From the NCBI RefSeq assembly GCF_023055435.1, contig NW_025963857.1, positions 23,312,001 through 23,376,000 on the forward strand: a stretch of DNA of 64,000 nucleotides. The letters run 5' to 3'. Positions 1 to 64,000 of the stretch are shown one piece after another. Within the stretch, counting starts at the first letter, position 1. The number at the start of each line of letters is the position of its first letter. This DNA is from Haliotis rufescens. Taxonomy: Eukaryota. The notes below the pieces were generated by a model that was given only the letters and a program-made list of their open reading frames with translations, did no database searches and was not told the DNA's origin. The position numbers and the translations under genes were made by a program.

Positions 1-195
1 AAACTGTGTCTGAGTGGGGTATTCATGTTAAACTGCGGCATGGTATTTCAGTGAGCTACCACTATAAATCGTCATTAGTCCGGACTGGTACAAGCAGCCA
101 GCCTCACCCACACACACGTGCATGCACGTCGCTATATAAGTGCAATAATCTTTGACGCGACGTTAAACCCAATTTCACCTCACCTCACATCACAT
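1..195 (+). mobile_element. 3' part of a fourth SINE family
   Basis: catgttaaactgcggcatggtatttcagtgagcta..cgacgttaaaccc + (CACCT)n tail; inverted relative at ~11790-12065. Confidence 0.65.
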
Positions 196-1364
196 GAGAG
201 AAATTAACATGAATAGGCTAAATAATAACAACAAAAGGATAGTACTGCAACATGATGGACAGAGAACACAGAGACGAGAAAGCAAATGAACAGGAAGCCA
301 ATTAAACAAGGGTCTCCGACTATATCATGAGCATGATGAAATAGACTGGTAATCAGTCCTACTGGACTCAGTTCAAATCACAAGTAAGTTCAGTATTATC
401 TACATAAATGTACTGTCGCTAAGCCTCTTTGAAGAAATACAATCAGCAACGACGGGATGCTATCGTTTATGGCAATATTGAAACTGATAGTAAATTTATC
501 AATTCAGATTCCGCATCCTTGAATCCACAGACGGTTCGCGAGGTTGTTTTGTGTTGTTGAATCAATATTGTTTAACGCCACAGTCAGGAAAGTTCCAGCT
601 ACATCACGGCGACCTCTAAATACCTGGGCCAGATAAACAGGTGATTGATGTTATGAACAACGCCAAACTCCCATCGGGTACACTGACACGACAAATCACA
701 CAGACTGACCACCTGACCCAATACAATCGCTTCTCCAAACAAGCAATACAGTGTCACCATGAACTTTGGTTTCACGGGGCACAAAATTAAGCAGTTTTAC
801 TATTATACATTACAAAAAGTAATGGCAGATATGCATTAATATACATCATCACTCAGATGCAATCATCAAGAAGATTATGATTATGTTGAATAAATATGTT
901 ATCCAGACAGATAATTATGTTTCCCGTCGTTACGCAGCTTGTCAATATATCAACAATTTCACATTTGCTCTCGTCAACAAGCATTAACACAATCGCGATA
1001 TAGCGTGACAAAGCAAGGATGTCATCACTTGCAGACCACAACATGACAGGGACTGCAGCAGGTGATTGCAAAGATTGATGTGAAATCAAAACGTCAACGA
1101 GAGAGAATAATCAGTCTCGGTTATCTGCAGGGCGTAAAAGGCAAAATAGCCTTGAAACTTATATGCATGGATAAATGAAAATTCAGTCATGAGACAATGT
1201 GTTCGCGAAAAGGTAAGCATGTCGTGTCCTACACTCGCCACTCACACAATTTTCATAGAATGGCCATGTATGTCAGAACTGAGTTTGTGGGCTTCCCACT
1301 ATTTGAAAAAACAATAGGATGTTGTCACTATAGGTTAATAAGGCCAGACCAGGGTTTGTTAAAC

Positions 1365-1590
1365 GTTTGTGTGTTTGTTTGTTTGTTTGTTTGGAATATT
1401 CAAGCTATATGACGGTGGTCTGTAAATAATCGAGTCTGGACCAGACAATCTAGTGATTGATATCTTGAGCATCGATCCCCGCAATTGGGATACGATGACA
1501 TGCATCAACCAAGTCAGCGAGCCTCACCACCCGATCCCGTTAGTCTCCTCTAACGACAAGCATACATGTAGGTTGCTGAAGACCTATTCC
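1365..1590 (-). mobile_element. Headless SINE-like copy (partial)
   Basis: Core ggtctgtaaataatcgagtctggaccagacaatc..caaccaagtcagcgagcct; an older decayed relative at ~545-780. Confidence 0.85.
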
Positions 1591-2819
1591 AAGACGTGTA
1601 TGCGGTCATAGCTTTCATACTTTCCCATCCATTAACATTGCATACTAAATGATTAATTTTATACACATTTGTAAAAATATATTCTAGCAGCTTCAATGTG
1701 GGAAGCATTAGAATGATAGCTTTTGGACAGTGATTCAGAAATACATGCATGTTATTTATCATACTCTTATAAATATCATACTCTGCTTTTAACAGATATG
1801 TCTTAATATTATGGAATAGAGTTTTGTTGCTTTTATTTATTCACACATAATACACATATTGGGCATCGAACCCTAGAGTTAAGGGTAACGGGCAAACGCT
1901 TTATCCGCTAGGCCACACCTCCTTGACCTTGTAGCCGATATGTTGGCTTAAAATTGGCTTTAAAAACAAATCTTTACTAATCGCATCGTTTCCAAAGTTT
2001 GATGCAGACACTTTTGTTCATTCGTTATGAGCAGATGTCTTTGTTGGTGCACAAGTTTCCTTTTCAAAAATCCCATTCACCAGTTTCAATCTGCAGCTTA
2101 CGAACAGTTTTCGGTTTGTCAGGGAATTTGATACATGCTGTCTTGGTATTATGTGATTAAAATCAATCGGACACCAAGCTCATCTGGTGCAACTTTTACT
2201 TCCAAGATCATTTCCTTAAATTTTGTTCATTAATTAGATCGGTTCTTTTTTTACCTTCATTAAAAAAAAGCACGTTTTTAACAGAATCGGGGGAATCCTT
2301 TGACAGTGCCAATTCTACAAAAAGGCTAAAGCCAAGTTCAGTTTGAAATTTGCGAACCCGGTCTGCTCTCGAAAATCTTCAGGAGGAAAAGATCAATTGA
2401 TGCATTACCACAGGAACTAACTGACTTTCACTTCGACGACATGGATCGGTTTGCTCACTTGACCAACCATCGGCTTTCTCTCTCAAGTTCCAGCTCTTAC
2501 AAGACTCCCAGATATAGCTGAAAGATAGATTGTACCTGCTGCTATGGAATCTGAGCTCAACAATCTTACATCCTACTGCGGCAAATAAAGATACAGCAGT
2601 TTAAACGGATATAGAGTCTTCTGATATCTGGCTGCATAGTATTACTTGGGAGAAGGAGACCCAGGTGGCCTGATGGTCAAAGCGTTACGACAAAGGGCTA
2701 GGTTCGATTTTCTACATGGGTACAATGTGTGACGCCTATTTTTCTGTCAGATGACATTCATGGAAAAGACTCAGCAACGGATAACGCACTGGCTGTGTTA
2801 CGAGACTTAGTGGTGATTT

Positions 2820-3076
2820 TTGTTTTTGTCTGTTTGTTGTTTAACGCCGCTCTCGGCAATATTCCAGCTATATGACGGCGATCTGTTAATAATCAAGTCT
2901 GGACCAGACAATCTAGTGACCTCATGAGCATCGATCCCCGCAATTGGGATACGATGACATGCATCAACCAAGTCAGCGAGCCTGACCACCAGATCCCGTT
3001 AGTCGCCTCTTACGACAAGCATAGTCGCCTTTTGCGGCAAGCATGGGTTGCTGAAGACCTATTCTACCCCGGATCT
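2820..3076 (-). mobile_element. Headless SINE-like copy
   Basis: High identity to 14069-14329. Confidence 0.88.
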
Positions 3077-3783
3077 ATGTACATTTTACATATTATCAAT
3101 ATCATGGACGCTTCACAACTCCAAACACGTGTTTACAAGACTGGTATGACATACGAACTGTGAACATAGCATAGTATGTATGAATTCACACGCGGTGAAG
3201 CGTCAAATCTCCTGGTTTCATCAGAAGCCTGTTATTGTGATTTGTAACCTCTGACAAAACTCTCGTATTTCCCACAAACTACTATCCTGTTTAATGTTTT
3301 GATGTACACACAGCATCAGAAAGCTGCTAGGTGTTTCCGTGGCAAAAACGAAACGATGAAAACTGAACCCACAAGACATGCTCAGCTGGTACAATAAGAC
3401 TGACGCGGTGGAAGGGCGACTACTCTGTTCTGGTAGTAAAGCTTCGTCGAGTTCAACCTTCACTGTCACAAAAAGCAGTTCAATCCTCGAGAAGAATAAG
3501 TATTTTCCGGCTCAAATAACAATGTACATACTTTACATGTGGGTGTACATAATTCAAATAAGCAACAGCGACATTATTCATTCCACAATGCAAAATGCAG
3601 AGTCGACTGTACGCTTCCGAATATATCATAAGCATGCGTTTATGAAACACTATCAAAAAATGATAGTACCAGGTGTTCGAGAACATTGAACGTATCCTAC
3701 CTCACCGGTGGCTCCCGTCACAAACACAAGCAAAGGCAAGTAAATTGTTCCCCTGAAAAAACCACGGGAACATCTTACTATAA

Positions 3784-3940
3784 NNNNNNNNNNNNNNNNN
3801 NNNNNNNNNNNNNNNNNNNNNNNNNNNNNNNNNNNNNNNNNNNNNNNNNNNNNNNNNNNNNNNNNNNNNNNNNNNNNNNNNNNNNNNNNNNNNNNNNNNN
3901 NNNNNNNNNNNNNNNNNNNNNNNNNNNNNNNNNNNNNNNN
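3784..3940. other. Assembly gap (157 N)
   Basis: Run of N. Confidence 1.
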
Positions 3941-4364
3941 TCACGCACAATATAGTAATAATTACATAAGTGGAGTAAGATTGAACACAGTCTTAATTGG
4001 TTGGCGCTTTCAACTAGTACCACGTACGAGTCTCATCAGGCTCATCATCAATCTTGCTCTTTTTGAAAAAATGTAGGTTCATGATCAAAACTTAGCTTAT
4101 ATAGCTAAATGTTTTATACCATTGTTTCCGGGAATGAATAAAACCCGCCTTGCTGAACGGGTTTCCTACTGCATCAAAATTATCCGCAAAGCTAATTGAA
4201 GATAGCATACAGAAGGCGCTTAGTATTGAGAATGAAGACTTGACATATGGCTGTCAGCTTCTTTCAAAGCGACGTTTCGGTTCAAGTGCTTTAGTGAATC
4301 CTGACACACCTGACTGTACACAACTCTGCATGCCCCGACATTGTAATAATGTCATCACTCTTCA

Positions 4365-4880
4365 TCACAAAATCGGGTGCTGGATTGAAATCTCAGACAA
4401 GAAACATGTTAAGATATATATTATTCATTACTATAAACATGCAACGATGCAAAAAAAAAAATTTAAATAATCGCCAGACGGATGCTCTAAAAAAAGAAAA
4501 AAAGTTGAGAAGACTTCTTTTTGAAGTGGGGGTAAAATTGACTGCCCGAAGCGCTCCACAAATATCACTAACCACATCCATGTATAATTATAACTGGACA
4601 CAACTCCGCAGGCTCCTATATTGTAATAAAGTTTGTTCTCTATGGAGATTTATGCACACAATCGGGTCATAGATTGGTATCTCACACAGGAAATATGTTA
4701 AGGTTTATTTTTTTCATTATGTTAAACATCCAACGATGCAAACAAGTAAAAACACATTTTCACCAGATTGACGCTTAAAAACACACCAAATGCTAAGAAG
4801 ACTTCTGGGCTGGGAGTATAACATAACTGACCTCAGCGCTCCAGAAATATCGCAAACCATACCTATGCATATGTACATGT
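4365..4880. repeat. Old diverged tandem duplication, two ~230-bp copies about 290 bp apart
   Basis: Shared blocks aatcgggt, atgttaag, aaacatScaacgatgcaaa, agaagacttct, agcgctccaSaaatatc. Confidence 0.75.
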
Positions 4881-5750
4881 ATGGCAGTGGATAAATTCCC
4901 AACGTCCACAGCCGAGAATTCTAGCGGAAAGGTGCGAAGTTGGCTAAGTTAACGTGAACACATCCAACGCCCTCGCATAGTAAAATCGGACATGCTCGGT
5001 TAAATTAGCTTAACTGCATTTGAAAGGTGTTCCGTTTCAAGTTTCGAACTAAAATCTGGAAAAAGGGATATTCATTTTCGATATAGTTGTACGTTGTGAA
5101 CTTTTGATTTTTTGCGAGGGCAAGGAATAGTTAAATGGCGACCACATTCAGTTTCTAAATTGTGAAAACTTAATGCGATCAATGAGTCAATGTTGTCCTT
5201 AATTTATTTACGGTAATACTATTCAAATAGTTCTCACATGAAATGGATATTTTAAAATGTCGATAGAGAGCTCTTTTAACACTTTCAGATAAATCACAAT
5301 GCAAAAACTGTAAAACAAATCCGCTAAAGCACATGTACCATTTTCAAAAATGCAGTTTTAGTACCATATTTGAAAGGGACAGGCAGACATCACAAAATTC
5401 TAATTAAAAAACAATAAGAGTTAGTTTTCGTTACCCAGTTTACATGGCCTTGTTCAACGTACAAAGATAAACACATTATAACATTGGGGGTAAACAAGAT
5501 TCCTGCCTATTGATAAGAGGCAATCAATATTTGATGCATATCAAAACTTTGCATAATTGAATAGGATATTTACCAACTTAGTCTAACATCCCATTATTTT
5601 AAGTTCATAACTTAACATTTAATAACAACACGCTTACAGACATACAGTCGGCCCGGTATAAAAGTACTGGTGTTATATTGTGCATCACATCAGCTGTACG
5701 TAACATCAATCAATGGTTTGTCTGGTCCAGATTGGATTACAAGGAAAGTG

Positions 5751-6005
5751 TTTGTTTTTTGCCGCACTCAGCAATCTTCCAGCTATATGACCGCGGTCTG
5801 TAAATAATCGAGTCTGGACTAGACACTCCAGTGATTGACATCATGAGCATCGATCCACACAATTGGGATACGATGACATGCATCAACCAAGTCAGCGAGC
5901 CTGACCACCCGATCCCGTTAGTCACCTCTTACGACAAGCATAGTTGCCTTTTACGGCAAGCATGGGTTCTGAAGACCTACTCTACCCCGGATCTTCACGG
6001 GCCTC
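5751..6005 (-). mobile_element. Headless SINE-like copy
   Basis: High identity to family; TSD acaagRaaagtg. Confidence 0.88.
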
Positions 6006-6877
6006 ACAAGAAAAGTGAGGCCAGAATGGTTTCCAGGACTGTATTCGGCTTAATTAACAAGACCATGAACACCAACCAGCAGATCCTTGCAGCTGTACAG
6101 CGAGATGTTACAAGACGAATGTAATTAATGTAAGATTATTGTCATAAAGTTAGGATGCCTCAGCCTCATACGACCACCATGTCTCGCTGGGGTCAAATTC
6201 TAACCAGGAATCTAAATGGTGGATTTAGTGTTTATCATGTTGATAATGTCATTCGTCAAACCATTGAATTGGCAAAATATCTGGCCAACTATTTTTGTTT
6301 GTGGTCATAGATGTAAGGTTCAGAACCAGCACCAATAAGGATTTCAAATACTCTTATGCACTGAATAAGAAAACTGGAAAGACCATTGTAGTCACAAAAA
6401 CAATGACGGAACAACGTACGATTAATGACGTCATGTTGGCCATTTTAGCTTAAAGACACTGCTTCGCCCCTTCGCTAAAACCACAAGGTTAAGTATGGAT
6501 AAAAATTGGATTGTTACATTTATGATGCAGCCCGCTGAAACACTCTTGAAACACTCGGACACTCTTGCCTAAAATCAGTGCAAAACAGAGACTCGTGAAA
6601 TATTCTCTTTGTGGCAAATATCTACATAAAGGCATTCATTGACAATTGTGCCAATGAGAGTGAGTTTGACTATTTGTCGTATTTAACAGTATTTCAGTTA
6701 TACAATATGGGGTGTGATTTGGGAAGGCCGAAAGTGATGCGGGTCTTAGATAACTTTAACAACTTTGGTGAAATCCACGATCTTGTGCCATGGTGCTGAC
6801 AAACTTCGGGAATCGGGAATTCGAACCCACGATCATAGGAATAATTCTTTCTCACCGGACTCACGATTAGTAGTATT

Positions 6878-7131
6878 TTGTTATGTTTTTTTTTTTGTTG
6901 TTGTTGTTTAACGCCTCACTCAGCAATATTCCAGCTATATGACGGCAGTCTGTAAATTATCGAGTCTGAACCAGACAATCCAGTGACTGACATCATGAGC
7001 AACGATCCACGCAATTGGGAATACGATGACATCCACCAACCAAGTCAGCGAGCGTGACCACAGGATCCCGTTAGTCGCCTCTTACGACAAGCATAGTCGC
7101 TTTTTCCGGCAAGCATGGGTTGCTAAAGACT
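6878..7131 (-). mobile_element. Headless SINE-like copy just 3' of the nAChR-like stop codon
   Basis: Family identity; TSD gattagtagta. Confidence 0.85.
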
Positions 7132-7134
7132 GAT

Positions 7135-7200
7135 TAGTAGTAGTAGCAGCAGTAGTAGTAGTAGTAGTAGTAGTAGTAGTTGCTGTTGTTGTAGTAGTAG
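7135..7200. repeat. (AGT)n microsatellite
   Basis: Direct read. Confidence 0.95.
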
Positions 7201-7223
7201 GTGTAAAATAATGTCCCACTGAA

Positions 7224-7561
7224 CTAAAAAGACATCAATACCCCGATTATTACAGTCACAAGTATCACAGCCAATAGAAAAACAACAAAACATATTTTGT
7301 TCAGAAATTCAGCGACCACCGGCCAAGTCAATGGTACATTTTCACGACCTTTGCCCCTGGTACTCATATCACTTTTGTTGAATAGTTCGGATTCCTCGTT
7401 ACTTTTCATCCTCTCAGGCGCTAAGTCCTGGCGCTTAGCTGCAAGCCACGTCATCCACCTGGGAACGCGGTGTTCGGGTGGGAGTCTGTATATGCACAAA
7501 ATGATGACGTTGCCTACTACAGAGAGGAAGCTGATAAAACTTTGTATGGATGCCAGTAACA
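7224..7561 (-). CDS. nAChR-like exon 6 (M3, short cytoplasmic loop, M4, stop)
   Basis: tttgtttcag| acceptor; VLLASIQSFISFLSVVGNVIIL...WPVVAEFLNKICFVVFLLAVILVTVIIGVLMSF*. Confidence 0.92.
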
Positions 7562-7730
7562 CTGAAACAAAAACAGGTAGTATTATACACAGTTATCTTG
7601 TGTCAGTGAAAGGTTTTAAAAAATAAACAAAGTAATTATAATGTGTAATGCTATAACATGGCTAACCGGGACCCTGTTAGTTTGGAAAGCCCGAAATCGG
7701 GTCCTCCGAAAGCGCTCGTTAAATCTTCGA

Positions 7731-7765
<35 letters not shown>

Positions 7766-10700
7766 ACGTACTATCCCGGACAATTTGACTGACCATGATA
7801 CTCTCCGGAAAAGTTACTCTCGGCCAATATATACCCAAAGGAATATCACTCACGCGGACGACTTCACTGTGCACCACGCCGCCCGGATTAACGATGTTTC
7901 ACGGTTTATCGGAATATTTCATAGATAAAAGATCGACCCAAGCATGAAATTGTGCAGTTTGTATCTATCAGATATGCAGAGCCGAAACACCTAGCTACTC
8001 AGATTTACGGGTTCTTTCAATGAATGGAGTACCCGGCCTGTGCACAGGGCAAAGACAGTTCTACATTCATGAACAAGGGGCAGATAATCTATAACTCCGA
8101 GGAGGTATCACCTATGTGACCCATCGTCAGTATAACAGTGAGTGAGTGAGTTGGGTTTAACGCCGCTTTTAACAGTATTCCAGTTACACCACGGCGTGTC
8201 AGCTTAATGTGGGAGGAAAGCCCGACGTGATGCAGGTCTCAGACGTTTAACGCTTCGGTGAAACCCACGAGCACGGGTATGGTGCTGACAAACCTAGAAA
8301 CATAATCGGGGCGAACCGGGATTCGAACCCACAATCACAGGTTTCTGGCGAGCCCAAGGGGCGCAACTCTGCACAGCGAAACGCGGCGCCTTAGACGACT
8401 GGGCCACCCGTGCCCCCCGTCAGTATAACAAAGACCATGAGGAAGTTAGATATAAAACATGTCCCCCCAAAACGAAACTTCACTGAAGTGGACCTTTTAA
8501 ACCGATTACGTAAGGCTATCTGTTTGTGACATCCTTAACTATAGTGAGCGGGTGAGTTAGGATTGGCGTCGCTTTGAACTGTATTCCATTTATATCATAG
8601 CTTGTAAGCTTGACGGGAAGGAAAAGAGGAAGTGATGCAGGTCTTAGACGTTTACCACTTTGGTGAAACCTTTGAGTATGGTGCAGACAAACCAAGAAGC
8701 AAAATCGGTGCGAACCGGTTCTGAACGAGAGATGATCATGATATTTAGCAGTGAAAAGCGCAATGTGATTGTATGCCGCTTAGACTTAGCCTGGGAATCG
8801 CTAAAATGCTCAGGTTATTAAACAAGCTTTTACAACAAATGATTCAAGTTATAGAATTGACGGCAAAATATTGCCATGTGGATGACATCCTACATATAAA
8901 CACAAATATTTGTTTAGCATGCAAAGTTTACCTTTTGCCATTCTTCTTTGATCATGTTTCCTTAATATTTCATTAATAACGAAGTTTGATTACGTAATTA
9001 TATGGTAATTCAGCTGACATAAACGTACTATGTCACAGCTAATACGTTGTGTTATATCTCTATTAGGAATCTTGCAATTCAATTGGTTAATCCTTACCAG
9101 GTAACGAAACAATAAATTTCAATGTTGACCCCACATCATGTGACAGACACTGACCTCGAGTATTGACTCGTCACATGATCAGTATTGGCCTGTCACGTGA
9201 TGAATATTCACTCGTCTGCTAGAAAACAAGATGGCGTCTGGCACGTAAACATATTACGGTTCTCAGCTTACAGGGGACGGCTTAAATGCTTCATAAACTT
9301 TAAAGTGAATTTCGGTATAACAAAACTTATGAATACTCTTGGAGAGGTCAATATACGAACATATTGACCCTCAGTCCCGACCACCTCAGGGGCTCATTCG
9401 AGCAGTATCAGGGGACACCTGGTGGCCTTCATATATCGCACCCGATACTTCAAATTGACGAGCGAAATATTAAACCACTAGGCCAAGTCATCAATAAGTA
9501 ACAGGGGACAGATTATTCATATACAGCGTTACGTACCAAACCGTGAGACATGGTTCGACAGCTTAGGCAACGTGTCATAGATGGACGACATGAACACAAA
9601 GACTGATAGTAGAGATGTGATGGCCAGGGTCGTCTTCTCCCCACTGTCTGCAGGAACCAGGAAACTCAGAGGACTCAGCAAGGGGAACACCAGCAGTGGG
9701 GACACCAGACACAGCCAGAAGAAGGTTGTCTTCCGCTTAAGAACGACGAAAAAATCTAAACCCTCTAGTGTTTCATTTTCAATATCAGTCATTGTGTGCG
9801 ATGTTGAATTCACCCATCCAGTGATCAAATGAAACTCTCCATTTTGAATATACGCCTGCAGAGATACACCCGTTGTCGAAGTCGTGAGTTGATGCACATT
9901 TGTTGTCATCCATGAAAGTATGTTTATAGAGCACACTTGTGTGTCGAATGGGAAGTATGTAATGTCGACGTTGCAGGTTGTTGTGGCGACGTACCCTGGT
10001 TCCCAAATGACCTTGCCGTTCGATTTGATTAGAACCAAACTTTTGTCGTCTCCCATACGCTTCTTTAAACTAACACTGCAACACCAATGTCACGTATACA
10101 CATCAAATAAATAACATCTAACTATAATAATTATAGTAATATAAATAATAATAATAATTAAAAGCGACAAAACCATTTCCATATTCATAAGAAATCTCGA
10201 TTGTACAAATCCGACTGTATCATGAGCATGTGTTTATGAATCACCATCAAATAGTGATGGCACCAGGGCCCACTTGCACAAAGCGATCTTAGCGCTAATC
10301 CTATCGTATGCCTATGTTAAAGTATGGGAGTTAAGATCATCTTAGCGCTAAGATCGCTTTGTGCAAATGGGCCCAGGTGTTCGCGAAAAGGTGAGCGTAT
10401 CCTGCCCCATTCGGAGGCACCCGTCACAAACACATGCAACGGCAAGTCAGTTGTTCACCTGAAAAAAATTCAAGTCAAAATAGGGAACTGCATCAACATC
10501 ATTTTTGTCAATGATGCGTCAAATTTGGAAATGTCCTCCACATGTCTACCATAAACCTTTTTGAAAGCTATACTGAGGTCTTGAATGTTGTAACCTTGAT
10601 CAAACTTCTGAGCAAGAGTCGTGTGACGCTTTTTGTATTCTTGGTACAAACAGCATGCTCGATTGTATCTCAAATGTTGTGAAATGTAAATGCCAAAGCC

Positions 10701-13700
10701 TGGAGCTGCTGGAATGCTCGACAGAAATGGAAAGTTGACTATTGAAAATTTGAAGTCATCCCTCTTGCCATAGTGTCTTGTTTTTGGACTCTTAATGCAT
10801 TGATCCATATATGAAACAGATGAGGCGGTCTCACTGGTCTCCTTTATTACTTGTTCAGGGGGAAGGAAATTGGATACTAGTACTTGATGGTTATAAGAAA
10901 TCCATTACTCAATTTTAAGAGTCCACTGCATGATTCATAAAGCATGTTTATGAATCACAGTCAAATAGTGATGAATCCAGGTTTTCGCGAAAATGTGAGC
11001 GTATCCTGATTCACCCGTCCCAAACACATGCAAGGGCAAGTCAAATGTTTACCTGAACATAATATATGTCCAAATAGGGTATTGCATCGAACATCATTCT
11101 GTTCACTGATCACATTTGGAACTATCCTCCACATGTCTACGATAAACCGTTTTGAAAGCTTTACAAAGGCACTGAATGCTATAACCCCGATCAAAAGAAC
11201 CTTTAGGCAAGAGTCGTACGGAGGTATCTAATTTATCACTGATATGTATTTTCTGTATTATTTCAGGTCTTGGTTAAACGTATTTAGGGCCTACTTCCTG
11301 GCTCTAGTGGACCTGAACGTTTGGCCGTGATAAGTTTGTTCTCGTTATTCTTTCTCCTTCTATGTGGTCAGGTCAAGACAGACATGAATTCACATCTAGC
11401 AGCTGCCACATCTGCTTTGCATCACGATCAGCTTGTCATCAGCTCTGCCTAAAGAGTTCAATGTTTGAAAACAGAAAAATCACTTTTTTTCAGTATTTAG
11501 TCAATTTCTAAAAAATATAGTGAATCAGTATTGGTGAAAGTAATCATTATTGCATTGAATTACTTACTCATTGTCAATGACGTAATCAGGTGTCCATATC
11601 ATGTTTGCAGCGTAAGTAATGTATTCCACATCCCCATATTCCTCTGGTGTCCATACCAGAAACTCGTCCATCCAGGTCTGAGTCGGGAAATGTTCAAACA
11701 AATATATTACAGATAACGCGAGTAATGTAAACGTTAGGAAGATATAATGGTTACATAAGCTTCAGAAGGCCTTTCTGTTTGGTGAGATATATGAGGGTTT
11801 AACGTCGCGTTCAAGGTTATTGCATTTCCATAGCAACGTGCATGCGCGTGTGTATGCAGCTGCAAGTTCTTGTCCCAACTTATATGCCAGTTTGATAGTA
11901 CTAGCCCACTGAGACACCATGCCGCAGTTTAACATGGCTAACCCTCAGACACAGTAAACTGACTCCTAGTCGAACAGTTCTTGTTTTATCCCCTTAATGC
12001 CGAAAGCCAGGCAGGGTACTATCTTTTTACGTCTATTGGTATGACGCGTCCACGGGTTCCTCTCACAAAGCTTGATGGTGATGATAATGTTATTTTGACT
12101 AAAGTATGCTCAGCTTCAGTGCCCGTGTAAAGGTCGGGCCAAATAAAAAGCAGCACGTCAAAGCAACGTGTGTTTACCCCACACTGATGATGAGGCAGCA
12201 CAAACAAAACCACTAGATGTGGATACATAGAAGATGGGAGGATACAATAAGACTTCGGGTTACATCGTAAAATCCAAGAGTGAGTGAGTATGGGTTTACG
12301 CCGCTTTTAGCAATATTCCAGCAATATCACGGCGGGGGACACCAGAAATGGGCTTCACACGGTGTACCCATGTCGGGAATCGAACCCGGGTCTTTGGCGT
12401 GACGAGCGAACGCTTTTACCACTAGGCTACCCGACCGCCCCTTAAAATCCAAGAAAAACAAGTAACAGATTTCTGATTTAAGTTATATACACAGACACAC
12501 ATATGAACATCAAATGACATAACATCAATAGATGAGGAAAAGTCTTTTAAAAGGGAAGCACGCGAGGTATGCATTGAACAATATTCAAGTTAACTAAAAG
12601 TGGTACATCCTAACAGAAATACCACATGGTTGGATTGTTCGATCAGTAAACGAATACTGACTAGTATGAATGATTGGAGGCTCTGTTTGTTTTCATATTT
12701 GGCATGCGCAGTAGACGATCGCGACCAGAAGGTAAAAAAGCTCATAGTCCGAAAACAAGAACTGTCACTTAAAATATTGTGCCCGTTTATTACAATTTGC
12801 TGCTCATAATACATGTCGATATTTTGTCAAAGGAAATTATGTGCGAGAATTTTTTACAATTTTGTGATTTATATGTTTGTTTAAAACAGGCAGACCCCCA
12901 TACCAGCAGTGGAAACTGAAGGTAAAATTCTTTGTATAAAGGTTTTATGAAACGAGGACATAAAAGTAGGATCAATAATAACATGCCTAAAGCGACGAAG
13001 AAATAAAGTTTTCACTGGCCCTTAACAAGAGAGTACTCTACTGTTACAGGCCAAAATACCATGAACAGAAAACGACTGGAAAATATACAAACCATACTGC
13101 AGTTCCTTTAAAAGAGATCATAACAACTAAAGTAGTTGGTTGTTTGTTTGTTGTCTTACGCCGCACTCAGCAATATTCCAGCTATATGACGGCGGTCTGT
13201 AATTAATCGAGTCTGGACCAGACAATCCAGTGACTGACATCATGAGCATCGATCAACCAAGTCAGCGTGCCTGACCCCTCGATCCCGTTAGTCGCCTCTA
13301 ACGACAAGCAAAGTCGCCTTGTACCACAAGTATTGGTTGCTGAAGACCCATTCTTACCCGGATCTCCACGGGTCACAACCAAAGTAAAGAGTAACCAAAA
13401 GATAGTTTGCGAATAAAAAAATGAATGTAGTACACCAGTTACCAGTTGTTTTGTGATATCTCAACTTATATTAACAAAGTTGTCTATCTGTCTGGAATTG
13501 AGGTCACAAGTAGGGGATTCTCCTTCGCGTTTGGGCAGAAAAAAAACATGTTTATTTTATTTTTTAAATGTTATTGCTTTCGCGTTGCGTCAGAGTGGGT
13601 AACATGACTACCGAAGCGAGTATGTTTGCTGCCGGTGCACCGCGCGACTTTAGCGTGGCTCGTCCTTTACAAGAAAGAATACATTATTTTGTATCCCAAG

Positions 13701-16700
13701 ATTCGCGTTATCTCGCACAAGCACATGACAAAGTCCACATGCGCTTCTCATTAGTGGCAGGTATTTACCGGCAACAATTCCAAGATGCTGATATGTTTAG
13801 CGATAGAAGCAATCTGTCATTTGAGAGAGCTGTGTGTTTGTTGTTGAAAAGACTTTATCATATTTACAGATAATTCTATTATACCTCACAGTATAACATC
13901 ACCACATATACTAGTACCTCAATATAGGGTAGTCATATACGTATCACTTTCGTAACAATTACAGAAGTGACATACAATAATTAATATCAACAAGAATAAA
14001 TGTCTGTGTGTAGTCTGATCAATGAGTGTCCTTTTTAAATAGGACCCTACTCTCAAAGCAGGGCAAGTTTTGTTTGTTTGTTGTTTAACGCCGCACTCAG
14101 CAATTTTCCAGCTATATGACGGCGGTCTGTAAATAATCGCGTCTGGACCAGACAGTCCAGTGATTGACATGAGCATCGATCTACGCAATTGGGATCGATG
14201 ACATGCATGAACCACGTCAGCGAACATGACCACCCGATCCCGTTAGTCGCCTATTACGACAAGCATAGTCGCCTTTTACGGCAAGCATGGGTTGCTGAAG
14301 ACCTATTCTAACCCGGATCTTCACGGGTCAGCAGGGCAAGTACCCTTGCTCTATTGGCATCTGTGACAAAAGAGCATCATCCTTATATACGTTCAGTATT
14401 CCATTGGTGTCAATGGTTAATGCAGATGTCGGTGTGCTTCCCAAATAAGCCAACAATTGTATCAAATTTTGCACATTTGTAAAAAGTATGAGGAGTTTTT
14501 TTCAAATATGTAATGTCAATAATAACAGAAACTAGAACTACAACTACTATATGAACGGGACACGGGTGGCCCAGTCGTCTAAGGCCCCGCAATTCGCTAT
14601 GACACAGCTGTGTCCCTAGGGCACGCCAGAAACCTAAGATCGTGGGTTCGAATCCCGTTTTTCACCAGTTATGTTTCTAGGTTTGTGAGCACCATACCCG
14701 TGATACCAATGAGGTAACGTCTGAAACCTGCATCACTCCAAACGACGCGGACACTGTTGGTATATGTATGAGAGGTACTGTTCGAATAAGGACTTGTCTT
14801 AAGACTAAAGTATAGTCCTTAATCTTGACATCCCTTTGTGTGTTTCTTCTTTCCAAACGCAGACACCTTCCTAATATTGTTTCGATCTGATAAGAGTCGA
14901 ATATAAATGCTACTCACAATGCTGAAAAATCCCAACGACTTCATTGTTTCCGTTTTCATGTCCTGCAAGAGATATTCATAAGATGATACATTTCAAATGC
15001 AATTCTTTTCAAAGTGTTTTGACATCAATATTATCGATTTAAGTAGGGAAAGTGAGAGTTTTATCGGTGTATTGCCATTTTTATCGACGACTGTTCATAT
15101 ATACTAACGGAAAAAGCAACTGTGTTTCATATAAAGTTCAATAAAAATAAATATATTCTGAAAATATATAATGTTTATCGAGACCCAATATTTTTGGAGA
15201 GGTTAAGTACAGCAGAGCAACACTCATGACTTGCCACGGGCCGGTCATCCACGTGTGACGTCACGTCAACCACATGCGGTTGGTGCATCTATGGAATCGG
15301 GACCAAGCTGCCACATTAACAGCTCGAGCAATCATGAGTAGAGACCAATTGGTGGAAGAACCGTACTGAAATGCTTGAGGGAGCACAACAAATAACCACT
15401 TATTATATTGTTATGTTCATTTGCACCACATTTTATGAAGCACAGCTATTTTTCCGTTAATATATGTTGAAATCAAAGGACAAGCCAGTGTGATTTGATG
15501 TATCATCCACTGCAATTATAAATATGAAATAGAACATTTGCCTTGATGTGAATGTTAAGGATCATATTGGTAATTATGATGTAAATTTGAACATTGAAAC
15601 CTAAAGTCAACACGGATAACCAAAGGAAAATAAGAAACAAGTATGTCTCCTTCTAGAGGCATTTAGAAGTTGGAGTACTAAGTAAGGATAAGATATATGG
15701 ACGAACAACTTTTTTATTACAGCGACGTTTCGGTGTAGGTTGTAACACCGTTATCAAGCAAGTGATGTACAGAGTATGGTTGGCAGGTATATATATATAC
15801 AGGATAGGAGGCAGAGTTTATACGGTTGAGGAGGTTTAAGATGCAGTTACACTGAAGTGGAGAAGCCGGTTATGAACACAGAAGGTAAAACATATTGGCC
15901 GATGAAGCCAGTAATGTAAACAAACAAAAGGATTATGACTGATTGGCGTCGTTGATGAGTTGGTGGTACGCCGGTGGTATGTAGCCTTGGTCACGGTTGA
16001 TTGATGGTTGGAGTCTTTTGATGTTGATGACTTCTTGTAGTTTGTTTTTTCTATTTTGAAGTGTTTGCGGTTCGTGGTGAGGGCTTTGACTTAATCCCAC
16101 TGGATGCTGTGGCTTAGGTTGTCACGGATATGGTCTGATAGAGCTGATTTAGAGTCATGTTTGGAGACAGAACTATGATGTTCCTTAATTAAAGTACATG
16201 TGTCTTATCCTTACTAAGTAATATCTCCGACGAATGCCATTATTCGACAAATGTAGGATGCATAAGATATGATTTAAGCCTGCCATTTAGATAAATGGGT
16301 GTGGTCCCAAGCCTTCGCATACAGTATCTTTGTCTGTTAACTGCATAGGTCCATTTAGAAGGAGTTATATTGTTCCGTGAGTGTGCAGAATATTTGAACA
16401 ATATTAAGTGACACCAGATGAAATGTAAATAACGTGTTCATAAGGGAAGCTGTGTGAATATGGCTATACACATGTAATGCTACCTGGAGAAATATACAAT
16501 ACTAGGGCCGATCATTTGACGTTCTTGGGAGTTGGGTGTGTGTAGGGGCTCTTGGATAATTCGTTTTCAAGTTTTACACACATAAAACAATCGGTGTAAT
16601 GGCACGGTGATTTTTATGAAAATAATGTATTGTGGTTAAAAAAAAATGTTTGTCTCTCCCTTTAAGACAAGAAGAGTGATGCCCGCCTCCAGCTCCAGGA

Positions 16701-18070
16701 TATTTAATATTCTTACTTAATACATGTAATTGCGAGTCAAGAGTCATGATCTGTTCGTGGAATTGTAAATTACGACTATCTTTCCGACTTACCAGACTCT
16801 GCATCTGTTCCATAACGAGCACTACGTTCACACTGATTGGCATGTCCTGGTCGTGTGTGGGCCTGATAAATACACTGTAGTTGTGGAACAAGGTGTTCAG
16901 TAGTCGGTGTGTATCTTCTTGAGACGCCGTGTCAACTGTAATAAAACAACATTTCAAAACAAAATGGACACACTGTATATTTCCTACACTGTTATGTTTG
17001 TTGATCATTGCGTAACATTAAAGTGTCAAGTTAAAGAGGCGTTATAAAAGTTTATTTAATGGTTTGTTTCTTGTTTATTGCCACAATCAACAATATTCAA
17101 GCTAAATGACAGTGGTCTGTAAATAATCGAGTCTGGACCAGACAATCCAGTGATTGACATCATGAACATCGATCCACGCAATTAGAATCGATGACATGCA
17201 TCAACCAAGTCAGCGAGCCTGACCACCTGATCCCGTTAGTCGCCTTTTGCGACAAGCATAGTCGCCTTTTACGGCAAGCATGGGTTGCTGAAGACCTATT
17301 CTAACCCGGATCTTCACGGGTCAGCAGGGCAAGTACCCTTGCTCTATTGGCATCTGTGACAAAAGAGCATCATCCTTATATACGTTCAGTATTCCATTGG
17401 TGTCAATGGTTAATGCAGATGTCGGTGTGCTTCCCAAATAAGCCAACAATTGTATCAATATTGTATATCAGCATCGGGGACATGCATCAACCAAGTCAGC
17501 GAGCCTGACAACCTTATACCGTTAGTCGCCTCTAACGACAAGCATTGGTTGCTGAAGACTAATTCTAACCCTGATCTTCATGGGATCGGTAAATGGAAGG
17601 AAGACAATGGTTTCCAGCTTACAGTATCCTACCCAGACATTTACTCCTGATATAAAACTCTCAGAACTGTGACTCCTGGACGAACATGGTGTTCTTTGAC
17701 AGCAGATCTTGGAACTGGTACCCAGGTGAGTGTAGTCATGATACAATTACTTCCCCACTTGTCATGAGTTGGAACACAGTTCTATGAACATATAAGGATT
17801 GTTTATCTTCCTTTAGTGTTCCAGGAATGAGTTCGAATCCAATCTGAAAAGGTCCATATTTACAAAACCAATCTCTTCTGGTTTTAAGGTACATTTATAC
17901 AGAATTGTTCCCTGGCGTCGATTGTTCCAATAGTTTGATAACCTGTCGGTAAAAAGACAGAAAAACAATTAGAGTTAAACGCTTTCGTAATCATTAGAAT
18001 GTTTAAGCTCACCTCCAAACTTGACCCATGATATGAGCGCTATAACCCTGGCCACATGTCGTATATCCAT
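7224..18070 (-). CDS. Cys-loop ligand-gated ion channel, nicotinic acetylcholine receptor-like non-alpha subunit, 410 aa; complement(join(7224..7561,9537..10075,11568..11677,14918..14962,16793..16935,18013..18070))
   Basis: Six exons with GT-AG boundaries and matching phases, 58+143+45+110+539+338=1233 nt. Putative signal peptide MDIRHVARVIALISWVKFG; RLLNTLFHNYSVFIRP; W-x-D-x2-L-x-W; IWTPD; Cys-loop CNVDITYFPFDTQVC; M1-M2 linker PADSGEK; four TM segments. The 45-nt and 110-nt exons match the conserved nAChR exon pattern. Confidence 0.93.
7731..7765. repeat. (CAT)11 microsatellite
   Basis: Direct read; source of the spurious poly-His ORF. Confidence 0.95.
8138..8417 (-). mobile_element. Full-length tRNA-derived SINE (long A-B box spacer family)
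   Basis: A box GGTGGCCCAGTCGTCTAAGGCGC, B box GGTTCGAATCCC, (ACTC)n tail, 13-bp TSD cgtcagtataaca. Related copies at ~14555-14740(+), ~8545-8790(-), ~6655-6835(-). Confidence 0.9.
9537..10075 (-). CDS. nAChR-like exon 5 (Cys-loop, M1, M2)
   Basis: ttgcag| acceptor, ORF 9529-10056 content, donor TTTG|gtacgt. Confidence 0.95.
10190..10865 (-). mobile_element. Penelope-like element 3' fragment (RT C-terminal region + 3' UTR)
   Basis: IKETSETASSVSYMD..KRDDFKFSIVNFPFLSSIPAAPGFGIYISQHLRYNRAC..QGY..FKKVYGRH, a motif series I recognise from invertebrate PLE RTs. Confidence 0.75.
10267..10373. mobile_element. 107-bp MITE, PIF/Harbinger-like, nested in the PLE 3' UTR
   Basis: ~30-bp TIRs ggcccacttgcacaaagcgatcttagcgctaa / ttagcgctaagatcgctttgtgcaaatgggcc; 3-bp TSD CAG at 10264-10266 and 10374-10376. 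Confidence 0.88.
10915..11215 (-). mobile_element. Second, more decayed 3' fragment of the same Penelope-like family
   Basis: Shares tcctccacatgtctac, ttttgaaagct, gtgagcgtatcctg and catgtttatgaatcac with 10190-10600. Confidence 0.75.
11568..11677 (-). CDS. nAChR-like exon 4 (110 nt)
   Basis: ctcag| TWMDEFLVWTPEEYGDVEYITYAANMIWTPDYVIDN |gtaagt. Confidence 0.92.
11790..12065 (-). mobile_element. Decayed SINE related to 1-195
   Basis: Reverse complement shares actgtgtctgag, catgttaaactgcggcatggt, cagtgRgcta, cgacgttaaaccc. Confidence 0.65.
12280..12442 (-). mobile_element. Short (~165 bp) tRNA-derived SINE
   Basis: GGTAGCCTAGTGG A box, GGTTCGATTCC B box, (ACTC)n tail, 12-bp TSD taaaatccaaga. 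Confidence 0.92.
13135..13374 (-). mobile_element. Headless SINE-like copy
   Basis: Same family; TSD acaacYaaagta; small internal deletion. Confidence 0.88.
14069..14329 (-). mobile_element. Full-length ~260-bp headless SINE-like retroposon with TGTCGTAAGAGGCGACTAA core (Nin-domain-like)
   Basis: 12-bp TSD agcagggcaagt; (AAAC)n tail; 5' end GACCCGTGAAGATCCGGG. Confidence 0.88.
14555..14740 (+). mobile_element. Partial copy of the 8138-8417 SINE family
   Basis: cacgggtggcccagtcgtctaaggc..cgccagaaacct..gtgggttcgaatccc..gtttctaggtttgt. Confidence 0.85.
14918..14962 (-). CDS. nAChR-like exon 3 (45 nt)
   Basis: ttgcag| DMKTETMKSLGFFSI |gtgagt; phase 0-0. Confidence 0.88.
15675..16221 (-). mobile_element. 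Penelope/Poseidon-like 3' fragment: decayed GIY-YIG C-terminus, hammerhead-like motif, inverted terminal segment
   Basis: IKEHHSSVSKHDSKSALSDHIRDNLSHSIQWD*..EVINIKRLQPSINRDQGYIPPAYHQL; CTTGATAA-CGGTGT..ACACC-GAAACGTCG; ~23-bp inverted repeat at the two ends. Confidence 0.8.
16793..16935 (-). CDS. nAChR-like exon 2
   Basis: ttacag| acceptor; VDTASQEDTHRLLNTLFHNYSVFIRPTHDQDMPISVNVVLVMEQMQSL; |gtaagt donor. Confidence 0.9.
17060..17587 (-). mobile_element. Composite headless SINE locus containing a copied segment from ~14.2-14.46 kb
   Basis: SINE 17060-17322, then unique flank identical to 14330-14465, then a second SINE half at 17480-17587. Confidence 0.85.
18013..18070 (-). CDS. nAChR-like exon 1 (start codon, signal peptide)
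   Basis: ATG at 18070; MDIRHVARVIALISWVKFG + G|gtgagc donor; phase 1 fits exon 2. Confidence 0.75.
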
Positions 18071-18894
18071 GATCTGTGTATCGTCTTGCCACTACGGTTT
18101 CCCAGTGAGGATGTGAATGGTCGTCTCTCAGTGCCTCGCTGTTGTGACTGGCATGAATAATAAAACCGATGGGGAAGCATTTCAAATGAACCGTTTACCG
18201 TCGCATAACAACTAACTATCAGACGGTGGCTTGTAAATATTTGACTTCGAGAGCATCAATCTGCACAATCCACAGTGCATATATAGTTATTGAATAGTGT
18301 AACGTTAGCTTCAAATGGATTCTGCTTTTAGCCGACATTTCATATGATTGCAGAAGGGTCTCTGTAGGTTTCACTTTGTCTGAAGCGCAAAAGTTGCGCT
18401 ATACCCTTGGCGCGCGCATTATAGTGCTGTCCGTTTGGTATTGTGTATGAAATCCTGAAATATGTGCATTATCAGTAAATATTTTTAAAACTCTCATTCA
18501 AATGTTTTATTGTGATAACGCGATTGAAAAGATTGGATTCAATAATGAAATTAATGTCATATTTACAGAAATGAAGTTAGGCTGACCATATATTCCCTCT
18601 ACCAGTCAATATTTCTGACAGAATACCAAACCTAAGGCGTTGCGGTTGTGAGGAAACCTTTTCATACATGACGTGGTGACTGTCAATGCTTTGACTGTAT
18701 GGACGTATACAGTGTAACACCGTCACATTGACTTTATTTAATACAACTTTGAAGGGAACATGATCACCAATAATGACCAATCTGAATTAATCATTGATCG
18801 TTATCATTCATATTCAAACAGGTTGAAAGAAACATTATTAATATATTTTGAATGATTGGGATAAATTTTAAAACTGAACTTGATACTTTCCAGT

Positions 18895-19145
18895 GAAGGT
18901 CTTCAGCAACCCATGCCTGCCGTAAATTGCGACTATGCTTGTCGTAAGAGGCGACTATCGGGATCGGGTGGTCAGATTCGCTGACTTGGTTGATGCATGA
19001 CATCGTATCCCAATTGCGTGGATCGATGCTCATGATGTCAATCACTAGACTGTCTGGTCCGTACGCGATTATTTACAGACCGCCGTCATATAGTTTGAAT
19101 ACTGATGAATGCGGCGTTAAACAACAAACAAACGAAACGAAAACG
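18895..19145 (+). mobile_element. Headless SINE-like copy, opposite orientation
   Basis: ggtcttcagcaacccatgc..gtcgtaagaggcgact..gcggcgttaaacaacaaacaaac. Confidence 0.88.
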
Positions 19146-19704
19146 AAACTTTTCTGTGACAGCCTCTGATGGATCGACACATCGCCTATCAATATTCAAG
19201 AGAAGTCAATGACTCTTCTGTCTATTTAACAAAGAAACATTTAAGCGGACAATTCCTCTGTTATACATGAAAGTCACTCCTGTCACAGAAGGGCGGTCTG
19301 TAAAAAAACAGAACGGTTGGTGAGATCATCAACAAAAATGACAAATGTGAAGAGCATGCTGTTCTAACTAACAATAAGAAGGTCCGTGAAGCCAGGCATA
19401 CTGACATATAATCAGCCCTGTTCCCCTGGTTTTCCAGTGCCTGAGCCCTGAATCTAACCGCCACAGAAGAACTTATCAAAGCAGAAGAAGACATTGTATA
19501 CCTTGTGCATTCTAATGCATGGTTTAAATCTAGATATGACATTAGCTAGCATGTGATCGCTGGAGAAAGTGCACGAATCGATCCAACTTTGCTTCCAGAT
19601 GAGCGACACAAAGCGGTAGAGGTTATTGTCAGTTACCACCTTGGGCTCCCTAGATCCAAAGTGATCATTGATGATTTTTAGTTTACCGCTTCCGTATTCT
19701 ACGT

Positions 19705-19934
19705 TGATTGGTTGTTTTACGCCACACTCAGCAATATTTCAGCTATGTGGCGGCGGTCTGTAAATAGTCGATTCTGGACCAGACAATCCAGTGATTGATA
19801 TCATGCGCATCAATCCACGCAATTGGGATCGATGACATGCATCAAACCAAGTTAGCGAGTCTGACCACCCGATCCCGTTAGTCGGCTTTTACGACAAACA
19901 TAGTCGCCTTTTACGGCACGAATGGGTTGGTGAA
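19705..19934 (-). mobile_element. Headless SINE-like copy
   Basis: Family identity; TSD gtattctacgt; a tail-only fragment also at ~24463-24542. Confidence 0.85.
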
Positions 19935-20229
19935 GTATTCTACGTGCTCTCCTGTTGAATGAAAGAACAGATTCCGCCAACCAAACATATGAAAACAACC
20001 AGCAACCTTTGAGTAATTCTTGGGAAATCTTCTTGTCTTCAGATCCTTAAACGTTATTACAAATTTATGTTTGGTTATTGGTAATTTTCCTCACTTGCTT
20101 ACCCCACAGAGCTTCTGTGCACTTTACACCATTGAACCCCAGCTCTGAATACCCATACACTGTAGGTTTTTTTGTTTTTTGTTTTTTTCTGTAGAAGGTT
20201 TGCGTTTCTCTTTCATGATCCTGTGATAG

Positions 20230-20400
20230 CGGTTTTCCGGATCTGATTTCTGTAGCACAAATGACACCTTTGTCAGTTGAGGAACGATGTCCATCATTAT
20301 GTGCAAGAAAGAAACAAATCTATAATCTGTGATGTGATCCAAGAAACACAGTGTTTCAACTTCTTGTATTTCTGCAAGTATTTGACTAGTGGTGCCCAAA
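20230..20400 (-). mobile_element. Decayed hAT-type transposase internal fragment
   Basis: FLDHITDYRFVSFLHIMMDIVPQLTKVSFVLQKSD resembles the hAT F..FL..M.D.L..L..LS..LQ helix; same strand and downstream of the 22940 fragment. Confidence 0.45.
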
Positions 20401-22524
20401 TGTGATATATAGCATAAAGTGCATCACAAAACGCGAGCCATCTGATTTCATAAATTTCGTGACCTTTAACTTGGGGCCATCAAATACTTACCAGATTATA
20501 TTAGTTTCATTAAAGCAGTTCTGTTTGCTGATTTTGGAACAATACAGATCCTGAAATCTATTCTCAAATGTATCCATTAGGTTTGATGGGAGGGAGTGTT
20601 TAAGCCTCTTTTAGCAATTCCAGGAATGTCACGGCAGAGAACACCAGAAATGACCTTACACATTGTAATCATGTGGGGACGACTAGAACCCGGGTATTCA
20701 GCGTGACGAGCGAATGCTTTGACCATAAGGCTACCCTACCCTAATTTATGATTCTGTCATCAAGGAAGCCCCGTCATTACCAAACCCGATGATGTTCTTT
20801 TCAGCAGGTACTGTATGATGATGTTAAGGATCTCAGCTGTGGAAGATGTACCTTCAACTGTAGCATTACCAATGATTGATGGAGTATGGTTTAACGTCGC
20901 CTTTAGCAGAGGCTTCAGAGGCTTTTAGAGATGGGCTTTACACACTTTACCCATGTTGGGAATCGAACCCTGGCCTTCGGCGCGACGAGCGAACGCATTA
21001 ACCTCCAGGCTACCAACCGCCCCCATTACCAACCAAATGGAAGCTATAAGAGTGTCAGCATCCAGTATTCTGGCCTACAGCACCATGGCGTTGGATATTT
21101 CGGTACTCCCAGAATACTGATGAATGGAGATGCACTTGCAGTTACGCCAGCTATGCTCTCTTGAAACAAATTAAACCAGTCATCGCTATTTACCAGGTTG
21201 CGATCTCGTTTTTTGTCTCCACTGCACCTCGTGGAGGCCGCGGTGAACAACTGACTGCACAACAGATAGGCAGACTGAACCACATACTTTACTGGAAAAT
21301 AGAACAAAAAGATATGGTTGGATCCTAGGCAATGTAAGCGGGCTCATTATATATTTATTTTTTTCGATCATCACGGGCACTGTGTCCGATTTCGCGAATT
21401 TTTTAAAGGAAAGGGGACAGTTTCGACTGTTTCATTTACGATGTCTTTAAAGTGCTCTGCAATAGTTATTGTACAATTAGGAGATAAACATACTGTGCTT
21501 TCAATGTAGAGCTAGGTTACCTGTAGATTTAACCGCGCTAAATTGAATTTGGAACCGAACGCGCTGCGTCACAGTCGTATATAGAAAAGCGCCCAAATTC
21601 CAAGCTCTCTGTTGTCTCCAAAACGTAAATACATTCCCTTTGTAGATTTTTATCGTGTTTTCTGCACGAAATGTATTGCCACACATCCTTTGAATATTGT
21701 AGTAACCGCATCTGTGGATATTGTAACCTGTAATTGTAGATATAATTATTTAGATATGCCTACCGACAATGACTGAAAAAAGTACTATTCTATGAATATT
21801 AGCTTCCGCGGTGATGCGGCCGTCAAACCATCTGTTTTAATCAGAGGGGGTTCATTGTGATTTAATAGCCTCTGATTGACCAATCAGAATCGAGTAAATT
21901 CCAAATTCATGGTAGAATGTTCTATATATGGTTCAAGTTGTCAAGAAATCTCGATAGACACATGCAGACCGCCATTTTGTTCTATATCCCATGGAAACCC
22001 GAATACAGTCGTCTTTCGTTATATACATTCACAGTACACCGACTGATTTGACTGGTCGTCATTTTTCGTGTTTCTTACGGTTTTATTTTCAGCTGAACAA
22101 TTGCCTTGCTTTTGCGTGTGTTTGTGGCGGATGCCACCGGCAGGATAGTTACGTTAACATTTTCGCGAAAAATATATAGATCTAGATGTTTGAATACTTA
22201 CTTTATGTATTTGTATTTTTTGTTTTATATCAAAAATATGTTTCGTTTTTGTTGAACATTCAAACCGTATTTGTTTGTTGTTGTTTTTTTATAGTAAAAA
22301 ATGAATAAATATTTACCTGATATTCCTCAACCTAAACCCTTGAATTGTAGGTTGCACTTTGACCCACAGTCATACTTTTGACACCAATTTCTTGACAAAC
22401 CAGGAAGTTGAGCAAAGAACGAAATTTCAGCGATGCTACATTGTTTGGACCAGCCACTCCACACCTTCAAACGCACGTATAATCGCATCAGATCGTTTTT
22501 AAAACGCATATTCTGTGACCTGTC

Positions 22525-22695
22525 AGTGAGTGAGCGAGTGAGTTTGGTTTTACGCCGCTTTTAGCAATATTCCAGTAATATCACGGCGGGGAACACCAGA
22601 AATGGGCTTCACACATTGTACCCATGTCGGGAATCGAACCCGGGTCTTCGGCGTGACGAGCGAACGCTTTAACCACAAGGCTACCCGACCGCCCC
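22525..22695 (-). mobile_element. Short tRNA-derived SINE, same family as 12280
   Basis: Near-identical to 12280-12442; imperfect TSD gtgacctgtcag/gtgaggtgtcag. Decayed relatives at ~1850-1925, ~2660-2750, ~20590-20720, ~20880-21025. Confidence 0.9.
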
Positions 22696-22709
22696 GTGAG
22701 GTGTCAGAG

Positions 22710-22896
22710 TATGGCACTCCGGACAGGTGAAAACCCTCTTTAGATTTTGCAATATCGTTTTAATTTCGCAAGACCTTTTTAAAGTTTGCTTTGTCATGCG
22801 AAGTTTAAACATGTGTTGCGAAGTTTAAAAGGTTTTGCGAACTTTAGAAATATCTTGTGAATTCAAAGAGGGTTTCGACACGTCTGGTGTGCCATA
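22710..22896. mobile_element. ~190-bp fold-back MITE-like element
   Basis: Imperfect long inverted arms tatggcactccggacaggtgaaaaccctcttt / aaagagggtttcgacacgtctggtgtgccata; inner ttcgcaagacctt/aaggttttgcgaa. Confidence 0.7.
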
Positions 22897-22939
22897 TTAG
22901 AGCATTTAAGTTTCCACTAAGTTTCATGTCCTCATTTGG

Positions 22940-23130
22940 TCGTTAGTGTTCCGACACTTCAACATTTCTGTCCCGAGTTGTTGTTTGAAAATTGGCATTT
23001 CCACGTGTAAATGCGTTATATTTTTTCCTGTTCTCAAGCACAAAATGCACACAATGTCTCCGTTATCGTTTTGTTCTAACCAAGGGTGAGTTTTCGTCAC
23101 GTCAGTGACAAACCGTACTTTCGTTTCTTT
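22940..23130 (-). mobile_element. Decayed hAT-type (ZNF862/C17orf113-like) transposase zinc-finger fragment
   Basis: RFVTDVTKTHPWLEQNDNGDIVCILC, then after a frameshift NAFTRGNANFQTTTRDRNVEVSEH; motif recognition only. Confidence 0.45.
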
Positions 23131-25149
23131 CAGCTGGGGAATTGCTGGTCGCTGCATTTTTCTCGCATGATTCATTATCTGTCGAATCTTCTGTCAATAC
23201 ATGTACTCGTACGCACGATTTACATTAACAAAATCGAACGACGTGCAAATTCGCACTGACTTGGAAGGGTTTGTCATCGCCGCCAGTAGAACTCTTCTGC
23301 AGGCTATGCGCCATACAGCCAATAAAAACCGTTCTCGTATATTATAACAAAGGTGACAAGGATCTGACGAATCAGCCATACTTTACGTTCTCAGAATATT
23401 TGGAGATATTTTGCCACGAACGTGAAACAATAGAGTTCTTTTTTTGTAATGATGTTAGAACGATATGCCGCACTCGCTTTTATTGACACACTTGTAACGG
23501 CAAACACGCTGCGTTGGTTTCAATTTAGCGTCAATTATACATTTTCCGCAATGTCGCAATGCTAAATGCCTAGACGCACCCCTGGAACCATCTTCAAGGT
23601 CCACACTGTCATGAAAATGTCGAAAGCTACTGCTATCTTGGCGTTTTAAAAATAGAGAATAACACGCAAAGGGGCCAGCAGAGTTTTGAGACGCCATAAT
23701 TTGATGGTTTGTATTCTTTTGCAAAGCTTCATGTTAGGCTGTGAAAATTAGGTATGTGATAAAAAACATTGGCTGGGAAAAAATGGATTTAATGCTTCTA
23801 GAATATTTTGCTTCACTCAGAAACAGATTTCTGAATCATATGATTTATGGGGAATCAGGAAAAACTCCATTTATCAATAAACTTGACTTACATTTTTATA
23901 GCCCAAAGAATTTTTCCAAAGAATACTCGGTTTTTACAGTCCGTGCCTCCAATACGGTTTCATATATCAATCTATTAGAAATAACGACATGGAGAGAGCA
24001 TAGGCGATTCGTGTCAATGAAATCAGGAAATAACCTACGTTTTACAAACTGCAGTGACTAACGTTTTGCAAGAATTGTGGTCGCACGGCACTAGTCTTCC
24101 TCCAACTATAAAATTACGCAGAGATGTCCTATCGAAGGTGTAAAATTAACCTCAAATATTAGACTGGTTTGAAAAAACAGCAACTGCGGAGCGTTGTCCG
24201 ATATTTTGCAATGTTTTTAATCCTGCACCGATAATCTTTTTTTATTTAACAGCCTTAGGGAAACTACGAGCCAACAAGATACTGCCCTAACATCTGAACA
24301 ACATAAATATACATTCTATAATGGATATTTTCTTGTGCATAACGTTATATATACAGTCTGACGGATCAGTCTGCTTTTTCTTATTGTTTAGTTAATTGTT
24401 AATATTAGGCTGTTATCGTTACTTATCACTTCCATGAGGCATCACGCCTACATTTCCATAAGGGTTTGTTTGTTTGTTGTTTAACGCCGCACTCAGCAAT
24501 ATTCCAGCTATATGACGGCGGTGTGTAAATAATCGAGTCTGGAGTCTGGTGTTTCCCGTGCTTGTCTTTTTAGCTTTGGACGGACACTACTTGCAAGTAT
24601 ATCCCGGGGCAAAGAGATGGACTTTTCCCCCATGCCTATCTTAAGGCATCTCCCCCTTGCAACTTCTTCCGCTAAAATGGTTTGAATAAATGCGTTTACA
24701 ATGTTTTGTAATAAGACATTTAAGATAAATTGTAGTTTCAATGTTAAACACCTTAACACGAAGATGTTATGTATGTAAGATGTTTTCCTGTTATCTTTGG
24801 ACATCCACATTGGAGGTATAACAATATTTATAAACGAAAATGATGCATTTCTCCATGATACAACGTCTTACACTCAGATCTCTCAAAGCAGCATTGTAAC
24901 GTGGTAACGTTAATCTATATTTAATCTGAGAGGTAAACCTGGGGTCAACACGTACAAACAATTACTGGGGAACAACACGTCAAAGCAGTTGAGCAATACC
25001 GTGAAAATAGGAGCTATAAATAAAAACCAACTAGTGTCGCACCAGCTGGCCTGCGATTACACACAAGTTGACAAGAAGTAACCATCTAAACATTAAGAAA
25101 ATAAAGCACTTAGGCAGCAAGAGGTCGTGTATGAATTAAACGCAAACAT

Positions 25150-28100
25150 CTTCAGATTCAGATTCTTTATTCTCCATAGACCACCCACGGTGGTACAAGA
25201 GCATACATAAAGTACAGAGATAAATATAATATGTACATCAAGACGGCTGTGTGCATTTAGGTTTAGCATTCAAAGTGTTAAATACAAATAATACATATTT
25301 TGATAGACGTTTAAGCTCGTTTAGTTTGGTCGTTGAAAATAGGCTTCTTAATGAAAACCCATTTGACCAAGTTAAATATCTTCTAGGAATAAGTGCAAGT
25401 CTTTTGTTATCAAAAGCTGGACATCGAAATATATAATGGAGTTCATCTGCTATTGCTGGGGAGTTACAGAGTGAACATAGACGTTGTTCTCTGGGTACAT
25501 TATTCCAGCGGCCAGTCTCGACTGGTAAATTGTGGTTATTAGTGCGAAATTGTAAGAGCGGGTAATAAACATATTTAGGTAGGTAGAGATAGTTTTCAAA
25601 TAATGGCATTTCTTTAAGATATTTATAATAGAAACCTTTTGAACTCAAAAATATTAAACTTCTCCAGGATTGTAGAAAATGATAGGTCAATATTCTTTCC
25701 ACAGACGAGACTAGCCACTTGGTGTTGAAATTACATGGCATATCGCCTACTTTGGTCAGGCCACAGGAGCTTAATAGACATTCTAAATTACATAACCAAG
25801 GGTGAATATTGGAGTTAACGTGAGCATCCATCCTTATGAATTGATATATTAGAGTCGAAAAGTTATTTTGTTGAGATCGTATAATATGTCTATGCCAAAA
25901 ACCTATAATTCTCTTAGCTACTCTAATATTAAGGGGGCCCTGCCTAATTCTCCATAGACCATAAAAGAAGGAGTTGATAATTTCAAACCAGCCGCTAATT
26001 TACGGAATTTTAAATGAACTTTTTCAACCATATTCAAACATTCAAATCCCCACGCTTCGCCGCCGTACAGTAAGATTGGTAACACCATAACATCAAATGC
26101 TTTAATAATACAATCGACTGGGAGATTGATATTTCGGACTTTCTTCAGGAGACAGTACATACATTTTGTAGCATTCTCGGTTAAAGTTTTGATGGCAAGT
26201 CCAACTTTCCTATGTTTAGTCTACCGTTTCTAATTCTTTATTGTCGAAAATGAAGGGGGCGATTTTTCTCTTTGTAGTACCACTGCCAAACACTACAACT
26301 TTAGTTTTAGATATGTTAACCGTTAGTTTCCATTTTCGACAGTATAATAAGAGGGAGTTTAAAGAAGTTTGCAGAGATCCAGGATCGGTACCAAATAGAA
26401 CTATGTCATCAGCGTACAGCAGTAACAGGAGCTGTACAGAGAGTAAATGTTTCCTCTGACAGGGTTAACTTGACACCTTGACAACAGTTTTCTATCAACC
26501 ACGGTACGAGATCGTTAAGGAATATTGAAAATAGAAGGGGAGAGAAATTTTCTCCCTGGCGAACGCCAGTGTAACCTGGGAAGAAGTTAGAAGTGTGTTT
26601 GTCTATTTGAACACATGACTTAATGTCACTATACATGTTTTTAACTAATGTTAAAAATTTACCCGTAATTCCAAAATTTAACAATTTTGACCAGAGACCC
26701 ACCCTCCAGACATTATCAAAAGCTTTTGAAAAGTCAATGAATACACAATATAATTTTTCTTTATTATTTTTTTGAATATTCATTAGCATATTCAAAACAA
26801 AAATATTATCAATTGTAGAAAATCCCGAAATCCAGCTTGGGCTGGCGATAACATGTTATTCACATTTAAATAGTTAGTTAATCTAGTGTTTAAAATACCA
26901 GTAAATAGCTTACCAAGACAACTCAGTAGTTCGATCGGTCGATAAGAAGCAGGGTCTAACGGGTCACCCTTTCTCTTGTATATAGGCTTAATAATACCAG
27001 TTGACCATGCATTAGGGAGTATACCCGTGGTGAATACAAGATTGAATAGTGATGTGAGTAGGGGCAGTAACAACTCAAATGCGTCAATCAAATAACTATT
27101 ATCTATCAAATCAAACCCACAGGCTTTATTTCGTTTCAAAGATCTAATTCCCTCTTTTATTTCTTCTGATGATATAACGTTATTCAGTACAGTAATGCCA
27201 TAGTTATCTGATTCAGGAACGTCTATTAACTCATCATCATCATCATATCTTGTAGAATTGATGTCCTTAAAAAAATCGTAAAATCTGTCTACATCCGGGA
27301 TAGGTCCATTATTAGTGTTGTCTGTCCCGTTTAATATTTTCCAGAACTCTTTTGGAGAGGCTTTAGCTTTTCTCCTCAGTTGGGTACTAATTTCGTGTTT
27401 GTGTTTATTAATGTGTCTTGTGAGGCACTTTTTATAATTCTTTGCGACTTGGCGATAATGTAATCTATTCCTTTCGGTTTCAAATTTTCTGAAGAGTTTT
27501 CTGGTTTTAGAGTAGTTTCTACACATTAACCTGCATTCTTTATTATACCAGGGTTTATTTACCTTATTACTGCTACAATTCTGTTGCCGAGAATGATTAG
27601 TGCGCATACCAAAAGTTTCTCGTGCGGCATTGGCGAGCACGTGCGCTAGCCCATCGGCTGACCTATTTATGACAGTTACGGGGTCGTCATGACCGGTGAG
27701 TGCTAATTCAGCGAGTTTAGTTATAGCGTTTATTTGATCTGCATCTATGTGTCTACAGAATACCACAGCTTTATCTTGATCATACTTCTTTGGTTTTGTA
27801 CGTGAATTAGGTTGATTATAGTTTTCATTATCATGAATATATAAATCTTCATTTTCATTATCGTTTCCTGCAGTTGCTAATGTAAAAAGGATTGGGCAAT
27901 GAACACCAGAATACAATGGCAAGAAGTCACCCACCTCAAAGCTATTAAACAAAGATAAACAAGAAGAGGATGCAAGTTCATAGTCAACAACACTCTTATC
28001 TTTACACGTAACGGCTCCGGTAGACCTGTCTTCACCGAGGCGGCCGTTGCATATAAACAGATTTAAAGTTTTACAAAATAATGTCAATCAGCTTTTTACC

Positions 28101-28475
28101 ATGATTATTAACAGTGCAATAGTCACTTGTTGTTCTAACACGGGGGATGTTTAAGTCGTCTAACAATGATTCAGGGTCGTAGACATTTGTCAGGTCATCT
28201 ATATCCATTTCTACTTCTTCAAGCATGTGTTTATCAAACATAGTATAATCGCTTAGGTTTCCATTAAAATCACCCAATAGTGTAACATATTCAGAAGCAG
28301 AGAACATTGACAGTATTGAACGTTCTAGTTGATAAAACATATCGTCAGAACAGAATTTTGACCCTTCTGGGGGCAGATACACCACTCCTAAATACGTATC
28401 AAGTTTGCTTTGACCAAAATGACAGTGGGTGACATCAGAGAACAGAGAATTTGCCGCAGAATTCACCACCGTTAA
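25150..28475 (-). mobile_element. Degraded, 5'-truncated non-LTR retrotransposon (APE endonuclease + RT; CR1/L2-group-like)
   Basis: Frameshifted ORFs: VVYLPPE..LLGDFN, SVVDY, PASYRPIELLSCLGKLF, FIDFSKAFD, GVRQGENFSPLLF, YADD at ~26405-26416, LPVETGRW..CSLC..DELHYIFRC; 3' AATAAA+(GAATCT)n tail. Confidence 0.93.
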
Positions 28476-29209
28476 GTGTTTTTGTGTGTGTGATGTATTT
28501 TAAATTCTCTACGACTTCAAAAGGAGGGTTAACGAGGAGGGACATTTACGTATATAAATGCATGCAAAACAATCATCTCATCACACGTATGCCTCACTAA
28601 CCTTTCAGGTCTGACTGCGTCCGATTATGTCCGACTGTACCATAACGTTGACATATTTCTAGAAGTCATCAGCCATCTATTAATCAAGTATTGACCTTCT
28701 TCAATGCTTGTAGAGCTCCTCTATATCTGTGTCTCTATGGTATTCTCCTCATGTCATAATGGAATGGGGGACGTGGAGAACAGCGAGGTAGATTTGGGAG
28801 TCGTGGTGTAATTGTGTGAGCCATGCTGCAAAAACTCACTGTAACACTGGAGGCACATGTCTGAAGCTGGCATATATATATATAACACAGCAGGGCCTCT
28901 AACTCTTGTGTTGCCACTTATTCCACTGAAAACGGCCTCTCGTTAATACTCGTGTATTGCCACTTATTCCTTAATTAATCAATAAAGTTGATGTTTACCT
29001 AAAAGATTTCAAATTTCAGGTGCTTCATTGGGATCAACCCCGACCAAGGTTCGAAGGGAAACAAAGGGAAGAAGAAGAAAACACAAATGAATGCAAAAGT
29101 GCCTTAATTTGTTGCGTATTAAGCAATCATCAATCATTTGAATGTAAGTCTAGTAGGAGTTTCTTACGCGTGTTACCATAGGTCTAACTGTCATTCAACT
29201 ATGAAGTTA

Positions 29210-29218
29210 CCCCCCCCC

Positions 29219-29253
<35 letters not shown>
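29210..29253. repeat. poly(C) + (CT)n microsatellite
   Basis: Direct read. Confidence 0.95.
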
Positions 29254-30429
29254 AGTTAAATTACCCAGCTTGTAATGTGTGATTATGGTGTTAAGTGTAA
29301 CATAAATCAAAGGCACATATAATATAAATGCATATAATTAAGGTCTATATGTATAAGGATATAATTAAGGTCTGTTTACATAGTTGTTAGCTGTTAACAT
29401 AGCATGATGGCGGCTAACGGATGTGAGAAATAGGATCCCTCGACCAAATAAGGCGAGGCCAATATGTCAACTGTACTGGTTACGAGACTGGTAACAGTCT
29501 AGTAGTCAGGGATGGCACCCAAGTTTCATTTTACACAAGGATTCTTTCAAAGATTTATCGTACCATCTGTGGTCCAATTTGTGTGCTTCCAAAGATCGAA
29601 ATCGTGTTGACATAAAACAGTGGAAATGATGTCACATGACGATGTGAAGGGAACCTTTCTCTATGGATCACTGAATGGTAGGCGAACATCTAGTCTCTGA
29701 AATGAACACACCGTACAGAATAAACAATAGTTGTTATTTTTTTAAAATAAAAAATGCATAAAAAGGAGCCCATTTTCATTTCCTGATACTGCAGAAATCT
29801 AGACTTGACAAATATTATAGACTTGCATGGGCTGTATTTGGTACATTTGTATCAGGGTCTGTAAAACAGACTGGAGGAAGTGGTTTTATAAGGCGCTGCA
29901 TTCTCGTCTCTAAGGCGTGTCAGAAACCTATGGTCGTCGGTTTGAATTTAAGAATTCCCACAGATTATGTTTCCAGGTTTGTCAGCATCATAAGTTGGTA
30001 TATCGAACACTGCGTCTTTCTTGTGATGCTTCATGCTGTATCACATTTATCTGCTTGTCTCCTTTTCCGTCATTCACAAGAAGAGGCATTTATACAAATT
30101 TGCCTGTAGAGTGGTGTCAGGAGTAATATCATGCTTCTGGGGATTCGGTCTGAAACGGTAACTTTTCTAAATTGTTTATGGGTACCAGTTAGGATGCGAT
30201 GGAAATGTTAATACAACATTGGTTTCTATACTCCACAGGAAGCTGGAAATCCAAACTTCATTAACACTAATCCATATTTGTACGGGTAATGAGCATGTAT
30301 TTGTGGAATTAGCGCCATTCAAACGTACATGTTATGAATATTATTGAAGATTCCCAAACTCCAACCATGTTTTTTTCCAAGACTCAAATTACATACGAAG
30401 CTACCAAATATGGATATAGCAGAGTATAT

Positions 30430-31075
30430 AGGAATTCTTATGCGGCGATGCGTTCCGTTTGACCGCAAGCACTGTCATACATTGGGGAACGCGGTTTTCA
30501 GAAGGTAGGCGGTGCGTGCTCAAAATGATGACAATGCATACTACAGAGAATAGGCTGACGAAGCTTTGTATGGATGCCAGTGAAATTGAGCATGTGCTGT
30601 AATATACATAGTTCCGTTTTGTAAGTAAAAAATAACGTTGTGTACAAGGAAACCTTGTTAATCCCGAAAAAGGGTGAAATAGGGACTTTCGGAAGCGTTC
30701 GTTAAATCCCCAACGTAACCATCAAACACCATTATGTGGTTGGATATGTGCACAACGGAATAAAATTATCCCGGATGATTTAACTGAACACAATACCTCA
30801 CGGATTAACGATTTTTCACGGTATATTGGAATATGACACAGATAAAATATTACCCCAAGCATGACGTCATGCAGTTTGTTATTATCAGATATACAGAGAG
30901 AGCAAAGCCAAAGATCTGCTTGAATTGACGGATGATGGTTTAATGAATGTCGTCCCGGGCTTCTGCAAATGGCAAAGACATTCATTTGACAAGAGAAAGA
31001 TAATCCATAATTCCGAGTTTCGAGGAGATACTTAATATATTACCTATCGTGTATATGAAAAAGACAATGAGGCAA
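30430..31075 (-). pseudogene. Remnant of a paralogous nAChR-like gene (start of last exon plus adjacent intron)
   Basis: 30430-30580 reads LASIQSFVSLFSVVCIVIILSTHRLPSENRVPQCMTVLAVKR, homologous to exon 6. 30600-31075 aligns patchily to intron 7590-8440. Splice acceptor is lost and no M4 is seen. Confidence 0.8.
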
Positions 31076-31607
31076 ATGTCTCATTGTCGTTCATTTTCAA
31101 GGACAGCGCACACATTTGCATTTCAATACAGTGCACACTGTCTACCCCTTGATACCGTCAATGACTGCTTTGACAAAAATTGACACGCCTGCTTATTTGT
31201 TTCGCTGCATGTTTTTAAAAAGCAAATTGAAATACAGACAGCCAATTCCAGATATTATGGTACTTCAAATGGCCATCAAACCCTTTCCTGGCAGCCCAAA
31301 GGATACATTCCTGTGAAACATGAACTCGGGTAAGTGACATTTGGTGGGAGATATATCAAGCATAAAATCCCTCCTCTTATCATCATGTCCGGTTTCTTCA
31401 GGAACTTAATAGCACATTTCAGTAGTTGATATCTTAGCTAGCAGTAAAACGCAATATCATTGAAGTGTGCTTGGATATTGGTCGACAATACGTACTATGT
31501 CCAGAGTTTACAATATGGAGAAACATAGATCACTCTTCCATTGTGAACATTCAATTCAGATTAAGATTGTCAAACAAATTTCAAGGCGTAAATAAATATG
31601 ACAAGAT

Positions 31608-31613
31608 TTTATT
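31608..31613 (-). terminator. Polyadenylation signal AATAAA of the Gly-rich gene (present in every unit)
   Basis: AATAAA about 65 nt after the TGA, followed by a T-rich tract. Confidence 0.7.
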
Positions 31614-31678
31614 GAACCAATTCCATTGGTTTGAGAAAATACATAAATAGCCAGCATCACATGGCAGGTGATAATAAC

Positions 31679-32268
31679 TCAATAATAGCCGATACCTGAA
31701 ACAAAAAAATAGTAGAATAAAGTTGGGATGTATGGATAAGTCACAACGAAGTCTTGAAACTAGCTGCATGATAAACTATACCAAATATTAGAGAAAGCAG
31801 AGAATAGTTTTAAAGATGTTTTGTAAATGTCATCAGCTTTGTCGCTGAAAATAGTAATACCACATAGGTAAATTATACAATTTTGCAAACGAGACTGGAG
31901 GTATATTTACGGATACGATAAACAAATGATATCATATTTTGTGAAATACCTTTTCCCAATCCAATTCCGTATCCTCCCATTCCGTAGAGACCACCATAGC
32001 CTCCAAGTCCACCGTATAGACCTCCCATGCCTCCGTATAGACCTCCCATGCCTCCGTATAGACCTCCCATGCCTCCGTATAGACCTCCATAGCCTCCAAG
32101 ACCTCCAAGGCCTCCAAGACCTCCAAGGCCTCCGTACAATCCACCCATTCCGTAGCCAATTCCGCCCAGTCCTCCTTTCAACCCGCCAATTCCACCATAC
32201 AGACCGATAGGCTCGGCAAAGGCGGTAACAGCCAGGCAGGCAACAAGAGCGGCGACTATCTTCATCAT
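31679..32268 (-). CDS. Secreted Gly/Leu/Tyr-rich protein copy 1, 111 aa; join(31679..31695,31950..32268)
   Basis: Signal peptide MMKIVAALVACLAVTAFA; GGLY/GGY/GGM repeats; donor AAAAG|gtattt; acceptor tttgtttcag|GTATCGGCTATTATTGA giving GIGYY*; AATAAA downstream. Confidence 0.88.
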
Positions 32269-32599
32269 TTTGAGTATCTATTGAGTAACGGGAAAATCAT
32301 TGTCAAGAAAGGTAAATAGCATGTTATCGTTACTCATCTGGTAAATTCAGTTCACACCACTCATTGTGAATTATGTTATCAGTTTTACTTTCCCCCGCAT
32401 TCATATATTTCCCAATTTACAAGAACGTTTTATGTTAAATATTCGTACTTTTATAAATTGGCTCAACATGAAGATTGAAAACAGCCAGATGCGCAGCAGA
32501 TAAATCAAAAATTAAAAGTATACATATATATCACAAGCAAACCTTAAAATAGTACTTGCAGTTTGGTCTTTACTCGTATCTGTGTCTCAACGGTAGGTG

Positions 32600-32643
32600 A
32601 AGATAAGAGATGATGGAACAGTTTCCCCCGTCCTTTATATATA
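32600..32643 (-). promoter_or_regulatory. TATA box and initiator-like site of the Gly-rich gene (present in every unit); implies a short non-coding exon 1
   Basis: TATATATAAAG at 32643-32633; TCATCT about 30 nt downstream; acceptor caatag| at 32278, 9 nt before the ATG. The exon 1 donor is ambiguous (GA|gtaaag ~32572, CT|gcaagt ~32559 or AA|gtacta ~32555). Confidence 0.65.
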
Positions 32644-32919
32644 CCATTTGTGAATTTTACGTGATTGATTTACCTTGGGCTGGCCACTTCCAGGTAAGTA
32701 ACGCACCTCAGCTTCATGGTGTAAAGTAAGCATTCTTTTCGCATCAAAGGGCCCGAGGTTATCACCCTACGGGTACACATGCGAGCTGGTATTCATGAAC
32801 ATCGATTAAGGAAGTACAAGACAACGTATATAAAGGTGGCAAACAGACACACTCTCTCTGGCATCGTCTAACTGCATTTCAAACAGTCCTCGATACTCAA
32901 TGTTTAACCTATATTATTT

Positions 32920-33086
32920 AGGGGCGGTCGGGTAGCCTAGTGGTTAAAGTGTTCGCTCGTTACGCCGAAGACACGGGTTCGATTTCCGACATGGGTACAA
33001 TGTGTGTAGCCCATTGCTGGTGTCCCCCGCCGTGATATTGCTGGAAAATTGCTAAAAGCGGCGTAAAACCATACTCACTCACTCAC
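32920..33086 (+). mobile_element. Short tRNA-derived SINE upstream of the Gly-rich gene promoter (also at 37369, 41824, 46279, 50734, 55207, 59662)
   Basis: Same family as 12280; 14-bp TSD tttaacctatatta. Confidence 0.92.
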
Positions 33087-33692
33087 TTTAACCTATATTA
33101 AGTGAATATTCGATAATGGTCTGAAAAGTGTGTATTCAGTAAATATATGATGTGGGAGCAACATACATCAGACATTATAATGCATCTGTGTGATACGACA
33201 TAACATGAGACCAGAAAACTGACGCAACACACCAGTACAGCCTCGCCACAGTACAGCAGTAGCACTGTACCACACGAGGTCAACTATGCTAACCGTTTCC
33301 GTGTAATACAGCAGCCTGCTCACAAGAAAATAGCTTCTGCTGAATATACTGCAGAAGTCCCCAGATACTACATTATTCTCCCCGAATTTTATTTATCTTA
33401 CTGCACAATAACTATAAACTACAACAGCTTTATTTCCTAACTGAAAGGGACATATATTGGTTTCTTCTCACAAAGGGACTGTCACTATGAATACTCACAA
33501 CAACGTTTTATGTGTGTAGTATCTGTTAAAAGCCGAAAGTACACCAGTGTCTTCTGAAAACATGATTGACATATGAACAACAGCTTGTTTTCTCGTCTTT
33601 GATGACTTGTCTTTGTATGTGTTTGTGACGGTGGAACCGATGGGGCAGGATACGCTTACTTTTTGGCAACCGCCCGGTATCATCACTATCTG

Positions 33693-33958
33693 GTTGGTTA
33701 GTTGGTTGGTTGGTTGTTTAACGCCGCACTCAGCAATATTCCTGCTATTATATGACGGCGGTCTGTAAATAATCGAGTCTGGACCAGACAATCCAGTGAT
33801 TAAAATCATTAGCATCGATCCACGCAATTAGGATCGATGACATGCATCAACCAAGTCAGCGAGCCTGACCACCCGATCCCGTTAGTCGCCTTTTACGACA
33901 AGCATAGTCACCTTTTACGGCAAGCATGGGTTGCTGAAGACCCATTCTACCCCGGAAT
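33693..33958 (-). mobile_element. Headless SINE-like copy inside each array unit (also ~38142, 42597, 47052, 51507, 55980, 60435), inserted in a PLE 3'-UTR remnant (33600-34020, + strand)
   Basis: 9-bp TSD cactatctg; the rejoined flanks match the reverse complement of the 10200-10445 PLE 3' motif. Confidence 0.88.
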
Positions 33959-36111
33959 CCACTATCTGATAGTCATTCATACGCACATGCTGTGATCATT
34001 ATAGTCGGAATCGTACAATGGCCTCTGCTTCGAGCAGAGCTTTCGAATGATTCTGAAAAGGGTTTTGTGGCGTTTATTTGCAACTGCGTTTCTTGAGAGA
34101 ACTCTCTTATCTTCAACATATCATCTTGATAATTGTACACTTCATTATCAAGGAATTTGTGATAATACGAGCATCACTAAATTTGATATCTCAATTTTTA
34201 TAGATAACGCCTGAATATTGATATAATAATCATTCAATGATGACCCTTTAACTACATAAATCGTCAACGCCAGAGAATATTCAGGCTCGATTATCTGTTG
34301 AAACAGATTTCATTGGGTGTAAAAGGCAAGATTGTGCTAAAATGTATACTGAATATCAGTGATGTCACCAGGTGTTAGTGAATAGTTCATATTTGTTGGA
34401 TGTTTCATGAGCTCCTCCGTCCGTTCCATCGTGTGCCAAATTGGGAGAATGTTGTCTTTTGACAATGTCTCAGCCATTCATACTTTTGCATATATACTTA
34501 ATCACTGTTGCAAATAACTCACTTTAACGTGTTTTAATCTTCGGCTGAGTCTTAGGTTGTAAACATTAGAAGAAAGTATATAAATCGTCTCTACCCTTTA
34601 CGTATGCCCTTGACATTATGAAGCAGTAGTGATAGTGATGATTGTGTTCTTTCAAGGCGTGTTTAGACCAAAACTCTTACCAAGAATAAAACACGCGCAA
34701 ATCAGTTTGACAATGTGTAACTATATAAGGGTTGCCCAGAAAAACCGTACATCTAAAAGTAAAGGCGTGTGTTTTCAGAAGAAAATGCTCTTAAAGTATA
34801 ACACAGAGGTGTTTTCAAAGATAGACATGATCAAACGACTTGTTTTTACAGTCTGGTTGTTGTTATAAAGACTTATGACACGCTTTAAAGTTGGACCATT
34901 TATTCCGCTGAATTTCACTCTCTACAGTTACCAAATGCAATCTCCTTTGTATTGATAAATGATTGTCACTTCTGCTTTGTAATCAAACAATAGGGATATA
35001 TTAGCTATTTGTTTGTTCATTGTAATCTTCAATCCTACCAATCCAGTTCGGAATCTTCAAATTCGCGCTCTGATTTAATCAATATGTATTTTACAAATAG
35101 CGCCTACAGGGAAGGTGGTTAGTAAACACACAACTAAATATCTATATAGATACTTCTCCTATTAATTACATAAGCAGTATGCAAAATGTTAAATTGCATC
35201 ATCAAATCAAGAAGTACATGTTTGATGGAAATTACAAATAATTCGTAGTTTGATAAGCTATACCCGGACAAGCGTATTTAATAGTTACTTTTGAATTCAA
35301 TCGTTTTGTTTGTGTAATTGATAAACTGTAAAGATATGTTATTGTCATGGAAATTCCAACTGTATGCATTCCCTTCTAACCAAAGCAGTAAGAATCTTGC
35401 AACATTTGTTTTGATGCTCTACATCACTATGGCTTTCGGGTTTGTTTTATTGCAGCAGCTCAGATATTATTTATACAAAGCGCCATAACAACATGTAGAT
35501 TGTATTCTGAATACAACTTTCGCTCATTTTCAAGGACAGCGCACACATTTGCATTTCAATACAGTGCACACTGTCTACCCCTTGATACCGTCAATGACTG
35601 CTTTGACAAAAATTGACACGCCTGCTTATTTGTTTCGCTGCATGTTTTTAAAATGCAAATTGAAATACAGACAGCCAATTCCAGATATTATGGTACTTCA
35701 AATGGCCATCAAACCCTTTCCTGGCAGCCCAAATGAAACATTCCCGTGAAACATGAACTCGGGTAAGTGACATTTGGTGGGAGATATATCAAGCATAAAA
35801 TCCGTCCTCTTATCATCATGTCCGGTTTCCTCAGGAACTTAATAGCACTTTTCAGTAGTTGATATCTTACCTAGCAGTAAAACGCAATATCATTGAAGTG
35901 TGCTTGGATATTGGTCGACAACACGTACTATGTCCAGAGTTTACAATATGAAGAAACATTGATCACTCTTCCATTGTGAACATTCAATTCAGATTAAGAT
36001 TTTCAAACAAATTTCAAGGCGTAAATAAATATGACAAGATTTTATTGAACCAATTCCATTGGTTTGAGAAAATACATAAATAGCCAGCATCACACTGCAG
36101 GTGATAATAAC

Positions 36112-36716
36112 TCAATAATAGCCGATACCTGAAACAAAAAAATAGTAGAATAAAGTTGGGATGTATGGATAAGTCACAACGAAGTCTTGAAACTAGCTGC
36201 ATGATAAACTATACCAAATATTAGAGAAAGCAGAGAATAGTTTTAAAGATGTTTTGTAAATGTCATCAGCTTTGTCGCGGAAAATAGTAATACCACATAG
36301 GTAAATTATGCAATTTTGCAAACGAGACTGGAGGTACATTTACGGATACGATAAACAAATGATATCATATTTTGTGAAATACCTTTTCCCAATCCAATTC
36401 CGTATCCTCCCATTCCGTAGAGACCACCATAGCCCCCGAGTCCTCCGTACAGACCTCCCATGCCGTATCCGTATTTGCCTCCGTATAGACCTCCCATGCC
36501 TCCGTATAGACCTCCCATGCCTCCGTATAGACCTCCATAGCCTCCAAGACCTCCAAGGCCTCCAAGACCTCCAAGGCCTCCGTACAATCCACCCATTCCG
36601 TAGCCAATTCCGCCCAGTCCTCCTTTCAACCCGCCAATTCCACCATACAGACCGATAGGCTCGGCAAAGGCGGTAACAGCCAGGCAGGCAACAAGAGCGG
36701 CGACTATCTTCATCAT
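36112..36716 (-). CDS. Secreted Gly/Leu/Tyr-rich protein copy 2, 116 aa; join(36112..36128,36383..36716)
   Basis: As copy 1, with extra KYGYG; splice sites intact. Confidence 0.88.
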
Positions 36717-39700
36717 TTTGAGTATCTATTGAGTAACGGGAAAATCATTGTCAAGAAAGGTAAAATAGCATGTTATCGTTACTCATCTGGTAAATTCAGT
36801 TCACACCACTCATTGTGAATTATGTTATCAGTTTTGCTTTCACCCGCATTCATATATTTCTCAATTTACAAGAACGTCTTATGTTACATATTCGGACTTT
36901 TATGAATTGGCTCAACATAAAGATTGAAAACAGCCTGATGCGCAGCAGATGAATCAAAAATTAAAAGTATACATATATATCACAAGCAAAATTTCAATTA
37001 GTACTTGCAGTTTGGTCTTTACTCGTATCTGTGTCTCAACGGCAGGTGAAGATAAGAGATGATGGAACAGTTTCCCCCGTCCTTTATATATACCATTTGT
37101 GAATTATACGTGATTGATTTACCTTGGGCTGGCCACTTCCAGGTAAGTAACGCACCTCAGCTTAATGGTGTAAAGTAAGCATTCTTTTCGCATCAAAGGG
37201 CCCGAGGTTATCACCCTACGGGTACACATGCGAGCTGGTATTCATGAACATCGATTAAGGAAGTACAAGACAACGTATATAAAGGTGGCAAACAGACACA
37301 CTCTCTCTGGCATCGTCTAACTGCATTTCAAACAGTCCTCGATACTCAATGTTTAACCTATATTATTTAGGGGCGGTCGGGTAGCCTAGTGGTTAAAGCG
37401 TTCGCTCGTTACGCCGAAGACACGGGTTCGATTTCCGACATGGGTACAATGTGTGTAGCCCATTGCTGGTGTCCCCCGCCGTGATATTGCTGGAAAATTG
37501 CTAAAAGCGGCGTAAAACCATACTCACTCACTCACTTTAACCTATATTAAGTGAATATTCGATAATGGTCTGAAAAGTGTGTATTCAGTAAATATATGAT
37601 GTGGGAGCAACATACATCAGACATTATAATGCATCTGTGTGATACGACATAACATGAGACCAGAAAACTGACGCAACACACCAGTACAGCCTCGCCACAG
37701 TACAGCAGTAGCACTGTACCACACGGGGTCAACTATGCTAACCGTTTCCGTGTAATACAGCAGCCTGCTCACAAGAAAATAGCTTCTGCTGAATATACTG
37801 CAGAAGTCCCCAGATACTACATTATTCTCCCCGAATTTTATTTATCTTACTGCACAATAACTATAAACTACAACAGCTTTATTTCCTAACTGAAAGGGAC
37901 ATATATTGGTTTCTTCTCACAAAGGGACTGTCACTATGAATACTCACAACAACGTTTTATGTGTGTAGTATCTGTTAAAAGCCGAAAGTACACCAGTGTC
38001 TTCTGAAAACATGATTGACATATGAACAACAGCTTGTTTTCTCGTCTTTGATGACTTGTCTTTGTATGTGTTTGTGACGGTGGAACCGATGGGGCAGGAT
38101 ACGCTTACTTTTTGGCAACCGCCCGGTATCATCACTATCTGGTTGGTTAGTTGGTTGGTTGGTTGTTTAACGCCGCACTCAGCAATATTCCTGCTATTAT
38201 ATGACGGCGGTCTGTAAATAATCGAGTCTGGACCAGACAATCCATTGATTAAAATCATTAGCATCGATCCACGCAATTAGGATCGATGACATGCATCAAC
38301 CAAGTCAGCGAGCCTGACCACCCGATCCCGTTAGTCGCCTTTTACGACAAGCATAGTCACCTTTTACGGCAAGCATGGGTTGCTGAAGACCTATTCTACC
38401 CCGGAATCCACTATCTGATAGTCATTCATACGCACATGCTGTGATCATTATAGTCGGAATCGTACAATGGCCTCTGCTTCGAGCAGAGCTTTCGAATGAT
38501 TCTGAAAAGGGTTTTGTGGCGTTTATTTGCAACTGCGTTTCTTGAGAGAACTCTCTTATCTTCAACATATCATCTTGATAATTGTACACTTCATTATCAA
38601 GGAATTTGTGATAATACGAGCATCACTAAATTTGATATCTCAATTTCTATAGATAACGCCTGAATATTGATATAATAATCATTCAATGATGACCCTTTAA
38701 CTACATAAATCGTCAACGCCAGAGAATATTCAGGCTCGATTATCTGTTGAAACAGATTTCATTGGGTGTAAAAGGCAAGATTGTGCTAAAATGTATACTG
38801 AATATCAGTGATGTCACCAGGTGTTAGTGAATAGTTCATATTTGTTGGATGTTTCATGAGCTCCTCCGTCCGTTCCATCGTGTGCCAAATTGGGAGAATG
38901 TTGTCTTTTGACAATGTCTCAGCCATTCATACTTTTGCATATATACTTAATCACTGTTGCAAATAACTCACGTTAACGTGTTTTAATCTTCGGCTGAGTC
39001 TTAGGTCGTAAACATTAGAAGAAAGTAAAGAAATCGTCTCTACCCTTTACGTATGCCCTTGACGTCGACATGATGAGGCAGTAGTGATAGTGATGATTGT
39101 GTTCTTTTAAGGCGTGTTTAGACCAAAACTCTTACCAAGAATAAAACACGCGCAAATCAGTTTGACAATGTGTAACTATATAAGGGTTGCCCAGAAAAAC
39201 CGTACATCTAAAAGTAAAGACGTGTGTTTTCAGAAGAAAATGCTCTTAAAGTATAACACAAAGGTGTTTTCAAAGATAGACATGATCAAACGACTTGTTT
39301 TTACAGTCTGGTTGTTGTTATAAAGACTTATGACACGCTTTAAAGTTGGACCATTTATTCCGCTGAATTTCACTCTCTACAGTTACCAAATGCAATCTCC
39401 TTTGTATTGATAAATGATTGTCACTTCTGCTTTGTAATCAAACAATAGGGATATATTAGCTATTTGTTTGTTCATTGTAATCTTCAATCCTACCAATCCA
39501 GTTCGGAATCTTCAAATTCGCGCTCTGATTTAATCAATATGTATTTTACAAATAGCGCCTACAGGGAAGGTGGTTAGTAAACACACAACTAAATATCTAT
39601 ATAGATACTTCTCCTATTAATTACATAAGCAGTATGCAAAATGTTAAATTGCATCATCAAATCAAGAAGTACATGTTTGATGGAAATTACAAATAATTCG

Positions 39701-40566
39701 TAGTTTGATAAGCTATACCCGGACAAGCGTATTTAATAGTTACTTTTGAATTCAATCGTTTTGTTTGTGTAATTGATAAACTGTAAAGATATGTTATTGT
39801 CATGGAAATTCCAACTGTATGCATTCCCTTCTAACCAAAGCAGTAAGAATCTTGCAACATTTGTTTTGATGCTCTACATCACTATGGCTTTCGGGTTTGT
39901 TTTATTGCAGCAGCTCAGATATTATTTATACAAAGCGCCATAACAACATGTAGATTGTATTCTGAATACAACTTTCGCTCATTTTCAAGGACAGCGCACA
40001 CATTTGCATTTCAATACAGTGCACACTGTCTACCCCTTGATACCGTCAATGACTGCTTTGACAAAAATTGACACGCCTGCTTATTTGTTTCGCTGCATGT
40101 TTTTAAAATGCAAATTGAAATACAGACAGCCAATTCCAGATATTATGGTACTTCAAATGGCCATCAAACCCTTTCCTGGCAGCCCAAATGATACATTCCC
40201 GTGAAACATGAACTCGGGTAAGTGACATTTGGTGGGAGATATATCAAGCATAAAATCCCTCCTCTTATCATCATGTCCGGTTTCCTCAGGAACTTAATAG
40301 CACTTTTCAGTAGTTGATATCTTAGCTAGCAGTAAAACGCAATATCATTGAAGTGTGCTTGGATATTGGTCGACAACACGTACTATGTCCAGAGTTTACA
40401 ATATGAAGAAACATTGATCACTCTTCCATTGTGAACATTCAATTCAGATTAAGATTTTCAAACAAATTTCAAGGCGTAAATAAATATGACAAGATTTTAT
40501 TGAACCAGTTCCATTGGTTTGAGAAAATACATAAATAGCCAGCATCACACTGCAGGTGATAATAAC

Positions 40567-41171
40567 TCAATAATAGCCGATACCTGAAACAAAAAAATAG
40601 TAGAATAAAGTTGGGATGTATGGATAAGTCACAACGAAGTCTTGAAACTAGCTGCATGATAAACTATACCAAATATTAGAGAAAGCAGAGAATAGTTTTA
40701 AAGATGTTTTGTAAATGTCATCAGCTTTGTCGCGGAAAATAGTAATACCACATAGGTAAATTATGCAATTTTGCAAACGAGACTGGAGGTACATTTACGG
40801 ATACGATAAACAAATGATATCATATTTTGTGAAATACCTTTTCCCAATCCAATTCCGTATCCTCCCATTCCGTAGAGACCACCATAGCCCCCGAGTCCTC
40901 CGTACAGACCTCCCATGCCGTATCCGTATTTGCCTCCGTATAGACCTCCCATGCCTCCGTATAGACCTCCCATGCCTCCGTATAGACCTCCATAGCCTCC
41001 AAGACCTCCAAGGCCTCCAAGACCTCCAAGGCCTCCGTACAATCCACCCATTCCGTAGCCAATTCCGCCCAGTCCTCCTTTCAACCCGCCAATTCCACCA
41101 TACAGACCGATAGGCTCGGCAAAGGCGGTAACAGCCAGGCAGGCAACAAGAGCGGCGACTATCTTCATCAT
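40567..41171 (-). CDS. Secreted Gly/Leu/Tyr-rich protein copy 3, 116 aa; join(40567..40583,40838..41171)
   Basis: Same protein as copy 2. Confidence 0.88.
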
Positions 41172-44100
41172 TTTGAGTATCTATTGAGTAACGGGAAAAT
41201 CATTGTCAAGAAAGGTAAAATAGCATGTTATCGTTACTCATCTGGTAAATTCAGTTCACACCACTCATTGTGAATTATGTTATCAGTTTTGCTTTCACCC
41301 GCATTCACATATTTCTCAATTTACAAGAACGTCTTATGTTACATATTCGGACTTTTATGAATTGGCTCAACATAAAGATTGAAAACAGCCTGATGCGCAG
41401 CAGATGAATCAAAAATTAAAAGTATACATATATATCACAAGCAAAATTTCAATTAGTACTTGCAGTTTGGTCTTTACTCGTATCTGTGTCTCAACGGCAG
41501 GTGAAGATAAGAGATGATGGAACAGTTTCCCCCGTCCTTTATATATACCATTTGTGAATTATACGTGATTGATTTACCTTGGGCTGGCCACTTCCAGGTA
41601 AGTAACGCACCTCAGCTTAATGGTGTAAAGTAAGCATTCTTTTCGCATCAAAGGGCCCGAGGTTATCACCCTACGGGTACACATGCGAGCTGGTATTCAT
41701 GAACATCGATTAAGGAAGTACAAGACAACGTATATAAAGGTGGCAAACAGACACACTCTCTCTGGCATCGTCTAACTGCATTTCAAACAGTCCTCGATAC
41801 TCAATGTTTAACCTATATTATTTAGGGGCGGTCGGGTAGCCTAGTGGTTAAAGCGTTCGCTCGTTACGCCGAAGACACGGGTTCGATTTCCGACATGGGT
41901 ACAATGTGTGTAGCCCATTGCTGGTGTCCCCCGCCGTGATATTGCTGGAAAATTGCTAAAAGCGGCGTAAAACCATACTCACTCACTCACTTTAACCTAT
42001 ATTAAGTGAATATTCGATAATGGTCTGAAAAGTGTGTATTCAGTAAATATATGATGTGGGAGCAACATACATCAGACATTATAATGCATCTGTGTGATAC
42101 GACATAACATGAGACCAGAAAACTGACGCAACACACCAGTACAGCCTCGCCACAGTACAGCAGTAGCACTGTACCACACGGGGTCAACTATGCTAACCGT
42201 TTCCGTGTAATACAGCAGCCTGCTCACAAGAAAATAGCTTCTGCTGAATATACTGCAGAAGTCCCCAGATACTACATTATTCTCCCCGAATTTTATTTAT
42301 CTTACTGCACAATAACTATAAACTACAACAGCTTTATTTCCTAACTGAAAGGGACATATATTGGTTTCTTCTCACAAAGGGACTGTCACTATGAATACTC
42401 ACAACAACGTTTTATGTGTGTAGTATCTGTTAAAAGCCGAAAGTACACCAGTGTCTTCTGAAAACATGATTGACATATGAACAACAGCTTGTTTTCTCGT
42501 CTTTGATGACTTGTCTTTGTATGTGTTTGTGACGGTGGAACCGATGGGGCAGGATACGCTTACTTTTTGGCAACCGCCCGGTATCATCACTATCTGGTTG
42601 GTTAGTTGGTTGGTTGGTTGTTTAACGCCGCACTCAGCAATATTCCTGCTATTATATGACGGCGGTCTGTAAATAATCGAGTCTGGACCAGACAATCCAT
42701 TGATTAAAATCATTAGCATCGATCCACGCAATTAGGATCGATGACATGCATCAACCAAGTCAGCGAGCCTGACCACCCGATCCCGTTAGTCGCCTTTTAC
42801 GACAAGCATAGTCACCTTTTACGGCAAGCATGGGTTGCTGAAGACCTATTCTACCCCGGAATCCACTATCTGATAGTCATTCATACGCACATGCTGTGAT
42901 CATTATAGTCGGAATCGTACAATGGCCTCTGCTTCGAGCAGAGCTTTCGAATGATTCTGAAAAGGGTTTTGTGGCGTTTATTTGCAACTGCGTTTCTTGA
43001 GAGAACTCTCTTATCTTCAACATATCATCTTGATAATTGTACACTTCATTATCAAGGAATTTGTGATAATACGAGCATCACTAAATTTGATATCTCAATT
43101 TCTATAGATAACGCCTGAATATTGATATAATAATCATTCAATGATGACCCTTTAACTACATAAATCGTCAACGCCAGAGAATATTCAGGCTCGATTATCT
43201 GTTGAAACAGATTTCATTGGGTGTAAAAGGCAAGATTGTGCTAAAATGTATACTGAATATCAGTGATGTCACCAGGTGTTAGTGAATAGTTCATATTTGT
43301 TGGATGTTTCATGAGCTCCTCCGTCCGTTCCATCGTGTGCCAAATTGGGAGAATGTTGTCTTTTGACAATGTCTCAGCCATTCATACTTTTGCATATATA
43401 CTTAATCACTGTTGCAAATAACTCACGTTAACGTGTTTTAATCTTCGGCTGAGTCTTAGGTCGTAAACATTAGAAGAAAGTAAAGAAATCGTCTCTACCC
43501 TTTACGTATGCCCTTGACGTCGACATGATGAGGCAGTAGTGATAGTGATGATTGTGTTCTTTTAAGGCGTGTTTAGACCAAAACTCTTACCAAGAATAAA
43601 ACACGCGCAAATCAGTTTGACAATGTGTAACTATATAAGGGTTGCCCAGAAAAACCGTACATCTAAAAGTAAAGACGTGTGTTTTCAGAAGAAAATGCTC
43701 TTAAAGTATAACACAAAGGTGTTTTCAAAGATAGACATGATCAAACGACTTGTTTTTACAGTCTGGTTGTTGTTATAAAGACTTATGACACGCTTTAAAG
43801 TTGGACCATTTATTCCGCTGAATTTCACTCTCTACAGTTACCAAATGCAATCTCCTTTGTATTGATAAATGATTGTCACTTCTGCTTTGTAATCAAACAA
43901 TAGGGATATATTAGCTATTTGTTTGTTCATTGTAATCTTCAATCCTACCAATCCAGTTCGGAATCTTCAAATTCGCGCTCTGATTTAATCAATATGTATT
44001 TTACAAATAGCGCCTACAGGGAAGGTGGTTAGTAAACACACAACTAAATATCTATATAGATACTTCTCCTATTAATTACATAAGCAGTATGCAAAATGTT

Positions 44101-45021
44101 AAATTGCATCATCAAATCAAGAAGTACATGTTTGATGGAAATTACAAATAATTCGTAGTTTGATAAGCTATACCCGGACAAGCGTATTTAATAGTTACTT
44201 TTGAATTCAATCGTTTTGTTTGTGTAATTGATAAACTGTAAAGATATGTTATTGTCATGGAAATTCCAACTGTATGCATTCCCTTCTAACCAAAGCAGTA
44301 AGAATCTTGCAACATTTGTTTTGATGCTCTACATCACTATGGCTTTCGGGTTTGTTTTATTGCAGCAGCTCAGATATTATTTATACAAAGCGCCATAACA
44401 ACATGTAGATTGTATTCTGAATACAACTTTCGCTCATTTTCAAGGACAGCGCACACATTTGCATTTCAATACAGTGCACACTGTCTACCCCTTGATACCG
44501 TCAATGACTGCTTTGACAAAAATTGACACGCCTGCTTATTTGTTTCGCTGCATGTTTTTAAAATGCAAATTGAAATACAGACAGCCAATTCCAGATATTA
44601 TGGTACTTCAAATGGCCATCAAACCCTTTCCTGGCAGCCCAAATGATACATTCCCGTGAAACATGAACTCGGGTAAGTGACATGTGGTGGGAGATATATC
44701 AAGCATAAAATCCCTCCTCTTATCATCATGTCCGGTTTCCTCAGGAACTTAATAGCACTTTTCAGTAGTTGATATCTTAGCTAGCAGTAAAACGCAATAT
44801 CATTGAAGTGTGCTTGGATATTGGTCGACAACACGTACTATGTCCAGAGTTTACAATATGAAGAAACATTGATCACTCTTCCATTGTGAACATTCAATTC
44901 AGATTAAGATTTTCAAACAAATTTCAAGGCGTAAATAAATATGACAAGATTTTATTGAACCAGTTCCATTGGTTTGAGAAAATACATAAATAGCCAGCAT
45001 CACACTGCAGGTGATAATAAC

Positions 45022-45626
45022 TCAATAATAGCCGATACCTGAAACAAAAAAATAGTAGAATAAAGTTGGGATGTATGGATAAGTCACAACGAAGTCTTGA
45101 AACTAGCTGCATGATAAACTATACCAAATATTAGAGAAAGCAGAGAATAGTTTTAAAGATGTTTTGTAAATGTCATCAGCTTTGTCGCGGAAAATAGTAA
45201 TACCACATAGGTAAATTATGCAATTTTGCAAACGAGACTGGAGGTACATTTACGGATACGATAAACAAATGATATCATATTTTGTGAAATACCTTTTCCC
45301 AATCCAATTCCGTATCCTCCCATTCCGTAGAGACCACCATAGCCCCCGAGTCCTCCGTACAGACCTCCCATGCCGTATCCGTATTTGCCTCCGTATAGAC
45401 CTCCCATGCCTCCGTATAGACCTCCCATGCCTCCGTATAGACCTCCATAGCCTCCAAGACCTCCAAGGCCTCCAAGACCTCCAAGGCCTCCGTACAATCC
45501 ACCCATTCCGTAGCCAATTCCGCCCAGTCCTCCTTTCAACCCGCCAATTCCACCATACAGACCGATAGGCTCGGCAAAGGCGGTAACAGCCAGGCAGGCA
45601 ACAAGAGCGGCGACTATCTTCATCAT
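45022..45626 (-). CDS. Secreted Gly/Leu/Tyr-rich protein copy 4, 116 aa; join(45022..45038,45293..45626)
   Basis: Same protein as copy 2. Confidence 0.88.
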
Positions 45627-48600
45627 TTTGAGTATCTATTGAGTAACGGGAAAATCATTGTCAAGAAAGGTAAAATAGCATGTTATCGTTACTCATCTGG
45701 TAAATTCAGTTCACACCACTCATTGTGAATTATGTTATCAGTTTTGCTTTCACCCGCATTCATATATTTCTCAATTTACAAGAACGTCTTATGTTACATA
45801 TTCGGACTTTTATGAATTGGCTCAACATAAAGATTGAAAACAGCCTGATGCGCAGCAGATGAATCAAAAATTAAAAGTATACATATATATCACAAGCAAA
45901 ATTTCAATTAGTACTTGCAGTTTGGTCTTTACTCGTATCTGTGTCTCAACGGCAGGTGAAGATAAGAGATGATGGAACAGTTTCCCCCGTCCTTTATATA
46001 TACCATTTGTGAATTATACGTGATTGATTTACCTTGGGCTGGCCACTTCCAGGTAAGTAACGCACCTCAGCTTAATGGTGTAAAGTAAGCATTCTTTTCG
46101 CATCAAAGGGCCCGAGGTTATCACCCTACGGGTACACATGCGAGCTGGTATTCATGAACATCGATTAAGGAAGTACAAGACAACGTATATAAAGGTGGCA
46201 AACAGACACACTCTCTCTGGCATCGTCTAACTGCATTTCAAACAGTCCTCGATACTCAATGTTTAACCTATATTATTTAGGGGCGGTCGGGTAGCCTAGT
46301 GGTTAAAGCGTTCGCTCGTTACGCCGAAGACACGGGTTCGATTTCCGACATGGGTACAATGTGTGTAGCCCATTGCTGGTGTCCCCCGCCGTGATATTGC
46401 TGGAAAATTGCTAAAAGCGGCGTAAAACCATACTCACTCACTCACTTTAACCTATATTAAGTGAATATTCGATAATGGTCTGAAAAGTGTGTATTCAGTA
46501 AATATATGATGTGGGAGCAACATACATCAGACATTATAATGCATCTGTGTGATACGACATAACATGAGACCAGAAAACTGACGCAACACACCAGTACAGC
46601 CTCGCCACAGTACAGCAGTAGCACTGTACCACACGGGGTCAACTATGCTAACCGTTTCCGTGTAATACAGCAGCCTGCTCACAAGAAAATAGCTTCTGCT
46701 GAATATACTGCAGAAGTCCCCAGATACTACATTATTCTCCCCGAATTTTATTTATCTTACTGCACAATAACTATAAACTACAACAGCTTTATTTCCTAAC
46801 TGAAAGGGACATATATTGGTTTCTTCTCACAAAGGGACTGTCACTATGAATACTCACAACAACGTTTTATGTGTGTAGTATCTGTTAAAAGCCGAAAGTA
46901 CACCAGTGTCTTTTGAAAACATGATTGACATATGAACAACAGCTTGTTTTCTCGTCTTTGATGACTTGTCTTTGTATGTGTTTGTGACGGTGGAACCGAT
47001 GGGGCAGGATACGCTTACTTTTTGGCAACCGCCCGGTATCATCACTATCTGGTTGGTTAGTTGGTTGGTTGGTTGTTTAACGCCGCACTCAGCAATATTC
47101 CTGCTATTATATGACGGCGGTCTGTAAATAATCGAGTCTGGACCAGACAATCCATTGATTAAAATCATTAGCATCGATCCACGCAATTAGGATCGATGAC
47201 ATGCATCAACCAAGTCAGCGAGCCTGACCACCCGATCCCGTTAGTCGCCTTTTACGACAAGCATAGTCACCTTTTACGGCAAGCATGGGTTGCTGAAGAC
47301 CTATTCTACCCCGGAATCCACTATCTGATAGTCATTCATACGCACATGCTGTGATCATTATAGTCGGAATCGTACAATGGCCTCTGCTTCGAGCAGAGCT
47401 TTCGAATGATTCTGAAAAGGGTTTTGTGGCGTTTATTTGCAACTGCGTTTCTTGAGAGAACTCTCTTATCTTCAACATATCATCTTGATAATTGTACACT
47501 TCATTATCAAGGAATTTGTGATAATACGAGCATCACTAAATTTGATATCTCAATTTCTATAGATAACGCCTGAATATTGATATAATAATCATTCAATGAT
47601 GACCCTTTAACTACATAAATCGTCAACGCCAGAGAATATTCAGGCTCGATTATCTGTTGAAACAGATTTCATTGGGTGTAAAAGGCAAGATTGTGCTAAA
47701 ATGTATACTGAATATCAGTGATGTCACCAGGTGTTAGTGAATAGTTCATATTTGTTGGATGTTTCATGAGCTCCTCCGTCCGTTCCATCGTGTGCCAAAT
47801 TGGGAGAATGTTGTCTTTTGACAATGTCTCAGCCATTCATACTTTTGCATATATACTTAATCACTGTTGCAAATAACTCACGTTAACGTGTTTTAATCTT
47901 CGGCTGAGTCTTAGGTCGTAAACATTAGAAGAAAGTAAAGAAATCGTCTCTACCCTTTACGTATGCCCTTGACGTCGACATGATGAGGCAGTAGTGATAG
48001 TGATGATTGTGTTCTTTTAAGGCGTGTTTAGACCAAAACTCTTACCAAGAATAAAACACGCGCAAATCAGTTTGACAATGTGTAACTATATAAGGGTTGC
48101 CCAGAAAAACCGTACATCTAAAAGTAAAGACGTGTGTTTTCAGAAGAAAATGCTCTTAAAGTATAACACAAAGGTGTTTTCAAAGATAGACATGATCAAA
48201 CGACTTGTTTTTACAGTCTGGTTGTTGTTATAAAGACTTATGACACGCTTTAAAGTTGGACCATTTATTCCGCTGAATTTCACTCTCTACAGTTACCAAA
48301 TGCAATCTCCTTTGTATTGATAAATGATTGTCACTTCTGCTTTGTAATCAAACAATAGGGATATATTAGCTATTTGTTTGTTCATTGTAATCTTCAATCC
48401 TACCAATCCAGTTCGGAATCTTCAAATTCGCGCTCTGATTTAATCAATATGTATTTTACAAATAGCGCCTACAGGGAAGGTGGTTAGTAAACACACAACT
48501 AAATATCTATATAGATACTTCTCCTATTAATTACATAAGCAGTATGCAAAATGTTAAATTGCATCATCAAATCAAGAAGTACATGTTTGATGGAAATTAC

Positions 48601-49476
48601 AAATAATTCGTAGTTTGATAAGCTATACCCGGACAAGCGTATTTAATAGTTACTTTTGAATTCAATCGTTTTGTTTGTGTAATTGATAAACTGTAAAGAT
48701 ATGTTATTGTCATGGAAATTCCAACTGTATGCATTCCCTTCTAACCAAAGCAGTAAGAATCTTGCAACATTTGTTTTGATGCTCTACATCACTATGGCTT
48801 TCGGGTTTGTTTTATTGCAGCAGCTCAGATATTATTTATACAAAGCGCCATAACAACATGTAGATTGTATTCTGAATACAACTTTCGCTCATTTTCAAGG
48901 ACAGCGCACACATTTGCATTTCAATACAGTGCACACTGTCTACCCCTTGATACCGTCAATGACTGCTTTGACAAAAATTGACACGCCTGCTTATTTGTTT
49001 CGCTGCATGTTTTTAAAATGCAAATTGAAATACAGACAGCCAATTCCAGATATTATGGTACTTCAAATGGCCATCAAACCCTTTCCTGGCAGCCCAAATG
49101 ATACATTCCCGTGAAACATGAACTCGGGTAAGTGACATTTGGTGGGAGATATATCAAGCATAAAATCCCTCCTCTTATCATCATGTCCGGTTTCCTCAGG
49201 AACTTAATAGCACTTTTCAGTAGTTGATATCTTAGCTAGCAGTAAAACGCAATATCATTGAAGTGTGCTTGGATATTGGTCGACAACACGTACTATGTCC
49301 AGAGTTTACAATATGAAGAAACATTGATCACTCTTCCATTGTGAACATTCAATTCAGATTAAGATTTTCAAACAAATTTCAAGGCGTAAATAAATATGAC
49401 AAGATTTTATTGAACCAGTTCCATTGGTTTGAGAAAATACATAAATAGCCAGCATCACACTGCAGGTGATAATAAC

Positions 49477-50081
49477 TCAATAATAGCCGATACCTGAAAC
49501 AAAAAAATAGTAGAATAAAGTTGGGATGTATGGATAAGTCACAACGAAGTCTTGAAACTAGCTGCATGATAAACTATACCAAATATTAGAGAAAGCAGAG
49601 AATAGTTTTAAAGATGTTTTGTAAATGTCATCAGCTTTGTCGCGGAAAATAGTAATACCACATAGGTAAATTATGCAATTTTGCAAACGAGACTGGAGGT
49701 ACATTTACGGATACGATAAACAAATGATATCATATTTTGTGAAATACCTTTTCCCAATCCAATTCCGTATCCTCCCATTCCGTAGAGACCACCATAGCCC
49801 CCGAGTCCTCCGTACAGACCTCCCATGCCGTATCCGTATTTGCCTCCGTATAGACCTCCCATGCCTCCGTATAGACCTCCCATGCCTCCGTATAGACCTC
49901 CATAGCCTCCAAGACCTCCAAGGCCTCCAAGACCTCCAAGGCCTCCGTACAATCCACCCATTCCGTAGCCAATTCCGCCCAGTCCTCCTTTCAACCCGCC
50001 AATTCCACCATACAGACCGGTAGGCTCGGCAAAGGCGGTAACAGCCAGGCAGGCAACAAGAGCGGCGACTATCTTCATCAT
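49477..50081 (-). CDS. Secreted Gly/Leu/Tyr-rich protein copy 5, 116 aa (I21T); join(49477..49493,49748..50081)
   Basis: As copy 2 with EPTG instead of EPIG. Confidence 0.88.
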
Positions 50082-53000
50082 TTTGAGTATCTATTGAGTA
50101 ACGGGAAAATCATTGTCAAGAAAGGTAAAATAGCATGTTATCGTTACTCATCTGGTAAATTCAGTTCACACCACTCATTGTGAATTATGTTATCAGTTTT
50201 GCTTTCACCCGCATTCATATATTTCTCAATTTACAAGAACGTCTTATGTTACATATTCGGACTTTTATGAATTGGCTCAACATAAAGATTGAAAACAGCC
50301 TGATGCGCAGCAGATGAATCAAAAATTAAAAGTATACATATATATCACAAGCAAAATTTAAATTAGTACTTGCAGTTTGGTCTTTACTCGTATCTGTGTC
50401 TCAACGGCAGGTGAAGATAAGAGATGATGGAACAGTTTCCCCCGTCCTTTATATATACCATTTGTGAATTATACGTGATTGATTTACCTTGGGCTGGCCA
50501 CTTCCAGGTAAGTAACGCACCTCAGCTTAATGGTGTAAAGTAAGCATTCTTTTCGCATCAAAGGGCCCGAGGTTATCACCCTACGGGTACACATGCGAGC
50601 TGGTATCCATGAACATCGATTAAGGAAGTACAAGACAACGTATATAAAGGTGGCAAACAGACACACTCTCTCTGGCATCGTCTAACTGCATTTCAAACAG
50701 TCCTCGATACTCAATGTTTAACCTATATTATTTAGGGGCGGTCGGGTAGCCTAGTGGTTAAAGCGTTCGCTCGTTACGCCGAAGACACGGGTTCGATTTC
50801 CGACATGGGTACAATGTGTGTAGCCCATTGCTGGTGTCCCCCGCCGTGATATTGCTGGAAAATTGCTAAAAGCGGCGTAAAACCATACTCACTCACTCAC
50901 TTTAACCTATATTAAGTAAATATTCGATAATGGTCTGAAAAGTGTGTATTCAGTAAATATATGATGTGGGAGCAACATACATCAGACATTATAATGCATC
51001 TGTGTGATACGACATAACATGAGACCAGAAAACTGACGCAACACACCAGTACAGCCTCGCCACAGTACAGCAGTAGCACTGTACCACACGGGGTCAACTA
51101 TGCTAACCGTTTCCGTGTAATACAGCAGCCTGCTCACAAGAAAATAGCTTCTGCTGAATATACTGCAGAAGTCCCCAGATACTACATTATTCTCCCCGAA
51201 TTTTATTTATCTTACTGCACAATAACTATAAACTACAACAGCTTTATTTCCTAACTGAAAGGGACATATATTGGTTTCTTCTCACAAAGGGACTGTCACT
51301 ATGAATACTCACAACAACGTTTTATGTGTGTAGTATCTGTTAAAAGCCGAAAGTACACCAGTGTCTTCTGAAAACATGATTGACATATGAACAACAGCTT
51401 GTTTTCTCGTCTTTGATGACTTGTCTTTGTATGTGTTTGTGACGGTGGAACCGATGGGGCAGGATACGCTTACTTTTTGGCAACCGCCCGGTATCATCAC
51501 TATCTGGTTGGTTAGTTGGTTGGTTGGTTGTTTAACGCCGCACTCAGCAATATTCCTGCTATTATATGACGGCGGTCTGTAAATAATCGAGTCTGGACCA
51601 GACAATCCATTGATTAAAATCATTAGCATCGATCCACGCAATTAGGATCGATGACATGCATCAACCAAGTCAGCGAGCCTGACCACCCGATCCCGTTAGT
51701 CGCCTTTTACGACAAGCATAGTCACCTTTTACGGCAAGCATGGGTTGCTGAAGACCTATTCTACCCCGGAATCCACTATCTGATAGTCATTCATACGCAC
51801 ATGCTGTGATCATTATAGTCGGAATCGTACAATGGCCTCTGCTTCGAGCAGAGCTTTCGAATGATTCTGAAAAGGGTTTTGTGGCGTTTATTTGCAACTG
51901 CGTTTCTTGAGAGAACTCTCTTATCTTCAACATATCATCTTGATAATTGTACACTTCATTATCAAGGAATTTGTGATAATACGAGCATCACTAAATTTGA
52001 TATCTCAATTTTTATAGATAACGCCTGAATATTGATATAATAATCATTCAATGATGACCCTTTAACTACATAAATCGTCAACGCCAGAGAATATTCAGGC
52101 TCGATTATCTGTTGAAACAGATTTCATTGGGTGTAAAAGGCAGGATTGTGCTAAAATGTATACTGAATATCAGTGATGTCACCAGGTGTTAGTGAATAGT
52201 TCATATTTGTTGGATGTTTCATGAGCTCCTCCGTCCGTTCCATCGTGTGCCAAATTGGGAGAATGTTGTCTTTTGACAATGTCTCAGCCATTCATACTTT
52301 TGCATATATACTTAATCACTGTTGCAAATAACTCACGTTAACGTGTTTTAATCTTCGGCTGAGTCTTAGGTCGTAAACATTAGAAGAAAGTAAAGAAATC
52401 GTCTCTACCCTTTACGTATGCCCTTGACGTCGACATGATGAAGCAGTAGTGATAGTGATGATTGTGTTCTTTTAAGGCGTGTTTAGACCAAAACTCTTAC
52501 CAAGAATAAAACACGCGCAAATCAGTTTGACAATGTGTAACTATATAAGGGTTGCCCAGAAAAACCGTACATCTAAAAGTAAAGACGTGTGTTTTCAGAA
52601 GAAAATGCTCTTAAAGTATAACACAAAGGTGTTTTCAAAGATAGACATGATCAAACGACTTGTTTTTACAGTCTGGTTGTTGTTATAAAGACTTATGACA
52701 CGCTTTAAAGTTGGACCATTTATTCCGCTGAATTTCACTCTCTACAGTTACCAAATGCAATCTCCTTTGTATTGATAAATGATTGTCACTTCTGCTTTGT
52801 AATCAAACAATAGGGATATATTAGCTATTTGTTTGTTCATTGTAATCTTCAATCCTACCAATCCAGTTCGGAATCTTCAAATTCGCGCTCTGATTTAATC
52901 AATATGTATTTTACAAATAGCGCCTACAGGGAAGGTGGTTAGTAAACACACAACTAAATATCTATATAGATACTTCTCCTATTAGTTACATAAGCAGTAT

Positions 53001-53931
53001 GCAAAATGTTAAATTGCATCATCAAATCAAGAAGTACATGTTTGATGGAAATTACAAATAATTCGTAGTTTGATAAGCTATACCCGGACAAGCGTATTTA
53101 ATAGTTACTTTTGAATTCAATCGTTTTGTTTGTGTAATTGATAAACTGTAAAGATATGTTATTGTCATGGAAATTCCAACTGTATGCATTCCCTTCTAAC
53201 CAAAGCAGTAAGAATCTTGCAACATTTGTTTTGATGCTCTACATCACTATGGCTTTCGGGTTTGTTTTATTGCAGCAGCTCAGATATTATTTATACAAAG
53301 CGCCATAACAACATGTAGATTGTATTCTGAATACAACTTTCGCTCATTTTCAAGGACAGCGCACACATTTGCATTTCAATACAGTGCACACTGTCTACCC
53401 CTTGATACCGTCAATGACTGCTTTGACAAAAATTGACACGCCTGCTTATTTGTTTCGCTGCATGTTTTTAAAATGCAAATTGAAATACAGACAGCCAATT
53501 CCAGATATTATGGTACTTCAAATGGCCATCAAACCCTTTCCTGGCAGCCCAAATGATACATTCCCGTGAAACATGAACTCGGGTAAGTGACATTTGGTGG
53601 GAGATATATCAAGCATAAAATCCCTCCTCTTATCATCATGTCCGGTTTCCTCAGGAACTTAATAGCACATTTCAGTAGTTGATATCTTACCTAGCAGTAA
53701 AACGCAATATCATTGAAGTGTGCTTGGATATTGGTCGACAACACGTACTATGTCCAGAGTTTACAATATGGAGAAACATAGATCACTCTTCCATTGTGAA
53801 CATTCAATTCAGATTAAGATTTTCAAACAAATTTCAAGGCGTAAATAAATATGACAAGATTTTATTGAACCAATTCCATTGGTTTGAGAAAATACATAAA
53901 TAGCCAGCATCACACTGCAGGTGATAATAAC

Positions 53932-54554
53932 TCAATAATAGCCGATACCTGAAACAAAAAAATAGTAGAATAAAGTTGGGATGTATGGATAAGTCACAAC
54001 GAAGTCTTGAAACTAGCTGCATGATAAACTATACCAAATATTAGAGAAAGCAGAGAATAGTTTTAAAGATGTTTTGTAAATGTCATCAGCTTTGTCGCGG
54101 AAAATAGTAATACCACATAGGTAAATTATGCAATTTTGCAAACGAGACTGGAGGTACATTTACGGATACGATAAACAAATGATATCATATTTTGTGAAAT
54201 ACCTTTTCCCAATCCAATTCCGTATCCTCCCATTCCGTAGAGACCACCATAGCCCCCGAGTCCTCCGTACAGACCTCCCATGCCGTATCCGTATTTGCCT
54301 CCGTATAGACCTCCCATGCCTCCGTATAGACCTCCCATGCCTCCGTATAGACCTCCATAGCCTCCAAGACCTCCAAGGCCTCCAAGACCTCCAAGGCCTC
54401 CAAGACCTCCAAGGCCTCCGTACAATCCACCCATTCCGTAGCCAATTCCGCCCAGTCCTCCTTTCAACCCGCCAATTCCACCATACAGACCGGTAGGCTC
54501 GGCAAAGGCGGTAACAGCCAGGCAGGCAACAAGAGCGGCGACTATCTTCATCAT
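53932..54554 (-). CDS. Secreted Gly/Leu/Tyr-rich protein copy 6, 122 aa (I21T, +LGGLGG); join(53932..53948,54203..54554)
   Basis: In-frame 18-bp repeat expansion; splice sites intact. Confidence 0.88.
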
Positions 54555-57500
54555 TTTGAGTATCTATTGAGTAACGGGAAAATCATTGTCAAGAAAGGTA
54601 AAATAGCATGTTATCGTTACTCATCTGGTAAATTCAGTTCACACCACTCATTGTGAATTATGTTATCAGTTTTGCTTTCACCCGCATTCATATATTTCTC
54701 AATTTACAAGAACGTCTTATGTTACATATTCGGACTTTTATGAATTGGCTCAACATAAAGATTGAAAACAGCCTGATGCGCAGCAGATGAATCAAAAATT
54801 AAAAGTATACATATATATCACAAGCAAAATTTCAATTAGTACTTGCAGTTTGGTCTTTACTCGTATCTGTGTCTCAACGGCAGGTGAAGATAAGAGATGA
54901 TGGAACAGTTTCCCCCGTCCTTTATATATACCATTTGTGAATTATACGTGATTGATTTACCTTGGGCTGGCCACTTCCAGGTAAGTAACGCACCTCAGCT
55001 TAATGGTGTAAAGTAAGCATTCTTTTCGCATCAAAGGGCCCGAGGTTATCACCCTACGGGTACACATGCGAGCTGGTATTCATGAACATCGATTAAGGAA
55101 GTACAAGACAACGTATATAAAGGTGGCAAACAGACACACTCTCTCTGGCATCGTCTAACTGCATTTCAAACAGTCCTCGATACTCAATGTTTAACCTATA
55201 TTATTTAGGGGCGGTCGGGTAGCCTAGTGGTTAAAGCGTTCGCTCGTTACGCCGAAGACACGGGTTCGATTTCCGACATGGGTACAATGTGTGTAGCCCA
55301 TTGCTGGTGTCCCCCGCCGTGATATTGCTGGAAAATTGCTAAAAGCGGCGTAAAACCATACTCACTCACTCACTTTAACCTATATTAAGTGAATATTCGA
55401 TAATGGTCTGAAAAGTGTGTATTCAGTAAATATATGATGTGGGAGCAACATACATCAGACATTATAATGCATCTGTGTGATACGACATAACATGAGACCA
55501 GAAAACTGACGCAACACACCAGTACAGCCTCGCCACAGTACAGCAGTAGCACTGTACCACACGGGGTCAACTATGCTAACCGTTTCCGTGTAATACAGCA
55601 GCCTGCTCACAAGAAAATAGCTTCTGCTGAATATACTGCAGAAGTCCCCAGATACTACATTATTCTCCCCGAATTTTATTTATCTTACTGCACAATAACT
55701 ATAAACTACAACAGCTTTATTTCCTAACTGAAAGGGACATATATTGGTTTCTTCTCACAAAGGGACTGTCACTATGAATACTCACAACAACGTTTTATGT
55801 GTGTAGTATCTGTTAAAAGCCGAAAGTACACCAGTGTCTTTTGAAAACATGATTGACATATGAACAACAGCTTGTTTTCTCGTCTTTGATGACTTGTCTT
55901 TGTATGTGTTTGTGACGGTGGAACCGATGGGGCAGGATACGCTTACTTTTTGGCAACCGCCCGGTATCATCACTATCTGGTTGGTTAGTTGGTTGGTTGG
56001 TTGTTTAACGCCGCACTCAGCAATATTCCTGCTATTATATGACGGCGGTCTGTAAATAATCGAGTCTGGACCAGACAATCCATTGATTAAAATCATTAGC
56101 ATCGATCCACGCAATTAGGATCGATGACATGCATCAACCAAGTCAGCGAGCCTGACCACCCGATCCCGTTAGTCGCCTTTTACGACAAGCATAGTCACCT
56201 TTTACGGCAAGCATGGGTTGCTGAAGACCTATTCTACCCCGGAATCCACTATCTGATAGTCATTCATACGCACATGCTGTGATCATTATAGTCGGAATCG
56301 TACAATGGCCTCTGCTTCGAGCAGAGCTTTCGAATGATTCTGAAAAGGGTTTTGTGGCGTTTATTTGCAACTGCGTTTCTTGAGAGAACTCTCTTATCTT
56401 CAACATATCATCTTGATAATTGTACACTTCATTATCAAGGAATTTGTGATAATACGAGCATCACTAAATTTGATATCTCAATTTCTATAGATAACGCCTG
56501 AATATTGATATAATAATCATTCAATGATGACCCTTTAACTACATAAATCGTCAACGCCAGAGAATATTCAGGCTCGATTATCTGTTGAAACAGATTTCAT
56601 TGGGTGTAAAAGGCAAGATTGTGCTAAAATGTATACTGAATATCAGTGATGTCACCAGGTGTTAGTGAATAGTTCATATTTGTTGGATGTTTCATGAGCT
56701 CCTCCGTCCGTTCCATCGTGTGCCAAATTGGGAGAATGTTGTCTTTTGACAATGTCTCAGCCATTCATACTTTTGCATATATACTTAATCACTGTTGCAA
56801 ATAACTCACGTTAACGTGTTTTAATCTTCGGCTGAGTCTTAGGTCGTAAACATTAGAAGAAAGTAAAGAAATCGTCTCTACCCTTTACGTATGCCCTTGA
56901 CGTCGACATGATGAGGCAGTAGTGATAGTGATGATTGTGTTCTTTTAAGGCGTGTTTAGACCAAAACTCTTACCAAGAATAAAACACGCGCAAATCAGTT
57001 TGACAATGTGTAACTATATAAGGGTTGCCCAGAAAAACCGTACATCTAAAAGTAAAGACGTGTGTTTTCAGAAGAAAATGCTCTTAAAGTATAACACAAA
57101 GGTGTTTTCAAAGATAGACATGATCAAACGACTTGTTTTTACAGTCTGGTTGTTGTTATAAAGACTTATGACACGCTTTAAAGTTGGACCATTTATTCCG
57201 CTGAATTTCACTCTCTACAGTTACCAAATGCAATCTCCTTTGTATTGATAAATGATTGTCACTTCTGCTTTGTAATCAAACAATAGGGATATATTAGCTA
57301 TTTGTTTGTTCATTGTAATCTTCAATCCTACCAATCCAGTTCGGAATCTTCAAATTCGCGCTCTGATTTAATCAATATGTATTTTACAAATAGCGCCTAC
57401 AGGGAAGGTGGTTAGTAAACACACAACTAAATATCTATATAGATACTTCTCCTATTAATTACATAAGCAGTATGCAAAATGTTAAATTGCATCATCAAAT

Positions 57501-58404
57501 CAAGAAGTACATGTTTGATGGAAATTACAAATAATTCGTAGTTTGATAAGCTATACCCGGACAAGCGTATTTAATAGTTACTTTTGAATTCAATCGTTTT
57601 GTTTGTGTAATTGATAAACTGTAAAGATATGTTATTGTCATGGAAATTCCAACTGTATGCATTCCCTTCTAACCAAAGCAGTAAGAATCTTGCAACATTT
57701 GTTTTGATGCTCTACATCACTATGGCTTTCGGGTTTGTTTTATTGCAGCAGCTCAGATATTATTTATACAAAGCGCCATAACAACATGTAGATTGTATTC
57801 TGAATACAACTTTCGCTCATTTTCAAGGACAGCGCACACATTTGCATTTCAATACAGTGCACACTGTCTACCCCTTGATACCGTCAATGACTGCTTTGAC
57901 AAAAATTGACACGCCTGCTTATTTGTTTCGCTGCATGTTTTTAAAATGCAAATTGAAATACAGACAGCCAATTCCAGATATTATGGTACTTCAAATGGCC
58001 ATCAAACCCTTTCCTGGCAGCCCAAATGATACATTCCCGTGAAACATGAACTCGGGTAAGTGACATTTGGTGGGAGATATATCAAGCATAAAATCCCTCC
58101 TCTTATCATCATGTCCGGTTTCCTCAGGAACTTAATAGCACTTTTCAGTAGTTGATATCTTAGCTAGCAGTAAAACGCAATATCATTGAAGTGTGCTTGG
58201 ATATTGGTCGACAACACGTACTATGTCCAGAGTTTACAATATGAAGAAACATTGATCACTCTTCCATTGTGAACATTCAATTCAGATTAAGATTTTCAAA
58301 CAAATTTCAAGGCGTAAATAAATATGACAAGATTTTATTGAACCAGTTCCATTGGTTTGAGAAAATACATAAATAGCCAGCATCACACTGCAGGTGATAA
58401 TAAC

Positions 58405-59009
58405 TCAATAATAGCCGATACCTGAAACAAAAAAATAGTAGAATAAAGTTGGGATGTATGGATAAGTCACAACGAAGTCTTGAAACTAGCTGCATGATAA
58501 ACTATACCAAATATTAGAGAAAGCAGAGAATAGTTTTAAAGATGTTTTGTAAATGTCATCAGCTTTGTCGCGGAAAATAGTAATACCACATAGGTAAATT
58601 ATGCAATTTTGCAAACGAGACTGGAGGTACATTTACGGATACGATAAACAAATGATATCATATTTTGTGAAATACCTTTTCCCAATCCAATTCCGTATCC
58701 TCCCATTCCGTAGAGACCACCATAGCCCCCGAGTCCTCCGTACAGACCTCCCATGCCGTATCCGTATTTGCCTCCGTATAGACCTCCCATGCCTCCGTAT
58801 AGACCTCCCATGCCTCCGTATAGACCTCCATAGCCTCCAAGACCTCCAAGGCCTCCAAGACCTCCAAGGCCTCCGTACAATCCACCCATTCCGTAGCCAA
58901 TTCCGCCCAGTCCTCCTTTCAACCCGCCAATTCCACCATACAGACCGGTAGGCTCGGCAAAGGCGGTAACAGCCAGGCAGGCAACAAGAGCGGCGACTAT
59001 CTTCATCAT
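58405..59009 (-). CDS. Secreted Gly/Leu/Tyr-rich protein copy 7, 116 aa (I21T); join(58405..58421,58676..59009)
   Basis: Same protein as copy 5. Confidence 0.88.
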
Positions 59010-62000
59010 TTTGAGTATCTATTGAGTAACGGGAAAATCATTGTCAAGAAAGGTAAAATAGCATGTTATCGTTACTCATCTGGTAAATTCAGTTCACACC
59101 ACTCATTGTGAATTATGTTATCAGTTTTGCTTTCACCCGCATTCATATATTTCTCAATTTACAAGAACGTCTTATGTTACATATTCGGACTTTTATGAAT
59201 TGGCTCAACATAAAGATTGAAAACAGCCTGATGCGCAGCAGATGAATCAAAAATTAAAAGTATACATATATATCACAAGCAAAATTTAAATTAGTACTTG
59301 CAGTTTGGTCTTTACTCGTATCTGTGTCTCAACGGCAGGTGAAGATAAGAGATGATGGAACAGTTTCCCCCGTCCTTTATATATACCATTTGTGAATTAT
59401 ACGTGATTGATTTACCTTGGGCTGGCCACTTCCAGGTAAGTAACGCACCTCAGCTTAATGGTGTAAAGTAAGCATTCTTTTCGCATCAAAGGGCCCGAGG
59501 TTATCACCCTACGGGTACACATGCGAGCTGGTATCCATGAACATCGATTAAGGAAGTACAAGACAACGTATATAAAGGTGGCAAACAGACACACTCTCTC
59601 TGGCATCGTCTAACTGCATTTCAAACAGTCCTCGATACTCAATGTTTAACCTATATTATTTAGGGGCGGTCGGGTAGCCTAGTGGTTAAAGCGTTCGCTC
59701 GTTACGCCGAAGACACGGGTTCGATTTCCGACATGGGTACAATGTGTGTAGCCCATTGCTGGTGTCCCCCGCCGTGATATTGCTGGAAAATTGCTAAAAG
59801 CGGCGTAAAACCATACTCACTCACTCACTTTAACCTATATTAAGTAAATATTCGATAATGGTCTGAAAAGTGTGTATTCAGTAAATATATGATGTGGGAG
59901 CAACATACATCAGACATTATAATGCATCTGTGTGATACGACATAACATGAGACCAGAAAACTGACGCAACACACCAGTACAGCCTCGCCACAGTACAGCA
60001 GTAGCACTGTACCACACGGGGTCAACTATGCTAACCGTTTCCGTGTAATACAGCAGCCTGCTCACAAGAAAATAGCTTCTGCTGAATATACTGCAGAAGT
60101 CCCCAGATACTACATTATTCTCCCCGAATTTTATTTATCTTACTGCACAATAACTATAAACTACAACAGCTTTATTTCCTAACTGAAAGGGACATATATT
60201 GGTTTCTTCTCACAAAGGGACTGTCACTATGAATACTCACAACAACGTTTTATGTGTGTAGTATCTGTTAAAAGCCGAAAGTACACCAGTGTCTTCTGAA
60301 AACATGATTGACATATGAACAACAGCTTGTTTTCTCGTCTTTGATGACTTGTCTTTGTATGTGTTTGTGACGGTGGAACCGATGGGGCAGGATACGCTTA
60401 CTTTTTGGCAACCGCCCGGTATCATCACTATCTGGTTGGTTAGTTGGTTGGTTGGTTGTTTAACGCCGCACTCAGCAATATTCCTGCTATTATATGACGG
60501 CGGTCTGTAAATAATCGAGTCTGGACCAGACAATCCATTGATTAAAATCATTAGCATCGATCCACGCAATTAGGATCGATGACATGCATCAACCAAGTCA
60601 GCGAGCCTGACCACCCGATCCCGTTAGTCGCCTTTTACGACAAGCATAGTCACCTTTTACGGCAAGCATGGGTTGCTGAAGACCTATTCTACCCCGGAAT
60701 CCACTATCTGATAGTCATTCATACGCACATGCTGTGATCATTATAGTCGGAATCGTACAATGGCCTCTGCTTCGAGCAGAGCTTTCGAATGATTCTGAAA
60801 AGGGTTTTGTGGCGTTTATTTGCAACTGCGTTTCTTGAGAGAACTCTCTTATCTTCAACATATCATCTTGATAATTGTACACTTCATTATCAAGGAATTT
60901 GTGATAATACGAGCATCACTAAATTTGATATCTCAATTTTTATAGATAACGCCTGAATATTGATATAATAATCATTCAATGATGACCCTTTAACTACATA
61001 AATCGTCAACGCCAGAGAATATTCAGGCTCGATTATCTGTTGAAACAGATTTCATTGGGTGTAAAAGGCAGGATTGTGCTAAAATGTATACTGAATATCA
61101 GTGATGTCACCAGGTGTTAGTGAATAGTTCATATTTGTTGGATGTTTCATGAGCTCCTCCGTCCGTTCCATCGTGTGCCAAATTGGGAGAATGTTGTCTT
61201 TTGACAATGTCTCAGCCATTCATACTTTTGCATATATACTTAATCACTGTTGCAAATAACTCACGTTAACGTGTTTTAATCTTCGGCTGAGTCTTAGGTC
61301 GTAAACATTAGAAGAAAGTAAAGAAATCGTCTCTACCCTTTACGTATGCCCTTGACGTCGACATGATGAAGCAGTAGTGATAGTGATGATTGTGTTCTTT
61401 TAAGGCGTGTTTAGACCAAAACTCTTACCAAGAATAAAACACGCGCAAATCAGTTTGACAATGTGTAACTATATAAGGGTTGCCCAGAAAAACCGTACAT
61501 CTAAAAGTAAAGACGTGTGTTTTCAGAAGAAAATGCTCTTAAAGTATAACACAAAGGTGTTTTCAAAGATAGACATGATCAAACGACTTGTTTTTACAGT
61601 CTGGTTGTTGTTATAAAGACTTATGACACGCTTTAAAGTTGGACCATTTATTCCGCTGAATTTCACTCTCTACAGTTACCAAATGCAATCTCCTTTGTAT
61701 TGATAAATGATTGTCACTTCTGCTTTGTAATCAAACAATAGGGATATATTAGCTATTTGTTTGTTCATTGTAATCTTCAATCCTACCAATCCAGTTCGGA
61801 ATCTTCAAATTCGCGCTCTGATTTAATCAATATGTATTTTACAAATAGCGCCTACAGGGAAGGTGGTTAGTAAACACACAACTAAATATCTATATAGATA
61901 CTTCTCCTATTAGTTACATAAGCAGTATGCAAAATGTTAAATTGCATCATCAAATCAAGAAGTACATGTTTGATGGAAATTACAAATAATTCGTAGTTTG

Positions 62001-62859
62001 ATAAGCTATACCCGGACAAGCGTATTTAATAGTTACTTTTGAATTCAATCGTTTTGTTTGTGTAATTGATAAACTGTAAAGATATGTTATTGTCATGGAA
62101 ATTCCAACTGTATGCATTCCCTTCTAACCAAAGCAGTAAGAATCTTGCAACATTTGTTTTGATGCTCTACATCACTATGGCTTTCGGGTTTGTTTTATTG
62201 CAGCAGCTCAGATATTATTTATACAAAGCGCCATAACAACATGTAGATTGTATTCTGAATACAACTTTCGCTCATTTTCAAGGACAGCGCACACATTTGC
62301 ATTTCAATACAGTGCACACTGTCTACCCCTTGATACCGTCAATGACTGCTTTGACAAAAATTGACACGCCTGCTTATTTGTTTCGCTGCATGTTTTTAAA
62401 ATGCAAATTGAAATACAGACAGCCAATTCCAGATATTATGGTACTTCAAATGGCCATCAAACCCTTTCCTGGCAGCCCAAATGATACATTCCCGTGAAAC
62501 ATGAACTCGGGTAAGTGACATTTGGTGGGAGATATATCAAGCATAAAATCCCTCCTCTTATCATCATGTCCGGTTTCCTCAGGAACTTAATAGCACATTT
62601 CAGTAGTTGATATCTTACCTAGCAGTAAAACGCAATATCATTGAAGTGTGCTTGGATATTGGTCGACAACACGTACTATGTCCAGAGTTTACAATATGGA
62701 GAAACATAGATCACTCTTCCATTGTGAACATTCAATTCAGATTAAGATTTTCAAACAAATTTCAAGGCGTAAATAAATATGACAAGATTTTATTGAACCA
62801 ATTCCATTGGTTTGAGAAAATACATAAATAGCCAGCATCACACTGCAGGTGATAATAAC

Positions 62860-63464
62860 TCAATAATAGCCGATACCTGAAACAAAAAAATAGTAGAATA
62901 AAGTTGGGATGTATGGATAAGTCACAACGAAGTCTTGAAACTAGCTGCATGATAAACTATACCAAATATTAGAGAAAGCAGAGAATAGTTTTAAAGATGT
63001 TTTGTAAATGTCATCAGCTTTGTCGCGGAAAATAGTAATACCACATAGGTAAATTATGCAATTTTGCAAACGAGACTGGAGGTACATTTACGGATACGAT
63101 AAACAAATGATATCATATTTTGTGAAATACCTTTTCCCAATCCAATTCCGTATCCTCCCATTCCGTAGAGACCACCATAGCCCCCGAGTCCTCCGTACAG
63201 ACCTCCCATGCCGTATCCGTATTTGCCTCCGTATAGACCTCCCATGCCTCCGTATAGACCTCCCATGCCTCCGTATAGACCTCCATAGCCTCCAAGACCT
63301 CCAAGGCCTCCAAGACCTCCAAGGCCTCCGTACAATCCACCCATTCCGTAGCCAATTCCGCCCAGTCCTCCTTTCAACCCGCCAATTCCACCATACAGAC
63401 CGATAGGCTCGGCAAAGGCGGTAACAGCCAGGCAGGCAACAAGAGCGGCGACTATCTTCATCAT
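62860..63464 (-). CDS. Secreted Gly/Leu/Tyr-rich protein copy 8, 116 aa; join(62860..62876,63131..63464)
   Basis: Same protein as copy 2. Confidence 0.88.
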
Positions 63465-64000
63465 TTTGAGTATCTATTGAGTAACGGGAAAATCATTGTC
63501 AAGAAAGGTAAAATAGCATGTTATCGTTACTCATCTGGTAAATTCAGTTCACACCACTCATTGTGAATTATGTTATCAGTTTTGCTTTCACCCGCATTCA
63601 TATATTTCTCAATTTACAAGAACGTCTTATGTTACATATTCGGACTTTTATGAATTGGCTCAACATAAAGATTGAAAACAGCCTGATGCGCAGCAGATGA
63701 ATAAAAAATTAAAAGTATACATATATATCACAAGCAAAATTTAAATTAGTACTTGCAGTTTGGTCTTTACTCGTATCTGTGTCTCAACGGCAGGTGAAGA
63801 TAAGAGATGATGGAACAGTTTCCCCCGTCCTTTATATATACCATTTGTGAATTATACGTGATTGATTTACCTTGGGCTGGCCACTTCCAGGTAAGTAACG
63901 CACCTCAGCTTAATGGTGTAAAGTAAGCATTCTTTTCGCATCAAAGGGCCCGAGGTTATCACCCTACGGGTACACATGCGAGCTGGTATTCATGAACATC

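What the first reader, a model, noticed from the sequence alone, without database searches (positions are those of the whole stretch)
31088..64000. Recently amplified tandem array of at least 8 intact genes for a small secreted Gly/Leu/Tyr protein
Seen: each ~4,455-bp unit carries a complete transcription unit (TATA, 5' UTR intron, signal peptide exon, last micro-exon, AATAAA). All eight copies keep an open frame and the coding-exon splice sites. Units differ by only scattered SNPs, including in introns, spacer and embedded SINEs, and the array runs off the window. Known: near-identical tandem arrays of single protein genes occur where bulk product is needed or copy number is under selection. 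Inference: a dosage-amplified secreted biomaterial (shell or periostracum matrix, operculum, radula, egg coat, adhesive) or a Gly-rich defence peptide locus, probably copy-number variable. I do not recognise a named gene.
Basis: partly seen in the sequence, partly recalled or inferred. Interest (0 to 1): 0.85.

Follow-up and report, generated by a model that had tools for sequence, protein, structure and literature searches.

The report
Amplified abalone glycine-tyrosine protein gene array
The red abalone genome holds a real tandem array of 39 near-identical, spliced and very highly expressed genes (8 of them in this window) for a small secreted glycine/leucine/tyrosine protein. It belongs to an abalone-only family of about 130 genes that most likely supplies bulk cross-linkable shell or periostracum material, but the tissue is not yet known.

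Summary
Window 31087-64000 holds 7 full units and 1 partial unit of about 4,455 bp. Each unit carries an intact three-exon gene on the minus strand: TATA box, 5'UTR exon, GC-AG intron, signal-peptide/repeat exon, a 254-nt intron, a micro-exon encoding ...GIGYY*, and AATAAA.

Contigs of runs the tool only guesses to be RNA show both splice joints. Summed depth is about 10^5 on the coding exon and under 100 in the spacer. One run of the same study has none.

The array continues to 39 copies over about 197 kb. A 94%-identical sister array (52 copies), a third array (22 copies) and a mixed-orientation cluster (about 10) bring the family to about 130 genes. This scan had already reported the third array on other DNA (s1-805541).

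Orthologues exist only in Haliotis. One H. asinina RefSeq model strings 16 copies together, so the array state is old and kept uniform by concerted evolution, not simply "recently amplified".

The mature 98-aa protein is 54% Gly, 15% Leu and 15% Tyr, with net charge +2. It resembles Has-tsfgr1, shematrins, Lymnaea glycine-rich shell candidates and suckerin M2 modules.

Best reading: a dosage-amplified, tyrosine-cross-linkable structural protein of the shell-forming mantle. The tissue was not determined. Gene kind known; scale of amplification new.

The parts
31087..64000 (-). Tandem array: 7 full units and 1 truncated unit of about 4,455 bp. These are the first 8 of 39 units on this contig.
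   Evidence: Self-BLAST offsets; unit table; continuation beyond the window.
31590..32613 (-). Gene copy 1, the edge copy and the most divergent. Coding exon 31950-32277 (106 codons plus 1 nt), intron 1 32278-32559, intron 2 31696-31949, micro-exon CDS 31679-31695, AATAAA 31608-31613, TATA at 32643. The transcript ends are estimates.
   Evidence: depth on the exons.
36023..37062 (-). Gene copy 2, the reference model. The transcript ends are estimated from the TATA box and AATAAA.
   Evidence: splice joints.
37009..37062 (-). Copy 2 exon 1 (5'UTR). The 3' end at 37009 is fixed by a splice joint. The 5' end is estimated at about 30 nt downstream of the TATA box (37081-37092).
   Evidence: Joint 36725->37009 and loose ends; TATA position.
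36726..37008 (-). Copy 2 intron 1, 283 nt, a GC-AG intron (donor ACT|GCAAGT).
   Evidence: Joint with depth 16,124 in X15 and 445 in X17. The GC donor is present in all 28 type-A copies examined. Sister array B has GT at the same place.
36383..36725 (-). Copy 2 exon 2: 9 nt of 5'UTR, ATG at 36716, an 18-aa signal peptide, and Gly/Leu/Tyr/Met repeats (111 codons plus 1 nt, phase 1).
   Evidence: Translation; depth of about 4x10^5 in X15.
36129..36382 (-). Copy 2 intron 2, 254 nt, GT-AG.
   Evidence: Joint 36124->36379 with 'cut +4', read CT..AC on the + strand, in 4 contigs of X17. The loose end CAATAATAGCCG occurs in X15.
36023..36128 (-). Copy 2 exon 3: 17 coding nt (completes G, then IGYY and stop, ending at 36112) plus the 3'UTR with AATAAA at 36041-36046.
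   Evidence: The same C-terminus ...GLGKGIGYY is in H. asinina RefSeq protein P0001.
40478..41517 (-). Gene copy 3 (ATG 41171, exon 2 40838-41180).
44933..45972 (-). Gene copy 4 (ATG 45626, exon 2 45293-45635).
49388..50427 (-). Gene copy 5 (ATG 50081, exon 2 49748-50090; I21T variant).
53843..54900 (-). Gene copy 6 (ATG 54554, exon 2 54203-54563; 117-codon variant with two extra GGL repeats).
58316..59355 (-). Gene copy 7 (ATG 59009, exon 2 58676-59018).
62771..63810 (-). Gene copy 8 (ATG 63464, exon 2 63131-63473), complete although its unit is cut by the window end.
32920..33087 (.). Interspersed repeat 1 in the spacer of unit 1 (SINE-like). The same element sits in every unit.
   Evidence: Contig pile-up of about 5x10^5 in all four runs, with loose ends at 32920/32921 and 33087. 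No tRNA or Rfam call.
33702..33956 (.). Interspersed repeat 2 in the spacer of unit 1 (SINE-like), present in every unit.
   Evidence: Copies at 87-90% identity at window 2824, 5749, 6886, 14069, 17060 and 18897; pile-up.

Best explanation
Shown here: each 4.46-kb unit is one TATA-driven, three-exon gene. Its product is an 18-aa signal peptide followed by a 98-aa mature protein built from only eight residue types (54% Gly, 15% Leu, 15% Tyr, 5% Ile, 5% Met, 3 Lys, 1 Glu, 1 Pro). The protein consists of GGLYGGMGG-type repeats and ends in GLGKGIGYY. The gene is present as 39 near-identical tandem copies here and about 130 family members genome-wide. It is spliced as modelled and reaches very high transcript levels in some samples and none in another.

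Inferred: the array is a dosage amplification, kept uniform by unequal crossing-over or gene conversion. It lets a small population of secretory cells, most likely at the shell-forming mantle edge or larval shell field, pour out a hydrophobic, nearly uncharged glycine-loop protein. That protein self-associates outside the cell and is made insoluble by peroxidase- or tyrosinase-driven cross-linking of its Gly-flanked tyrosines. The product would be periostracum or organic shell framework.
For: Array and intact genes. All 58 copies examined are open and keep both donors, both acceptors and the micro-exon.

Splicing and expression: both introns appear as joints. Summed contig depth on the coding exon is 3-4x10^5 in X15 and 2.5-3.4x10^5 in X17, against 0-100 in non-repeat spacer. 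X16, from the same study and organism, has about 0. Zero-mismatch contigs over type-A introns show that this array itself is transcribed.

Family size: 91 exact hits of the ATG 25-mer, 93 of the donor 22-mer, and 134 of the signal-peptide 21-mer against 2 in the reversed control.

Old array with concerted evolution: units differ by 0-84 substitutions in about 4,455 bp and the edge unit is the most divergent. Sister array B is 93-96% identical over 3 kb including promoter and introns. H. asinina model P0007 strings 16 signal peptides at a 109-aa period.

Composition.

Structural analogues:
- Has-tsfgr1 is a 114-aa secreted Gly/Leu/Tyr repeat protein ending in Tyr. It is expressed in the larval shell field and the edge of the juvenile outer mantle fold (PMC2034539).
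- Lymnaea Lstag-sfc-6/7/8 are secreted Gly/Tyr/Leu proteins expressed next to the periostracal peroxidase zone. Gly-flanked Tyr favours di-tyrosine cross-links (PMC6007483).
- Suckerin M2 modules are built from the same GGLY/GLGGY/GYG peptides and can be cross-linked through Tyr by peroxidase (PMC11931252).

Shell proteomes were made after bleaching away the periostracum and with trypsin (PMC2989941; PMC6003135). That could explain why this protein, with only 3 Lys, is absent from them.
Against: The tissue or stage of the expressing runs is coded and unknown, so a mantle or shell-field origin is inferred by analogy only. Run kind is 'RNA? (a guess)', although the exon/intron depth contrast and the joints argue for RNA. 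Summed contig depth is a poor measure of expression.

No peptide of this protein has been reported in abalone shell proteomes. Homology to Has-tsfgr1, shematrins or suckerins is not shown. The profile search of 1.84 billion proteins found only Haliotis proteins. Resemblance by composition is weak evidence for function. The ESM Atlas nearest neighbours, arthropod cuticle proteins, score only 0.77-0.80, which is chance level.
Confidence: 0.5

Rival explanations
1. Same kind of bulk structural protein, but for another extracellular material: radula or jaw matrix, larval operculum, pedal adhesive or mucus threads, or an egg coat.
For: Expression is very high in some runs and absent in another of the same study, which fits any specialised secretory tissue. 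The closest match in repeat chemistry is the suckerin M2 module of squid sucker-ring teeth, a non-mineralised protein-only tool. The protein is absent from published shell proteomes.
Against: The only abalone protein of this class with localisation data (Has-tsfgr1) is restricted to shell-forming cells. The Lymnaea analogues are also mantle-zone genes. There is no direct evidence for any other organ.
Confidence: 0.27
2. A glycine-rich antimicrobial or defence peptide locus (ctenidin, acanthoscurrin or nematode NLP-29/31 type), amplified for immune dosage.
For: RefSeq's automatic names for relatives are 'ctenidin-1-like' and 'neuropeptide-like protein 31'. Small secreted Gly/Tyr/Leu peptides of this size are known antimicrobials in spiders and nematodes (my own knowledge). 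Gly/Leu-rich antibacterial peptides are reported from snail mucus (titles and abstracts).
Against: The mature protein has no Arg or His. Its only charged side chains are 3 Lys and 1 Glu, net +2 over 98 residues, whereas the known Gly-rich antimicrobials are strongly cationic (my own knowledge). The names are composition-driven, and no homology outside Haliotis was found. About 130 nearly identical copies and a dominant mRNA fit a building material better than a peptide effector.
Confidence: 0.1
3. The array is an assembly artefact: false expansion of one or a few copies.
For: Read depth could not be checked, because only contigs, not raw DNA reads, were on offer. One pair of units (ATG 50081 and 59009) has no substitution difference.
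Against: Nearly all units are told apart by private SNPs and in-frame repeat indels that form ordered blocks along the array. At least two large insertions interrupt it. A distinct 52-copy sister array and a 22-copy third array exist. Independent assemblies of H. asinina and H. cracherodii have gene models that string 16 and 7 copies. RNA contigs carry several repeat-length variants (table 4).
Confidence: 0.03

Closest known systems
Haliotis RefSeq models: 'glycine-rich protein-like' and 'neuropeptide-like protein 31' (H. asinina XP_067657837-849 = P0001, P0004-P0006) and 'PE-PGRS54-like' XP_067657820 = P0007
   Same: True orthologues. They share the signal peptide MMKIVA.LV.CLAVTAFAEPTGLYG, the GGKYGYG motif and the C-terminus GYGIGLGKGIGYY. 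E = 2.5e-15 for the single search and 1.7e-38 against the profile. They are also tandem (16 copies strung in one model).
   Different: They exist only as automatic annotations with composition-driven names. The repeat region is shorter and about 63% identical. The array has not been described and no function has been tested.
[quoted passage not shown] 2007, PMC2034539)
   Same: A 114-aa secreted protein with a 17-aa signal peptide and a mature part of Gly/Leu/Tyr repeats (>52% Gly) that ends in Tyr. It comes from the same genus and has the same size and architecture.
   Different: Its reported motif is GGYGLGL and its C-terminus is GYKGY, against GGLYGGMGG and GIGYY here. The H. asinina orthologue of this gene (P0001) is a different protein from the one described.
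Shematrins (Pinctada fucata prismatic-layer glycine-rich proteins)
   Same: Secreted Gly-rich repeat proteins with hydrophobic residues or Tyr between Gly runs and a C-terminal Tyr. They form a multigene family expressed at the mantle edge (as summarised in PMC2034539). RefSeq names the family's type-D paralogue in H. cracherodii 'shematrin-like protein 2'.
   Different: The basic C-terminal cluster recalled for shematrins is missing, there is no detectable sequence homology, and this protein is much smaller.
Lymnaea stagnalis glycine-rich shell-forming candidates Lstag-sfc-6/7/8 (PMC6007483)
   Same: Secreted, weakly basic, low-complexity Gly/Tyr/Leu proteins with Gly-flanked Tyr. They are proposed substrates of the periostracal peroxidase and were likewise not found in other shell proteomes.
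   Different: They are also Asn-rich, no sequence homology is shown, and they are not reported as large arrays.
Suckerin M2 modules (squid sucker-ring teeth)
   Same: M2 is made of the same GGLY, GLGGY, GGY and GYG peptides. It is amorphous, Tyr-rich (up to about 15% Tyr in whole suckerins) and can be cross-linked to di-Tyr by peroxidase. The string GGLYGG in the paper library occurs almost only in papers on squid-ring-teeth proteins.
   Different: Suckerins alternate M2 with Ala/Val/Thr/Ser/His-rich beta-sheet M1 modules flanked by Pro, and they are larger (roughly 18-39 kDa among those listed in that review). This protein is M2-like throughout and has no His, Ala, Val, Thr or Ser in its mature part.
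Glycine-rich antimicrobial peptides (ctenidins, acanthoscurrins, C. elegans NLP-29/31)
   Same: Small, secreted, dominated by Gly with Tyr and Leu. The nematode genes are clustered (my own knowledge).
   Different: Those peptides are strongly cationic (Arg, Lys, His). This protein has a net charge of +2. No homology was found.

Membership tests
Haliotis-specific GLY-protein family (RefSeq 'glycine-rich protein-like', H. asinina) | Alignable signal peptide, N-terminal stretch and C-terminal GLGKGIGYY, with a significant E-value despite the low complexity | tested here: met
   P0001 at E = 2.5e-15. It is still found at 1.4e-6, 88% identical, when only residues 1-40 are scored. Alignment A1. Profile hits are P0001, P0003, P0002 and P0008 only.
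Has-tsfgr1-like larval shell proteins | Small secreted protein (about 114 aa, 17-aa signal) whose mature part is Gly/Leu/Tyr repeats ending in Tyr | tested here: met
   An 18-aa signal plus a 98-aa mature part, 54% Gly, 15% Leu, 15% Tyr, ending in YY, compared with the description in PMC2034539.
Has-tsfgr1-like larval shell proteins | GGYGLGL repeat motif and GYKGY C-terminus (sequence identity with DW986319) | tested here: not met
   The repeats here are GGLYGGMGG/GGLGG and the C-terminus is GIGYY. The H. asinina orthologue P0001 also lacks both features.
Has-tsfgr1-like larval shell proteins | Expression restricted to the larval shell field and the edge of the juvenile outer mantle fold | not testable with these tools
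   The runs are coded with no tissue or stage, and the single read-laying run is used.
Shematrin | Secreted, Gly-rich repeats separated by hydrophobic or Tyr residues | tested here: met
Shematrin | Conserved C-terminal motif ending in Tyr (PMC2034539), recalled from memory as a basic Arg/Lys cluster | tested here: not met
   The protein ends ...GLGKGIGYY, with a single Lys seven residues from the end and no Arg.
Shematrin | Detectable sequence homology to Pinctada shematrins | tested here: not met
   The profile search of 1.84 billion proteins returned four Haliotis proteins only. HMMER's composition correction may hide low-complexity relatives.
Suckerin | Alternating P[M1]P[M2] modules, where M1 is Ala/Val/Thr/Ser/His-rich and forms beta-sheets | tested here: not met
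   The mature protein has no Ala, His, Thr, Ser or Val and only one Pro. Only the M2-type chemistry is shared.
Glycine-rich cationic antimicrobial peptides (ctenidin/acanthoscurrin type) | Strong net positive charge | tested here: not met
   3 Lys, 1 Glu, no Arg or His: net +2 over 98 residues.
Glycine-rich cationic antimicrobial peptides (ctenidin/acanthoscurrin type) | Antimicrobial activity; expression in haemocytes or challenged epithelium | not testable with these tools
   This needs a bench assay and tissue-resolved RNA data.
Pfam / Rfam families | Any curated domain or RNA family in the unit | tested here: not met
   Pfam: 0 families for the exon product, P0001 and P0002. Rfam and ARAGORN: 0 hits in unit 1.

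The most novel reading that the evidence does not exclude
Abalones keep a genus-wide, concertedly evolving battery of about 130 genes in four or more arrays (39 + 52 + 22 + about 10). The genes encode an 'M2-only' suckerin-like Gly/Leu/Tyr protein. Gene number, not promoter strength, would then set how fast a few mantle-edge cells can lay down a tyrosine-cross-linked protein film. This would be an independent molluscan invention of the squid ring-teeth chemistry, with copy number as a selectable lever on shell growth.
Probability: 0.3. Interest if true: 0.65.

Novelty: new member of a known kind. Interest (0 to 1): 0.5.

Why it matters
Tandem arrays of dozens of identical protein-coding genes are rare in animals outside histones, chorion or cuticle genes and fish antifreeze genes. 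This one gives a clean, transcribed example in a mollusc of commercial and conservation interest.

If the product is a periostracum or shell-framework precursor, its copy number is an obvious candidate for variation in shell growth and repair between abalone stocks.

The protein is also a natural, minimal version (eight residue types, about 9 kDa) of the glycine/tyrosine modules now engineered from squid ring teeth.

There is a practical annotation point as well. RefSeq models in other abalones fuse up to 16 copies into one 'protein' and carry misleading names such as PE-PGRS, spidroin, ctenidin and neuropeptide-like.

Tried and rejected
- TRF reported no array because the period exceeds 500. 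This is not evidence against the array.
- Pfam, Rfam and ARAGORN gave nothing.
- The ESM Atlas gave only arthropod cuticle-protein clusters at 0.77-0.80, which is chance level.
- tblastn of the exon product against the 51 kb left of the array found no further copy, so the array starts abruptly at 31087.
- Literature: no paper in the library holds GIGYY or LYGGMGG in a mollusc context. 'tsfgr1' occurs in one paper only. 'Haliotis + shematrin-like', 'abalone + ctenidin' and a search for 'glycine and methionine-rich' gave nothing on this gene. The two abalone shell proteome papers and the H. asinina secretome and silk-like-protein papers do not describe it.
- I looked for Has-tsfgr1's sequence among relatives of the type-D paralogue. 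Only two compositional look-alikes came back: an unnamed Logan protein and Mya arenaria 'neuropeptide-like protein 31'.
The far half of the array is known only from pattern hits.
- Read depth, and therefore copy number from reads, could not be tested. All DNA holders are kept as contigs, and the only raw-read runs are miRNA libraries.
Searches used the coding exon by reference, and composition was obtained by adding counts of the two coding pieces.
- The N run at 3784-3940 was left alone.
- No structure or complex prediction was run. A low-complexity protein without a deep alignment would give no usable model.

Full report
**1.

A self-BLAST of the window shows one long direct repeat from 31087 to the window end. 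Offsets are multiples of about 4,455 bp (4433, 8888 ... 31181) and identity is 97.1-99.4%. The units start at 31087, 35520, 39975, 44430, 48885, 53340, 57813 and 62268. The last unit is cut by the window end after 1,733 bp. TRF's silence is only a period limit. The only N run in the window is 3784-3940, and I left it alone.

**2. The gene**

The gene lies on the minus strand. For all eight copies, one search finds the following parts:
- a TATA box (TATATATAAAGG);
- a short 5'UTR exon ending ...CAAACT;
- a 282/283-nt intron with a GC donor (GCAAGT) and an AG acceptor;
- a second exon with 9 nt of leader, then the ATG and 106, 111 or 117 codons, ending in phase 1;
- a 254-nt GT-AG intron;
- a last exon with only 17 coding bases (completing Gly, then Ile-Gly-Tyr-Tyr-stop);
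- AATAAA about 66 nt downstream of the stop codon.

The product starts MMKIVAALVACLAVTAFA|EP. I infer that this is a signal peptide from the hydrophobic core and the A-x-A cleavage site.

**3. Transcript evidence**

Only one reads call was allowed, and all usable runs are kept as contigs whose kind the tool guesses to be RNA. Laid on window 31300-37200, which covers two gene copies, two runs stand out. X15 carries the same organism label as the best DNA holders. X17 is labelled as another organism.

Summed contig depths were as follows:

| Region | X15 | X17 |
|---|---|---|
| Coding-exon bins | 3.1-4.2x10^5 | 2.5-3.4x10^5 |
| Bins that are mostly intron | about 10^3 | about 10^3 |
| Non-repeat spacer bins | 0-100 | 25-90 |

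Both introns appear as joints:
- 36124->36379 'cut +4', read CT..AC on the + strand, in four X17 contigs. This places the intron at 36129-36382.
- 36725->37009, read CT..GC, at depth 16,124 in X15 and 445 in X17. This is a GC-AG intron at 36726-37008.

The loose ends spell the neighbouring exons (CAATAATAGCCG, ATCATTTTGAGTAT, AGTTTGGTCTTTACT...). Zero- or one-mismatch contigs over type-A intron sequence (records 2 and 6) show that this array itself is transcribed. X16, from the same study and organism label as X15, has essentially no depth on the gene.

Independently, H. asinina RefSeq protein P0001 ends ...GYGIGLGKGIGYY, which confirms the micro-exon. The caveats are that depth here is a sum over contigs and cannot rank genes, and that the tissue or stage of the runs is hidden.

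**4. The array is far larger than the window shows**

The next 110 kb to the right holds 20 more intact coding exons, which makes 28 in a row. Two spacings are enlarged. The other is 11,897 bp.

Whole-genome pattern searches then gave these counts:

| Pattern | Hits | Detail |
|---|---|---|
| 25-mer at the ATG | 91 exact | |
| 22-mer at the exon-2 donor | 93 | C79 39, C24 52, C190 1, C589 1 |
| 21-mer in the signal peptide, up to 2 mismatches | 134 | 2 hits for the reversed control |

On this contig the array runs from C79:23,343,087 to about 23,540,000, which is 39 copies in about 197 kb.

**5. Subfamilies**

| Type | Location | Copies | Main features |
|---|---|---|---|
| A | C79 (this array) | 39 | 4.46-kb unit, GC-AG intron 1 |
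| B | C24, several blocks | 52 | about 4.0-kb unit, slightly different repeat set (VGG, no KYGYG), 247-nt intron 2, canonical GT donor in intron 1 |
| C | C190:6,878,655-6,905,772 | about 10 | mixed orientation; matches H. rubra 'ctenidin-1-like' P0002 |
| D | C1:81,309,395-81,387,541, plus one copy 1 Mb away | 22 | about 3.9-kb period; matches H. cracherodii 'shematrin-like protein 2' P0008 |

- Type B is 93-96% identical to type A over 3 kb, including promoter, introns and flanks.
- Type D shares only about 70% identity with type A in the coding exon, and no noncoding similarity was found beyond one short 62-bp match.
- Type D is very probably the 21-copy array that this scan reported earlier on other DNA (s1-805541).
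- All 58 type A and B copies examined are open and keep every splice signal.

**6. How the array evolves**

Among 25 full units, pairwise substitution differences range from 0 to 84 in about 4,455 bp. Neighbours are the most alike, with 2-8 differences inside the 4,465-bp block. The first unit, at the edge, is the outlier at 49-84. Units at ATG 50081 and 59009 have no substitution difference, which suggests duplication of a two-unit block.

Variable sites are no rarer in the coding exon (5.1% of columns) than in introns (3.2-6.9%) or spacer (3.4-4.6%). The uniformity therefore comes from turnover, not from purifying selection on the protein. Length variants of the protein (106-118 codons in exon 2) are whole repeats of 9, 15, 18 or 21 nt, so slippage keeps the reading frame.

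Spacer contigs from the runs labelled as other organisms differ from these units by about 3-4% (table 8). That exceeds the divergence within the array. Types A and B differ by 4-7%. One H. asinina RefSeq model (P0007, 1,967 aa) strings 16 signal peptides at a 109-aa period, and one H. cracherodii model (P0009) strings 7.

The array state is therefore genus-wide and old, and the copies are kept alike by unequal crossing-over or gene conversion. 'Recently amplified' describes the copies, not the locus. These independent assemblies, the ordered private variants, the transposon insertions and the several expressed repeat-length variants also make a false assembly expansion unlikely. Read depth itself could not be checked.

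**7. What the protein is**

The mature part of the 111-codon variant has 98 residues: 53 Gly, 15 Leu, 15 Tyr, 5 Ile, 5 Met, 3 Lys, 1 Glu and 1 Pro.

Database searches gave the following:
- Pfam finds nothing.
- A word-seeded search of 5.8 billion proteins finds only three Haliotis proteins. With the signal-peptide region alone it finds only P0001.
- A profile search of 1.84 billion representatives finds four proteins, all Haliotis.
- A last search with the type-D exon adds only two compositional look-alikes. One is a Mya arenaria protein with GGLYGGYG repeats ending ...KGKKGYY.

This is an abalone-restricted family without detectable homologues. Its RefSeq names (glycine-rich protein-like, neuropeptide-like protein 31, ctenidin-1-like, shematrin-like protein 2, spidroin-1-like, PE-PGRS54-like) reflect composition only.

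**8. Function, by analogy**

- Has-tsfgr1 of H. asinina is a 114-aa secreted Gly/Leu/Tyr repeat protein ending in Tyr. It is expressed only in shell-forming cells of larvae and small juveniles (PMC2034539). Its reported motifs (GGYGLGL, GYKGY) are not those of this gene or of its H. asinina orthologue. It is the same kind of protein but not shown to be the same family.
- In Lymnaea, secreted Gly/Tyr/Leu proteins are expressed next to the mantle zone that makes the periostracal peroxidase. Gly-flanked tyrosines are good substrates for di-tyrosine cross-linking (PMC6007483).
- Suckerin M2 modules use the same GGLY/GLGGY/GYG building blocks and can be cross-linked through Tyr by peroxidase (PMC11931252).
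- From memory, and unchecked here: Mytilus periostracin is likewise about half glycine with about 10% tyrosine and some DOPA.

Published abalone shell proteomes bleached off the periostracum and used trypsin. A protein with three lysines would be missed.

I therefore rate a cross-linkable structural protein of the shell-forming mantle (periostracum or organic framework) at about 0.5. The same kind of material in another organ gets about 0.27, a glycine-rich defence peptide about 0.1 (weak charge and sheer gene number argue against it), and an assembly artefact about 0.03.

**9. Novelty**

The gene kind is known, orthologues are in RefSeq, and the scan had already met a sister array. New here are the verified gene model with its fixed GC-AG intron and the scale: 39 copies at this locus and about 130 in four subfamilies. 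Also new are the evidence for very high, sample-specific expression and the evidence that the arrays are old and evolve in concert. No paper in the library describes any of this.

**10. Limits**

- No raw DNA reads were available.
- The joined spliced protein was deliberately not built or searched.

Noticed in passing
window 7224-17008, minus strand: ORF pieces typical of a Cys-loop ligand-gated ion channel, nicotinic-receptor-like (e.g. ...WEPGYVATTTCNVDITYFPFDTQVC...). This is an unrelated neighbouring gene left of the array.
   Followed up: no
window 25238-28469, minus strand: Long ORFs of a non-LTR retrotransposon (endonuclease plus reverse-transcriptase-like, 431 aa and neighbours) lie 2.6 kb before the abrupt array start at 31087. 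I did not examine whether the element marks the array boundary.
   Followed up: no
window 36726-37008 and the same intron in every type-A copy: Intron 1 has a GC donor (ACT|GCAAGT) in all 28 type-A copies examined, while sister array B (contig C24) has GTAAGT at the same site. A single T-to-C change has spread through the whole array, and the intron is still spliced.
   Followed up: yes
beyond the window: C79:23,402,212-23,417,610; 23,457,819-23,469,692; 23,523,230-23,534,852: Three enlarged spacings interrupt the array (15.4, 11.9 and 11.6 kb in place of 4.46 kb). The first coincides with the 11-kb CACTG transposon of note s1-816388. I did not look at the other two.
   Followed up: partly
window 48900-53372 and 57828-62282 (units with ATG 50081 and 59009): These two non-adjacent units show no substitution difference over about 4.46 kb, while the unit between them differs from each by 13. 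This suggests a recent duplication of a two-unit (8.9-kb) block.
   Followed up: partly
P0007 (H. asinina XP_067657820), P0009/P0008/P0010 (H. cracherodii): RefSeq gene models read through 16, 7, 3 and 2 tandem copies and are named PE-PGRS54-like, spidroin-1-like and shematrin-like protein 2. These are annotation artefacts caused by the arrays.
   Followed up: yes
L046-L052 (G000:C190:6,877,155-6,907,272): Subfamily C (MMKIIVVLVACLAVA.YAKP...) is arranged in mixed, partly head-to-head orientation, unlike the strictly head-to-tail arrays A, B and D. Several of its matches contain in-frame stop codons and may be pseudogenes.
   Followed up: partly
P0012 (Mya arenaria 'neuropeptide-like protein 31'): This bivalve secreted protein has GGLYGGYG repeats and ends ...KGKKGYY. 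It looks like a link between the abalone C-terminus (GKGIGYY) and the basic, Tyr-ending C-terminal motif described for shematrins. The E-value is only 1.8e-3, so it could be convergence.
   Followed up: no
G000:C24:1,353,248-1,355,389; C589:1,413,376; C423:1,101,533; C1:86,539,283; C57:1,971,951-1,981,170; C591:490,051-556,594: Scattered single or paired family members lie outside the four main clusters. They were not read.
   Followed up: no

What the first reader, a model, noticed from the sequence alone, without database searches (positions are those of the whole stretch)
36112..36716. Mature protein uses a minimal alphabet and resembles the Gly-rich modules of suckerins and shematrins
Seen: predicted mature chain of copy 2 is 98 aa with 53 G, 15 Y, 15 L, 5 M, 5 I, 3 K, 1 E, 1 P and no Cys, Ala, Ser, His or Asp. 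It is built from GGLYGGM (21-bp) and GGL (9-bp) repeats. Known: GGY/GGLY repeats form the Gly-rich modules of cephalopod suckerins; Gly/Tyr repeats typify pearl-oyster shematrins and insect chorion proteins; GGL/GGY repeats also occur in spider Gly-rich antimicrobial peptides. This protein lacks the suckerin Pro-flanked Ala/Thr/His modules and the shematrin RKKKY-type tail. Inference: a distinct family able to coacervate or self-assemble and cross-link via Tyr (DOPA or dityrosine) and Lys.
Basis: partly seen in the sequence, partly recalled or inferred. Interest (0 to 1): 0.7.

Follow-up and report, generated by a model that had tools for sequence, protein, structure and literature searches.

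The report
Amplified abalone glycine-tyrosine shell-skin genes
This abalone genome holds 39 near-identical copies in a row (about 130 family genes in all) of a spliced gene for a tiny glycine-, leucine- and tyrosine-rich protein that is predicted to be secreted and likely hardens by tyrosine cross-links into the organic skin of the larval or juvenile shell.

Summary
Copy 2 encodes a 116-aa precursor whose 98-aa mature chain is G53 L15 Y15 I5 M5 K3 E1 P1. This depends on a 254-nt intron, which contigs of three probable RNA runs bridge and a Haliotis asinina relative confirms. The gene is one of 39 intact, 97-99% identical 4.45-kb units; the genome holds about 130 family genes, and arrays homogenised within each species occur in other abalones. 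It is not a suckerin, shematrin or KRMP: their defining modules are missing. [quoted passage not shown] New here: a 60-nt promoter block with ETS-like and Pbx/Hox-like sites is conserved between distant paralogues; limpet shell-field cells express Hox1, Pbx, an ETS factor and Gly/Met-rich proteins. Best reading: a dosage-amplified scleroprotein precursor for the larval pellicle or periostracum, cross-linked through tyrosine (0.55). Tissue, translation, cross-linking and coacervation are untested.

The parts
31087..64000 (-). Window part of a tandem array of ~4.45-kb units (8 genes in the window; 39 in all, to G000:C79:23,542,126)
37135..37141 (-). ETS-like site (YGGAAGT; name recalled) in the conserved promoter block of copy 2
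37111..37118 (-). Pbx/Hox-like site (ATCAATCA; name recalled), present in 39 of 39 copies
37085..37092 (-). TATA box
37009..37060 (-). Exon 1, non-coding; the upstream end is estimated from the TATA box and from contig cover
   Evidence: joint 36725 to 37009; cover to the bin ending 37074
36726..37008 (-). Intron 1, 283 nt, GC..AG; the sister copies examined on C24 and C190 have GT at the same place
   Evidence: (X1, X3; short sides of 18 and 25 letters)
36663..36716 (-). Predicted signal peptide, 18 codons (17 from the second Met)
   Evidence: hydropathy; 16 of 18 identical in H. asinina P0002
36383..36662 (-). Gly/Leu/Tyr-rich mature region in exon 2, with 9-nt and 21-nt repeats and the Lys that is invariant in the family alignment just before the intron
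36129..36382 (-). Intron 2, 254 nt, GT..AG, phase 1
36112..36128 (-). Coding part of exon 3: last five residues, ending Tyr-Tyr, and the stop
36041..36046 (-). Polyadenylation signal AATAAA
31679..32268 (-). Copy 1 (111 aa), end unit of the array
40567..41171 (-). Copy 3 (116 aa)
45022..45626 (-). Copy 4 (116 aa)
49477..50081 (-). Copy 5 (116 aa)
53932..54554 (-). Copy 6 (122 aa, two extra GGL units)
58405..59009 (-). Copy 7 (116 aa)
62860..63464 (-). Copy 8 (116 aa)
32915..33087 (.). Dispersed repeat (SINE-like) in the spacer of the C79 unit, absent from the C24 units examined
33695..33959 (.). Second dispersed repeat (SINE-like) in the spacer of the C79 unit, absent at that place from the C24 units examined

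Best explanation
A spliced abalone gene, held in 39 near-identical tandem copies here and about 130 family genes in the genome, encodes a predicted secreted 9-kDa Gly/Leu/Tyr protein that likely serves as a bulk precursor of the shell's organic outer sheet (larval pellicle or periostracum) and would be hardened outside the cell by tyrosine cross-links. Shown: gene structure, splicing, intact and homogenised arrays, conservation across abalones, a conserved promoter block. Inferred: (1) the arrays are a dosage device, letting few cells make much protein quickly; (2) the block is bound by ETS and Pbx/Hox factors, which would place expression in shell-field or mantle-edge cells; (3) the almost uncharged, Gly-rich chain stays flexible and packs through Leu/Met/Tyr contacts after secretion; (4) a peroxidase or tyrosinase then links Gly-flanked tyrosines (dityrosine or quinone tanning), with the conserved Lys and the terminal Tyr-Tyr as likely partners, giving an insoluble sheet on which mineral is laid.
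For: Splicing of both introns in contigs of probable RNA runs. 39 of 39 frames open, all length variants whole 9- or 21-nt-type in-frame changes, units 97-100% identical. 129 matches among 138 candidates in the genome plus 9 loci on C591. RefSeq chimeras with 16 (H. asinina; 15 identical units) and 7 (H. cracherodii) fused copies show arrays homogenised per species. Summed contig depth on the coding exon was 2e5-1.4e6 in X1 and X3 against 2-14 in X2 and X9, while the same four runs gave 39,000-46,000 on a dispersed repeat: a hint of very high, sample-restricted output, since the tool calls depth a poor measure. 13 of 15 Tyr are followed by Gly; net charge about +1 at pH 8.1. Promoter block conserved between the window gene and 4 of 4 C190 minus-strand paralogues (z 5.8-7.1 against shuffles, TATA excluded; 20 other windows z -1.2 to 2.6; intron 1 at background). 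Limpet trochophore shell-field cells express Hox1, Pbx and Meis (cluster 4), the ETS factor Ese and tyrosinase (cluster 8) and Gly/Met-rich proteins (bioRxiv 10.1101/2024.05.16.592602). Has-tsfgr1, of like size and make-up, is expressed in shell field and mantle edge; the H. asinina larval shell calcifies between 9 and 11 h (PMC2034539). Lymnaea Gly/Tyr/Leu-rich sfc-6/7/8 are made beside a peroxidase zone at the mantle edge (PMC6007483).
Against: No tissue or stage label was available for any run, and no protein evidence exists. The family's motifs are absent from all 27 supplementary files of the H. laevigata adult shell proteome (PMC6003135; a motif broken by a line end could be missed) and the family is not among the two silk-like proteins found in adult H. 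asinina mantle ESTs (PMC4944945): this argues against the adult mineral layers and adult mantle. Orthology to Has-tsfgr1 was not found. The promoter block is not conserved in the C1 subfamily (ETS-like site only) or the C190 plus-strand genes' own proximal promoters, and was not located for C591; the site names are recalled, the motif was noticed before it was tested, and ATCAATCA also fits other homeodomain factors. Similar small Gly/Tyr/Leu proteins build unrelated structures in other animals.
Confidence: 0.55

Rival explanations
1. Same kind of tanned structural protein, but for another cuticular part: radula or jaw matrix, larval operculum, gill skeletal rods, odontophore cartilage or gastric shield. 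Continuous turnover (the radula above all) would explain the arrays.
For: Composition and predicted secretion fit any scleroprotein. Missing from the adult shell proteome and adult mantle screen. The C591 paralogues carry GGLGY repeats like lamprey cartilage lamprin (recalled; one weak profile hit bears PF06403).
Against: The only described gastropod genes of this size and make-up are mantle-edge or shell-field genes; the conserved promoter sites match factors of shell-field cells.
Confidence: 0.28
2. A non-cross-linked, self-assembling matrix or mucus protein that works like the amorphous M2 modules of suckerins: it would condense or gel through Tyr stacking and hydrophobic contacts.
For: GYG, GGY and GGLY motifs are the M2 building blocks, and the suckerin peptide GLYGGYGV forms beta-sheets (PMC11931252); GLYG occurs 7 times here.
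Against: No His or other pH switch, no M1 crystalline module, one Pro. The conserved Lys and terminal tyrosines are better explained by covalent linking (inference). Self-assembly may precede cross-linking, so this is only a rival if no cross-links form.
Confidence: 0.1
3. A glycine-rich antimicrobial peptide like spider ctenidins, amplified for defence.
For: GGL repeats, small size, predicted signal peptide; an automatic RefSeq name 'ctenidin-1-like' on the H. rubra relative.
Against: Net charge only about +1 at pH 8.1. Copies are homogenised, not diversified: 12 protein variants among 39 copies, differing mostly in repeat number. The RefSeq names for one family range from ctenidin to shematrin, spidroin and PE-PGRS, so they reflect composition only.
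Confidence: 0.05
4. The array is largely an assembly artefact or passive satellite expansion of one ordinary gene.
For: Units are 97-100% identical; read depth of genomic DNA was not checked.
Against: Variants change in blocks along the array and three different mobile elements interrupt it; all 39 frames are open; independent arrays exist on C24 and C1 and in two other species.
Confidence: 0.02

Closest known systems
[quoted passage not shown]
   Same: 114 aa against 116; 17-residue signal against 18 (17 from the second Met); over 52% Gly against 54%; Gly/Leu/Tyr repeats; short tail ending in Tyr.
   Different: Its motif GGYGLGL and tail GYKGY are absent from the window protein; the H. asinina orthologues of the window gene (P0002, P0015 units) are other proteins. 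No direct alignment was possible. No array or promoter was described for tsfgr1.
Unnamed Haliotis RefSeq models (H. asinina XP_067657837-842, 846-849, 799, 820; H. rubra XP_046565582; H. cracherodii XP_071095135, 146, 156)
   Same: Same family: signal peptide, YGGMGGLYGGKYGYG block and last 13 residues shared with P0002.
   Different: Uncharacterised, automatically named; several are chimeras of neighbouring copies (346, 979 and 1967 aa).
Lymnaea stagnalis Lstag-sfc-6, -7, -8 (PMC6007483)
   Same: Secreted Gly/Tyr/Leu-rich low-complexity proteins with Gly-flanked Tyr, proposed peroxidase substrates for the periostracum.
   Different: Also Asn-rich; no sequence homology tested; no amplification reported in the passages read.
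Shematrins and KRMPs of pearl oysters (as defined in PMC3896809)
   Same: GnY repeats followed by a hydrophobic residue, terminal Tyr, small size (KRMP).
   Different: No RKKKY/RRKY-type tail, no Lys/Trp domain, no hit in any homology search.
Suckerins (as defined in PMC11931252)
   Same: The mature chain resembles a run of M2 modules.
   Different: No Ala/Thr/Ser/His M1 module, no P[M1]P[M2] pattern, no His.
Dosage arrays of structural-protein genes (insect chorion clusters, feather and claw keratin clusters, histone repeats; recalled)
   Same: Many homogenised copies of a short gene; head-to-head pairs with a shared promoter region on C190, as in silkmoth chorion pairs (recalled).
   Different: No homology; no amplification in tissue shown.

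Membership tests
Suckerin | Gly/Leu/Tyr-rich M2 motifs (GYG, GGY, GGLY, GLGGY) | tested here: met
   definition from PMC11931252
Suckerin | Ala/Val/Thr/Ser/His-rich M1 modules | tested here: not met
   none of A, V, T, S, H in the mature chain of copy 2
Suckerin | Pro-flanked P[M1]P[M2] tandem pattern | tested here: not met
   one Pro, at mature position 2
Shematrin | GnY repeats followed by a hydrophobic residue; terminal Tyr | tested here: met
Shematrin | Basic C-terminal signature (RKKKY, RRKKY, RRRKY, PRKKY) | tested here: not met
   tail is GKGIGYY; definition
Shematrin | Sequence homology to Pinctada shematrins | tested here: inconclusive
   no Pinctada hit, but low-complexity scoring and capped candidate lists limit these searches
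KRMP | Lys/Trp domain after the signal peptide | tested here: not met
   no Trp, three scattered Lys; definition
Has-tsfgr1 orthologue | About 114 aa, 17-aa signal, over 52% Gly, Gly/Leu/Tyr repeats, Tyr-terminal tail | tested here: met
Has-tsfgr1 orthologue | Eleven repeats of GGYGLGL | tested here: not met
   none in the window protein; one in C591 paralogues; no GGYGLGLGGYG-coding match in the genome
Has-tsfgr1 orthologue | C-terminal GYKGY | tested here: not met
   window tail differs; 12 genome matches against 26 in the control, none beside a Gly-rich frame
Has-tsfgr1 orthologue | Expression in shell field and juvenile mantle edge | not testable with these tools
   runs carry no tissue label
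His-rich coacervating beak proteins | GHGXY pentapeptides as pH switch | tested here: not met
   no His in copy 2; definition
Ctenidin-type antimicrobial peptides (features recalled) | Gly-rich GGL repeats behind a signal peptide | tested here: met
Ctenidin-type antimicrobial peptides (features recalled) | Clearly cationic, haemocyte-stored, antimicrobial | not testable with these tools
   charge only about +1 at pH 8.1; activity and tissue untested
Tanned periostracal scleroprotein precursors (functional class) | Secreted, Gly-rich, Gly-flanked Tyr, Lys near Tyr | tested here: met
   13 of 15 Tyr followed by Gly, GKY motif kept in H. asinina; class described in PMC6007483
Tanned periostracal scleroprotein precursors (functional class) | Present in periostracum with dityrosine or DOPA cross-links | not testable with these tools
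   needs proteomics and chemistry

The most novel reading that the evidence does not exclude
Abalones build the first organic shell sheet from a histone-like, concertedly evolving array of over a hundred genes, fired in a few shell-field cells within hours through a compact promoter bound by Hox1-Pbx and an ETS factor. This would be a direct cis-regulatory link between the conserved shell-field transcription factors and a bulk structural protein, and would name the main protein of the larval pellicle.
Probability: 0.25. Interest if true: 0.75.

Novelty: new variant of a known kind. Interest (0 to 1): 0.5.

Why it matters
The proteins of the gastropod periostracum and larval shell sheet are poorly known because they are insoluble. 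A 98-residue, eight-letter protein is an easy model for tyrosine-cross-linked materials. The arrays give a testable case of gene dosage serving fast shell formation at the stage that matters most for hatchery survival, and the short conserved promoter makes a Hox1/Pbx-to-effector link testable. The family also trips annotation: RefSeq fuses neighbouring copies into false long 'spidroin-like' or 'PE-PGRS-like' proteins.

Tried and rejected
Run search: no RNA holder listed on record; the runs used are guessed to be RNA. Co-expression test: I located the likely orthologue of the mantle-edge gene Has-vm2 from its published motif (G000:C445, L088) and laid X1, X2, X3 and X9 on it. X1 and X3, the runs with deep cover of the array gene, had no cover on its coding exon 2; X2 and X9 had depth 1-12 there. 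Contigs show presence, not absence, so this gave no support for the mantle-edge reading and decides nothing; vm2 is reported to be low in trochophores and down in animals of 20 mm and over. Lustrin family search rang nowhere, controls included. Search for a tsfgr1 orthologue by motif and tail failed; the C591 subfamily has a 17-aa signal and one GGYGLGL but another tail. A search with the single-exon Gly-rich gene at C24:38.78 Mb returned mostly low-complexity noise. Pfam and PDB: nothing. ESM Atlas with P0002: best score 0.80, arthropod cuticle-like clusters, lead level only. AlphaFold2 without alignment: pLDDT 58, pTM 0.35, long helices implausible for 54% Gly; not used and no fold search run. 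Within-array substitutions are too few for a selection test (3 synonymous, 4 non-synonymous changes in 228 nt). My first guess of a GT donor for intron 1 at 37022 was dropped for the GC donor at 37008 that the contigs show. The vm2 upstream region lacks the Pbx-like site. Paper searches: family motifs GGLYGGMG, GLYGGMGG, GKGIGYY, GGLYGGLGG found in no paper, GGYGLGL in two; searches listed no paper whose title or abstract start describes this family or array; PMC13544226 and PMC3517415 passages held nothing on it.

Full report
Observation. The finding covers the coding span of copy 2 of a minus-strand gene (ATG 36716, stop ending 36112). Spliced over a 254-nt GT..AG intron it encodes 116 aa; the 98 residues after the 18-aa leader are G53, L15, Y15, I5, M5, K3, E1, P1, as reported. 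Repeats of 21 and 9 nt are present, though exact GGLYGGM occurs only twice and GGLYGG five times. The mature chain is 9.0 kDa, GRAVY +0.32, charge about +1 at pH 8.1; 13 of 15 tyrosines are followed by Gly. Secretion is predicted from hydropathy and conservation, not from SignalP.

It is a real, spliced gene. Contigs of X1, X3 and X9 (three studies, kind guessed as RNA) skip exactly intron 2; X1 and X3 also join 36725 to 37009, a 283-nt GC..AG intron in the 5' UTR, and the C24 and C190 sister copies examined have GT at that donor. Summed contig depth on the coding exon was 2e5-1.4e6 in X1 and X3, about 1e3 in their introns, and 2-14 in X2 and X9; the four runs were alike (39,000-46,000) on a dispersed repeat. 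The tool warns that contig depth is a poor measure, so this is a hint of very high, sample-restricted output. The tissue could not be established from the runs. There is no protein-level evidence.

The organism is an abalone, by inference from relatives. The first search returned 2 proteins at E <= 0.001 among 7,987 scored, from Haliotis asinina and H. rubra; the full-library search with the H. asinina protein returned 3, all Haliotis. P0002 shares 16 of 18 signal residues, a 15-residue block around the middle Lys and the last 13 residues; the repeat core has drifted. One Gigantopelta protein (E 4e-7 to a paralogue) has a like leader and tail and may extend the family beyond abalones. Beyond that, a family profile picks up only weak, composition-driven hits (E 1e-7 or weaker) from a brachiopod, a mosquito, a spider, bird claw keratins and unnamed records. 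Pfam and PDB give nothing.

The array. The window holds 8 copies of an array of 39 over about 200 kb of C79. All 39 have an open frame; 12 protein variants differ mainly in repeat number; units are 97-100% identical to unit 2; variants change in blocks along the array. Three mobile elements interrupt it. A search with the first 41 residues gave 129 matches among 138 candidates: C79 39, C24 52, C1 22, C190 11, C591 3, C589 1, C423 1; C591 holds 9 loci. Counts are lower bounds. C24 units are 92-96% identical to C79 units and the ones examined lack two SINE-like inserts of the C79 unit, so each array was amplified or homogenised on its own. In the representatives examined from C79, C24, C1, C190 and C591 a phase-1 intron is predicted before the last 3-7 codons and the protein ends in Tyr. 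H. asinina and H. cracherodii have arrays too: RefSeq models of 1967 and 979 aa contain 16 and 7 copies of the leader, and 15 of the 16 H. asinina units are identical. Arrays that persist across species while homogenising within each point to selection for dosage (inference).

The promoter. A block of about 60 nt upstream of the TATA box is conserved between the window gene and all 4 C190 minus-strand paralogues tested (z 5.8-7.1 against shuffles with the TATA excluded; the 20 windows further upstream z -1.2 to 2.6), whereas intron 1 aligns at background. It holds YGGAAGT at -49/-54 and ATCAATCA at -26/-31; from memory these are ETS-type and Pbx/Hox-type sites. ATCAATCA is in 39 of 39 C79 copies and occurs about once per 18 kb of strand in flanking DNA. 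On C190 the block lies between the TATA boxes of head-to-head pairs 230 nt apart. Against: C1 promoters keep only an ETS-like site, the C190 plus-strand proximal promoters do not align, the C591 promoter was not found, and I saw the motif before testing it.

How it likely works. Three published parallels point to the shell edge. Has-tsfgr1 (PMC2034539; abstract, passages, sections 5 and 14 read) is 114 aa, over 52% Gly, built of Gly, Leu and Tyr, ends in Tyr, and is expressed at the trochophore shell-field edge, the veliger mantle edge and the juvenile outer fold, then lost in larger animals; the larval shell calcifies between 9 and 11 h. Lymnaea sfc-6/7/8 (PMC6007483; passages) are secreted Gly/Tyr/Leu/Asn proteins made next to a peroxidase zone and proposed as dityrosine substrates. 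In a limpet trochophore (bioRxiv 10.1101/2024.05.16.592602; passages, sections 14 and 18; supplements closed, so its protein sequences were not seen) Hox1-positive shell-field clusters are marked by Pbx and Meis, or by Ese and tyrosinase, and express Gly/Met-rich proteins; Hox1 in the shell field is general in conchiferans (PMC7878502; passages). I therefore read the gene as a bulk scleroprotein precursor for the larval pellicle or periostracum: made fast from many copies, secreted, packed by hydrophobic and aromatic contacts, then fixed through tyrosine. All steps after transcription are inferred. Confidence is about 0.8 for a cross-linked structural protein and 0.55 for the shell's outer sheet.

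Results against. The family's motifs are in none of 27 supplementary files of the H. laevigata adult shell proteome (PMC6003135; passages and supplements searched; I did not check whether the periostracum had been removed). The silk-like protein screen of adult H. asinina mantle ESTs found two other proteins (PMC4944945; abstract, section 15, 7 supplements). The juvenile mantle EST paper mentions only the GGYGLGL motif (PMC1676022; abstract, sections 4 part 1, 7 and 14; its supplements could not be read and may list family members). These results fit a larval or periostracal role but equally a non-shell organ. Orthology to tsfgr1 is not shown.

Comparison and novelty. It works like the Gly/Tyr-rich mantle-edge proteins, but fails membership of suckerins (no M1, no Pro pattern; PMC11931252, passages), shematrins and KRMPs (no basic tail, no Lys/Trp domain; PMC3896809, passages). 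No paper in the library holds the family's motifs, and seven topic searches listed none describing it; subscription journals are mostly outside this library. The chemistry is of a known kind; the 100-plus-gene homogenised arrays and the conserved promoter are the new part. Two earlier notes of this scan reached the same general reading for other abalone genomes; they are not independent evidence. Verdict: new variant of a known kind, interest 0.5.

Noticed in passing
G000:C79:23403680-23414653: 10,974-nt insertion with terminal inverted repeats and no open frame of 200 aa, inserted in a SINE-like repeat of one array unit.
   Followed up: no
G000:C79:23460123-23467555 and 23525691-23531348: Two further insertions in the array, with open frames resembling a DIRS-type and a LINE-type retrotransposon (types judged by eye).
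   Followed up: no
window 25238-28499 (-): Broken LINE-like reverse transcriptase and endonuclease frames left of the array (identified by eye).
   Followed up: no
G000:C79:23.547-23.563 Mb (L048-L049): Two open frames resembling ligand-gated ion channel (nicotinic receptor-like) extracellular domains right of the array (by eye).
   Followed up: no
L011-L014 (G000:C190:6.878-6.906 Mb): Paralogues in head-to-head pairs whose TATA boxes are 230 nt apart, sharing the conserved promoter block; degraded extra copies lie beside them.
   Followed up: partly
L026:4246-5212 (G000:C24, end copy): The end copy of the C24 array lacks about 135 nt holding the promoter block, TATA box and most of exon 1.
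   Followed up: partly
L051:5270-5740 (G000:C24:38.775 Mb): Single, apparently intron-less Gly/Met/Tyr-rich gene with GGMGGLGY repeats and a related leader.
   Followed up: partly
L088:2198-4001 (G000:C445:61.81 Mb): Likely orthologue of Has-vm2: signal-peptide exon and an exon of 14-residue Pro-rich repeats.
   Followed up: partly
RefSeq XP_067657820, XP_071095156, XP_071095146, XP_071095135: Annotation artefacts: neighbouring array copies fused into long proteins named PE-PGRS-like, spidroin-like or shematrin-like.
   Followed up: yes
window 3784-3940: One run of 157 N, far from the gene.
   Followed up: no
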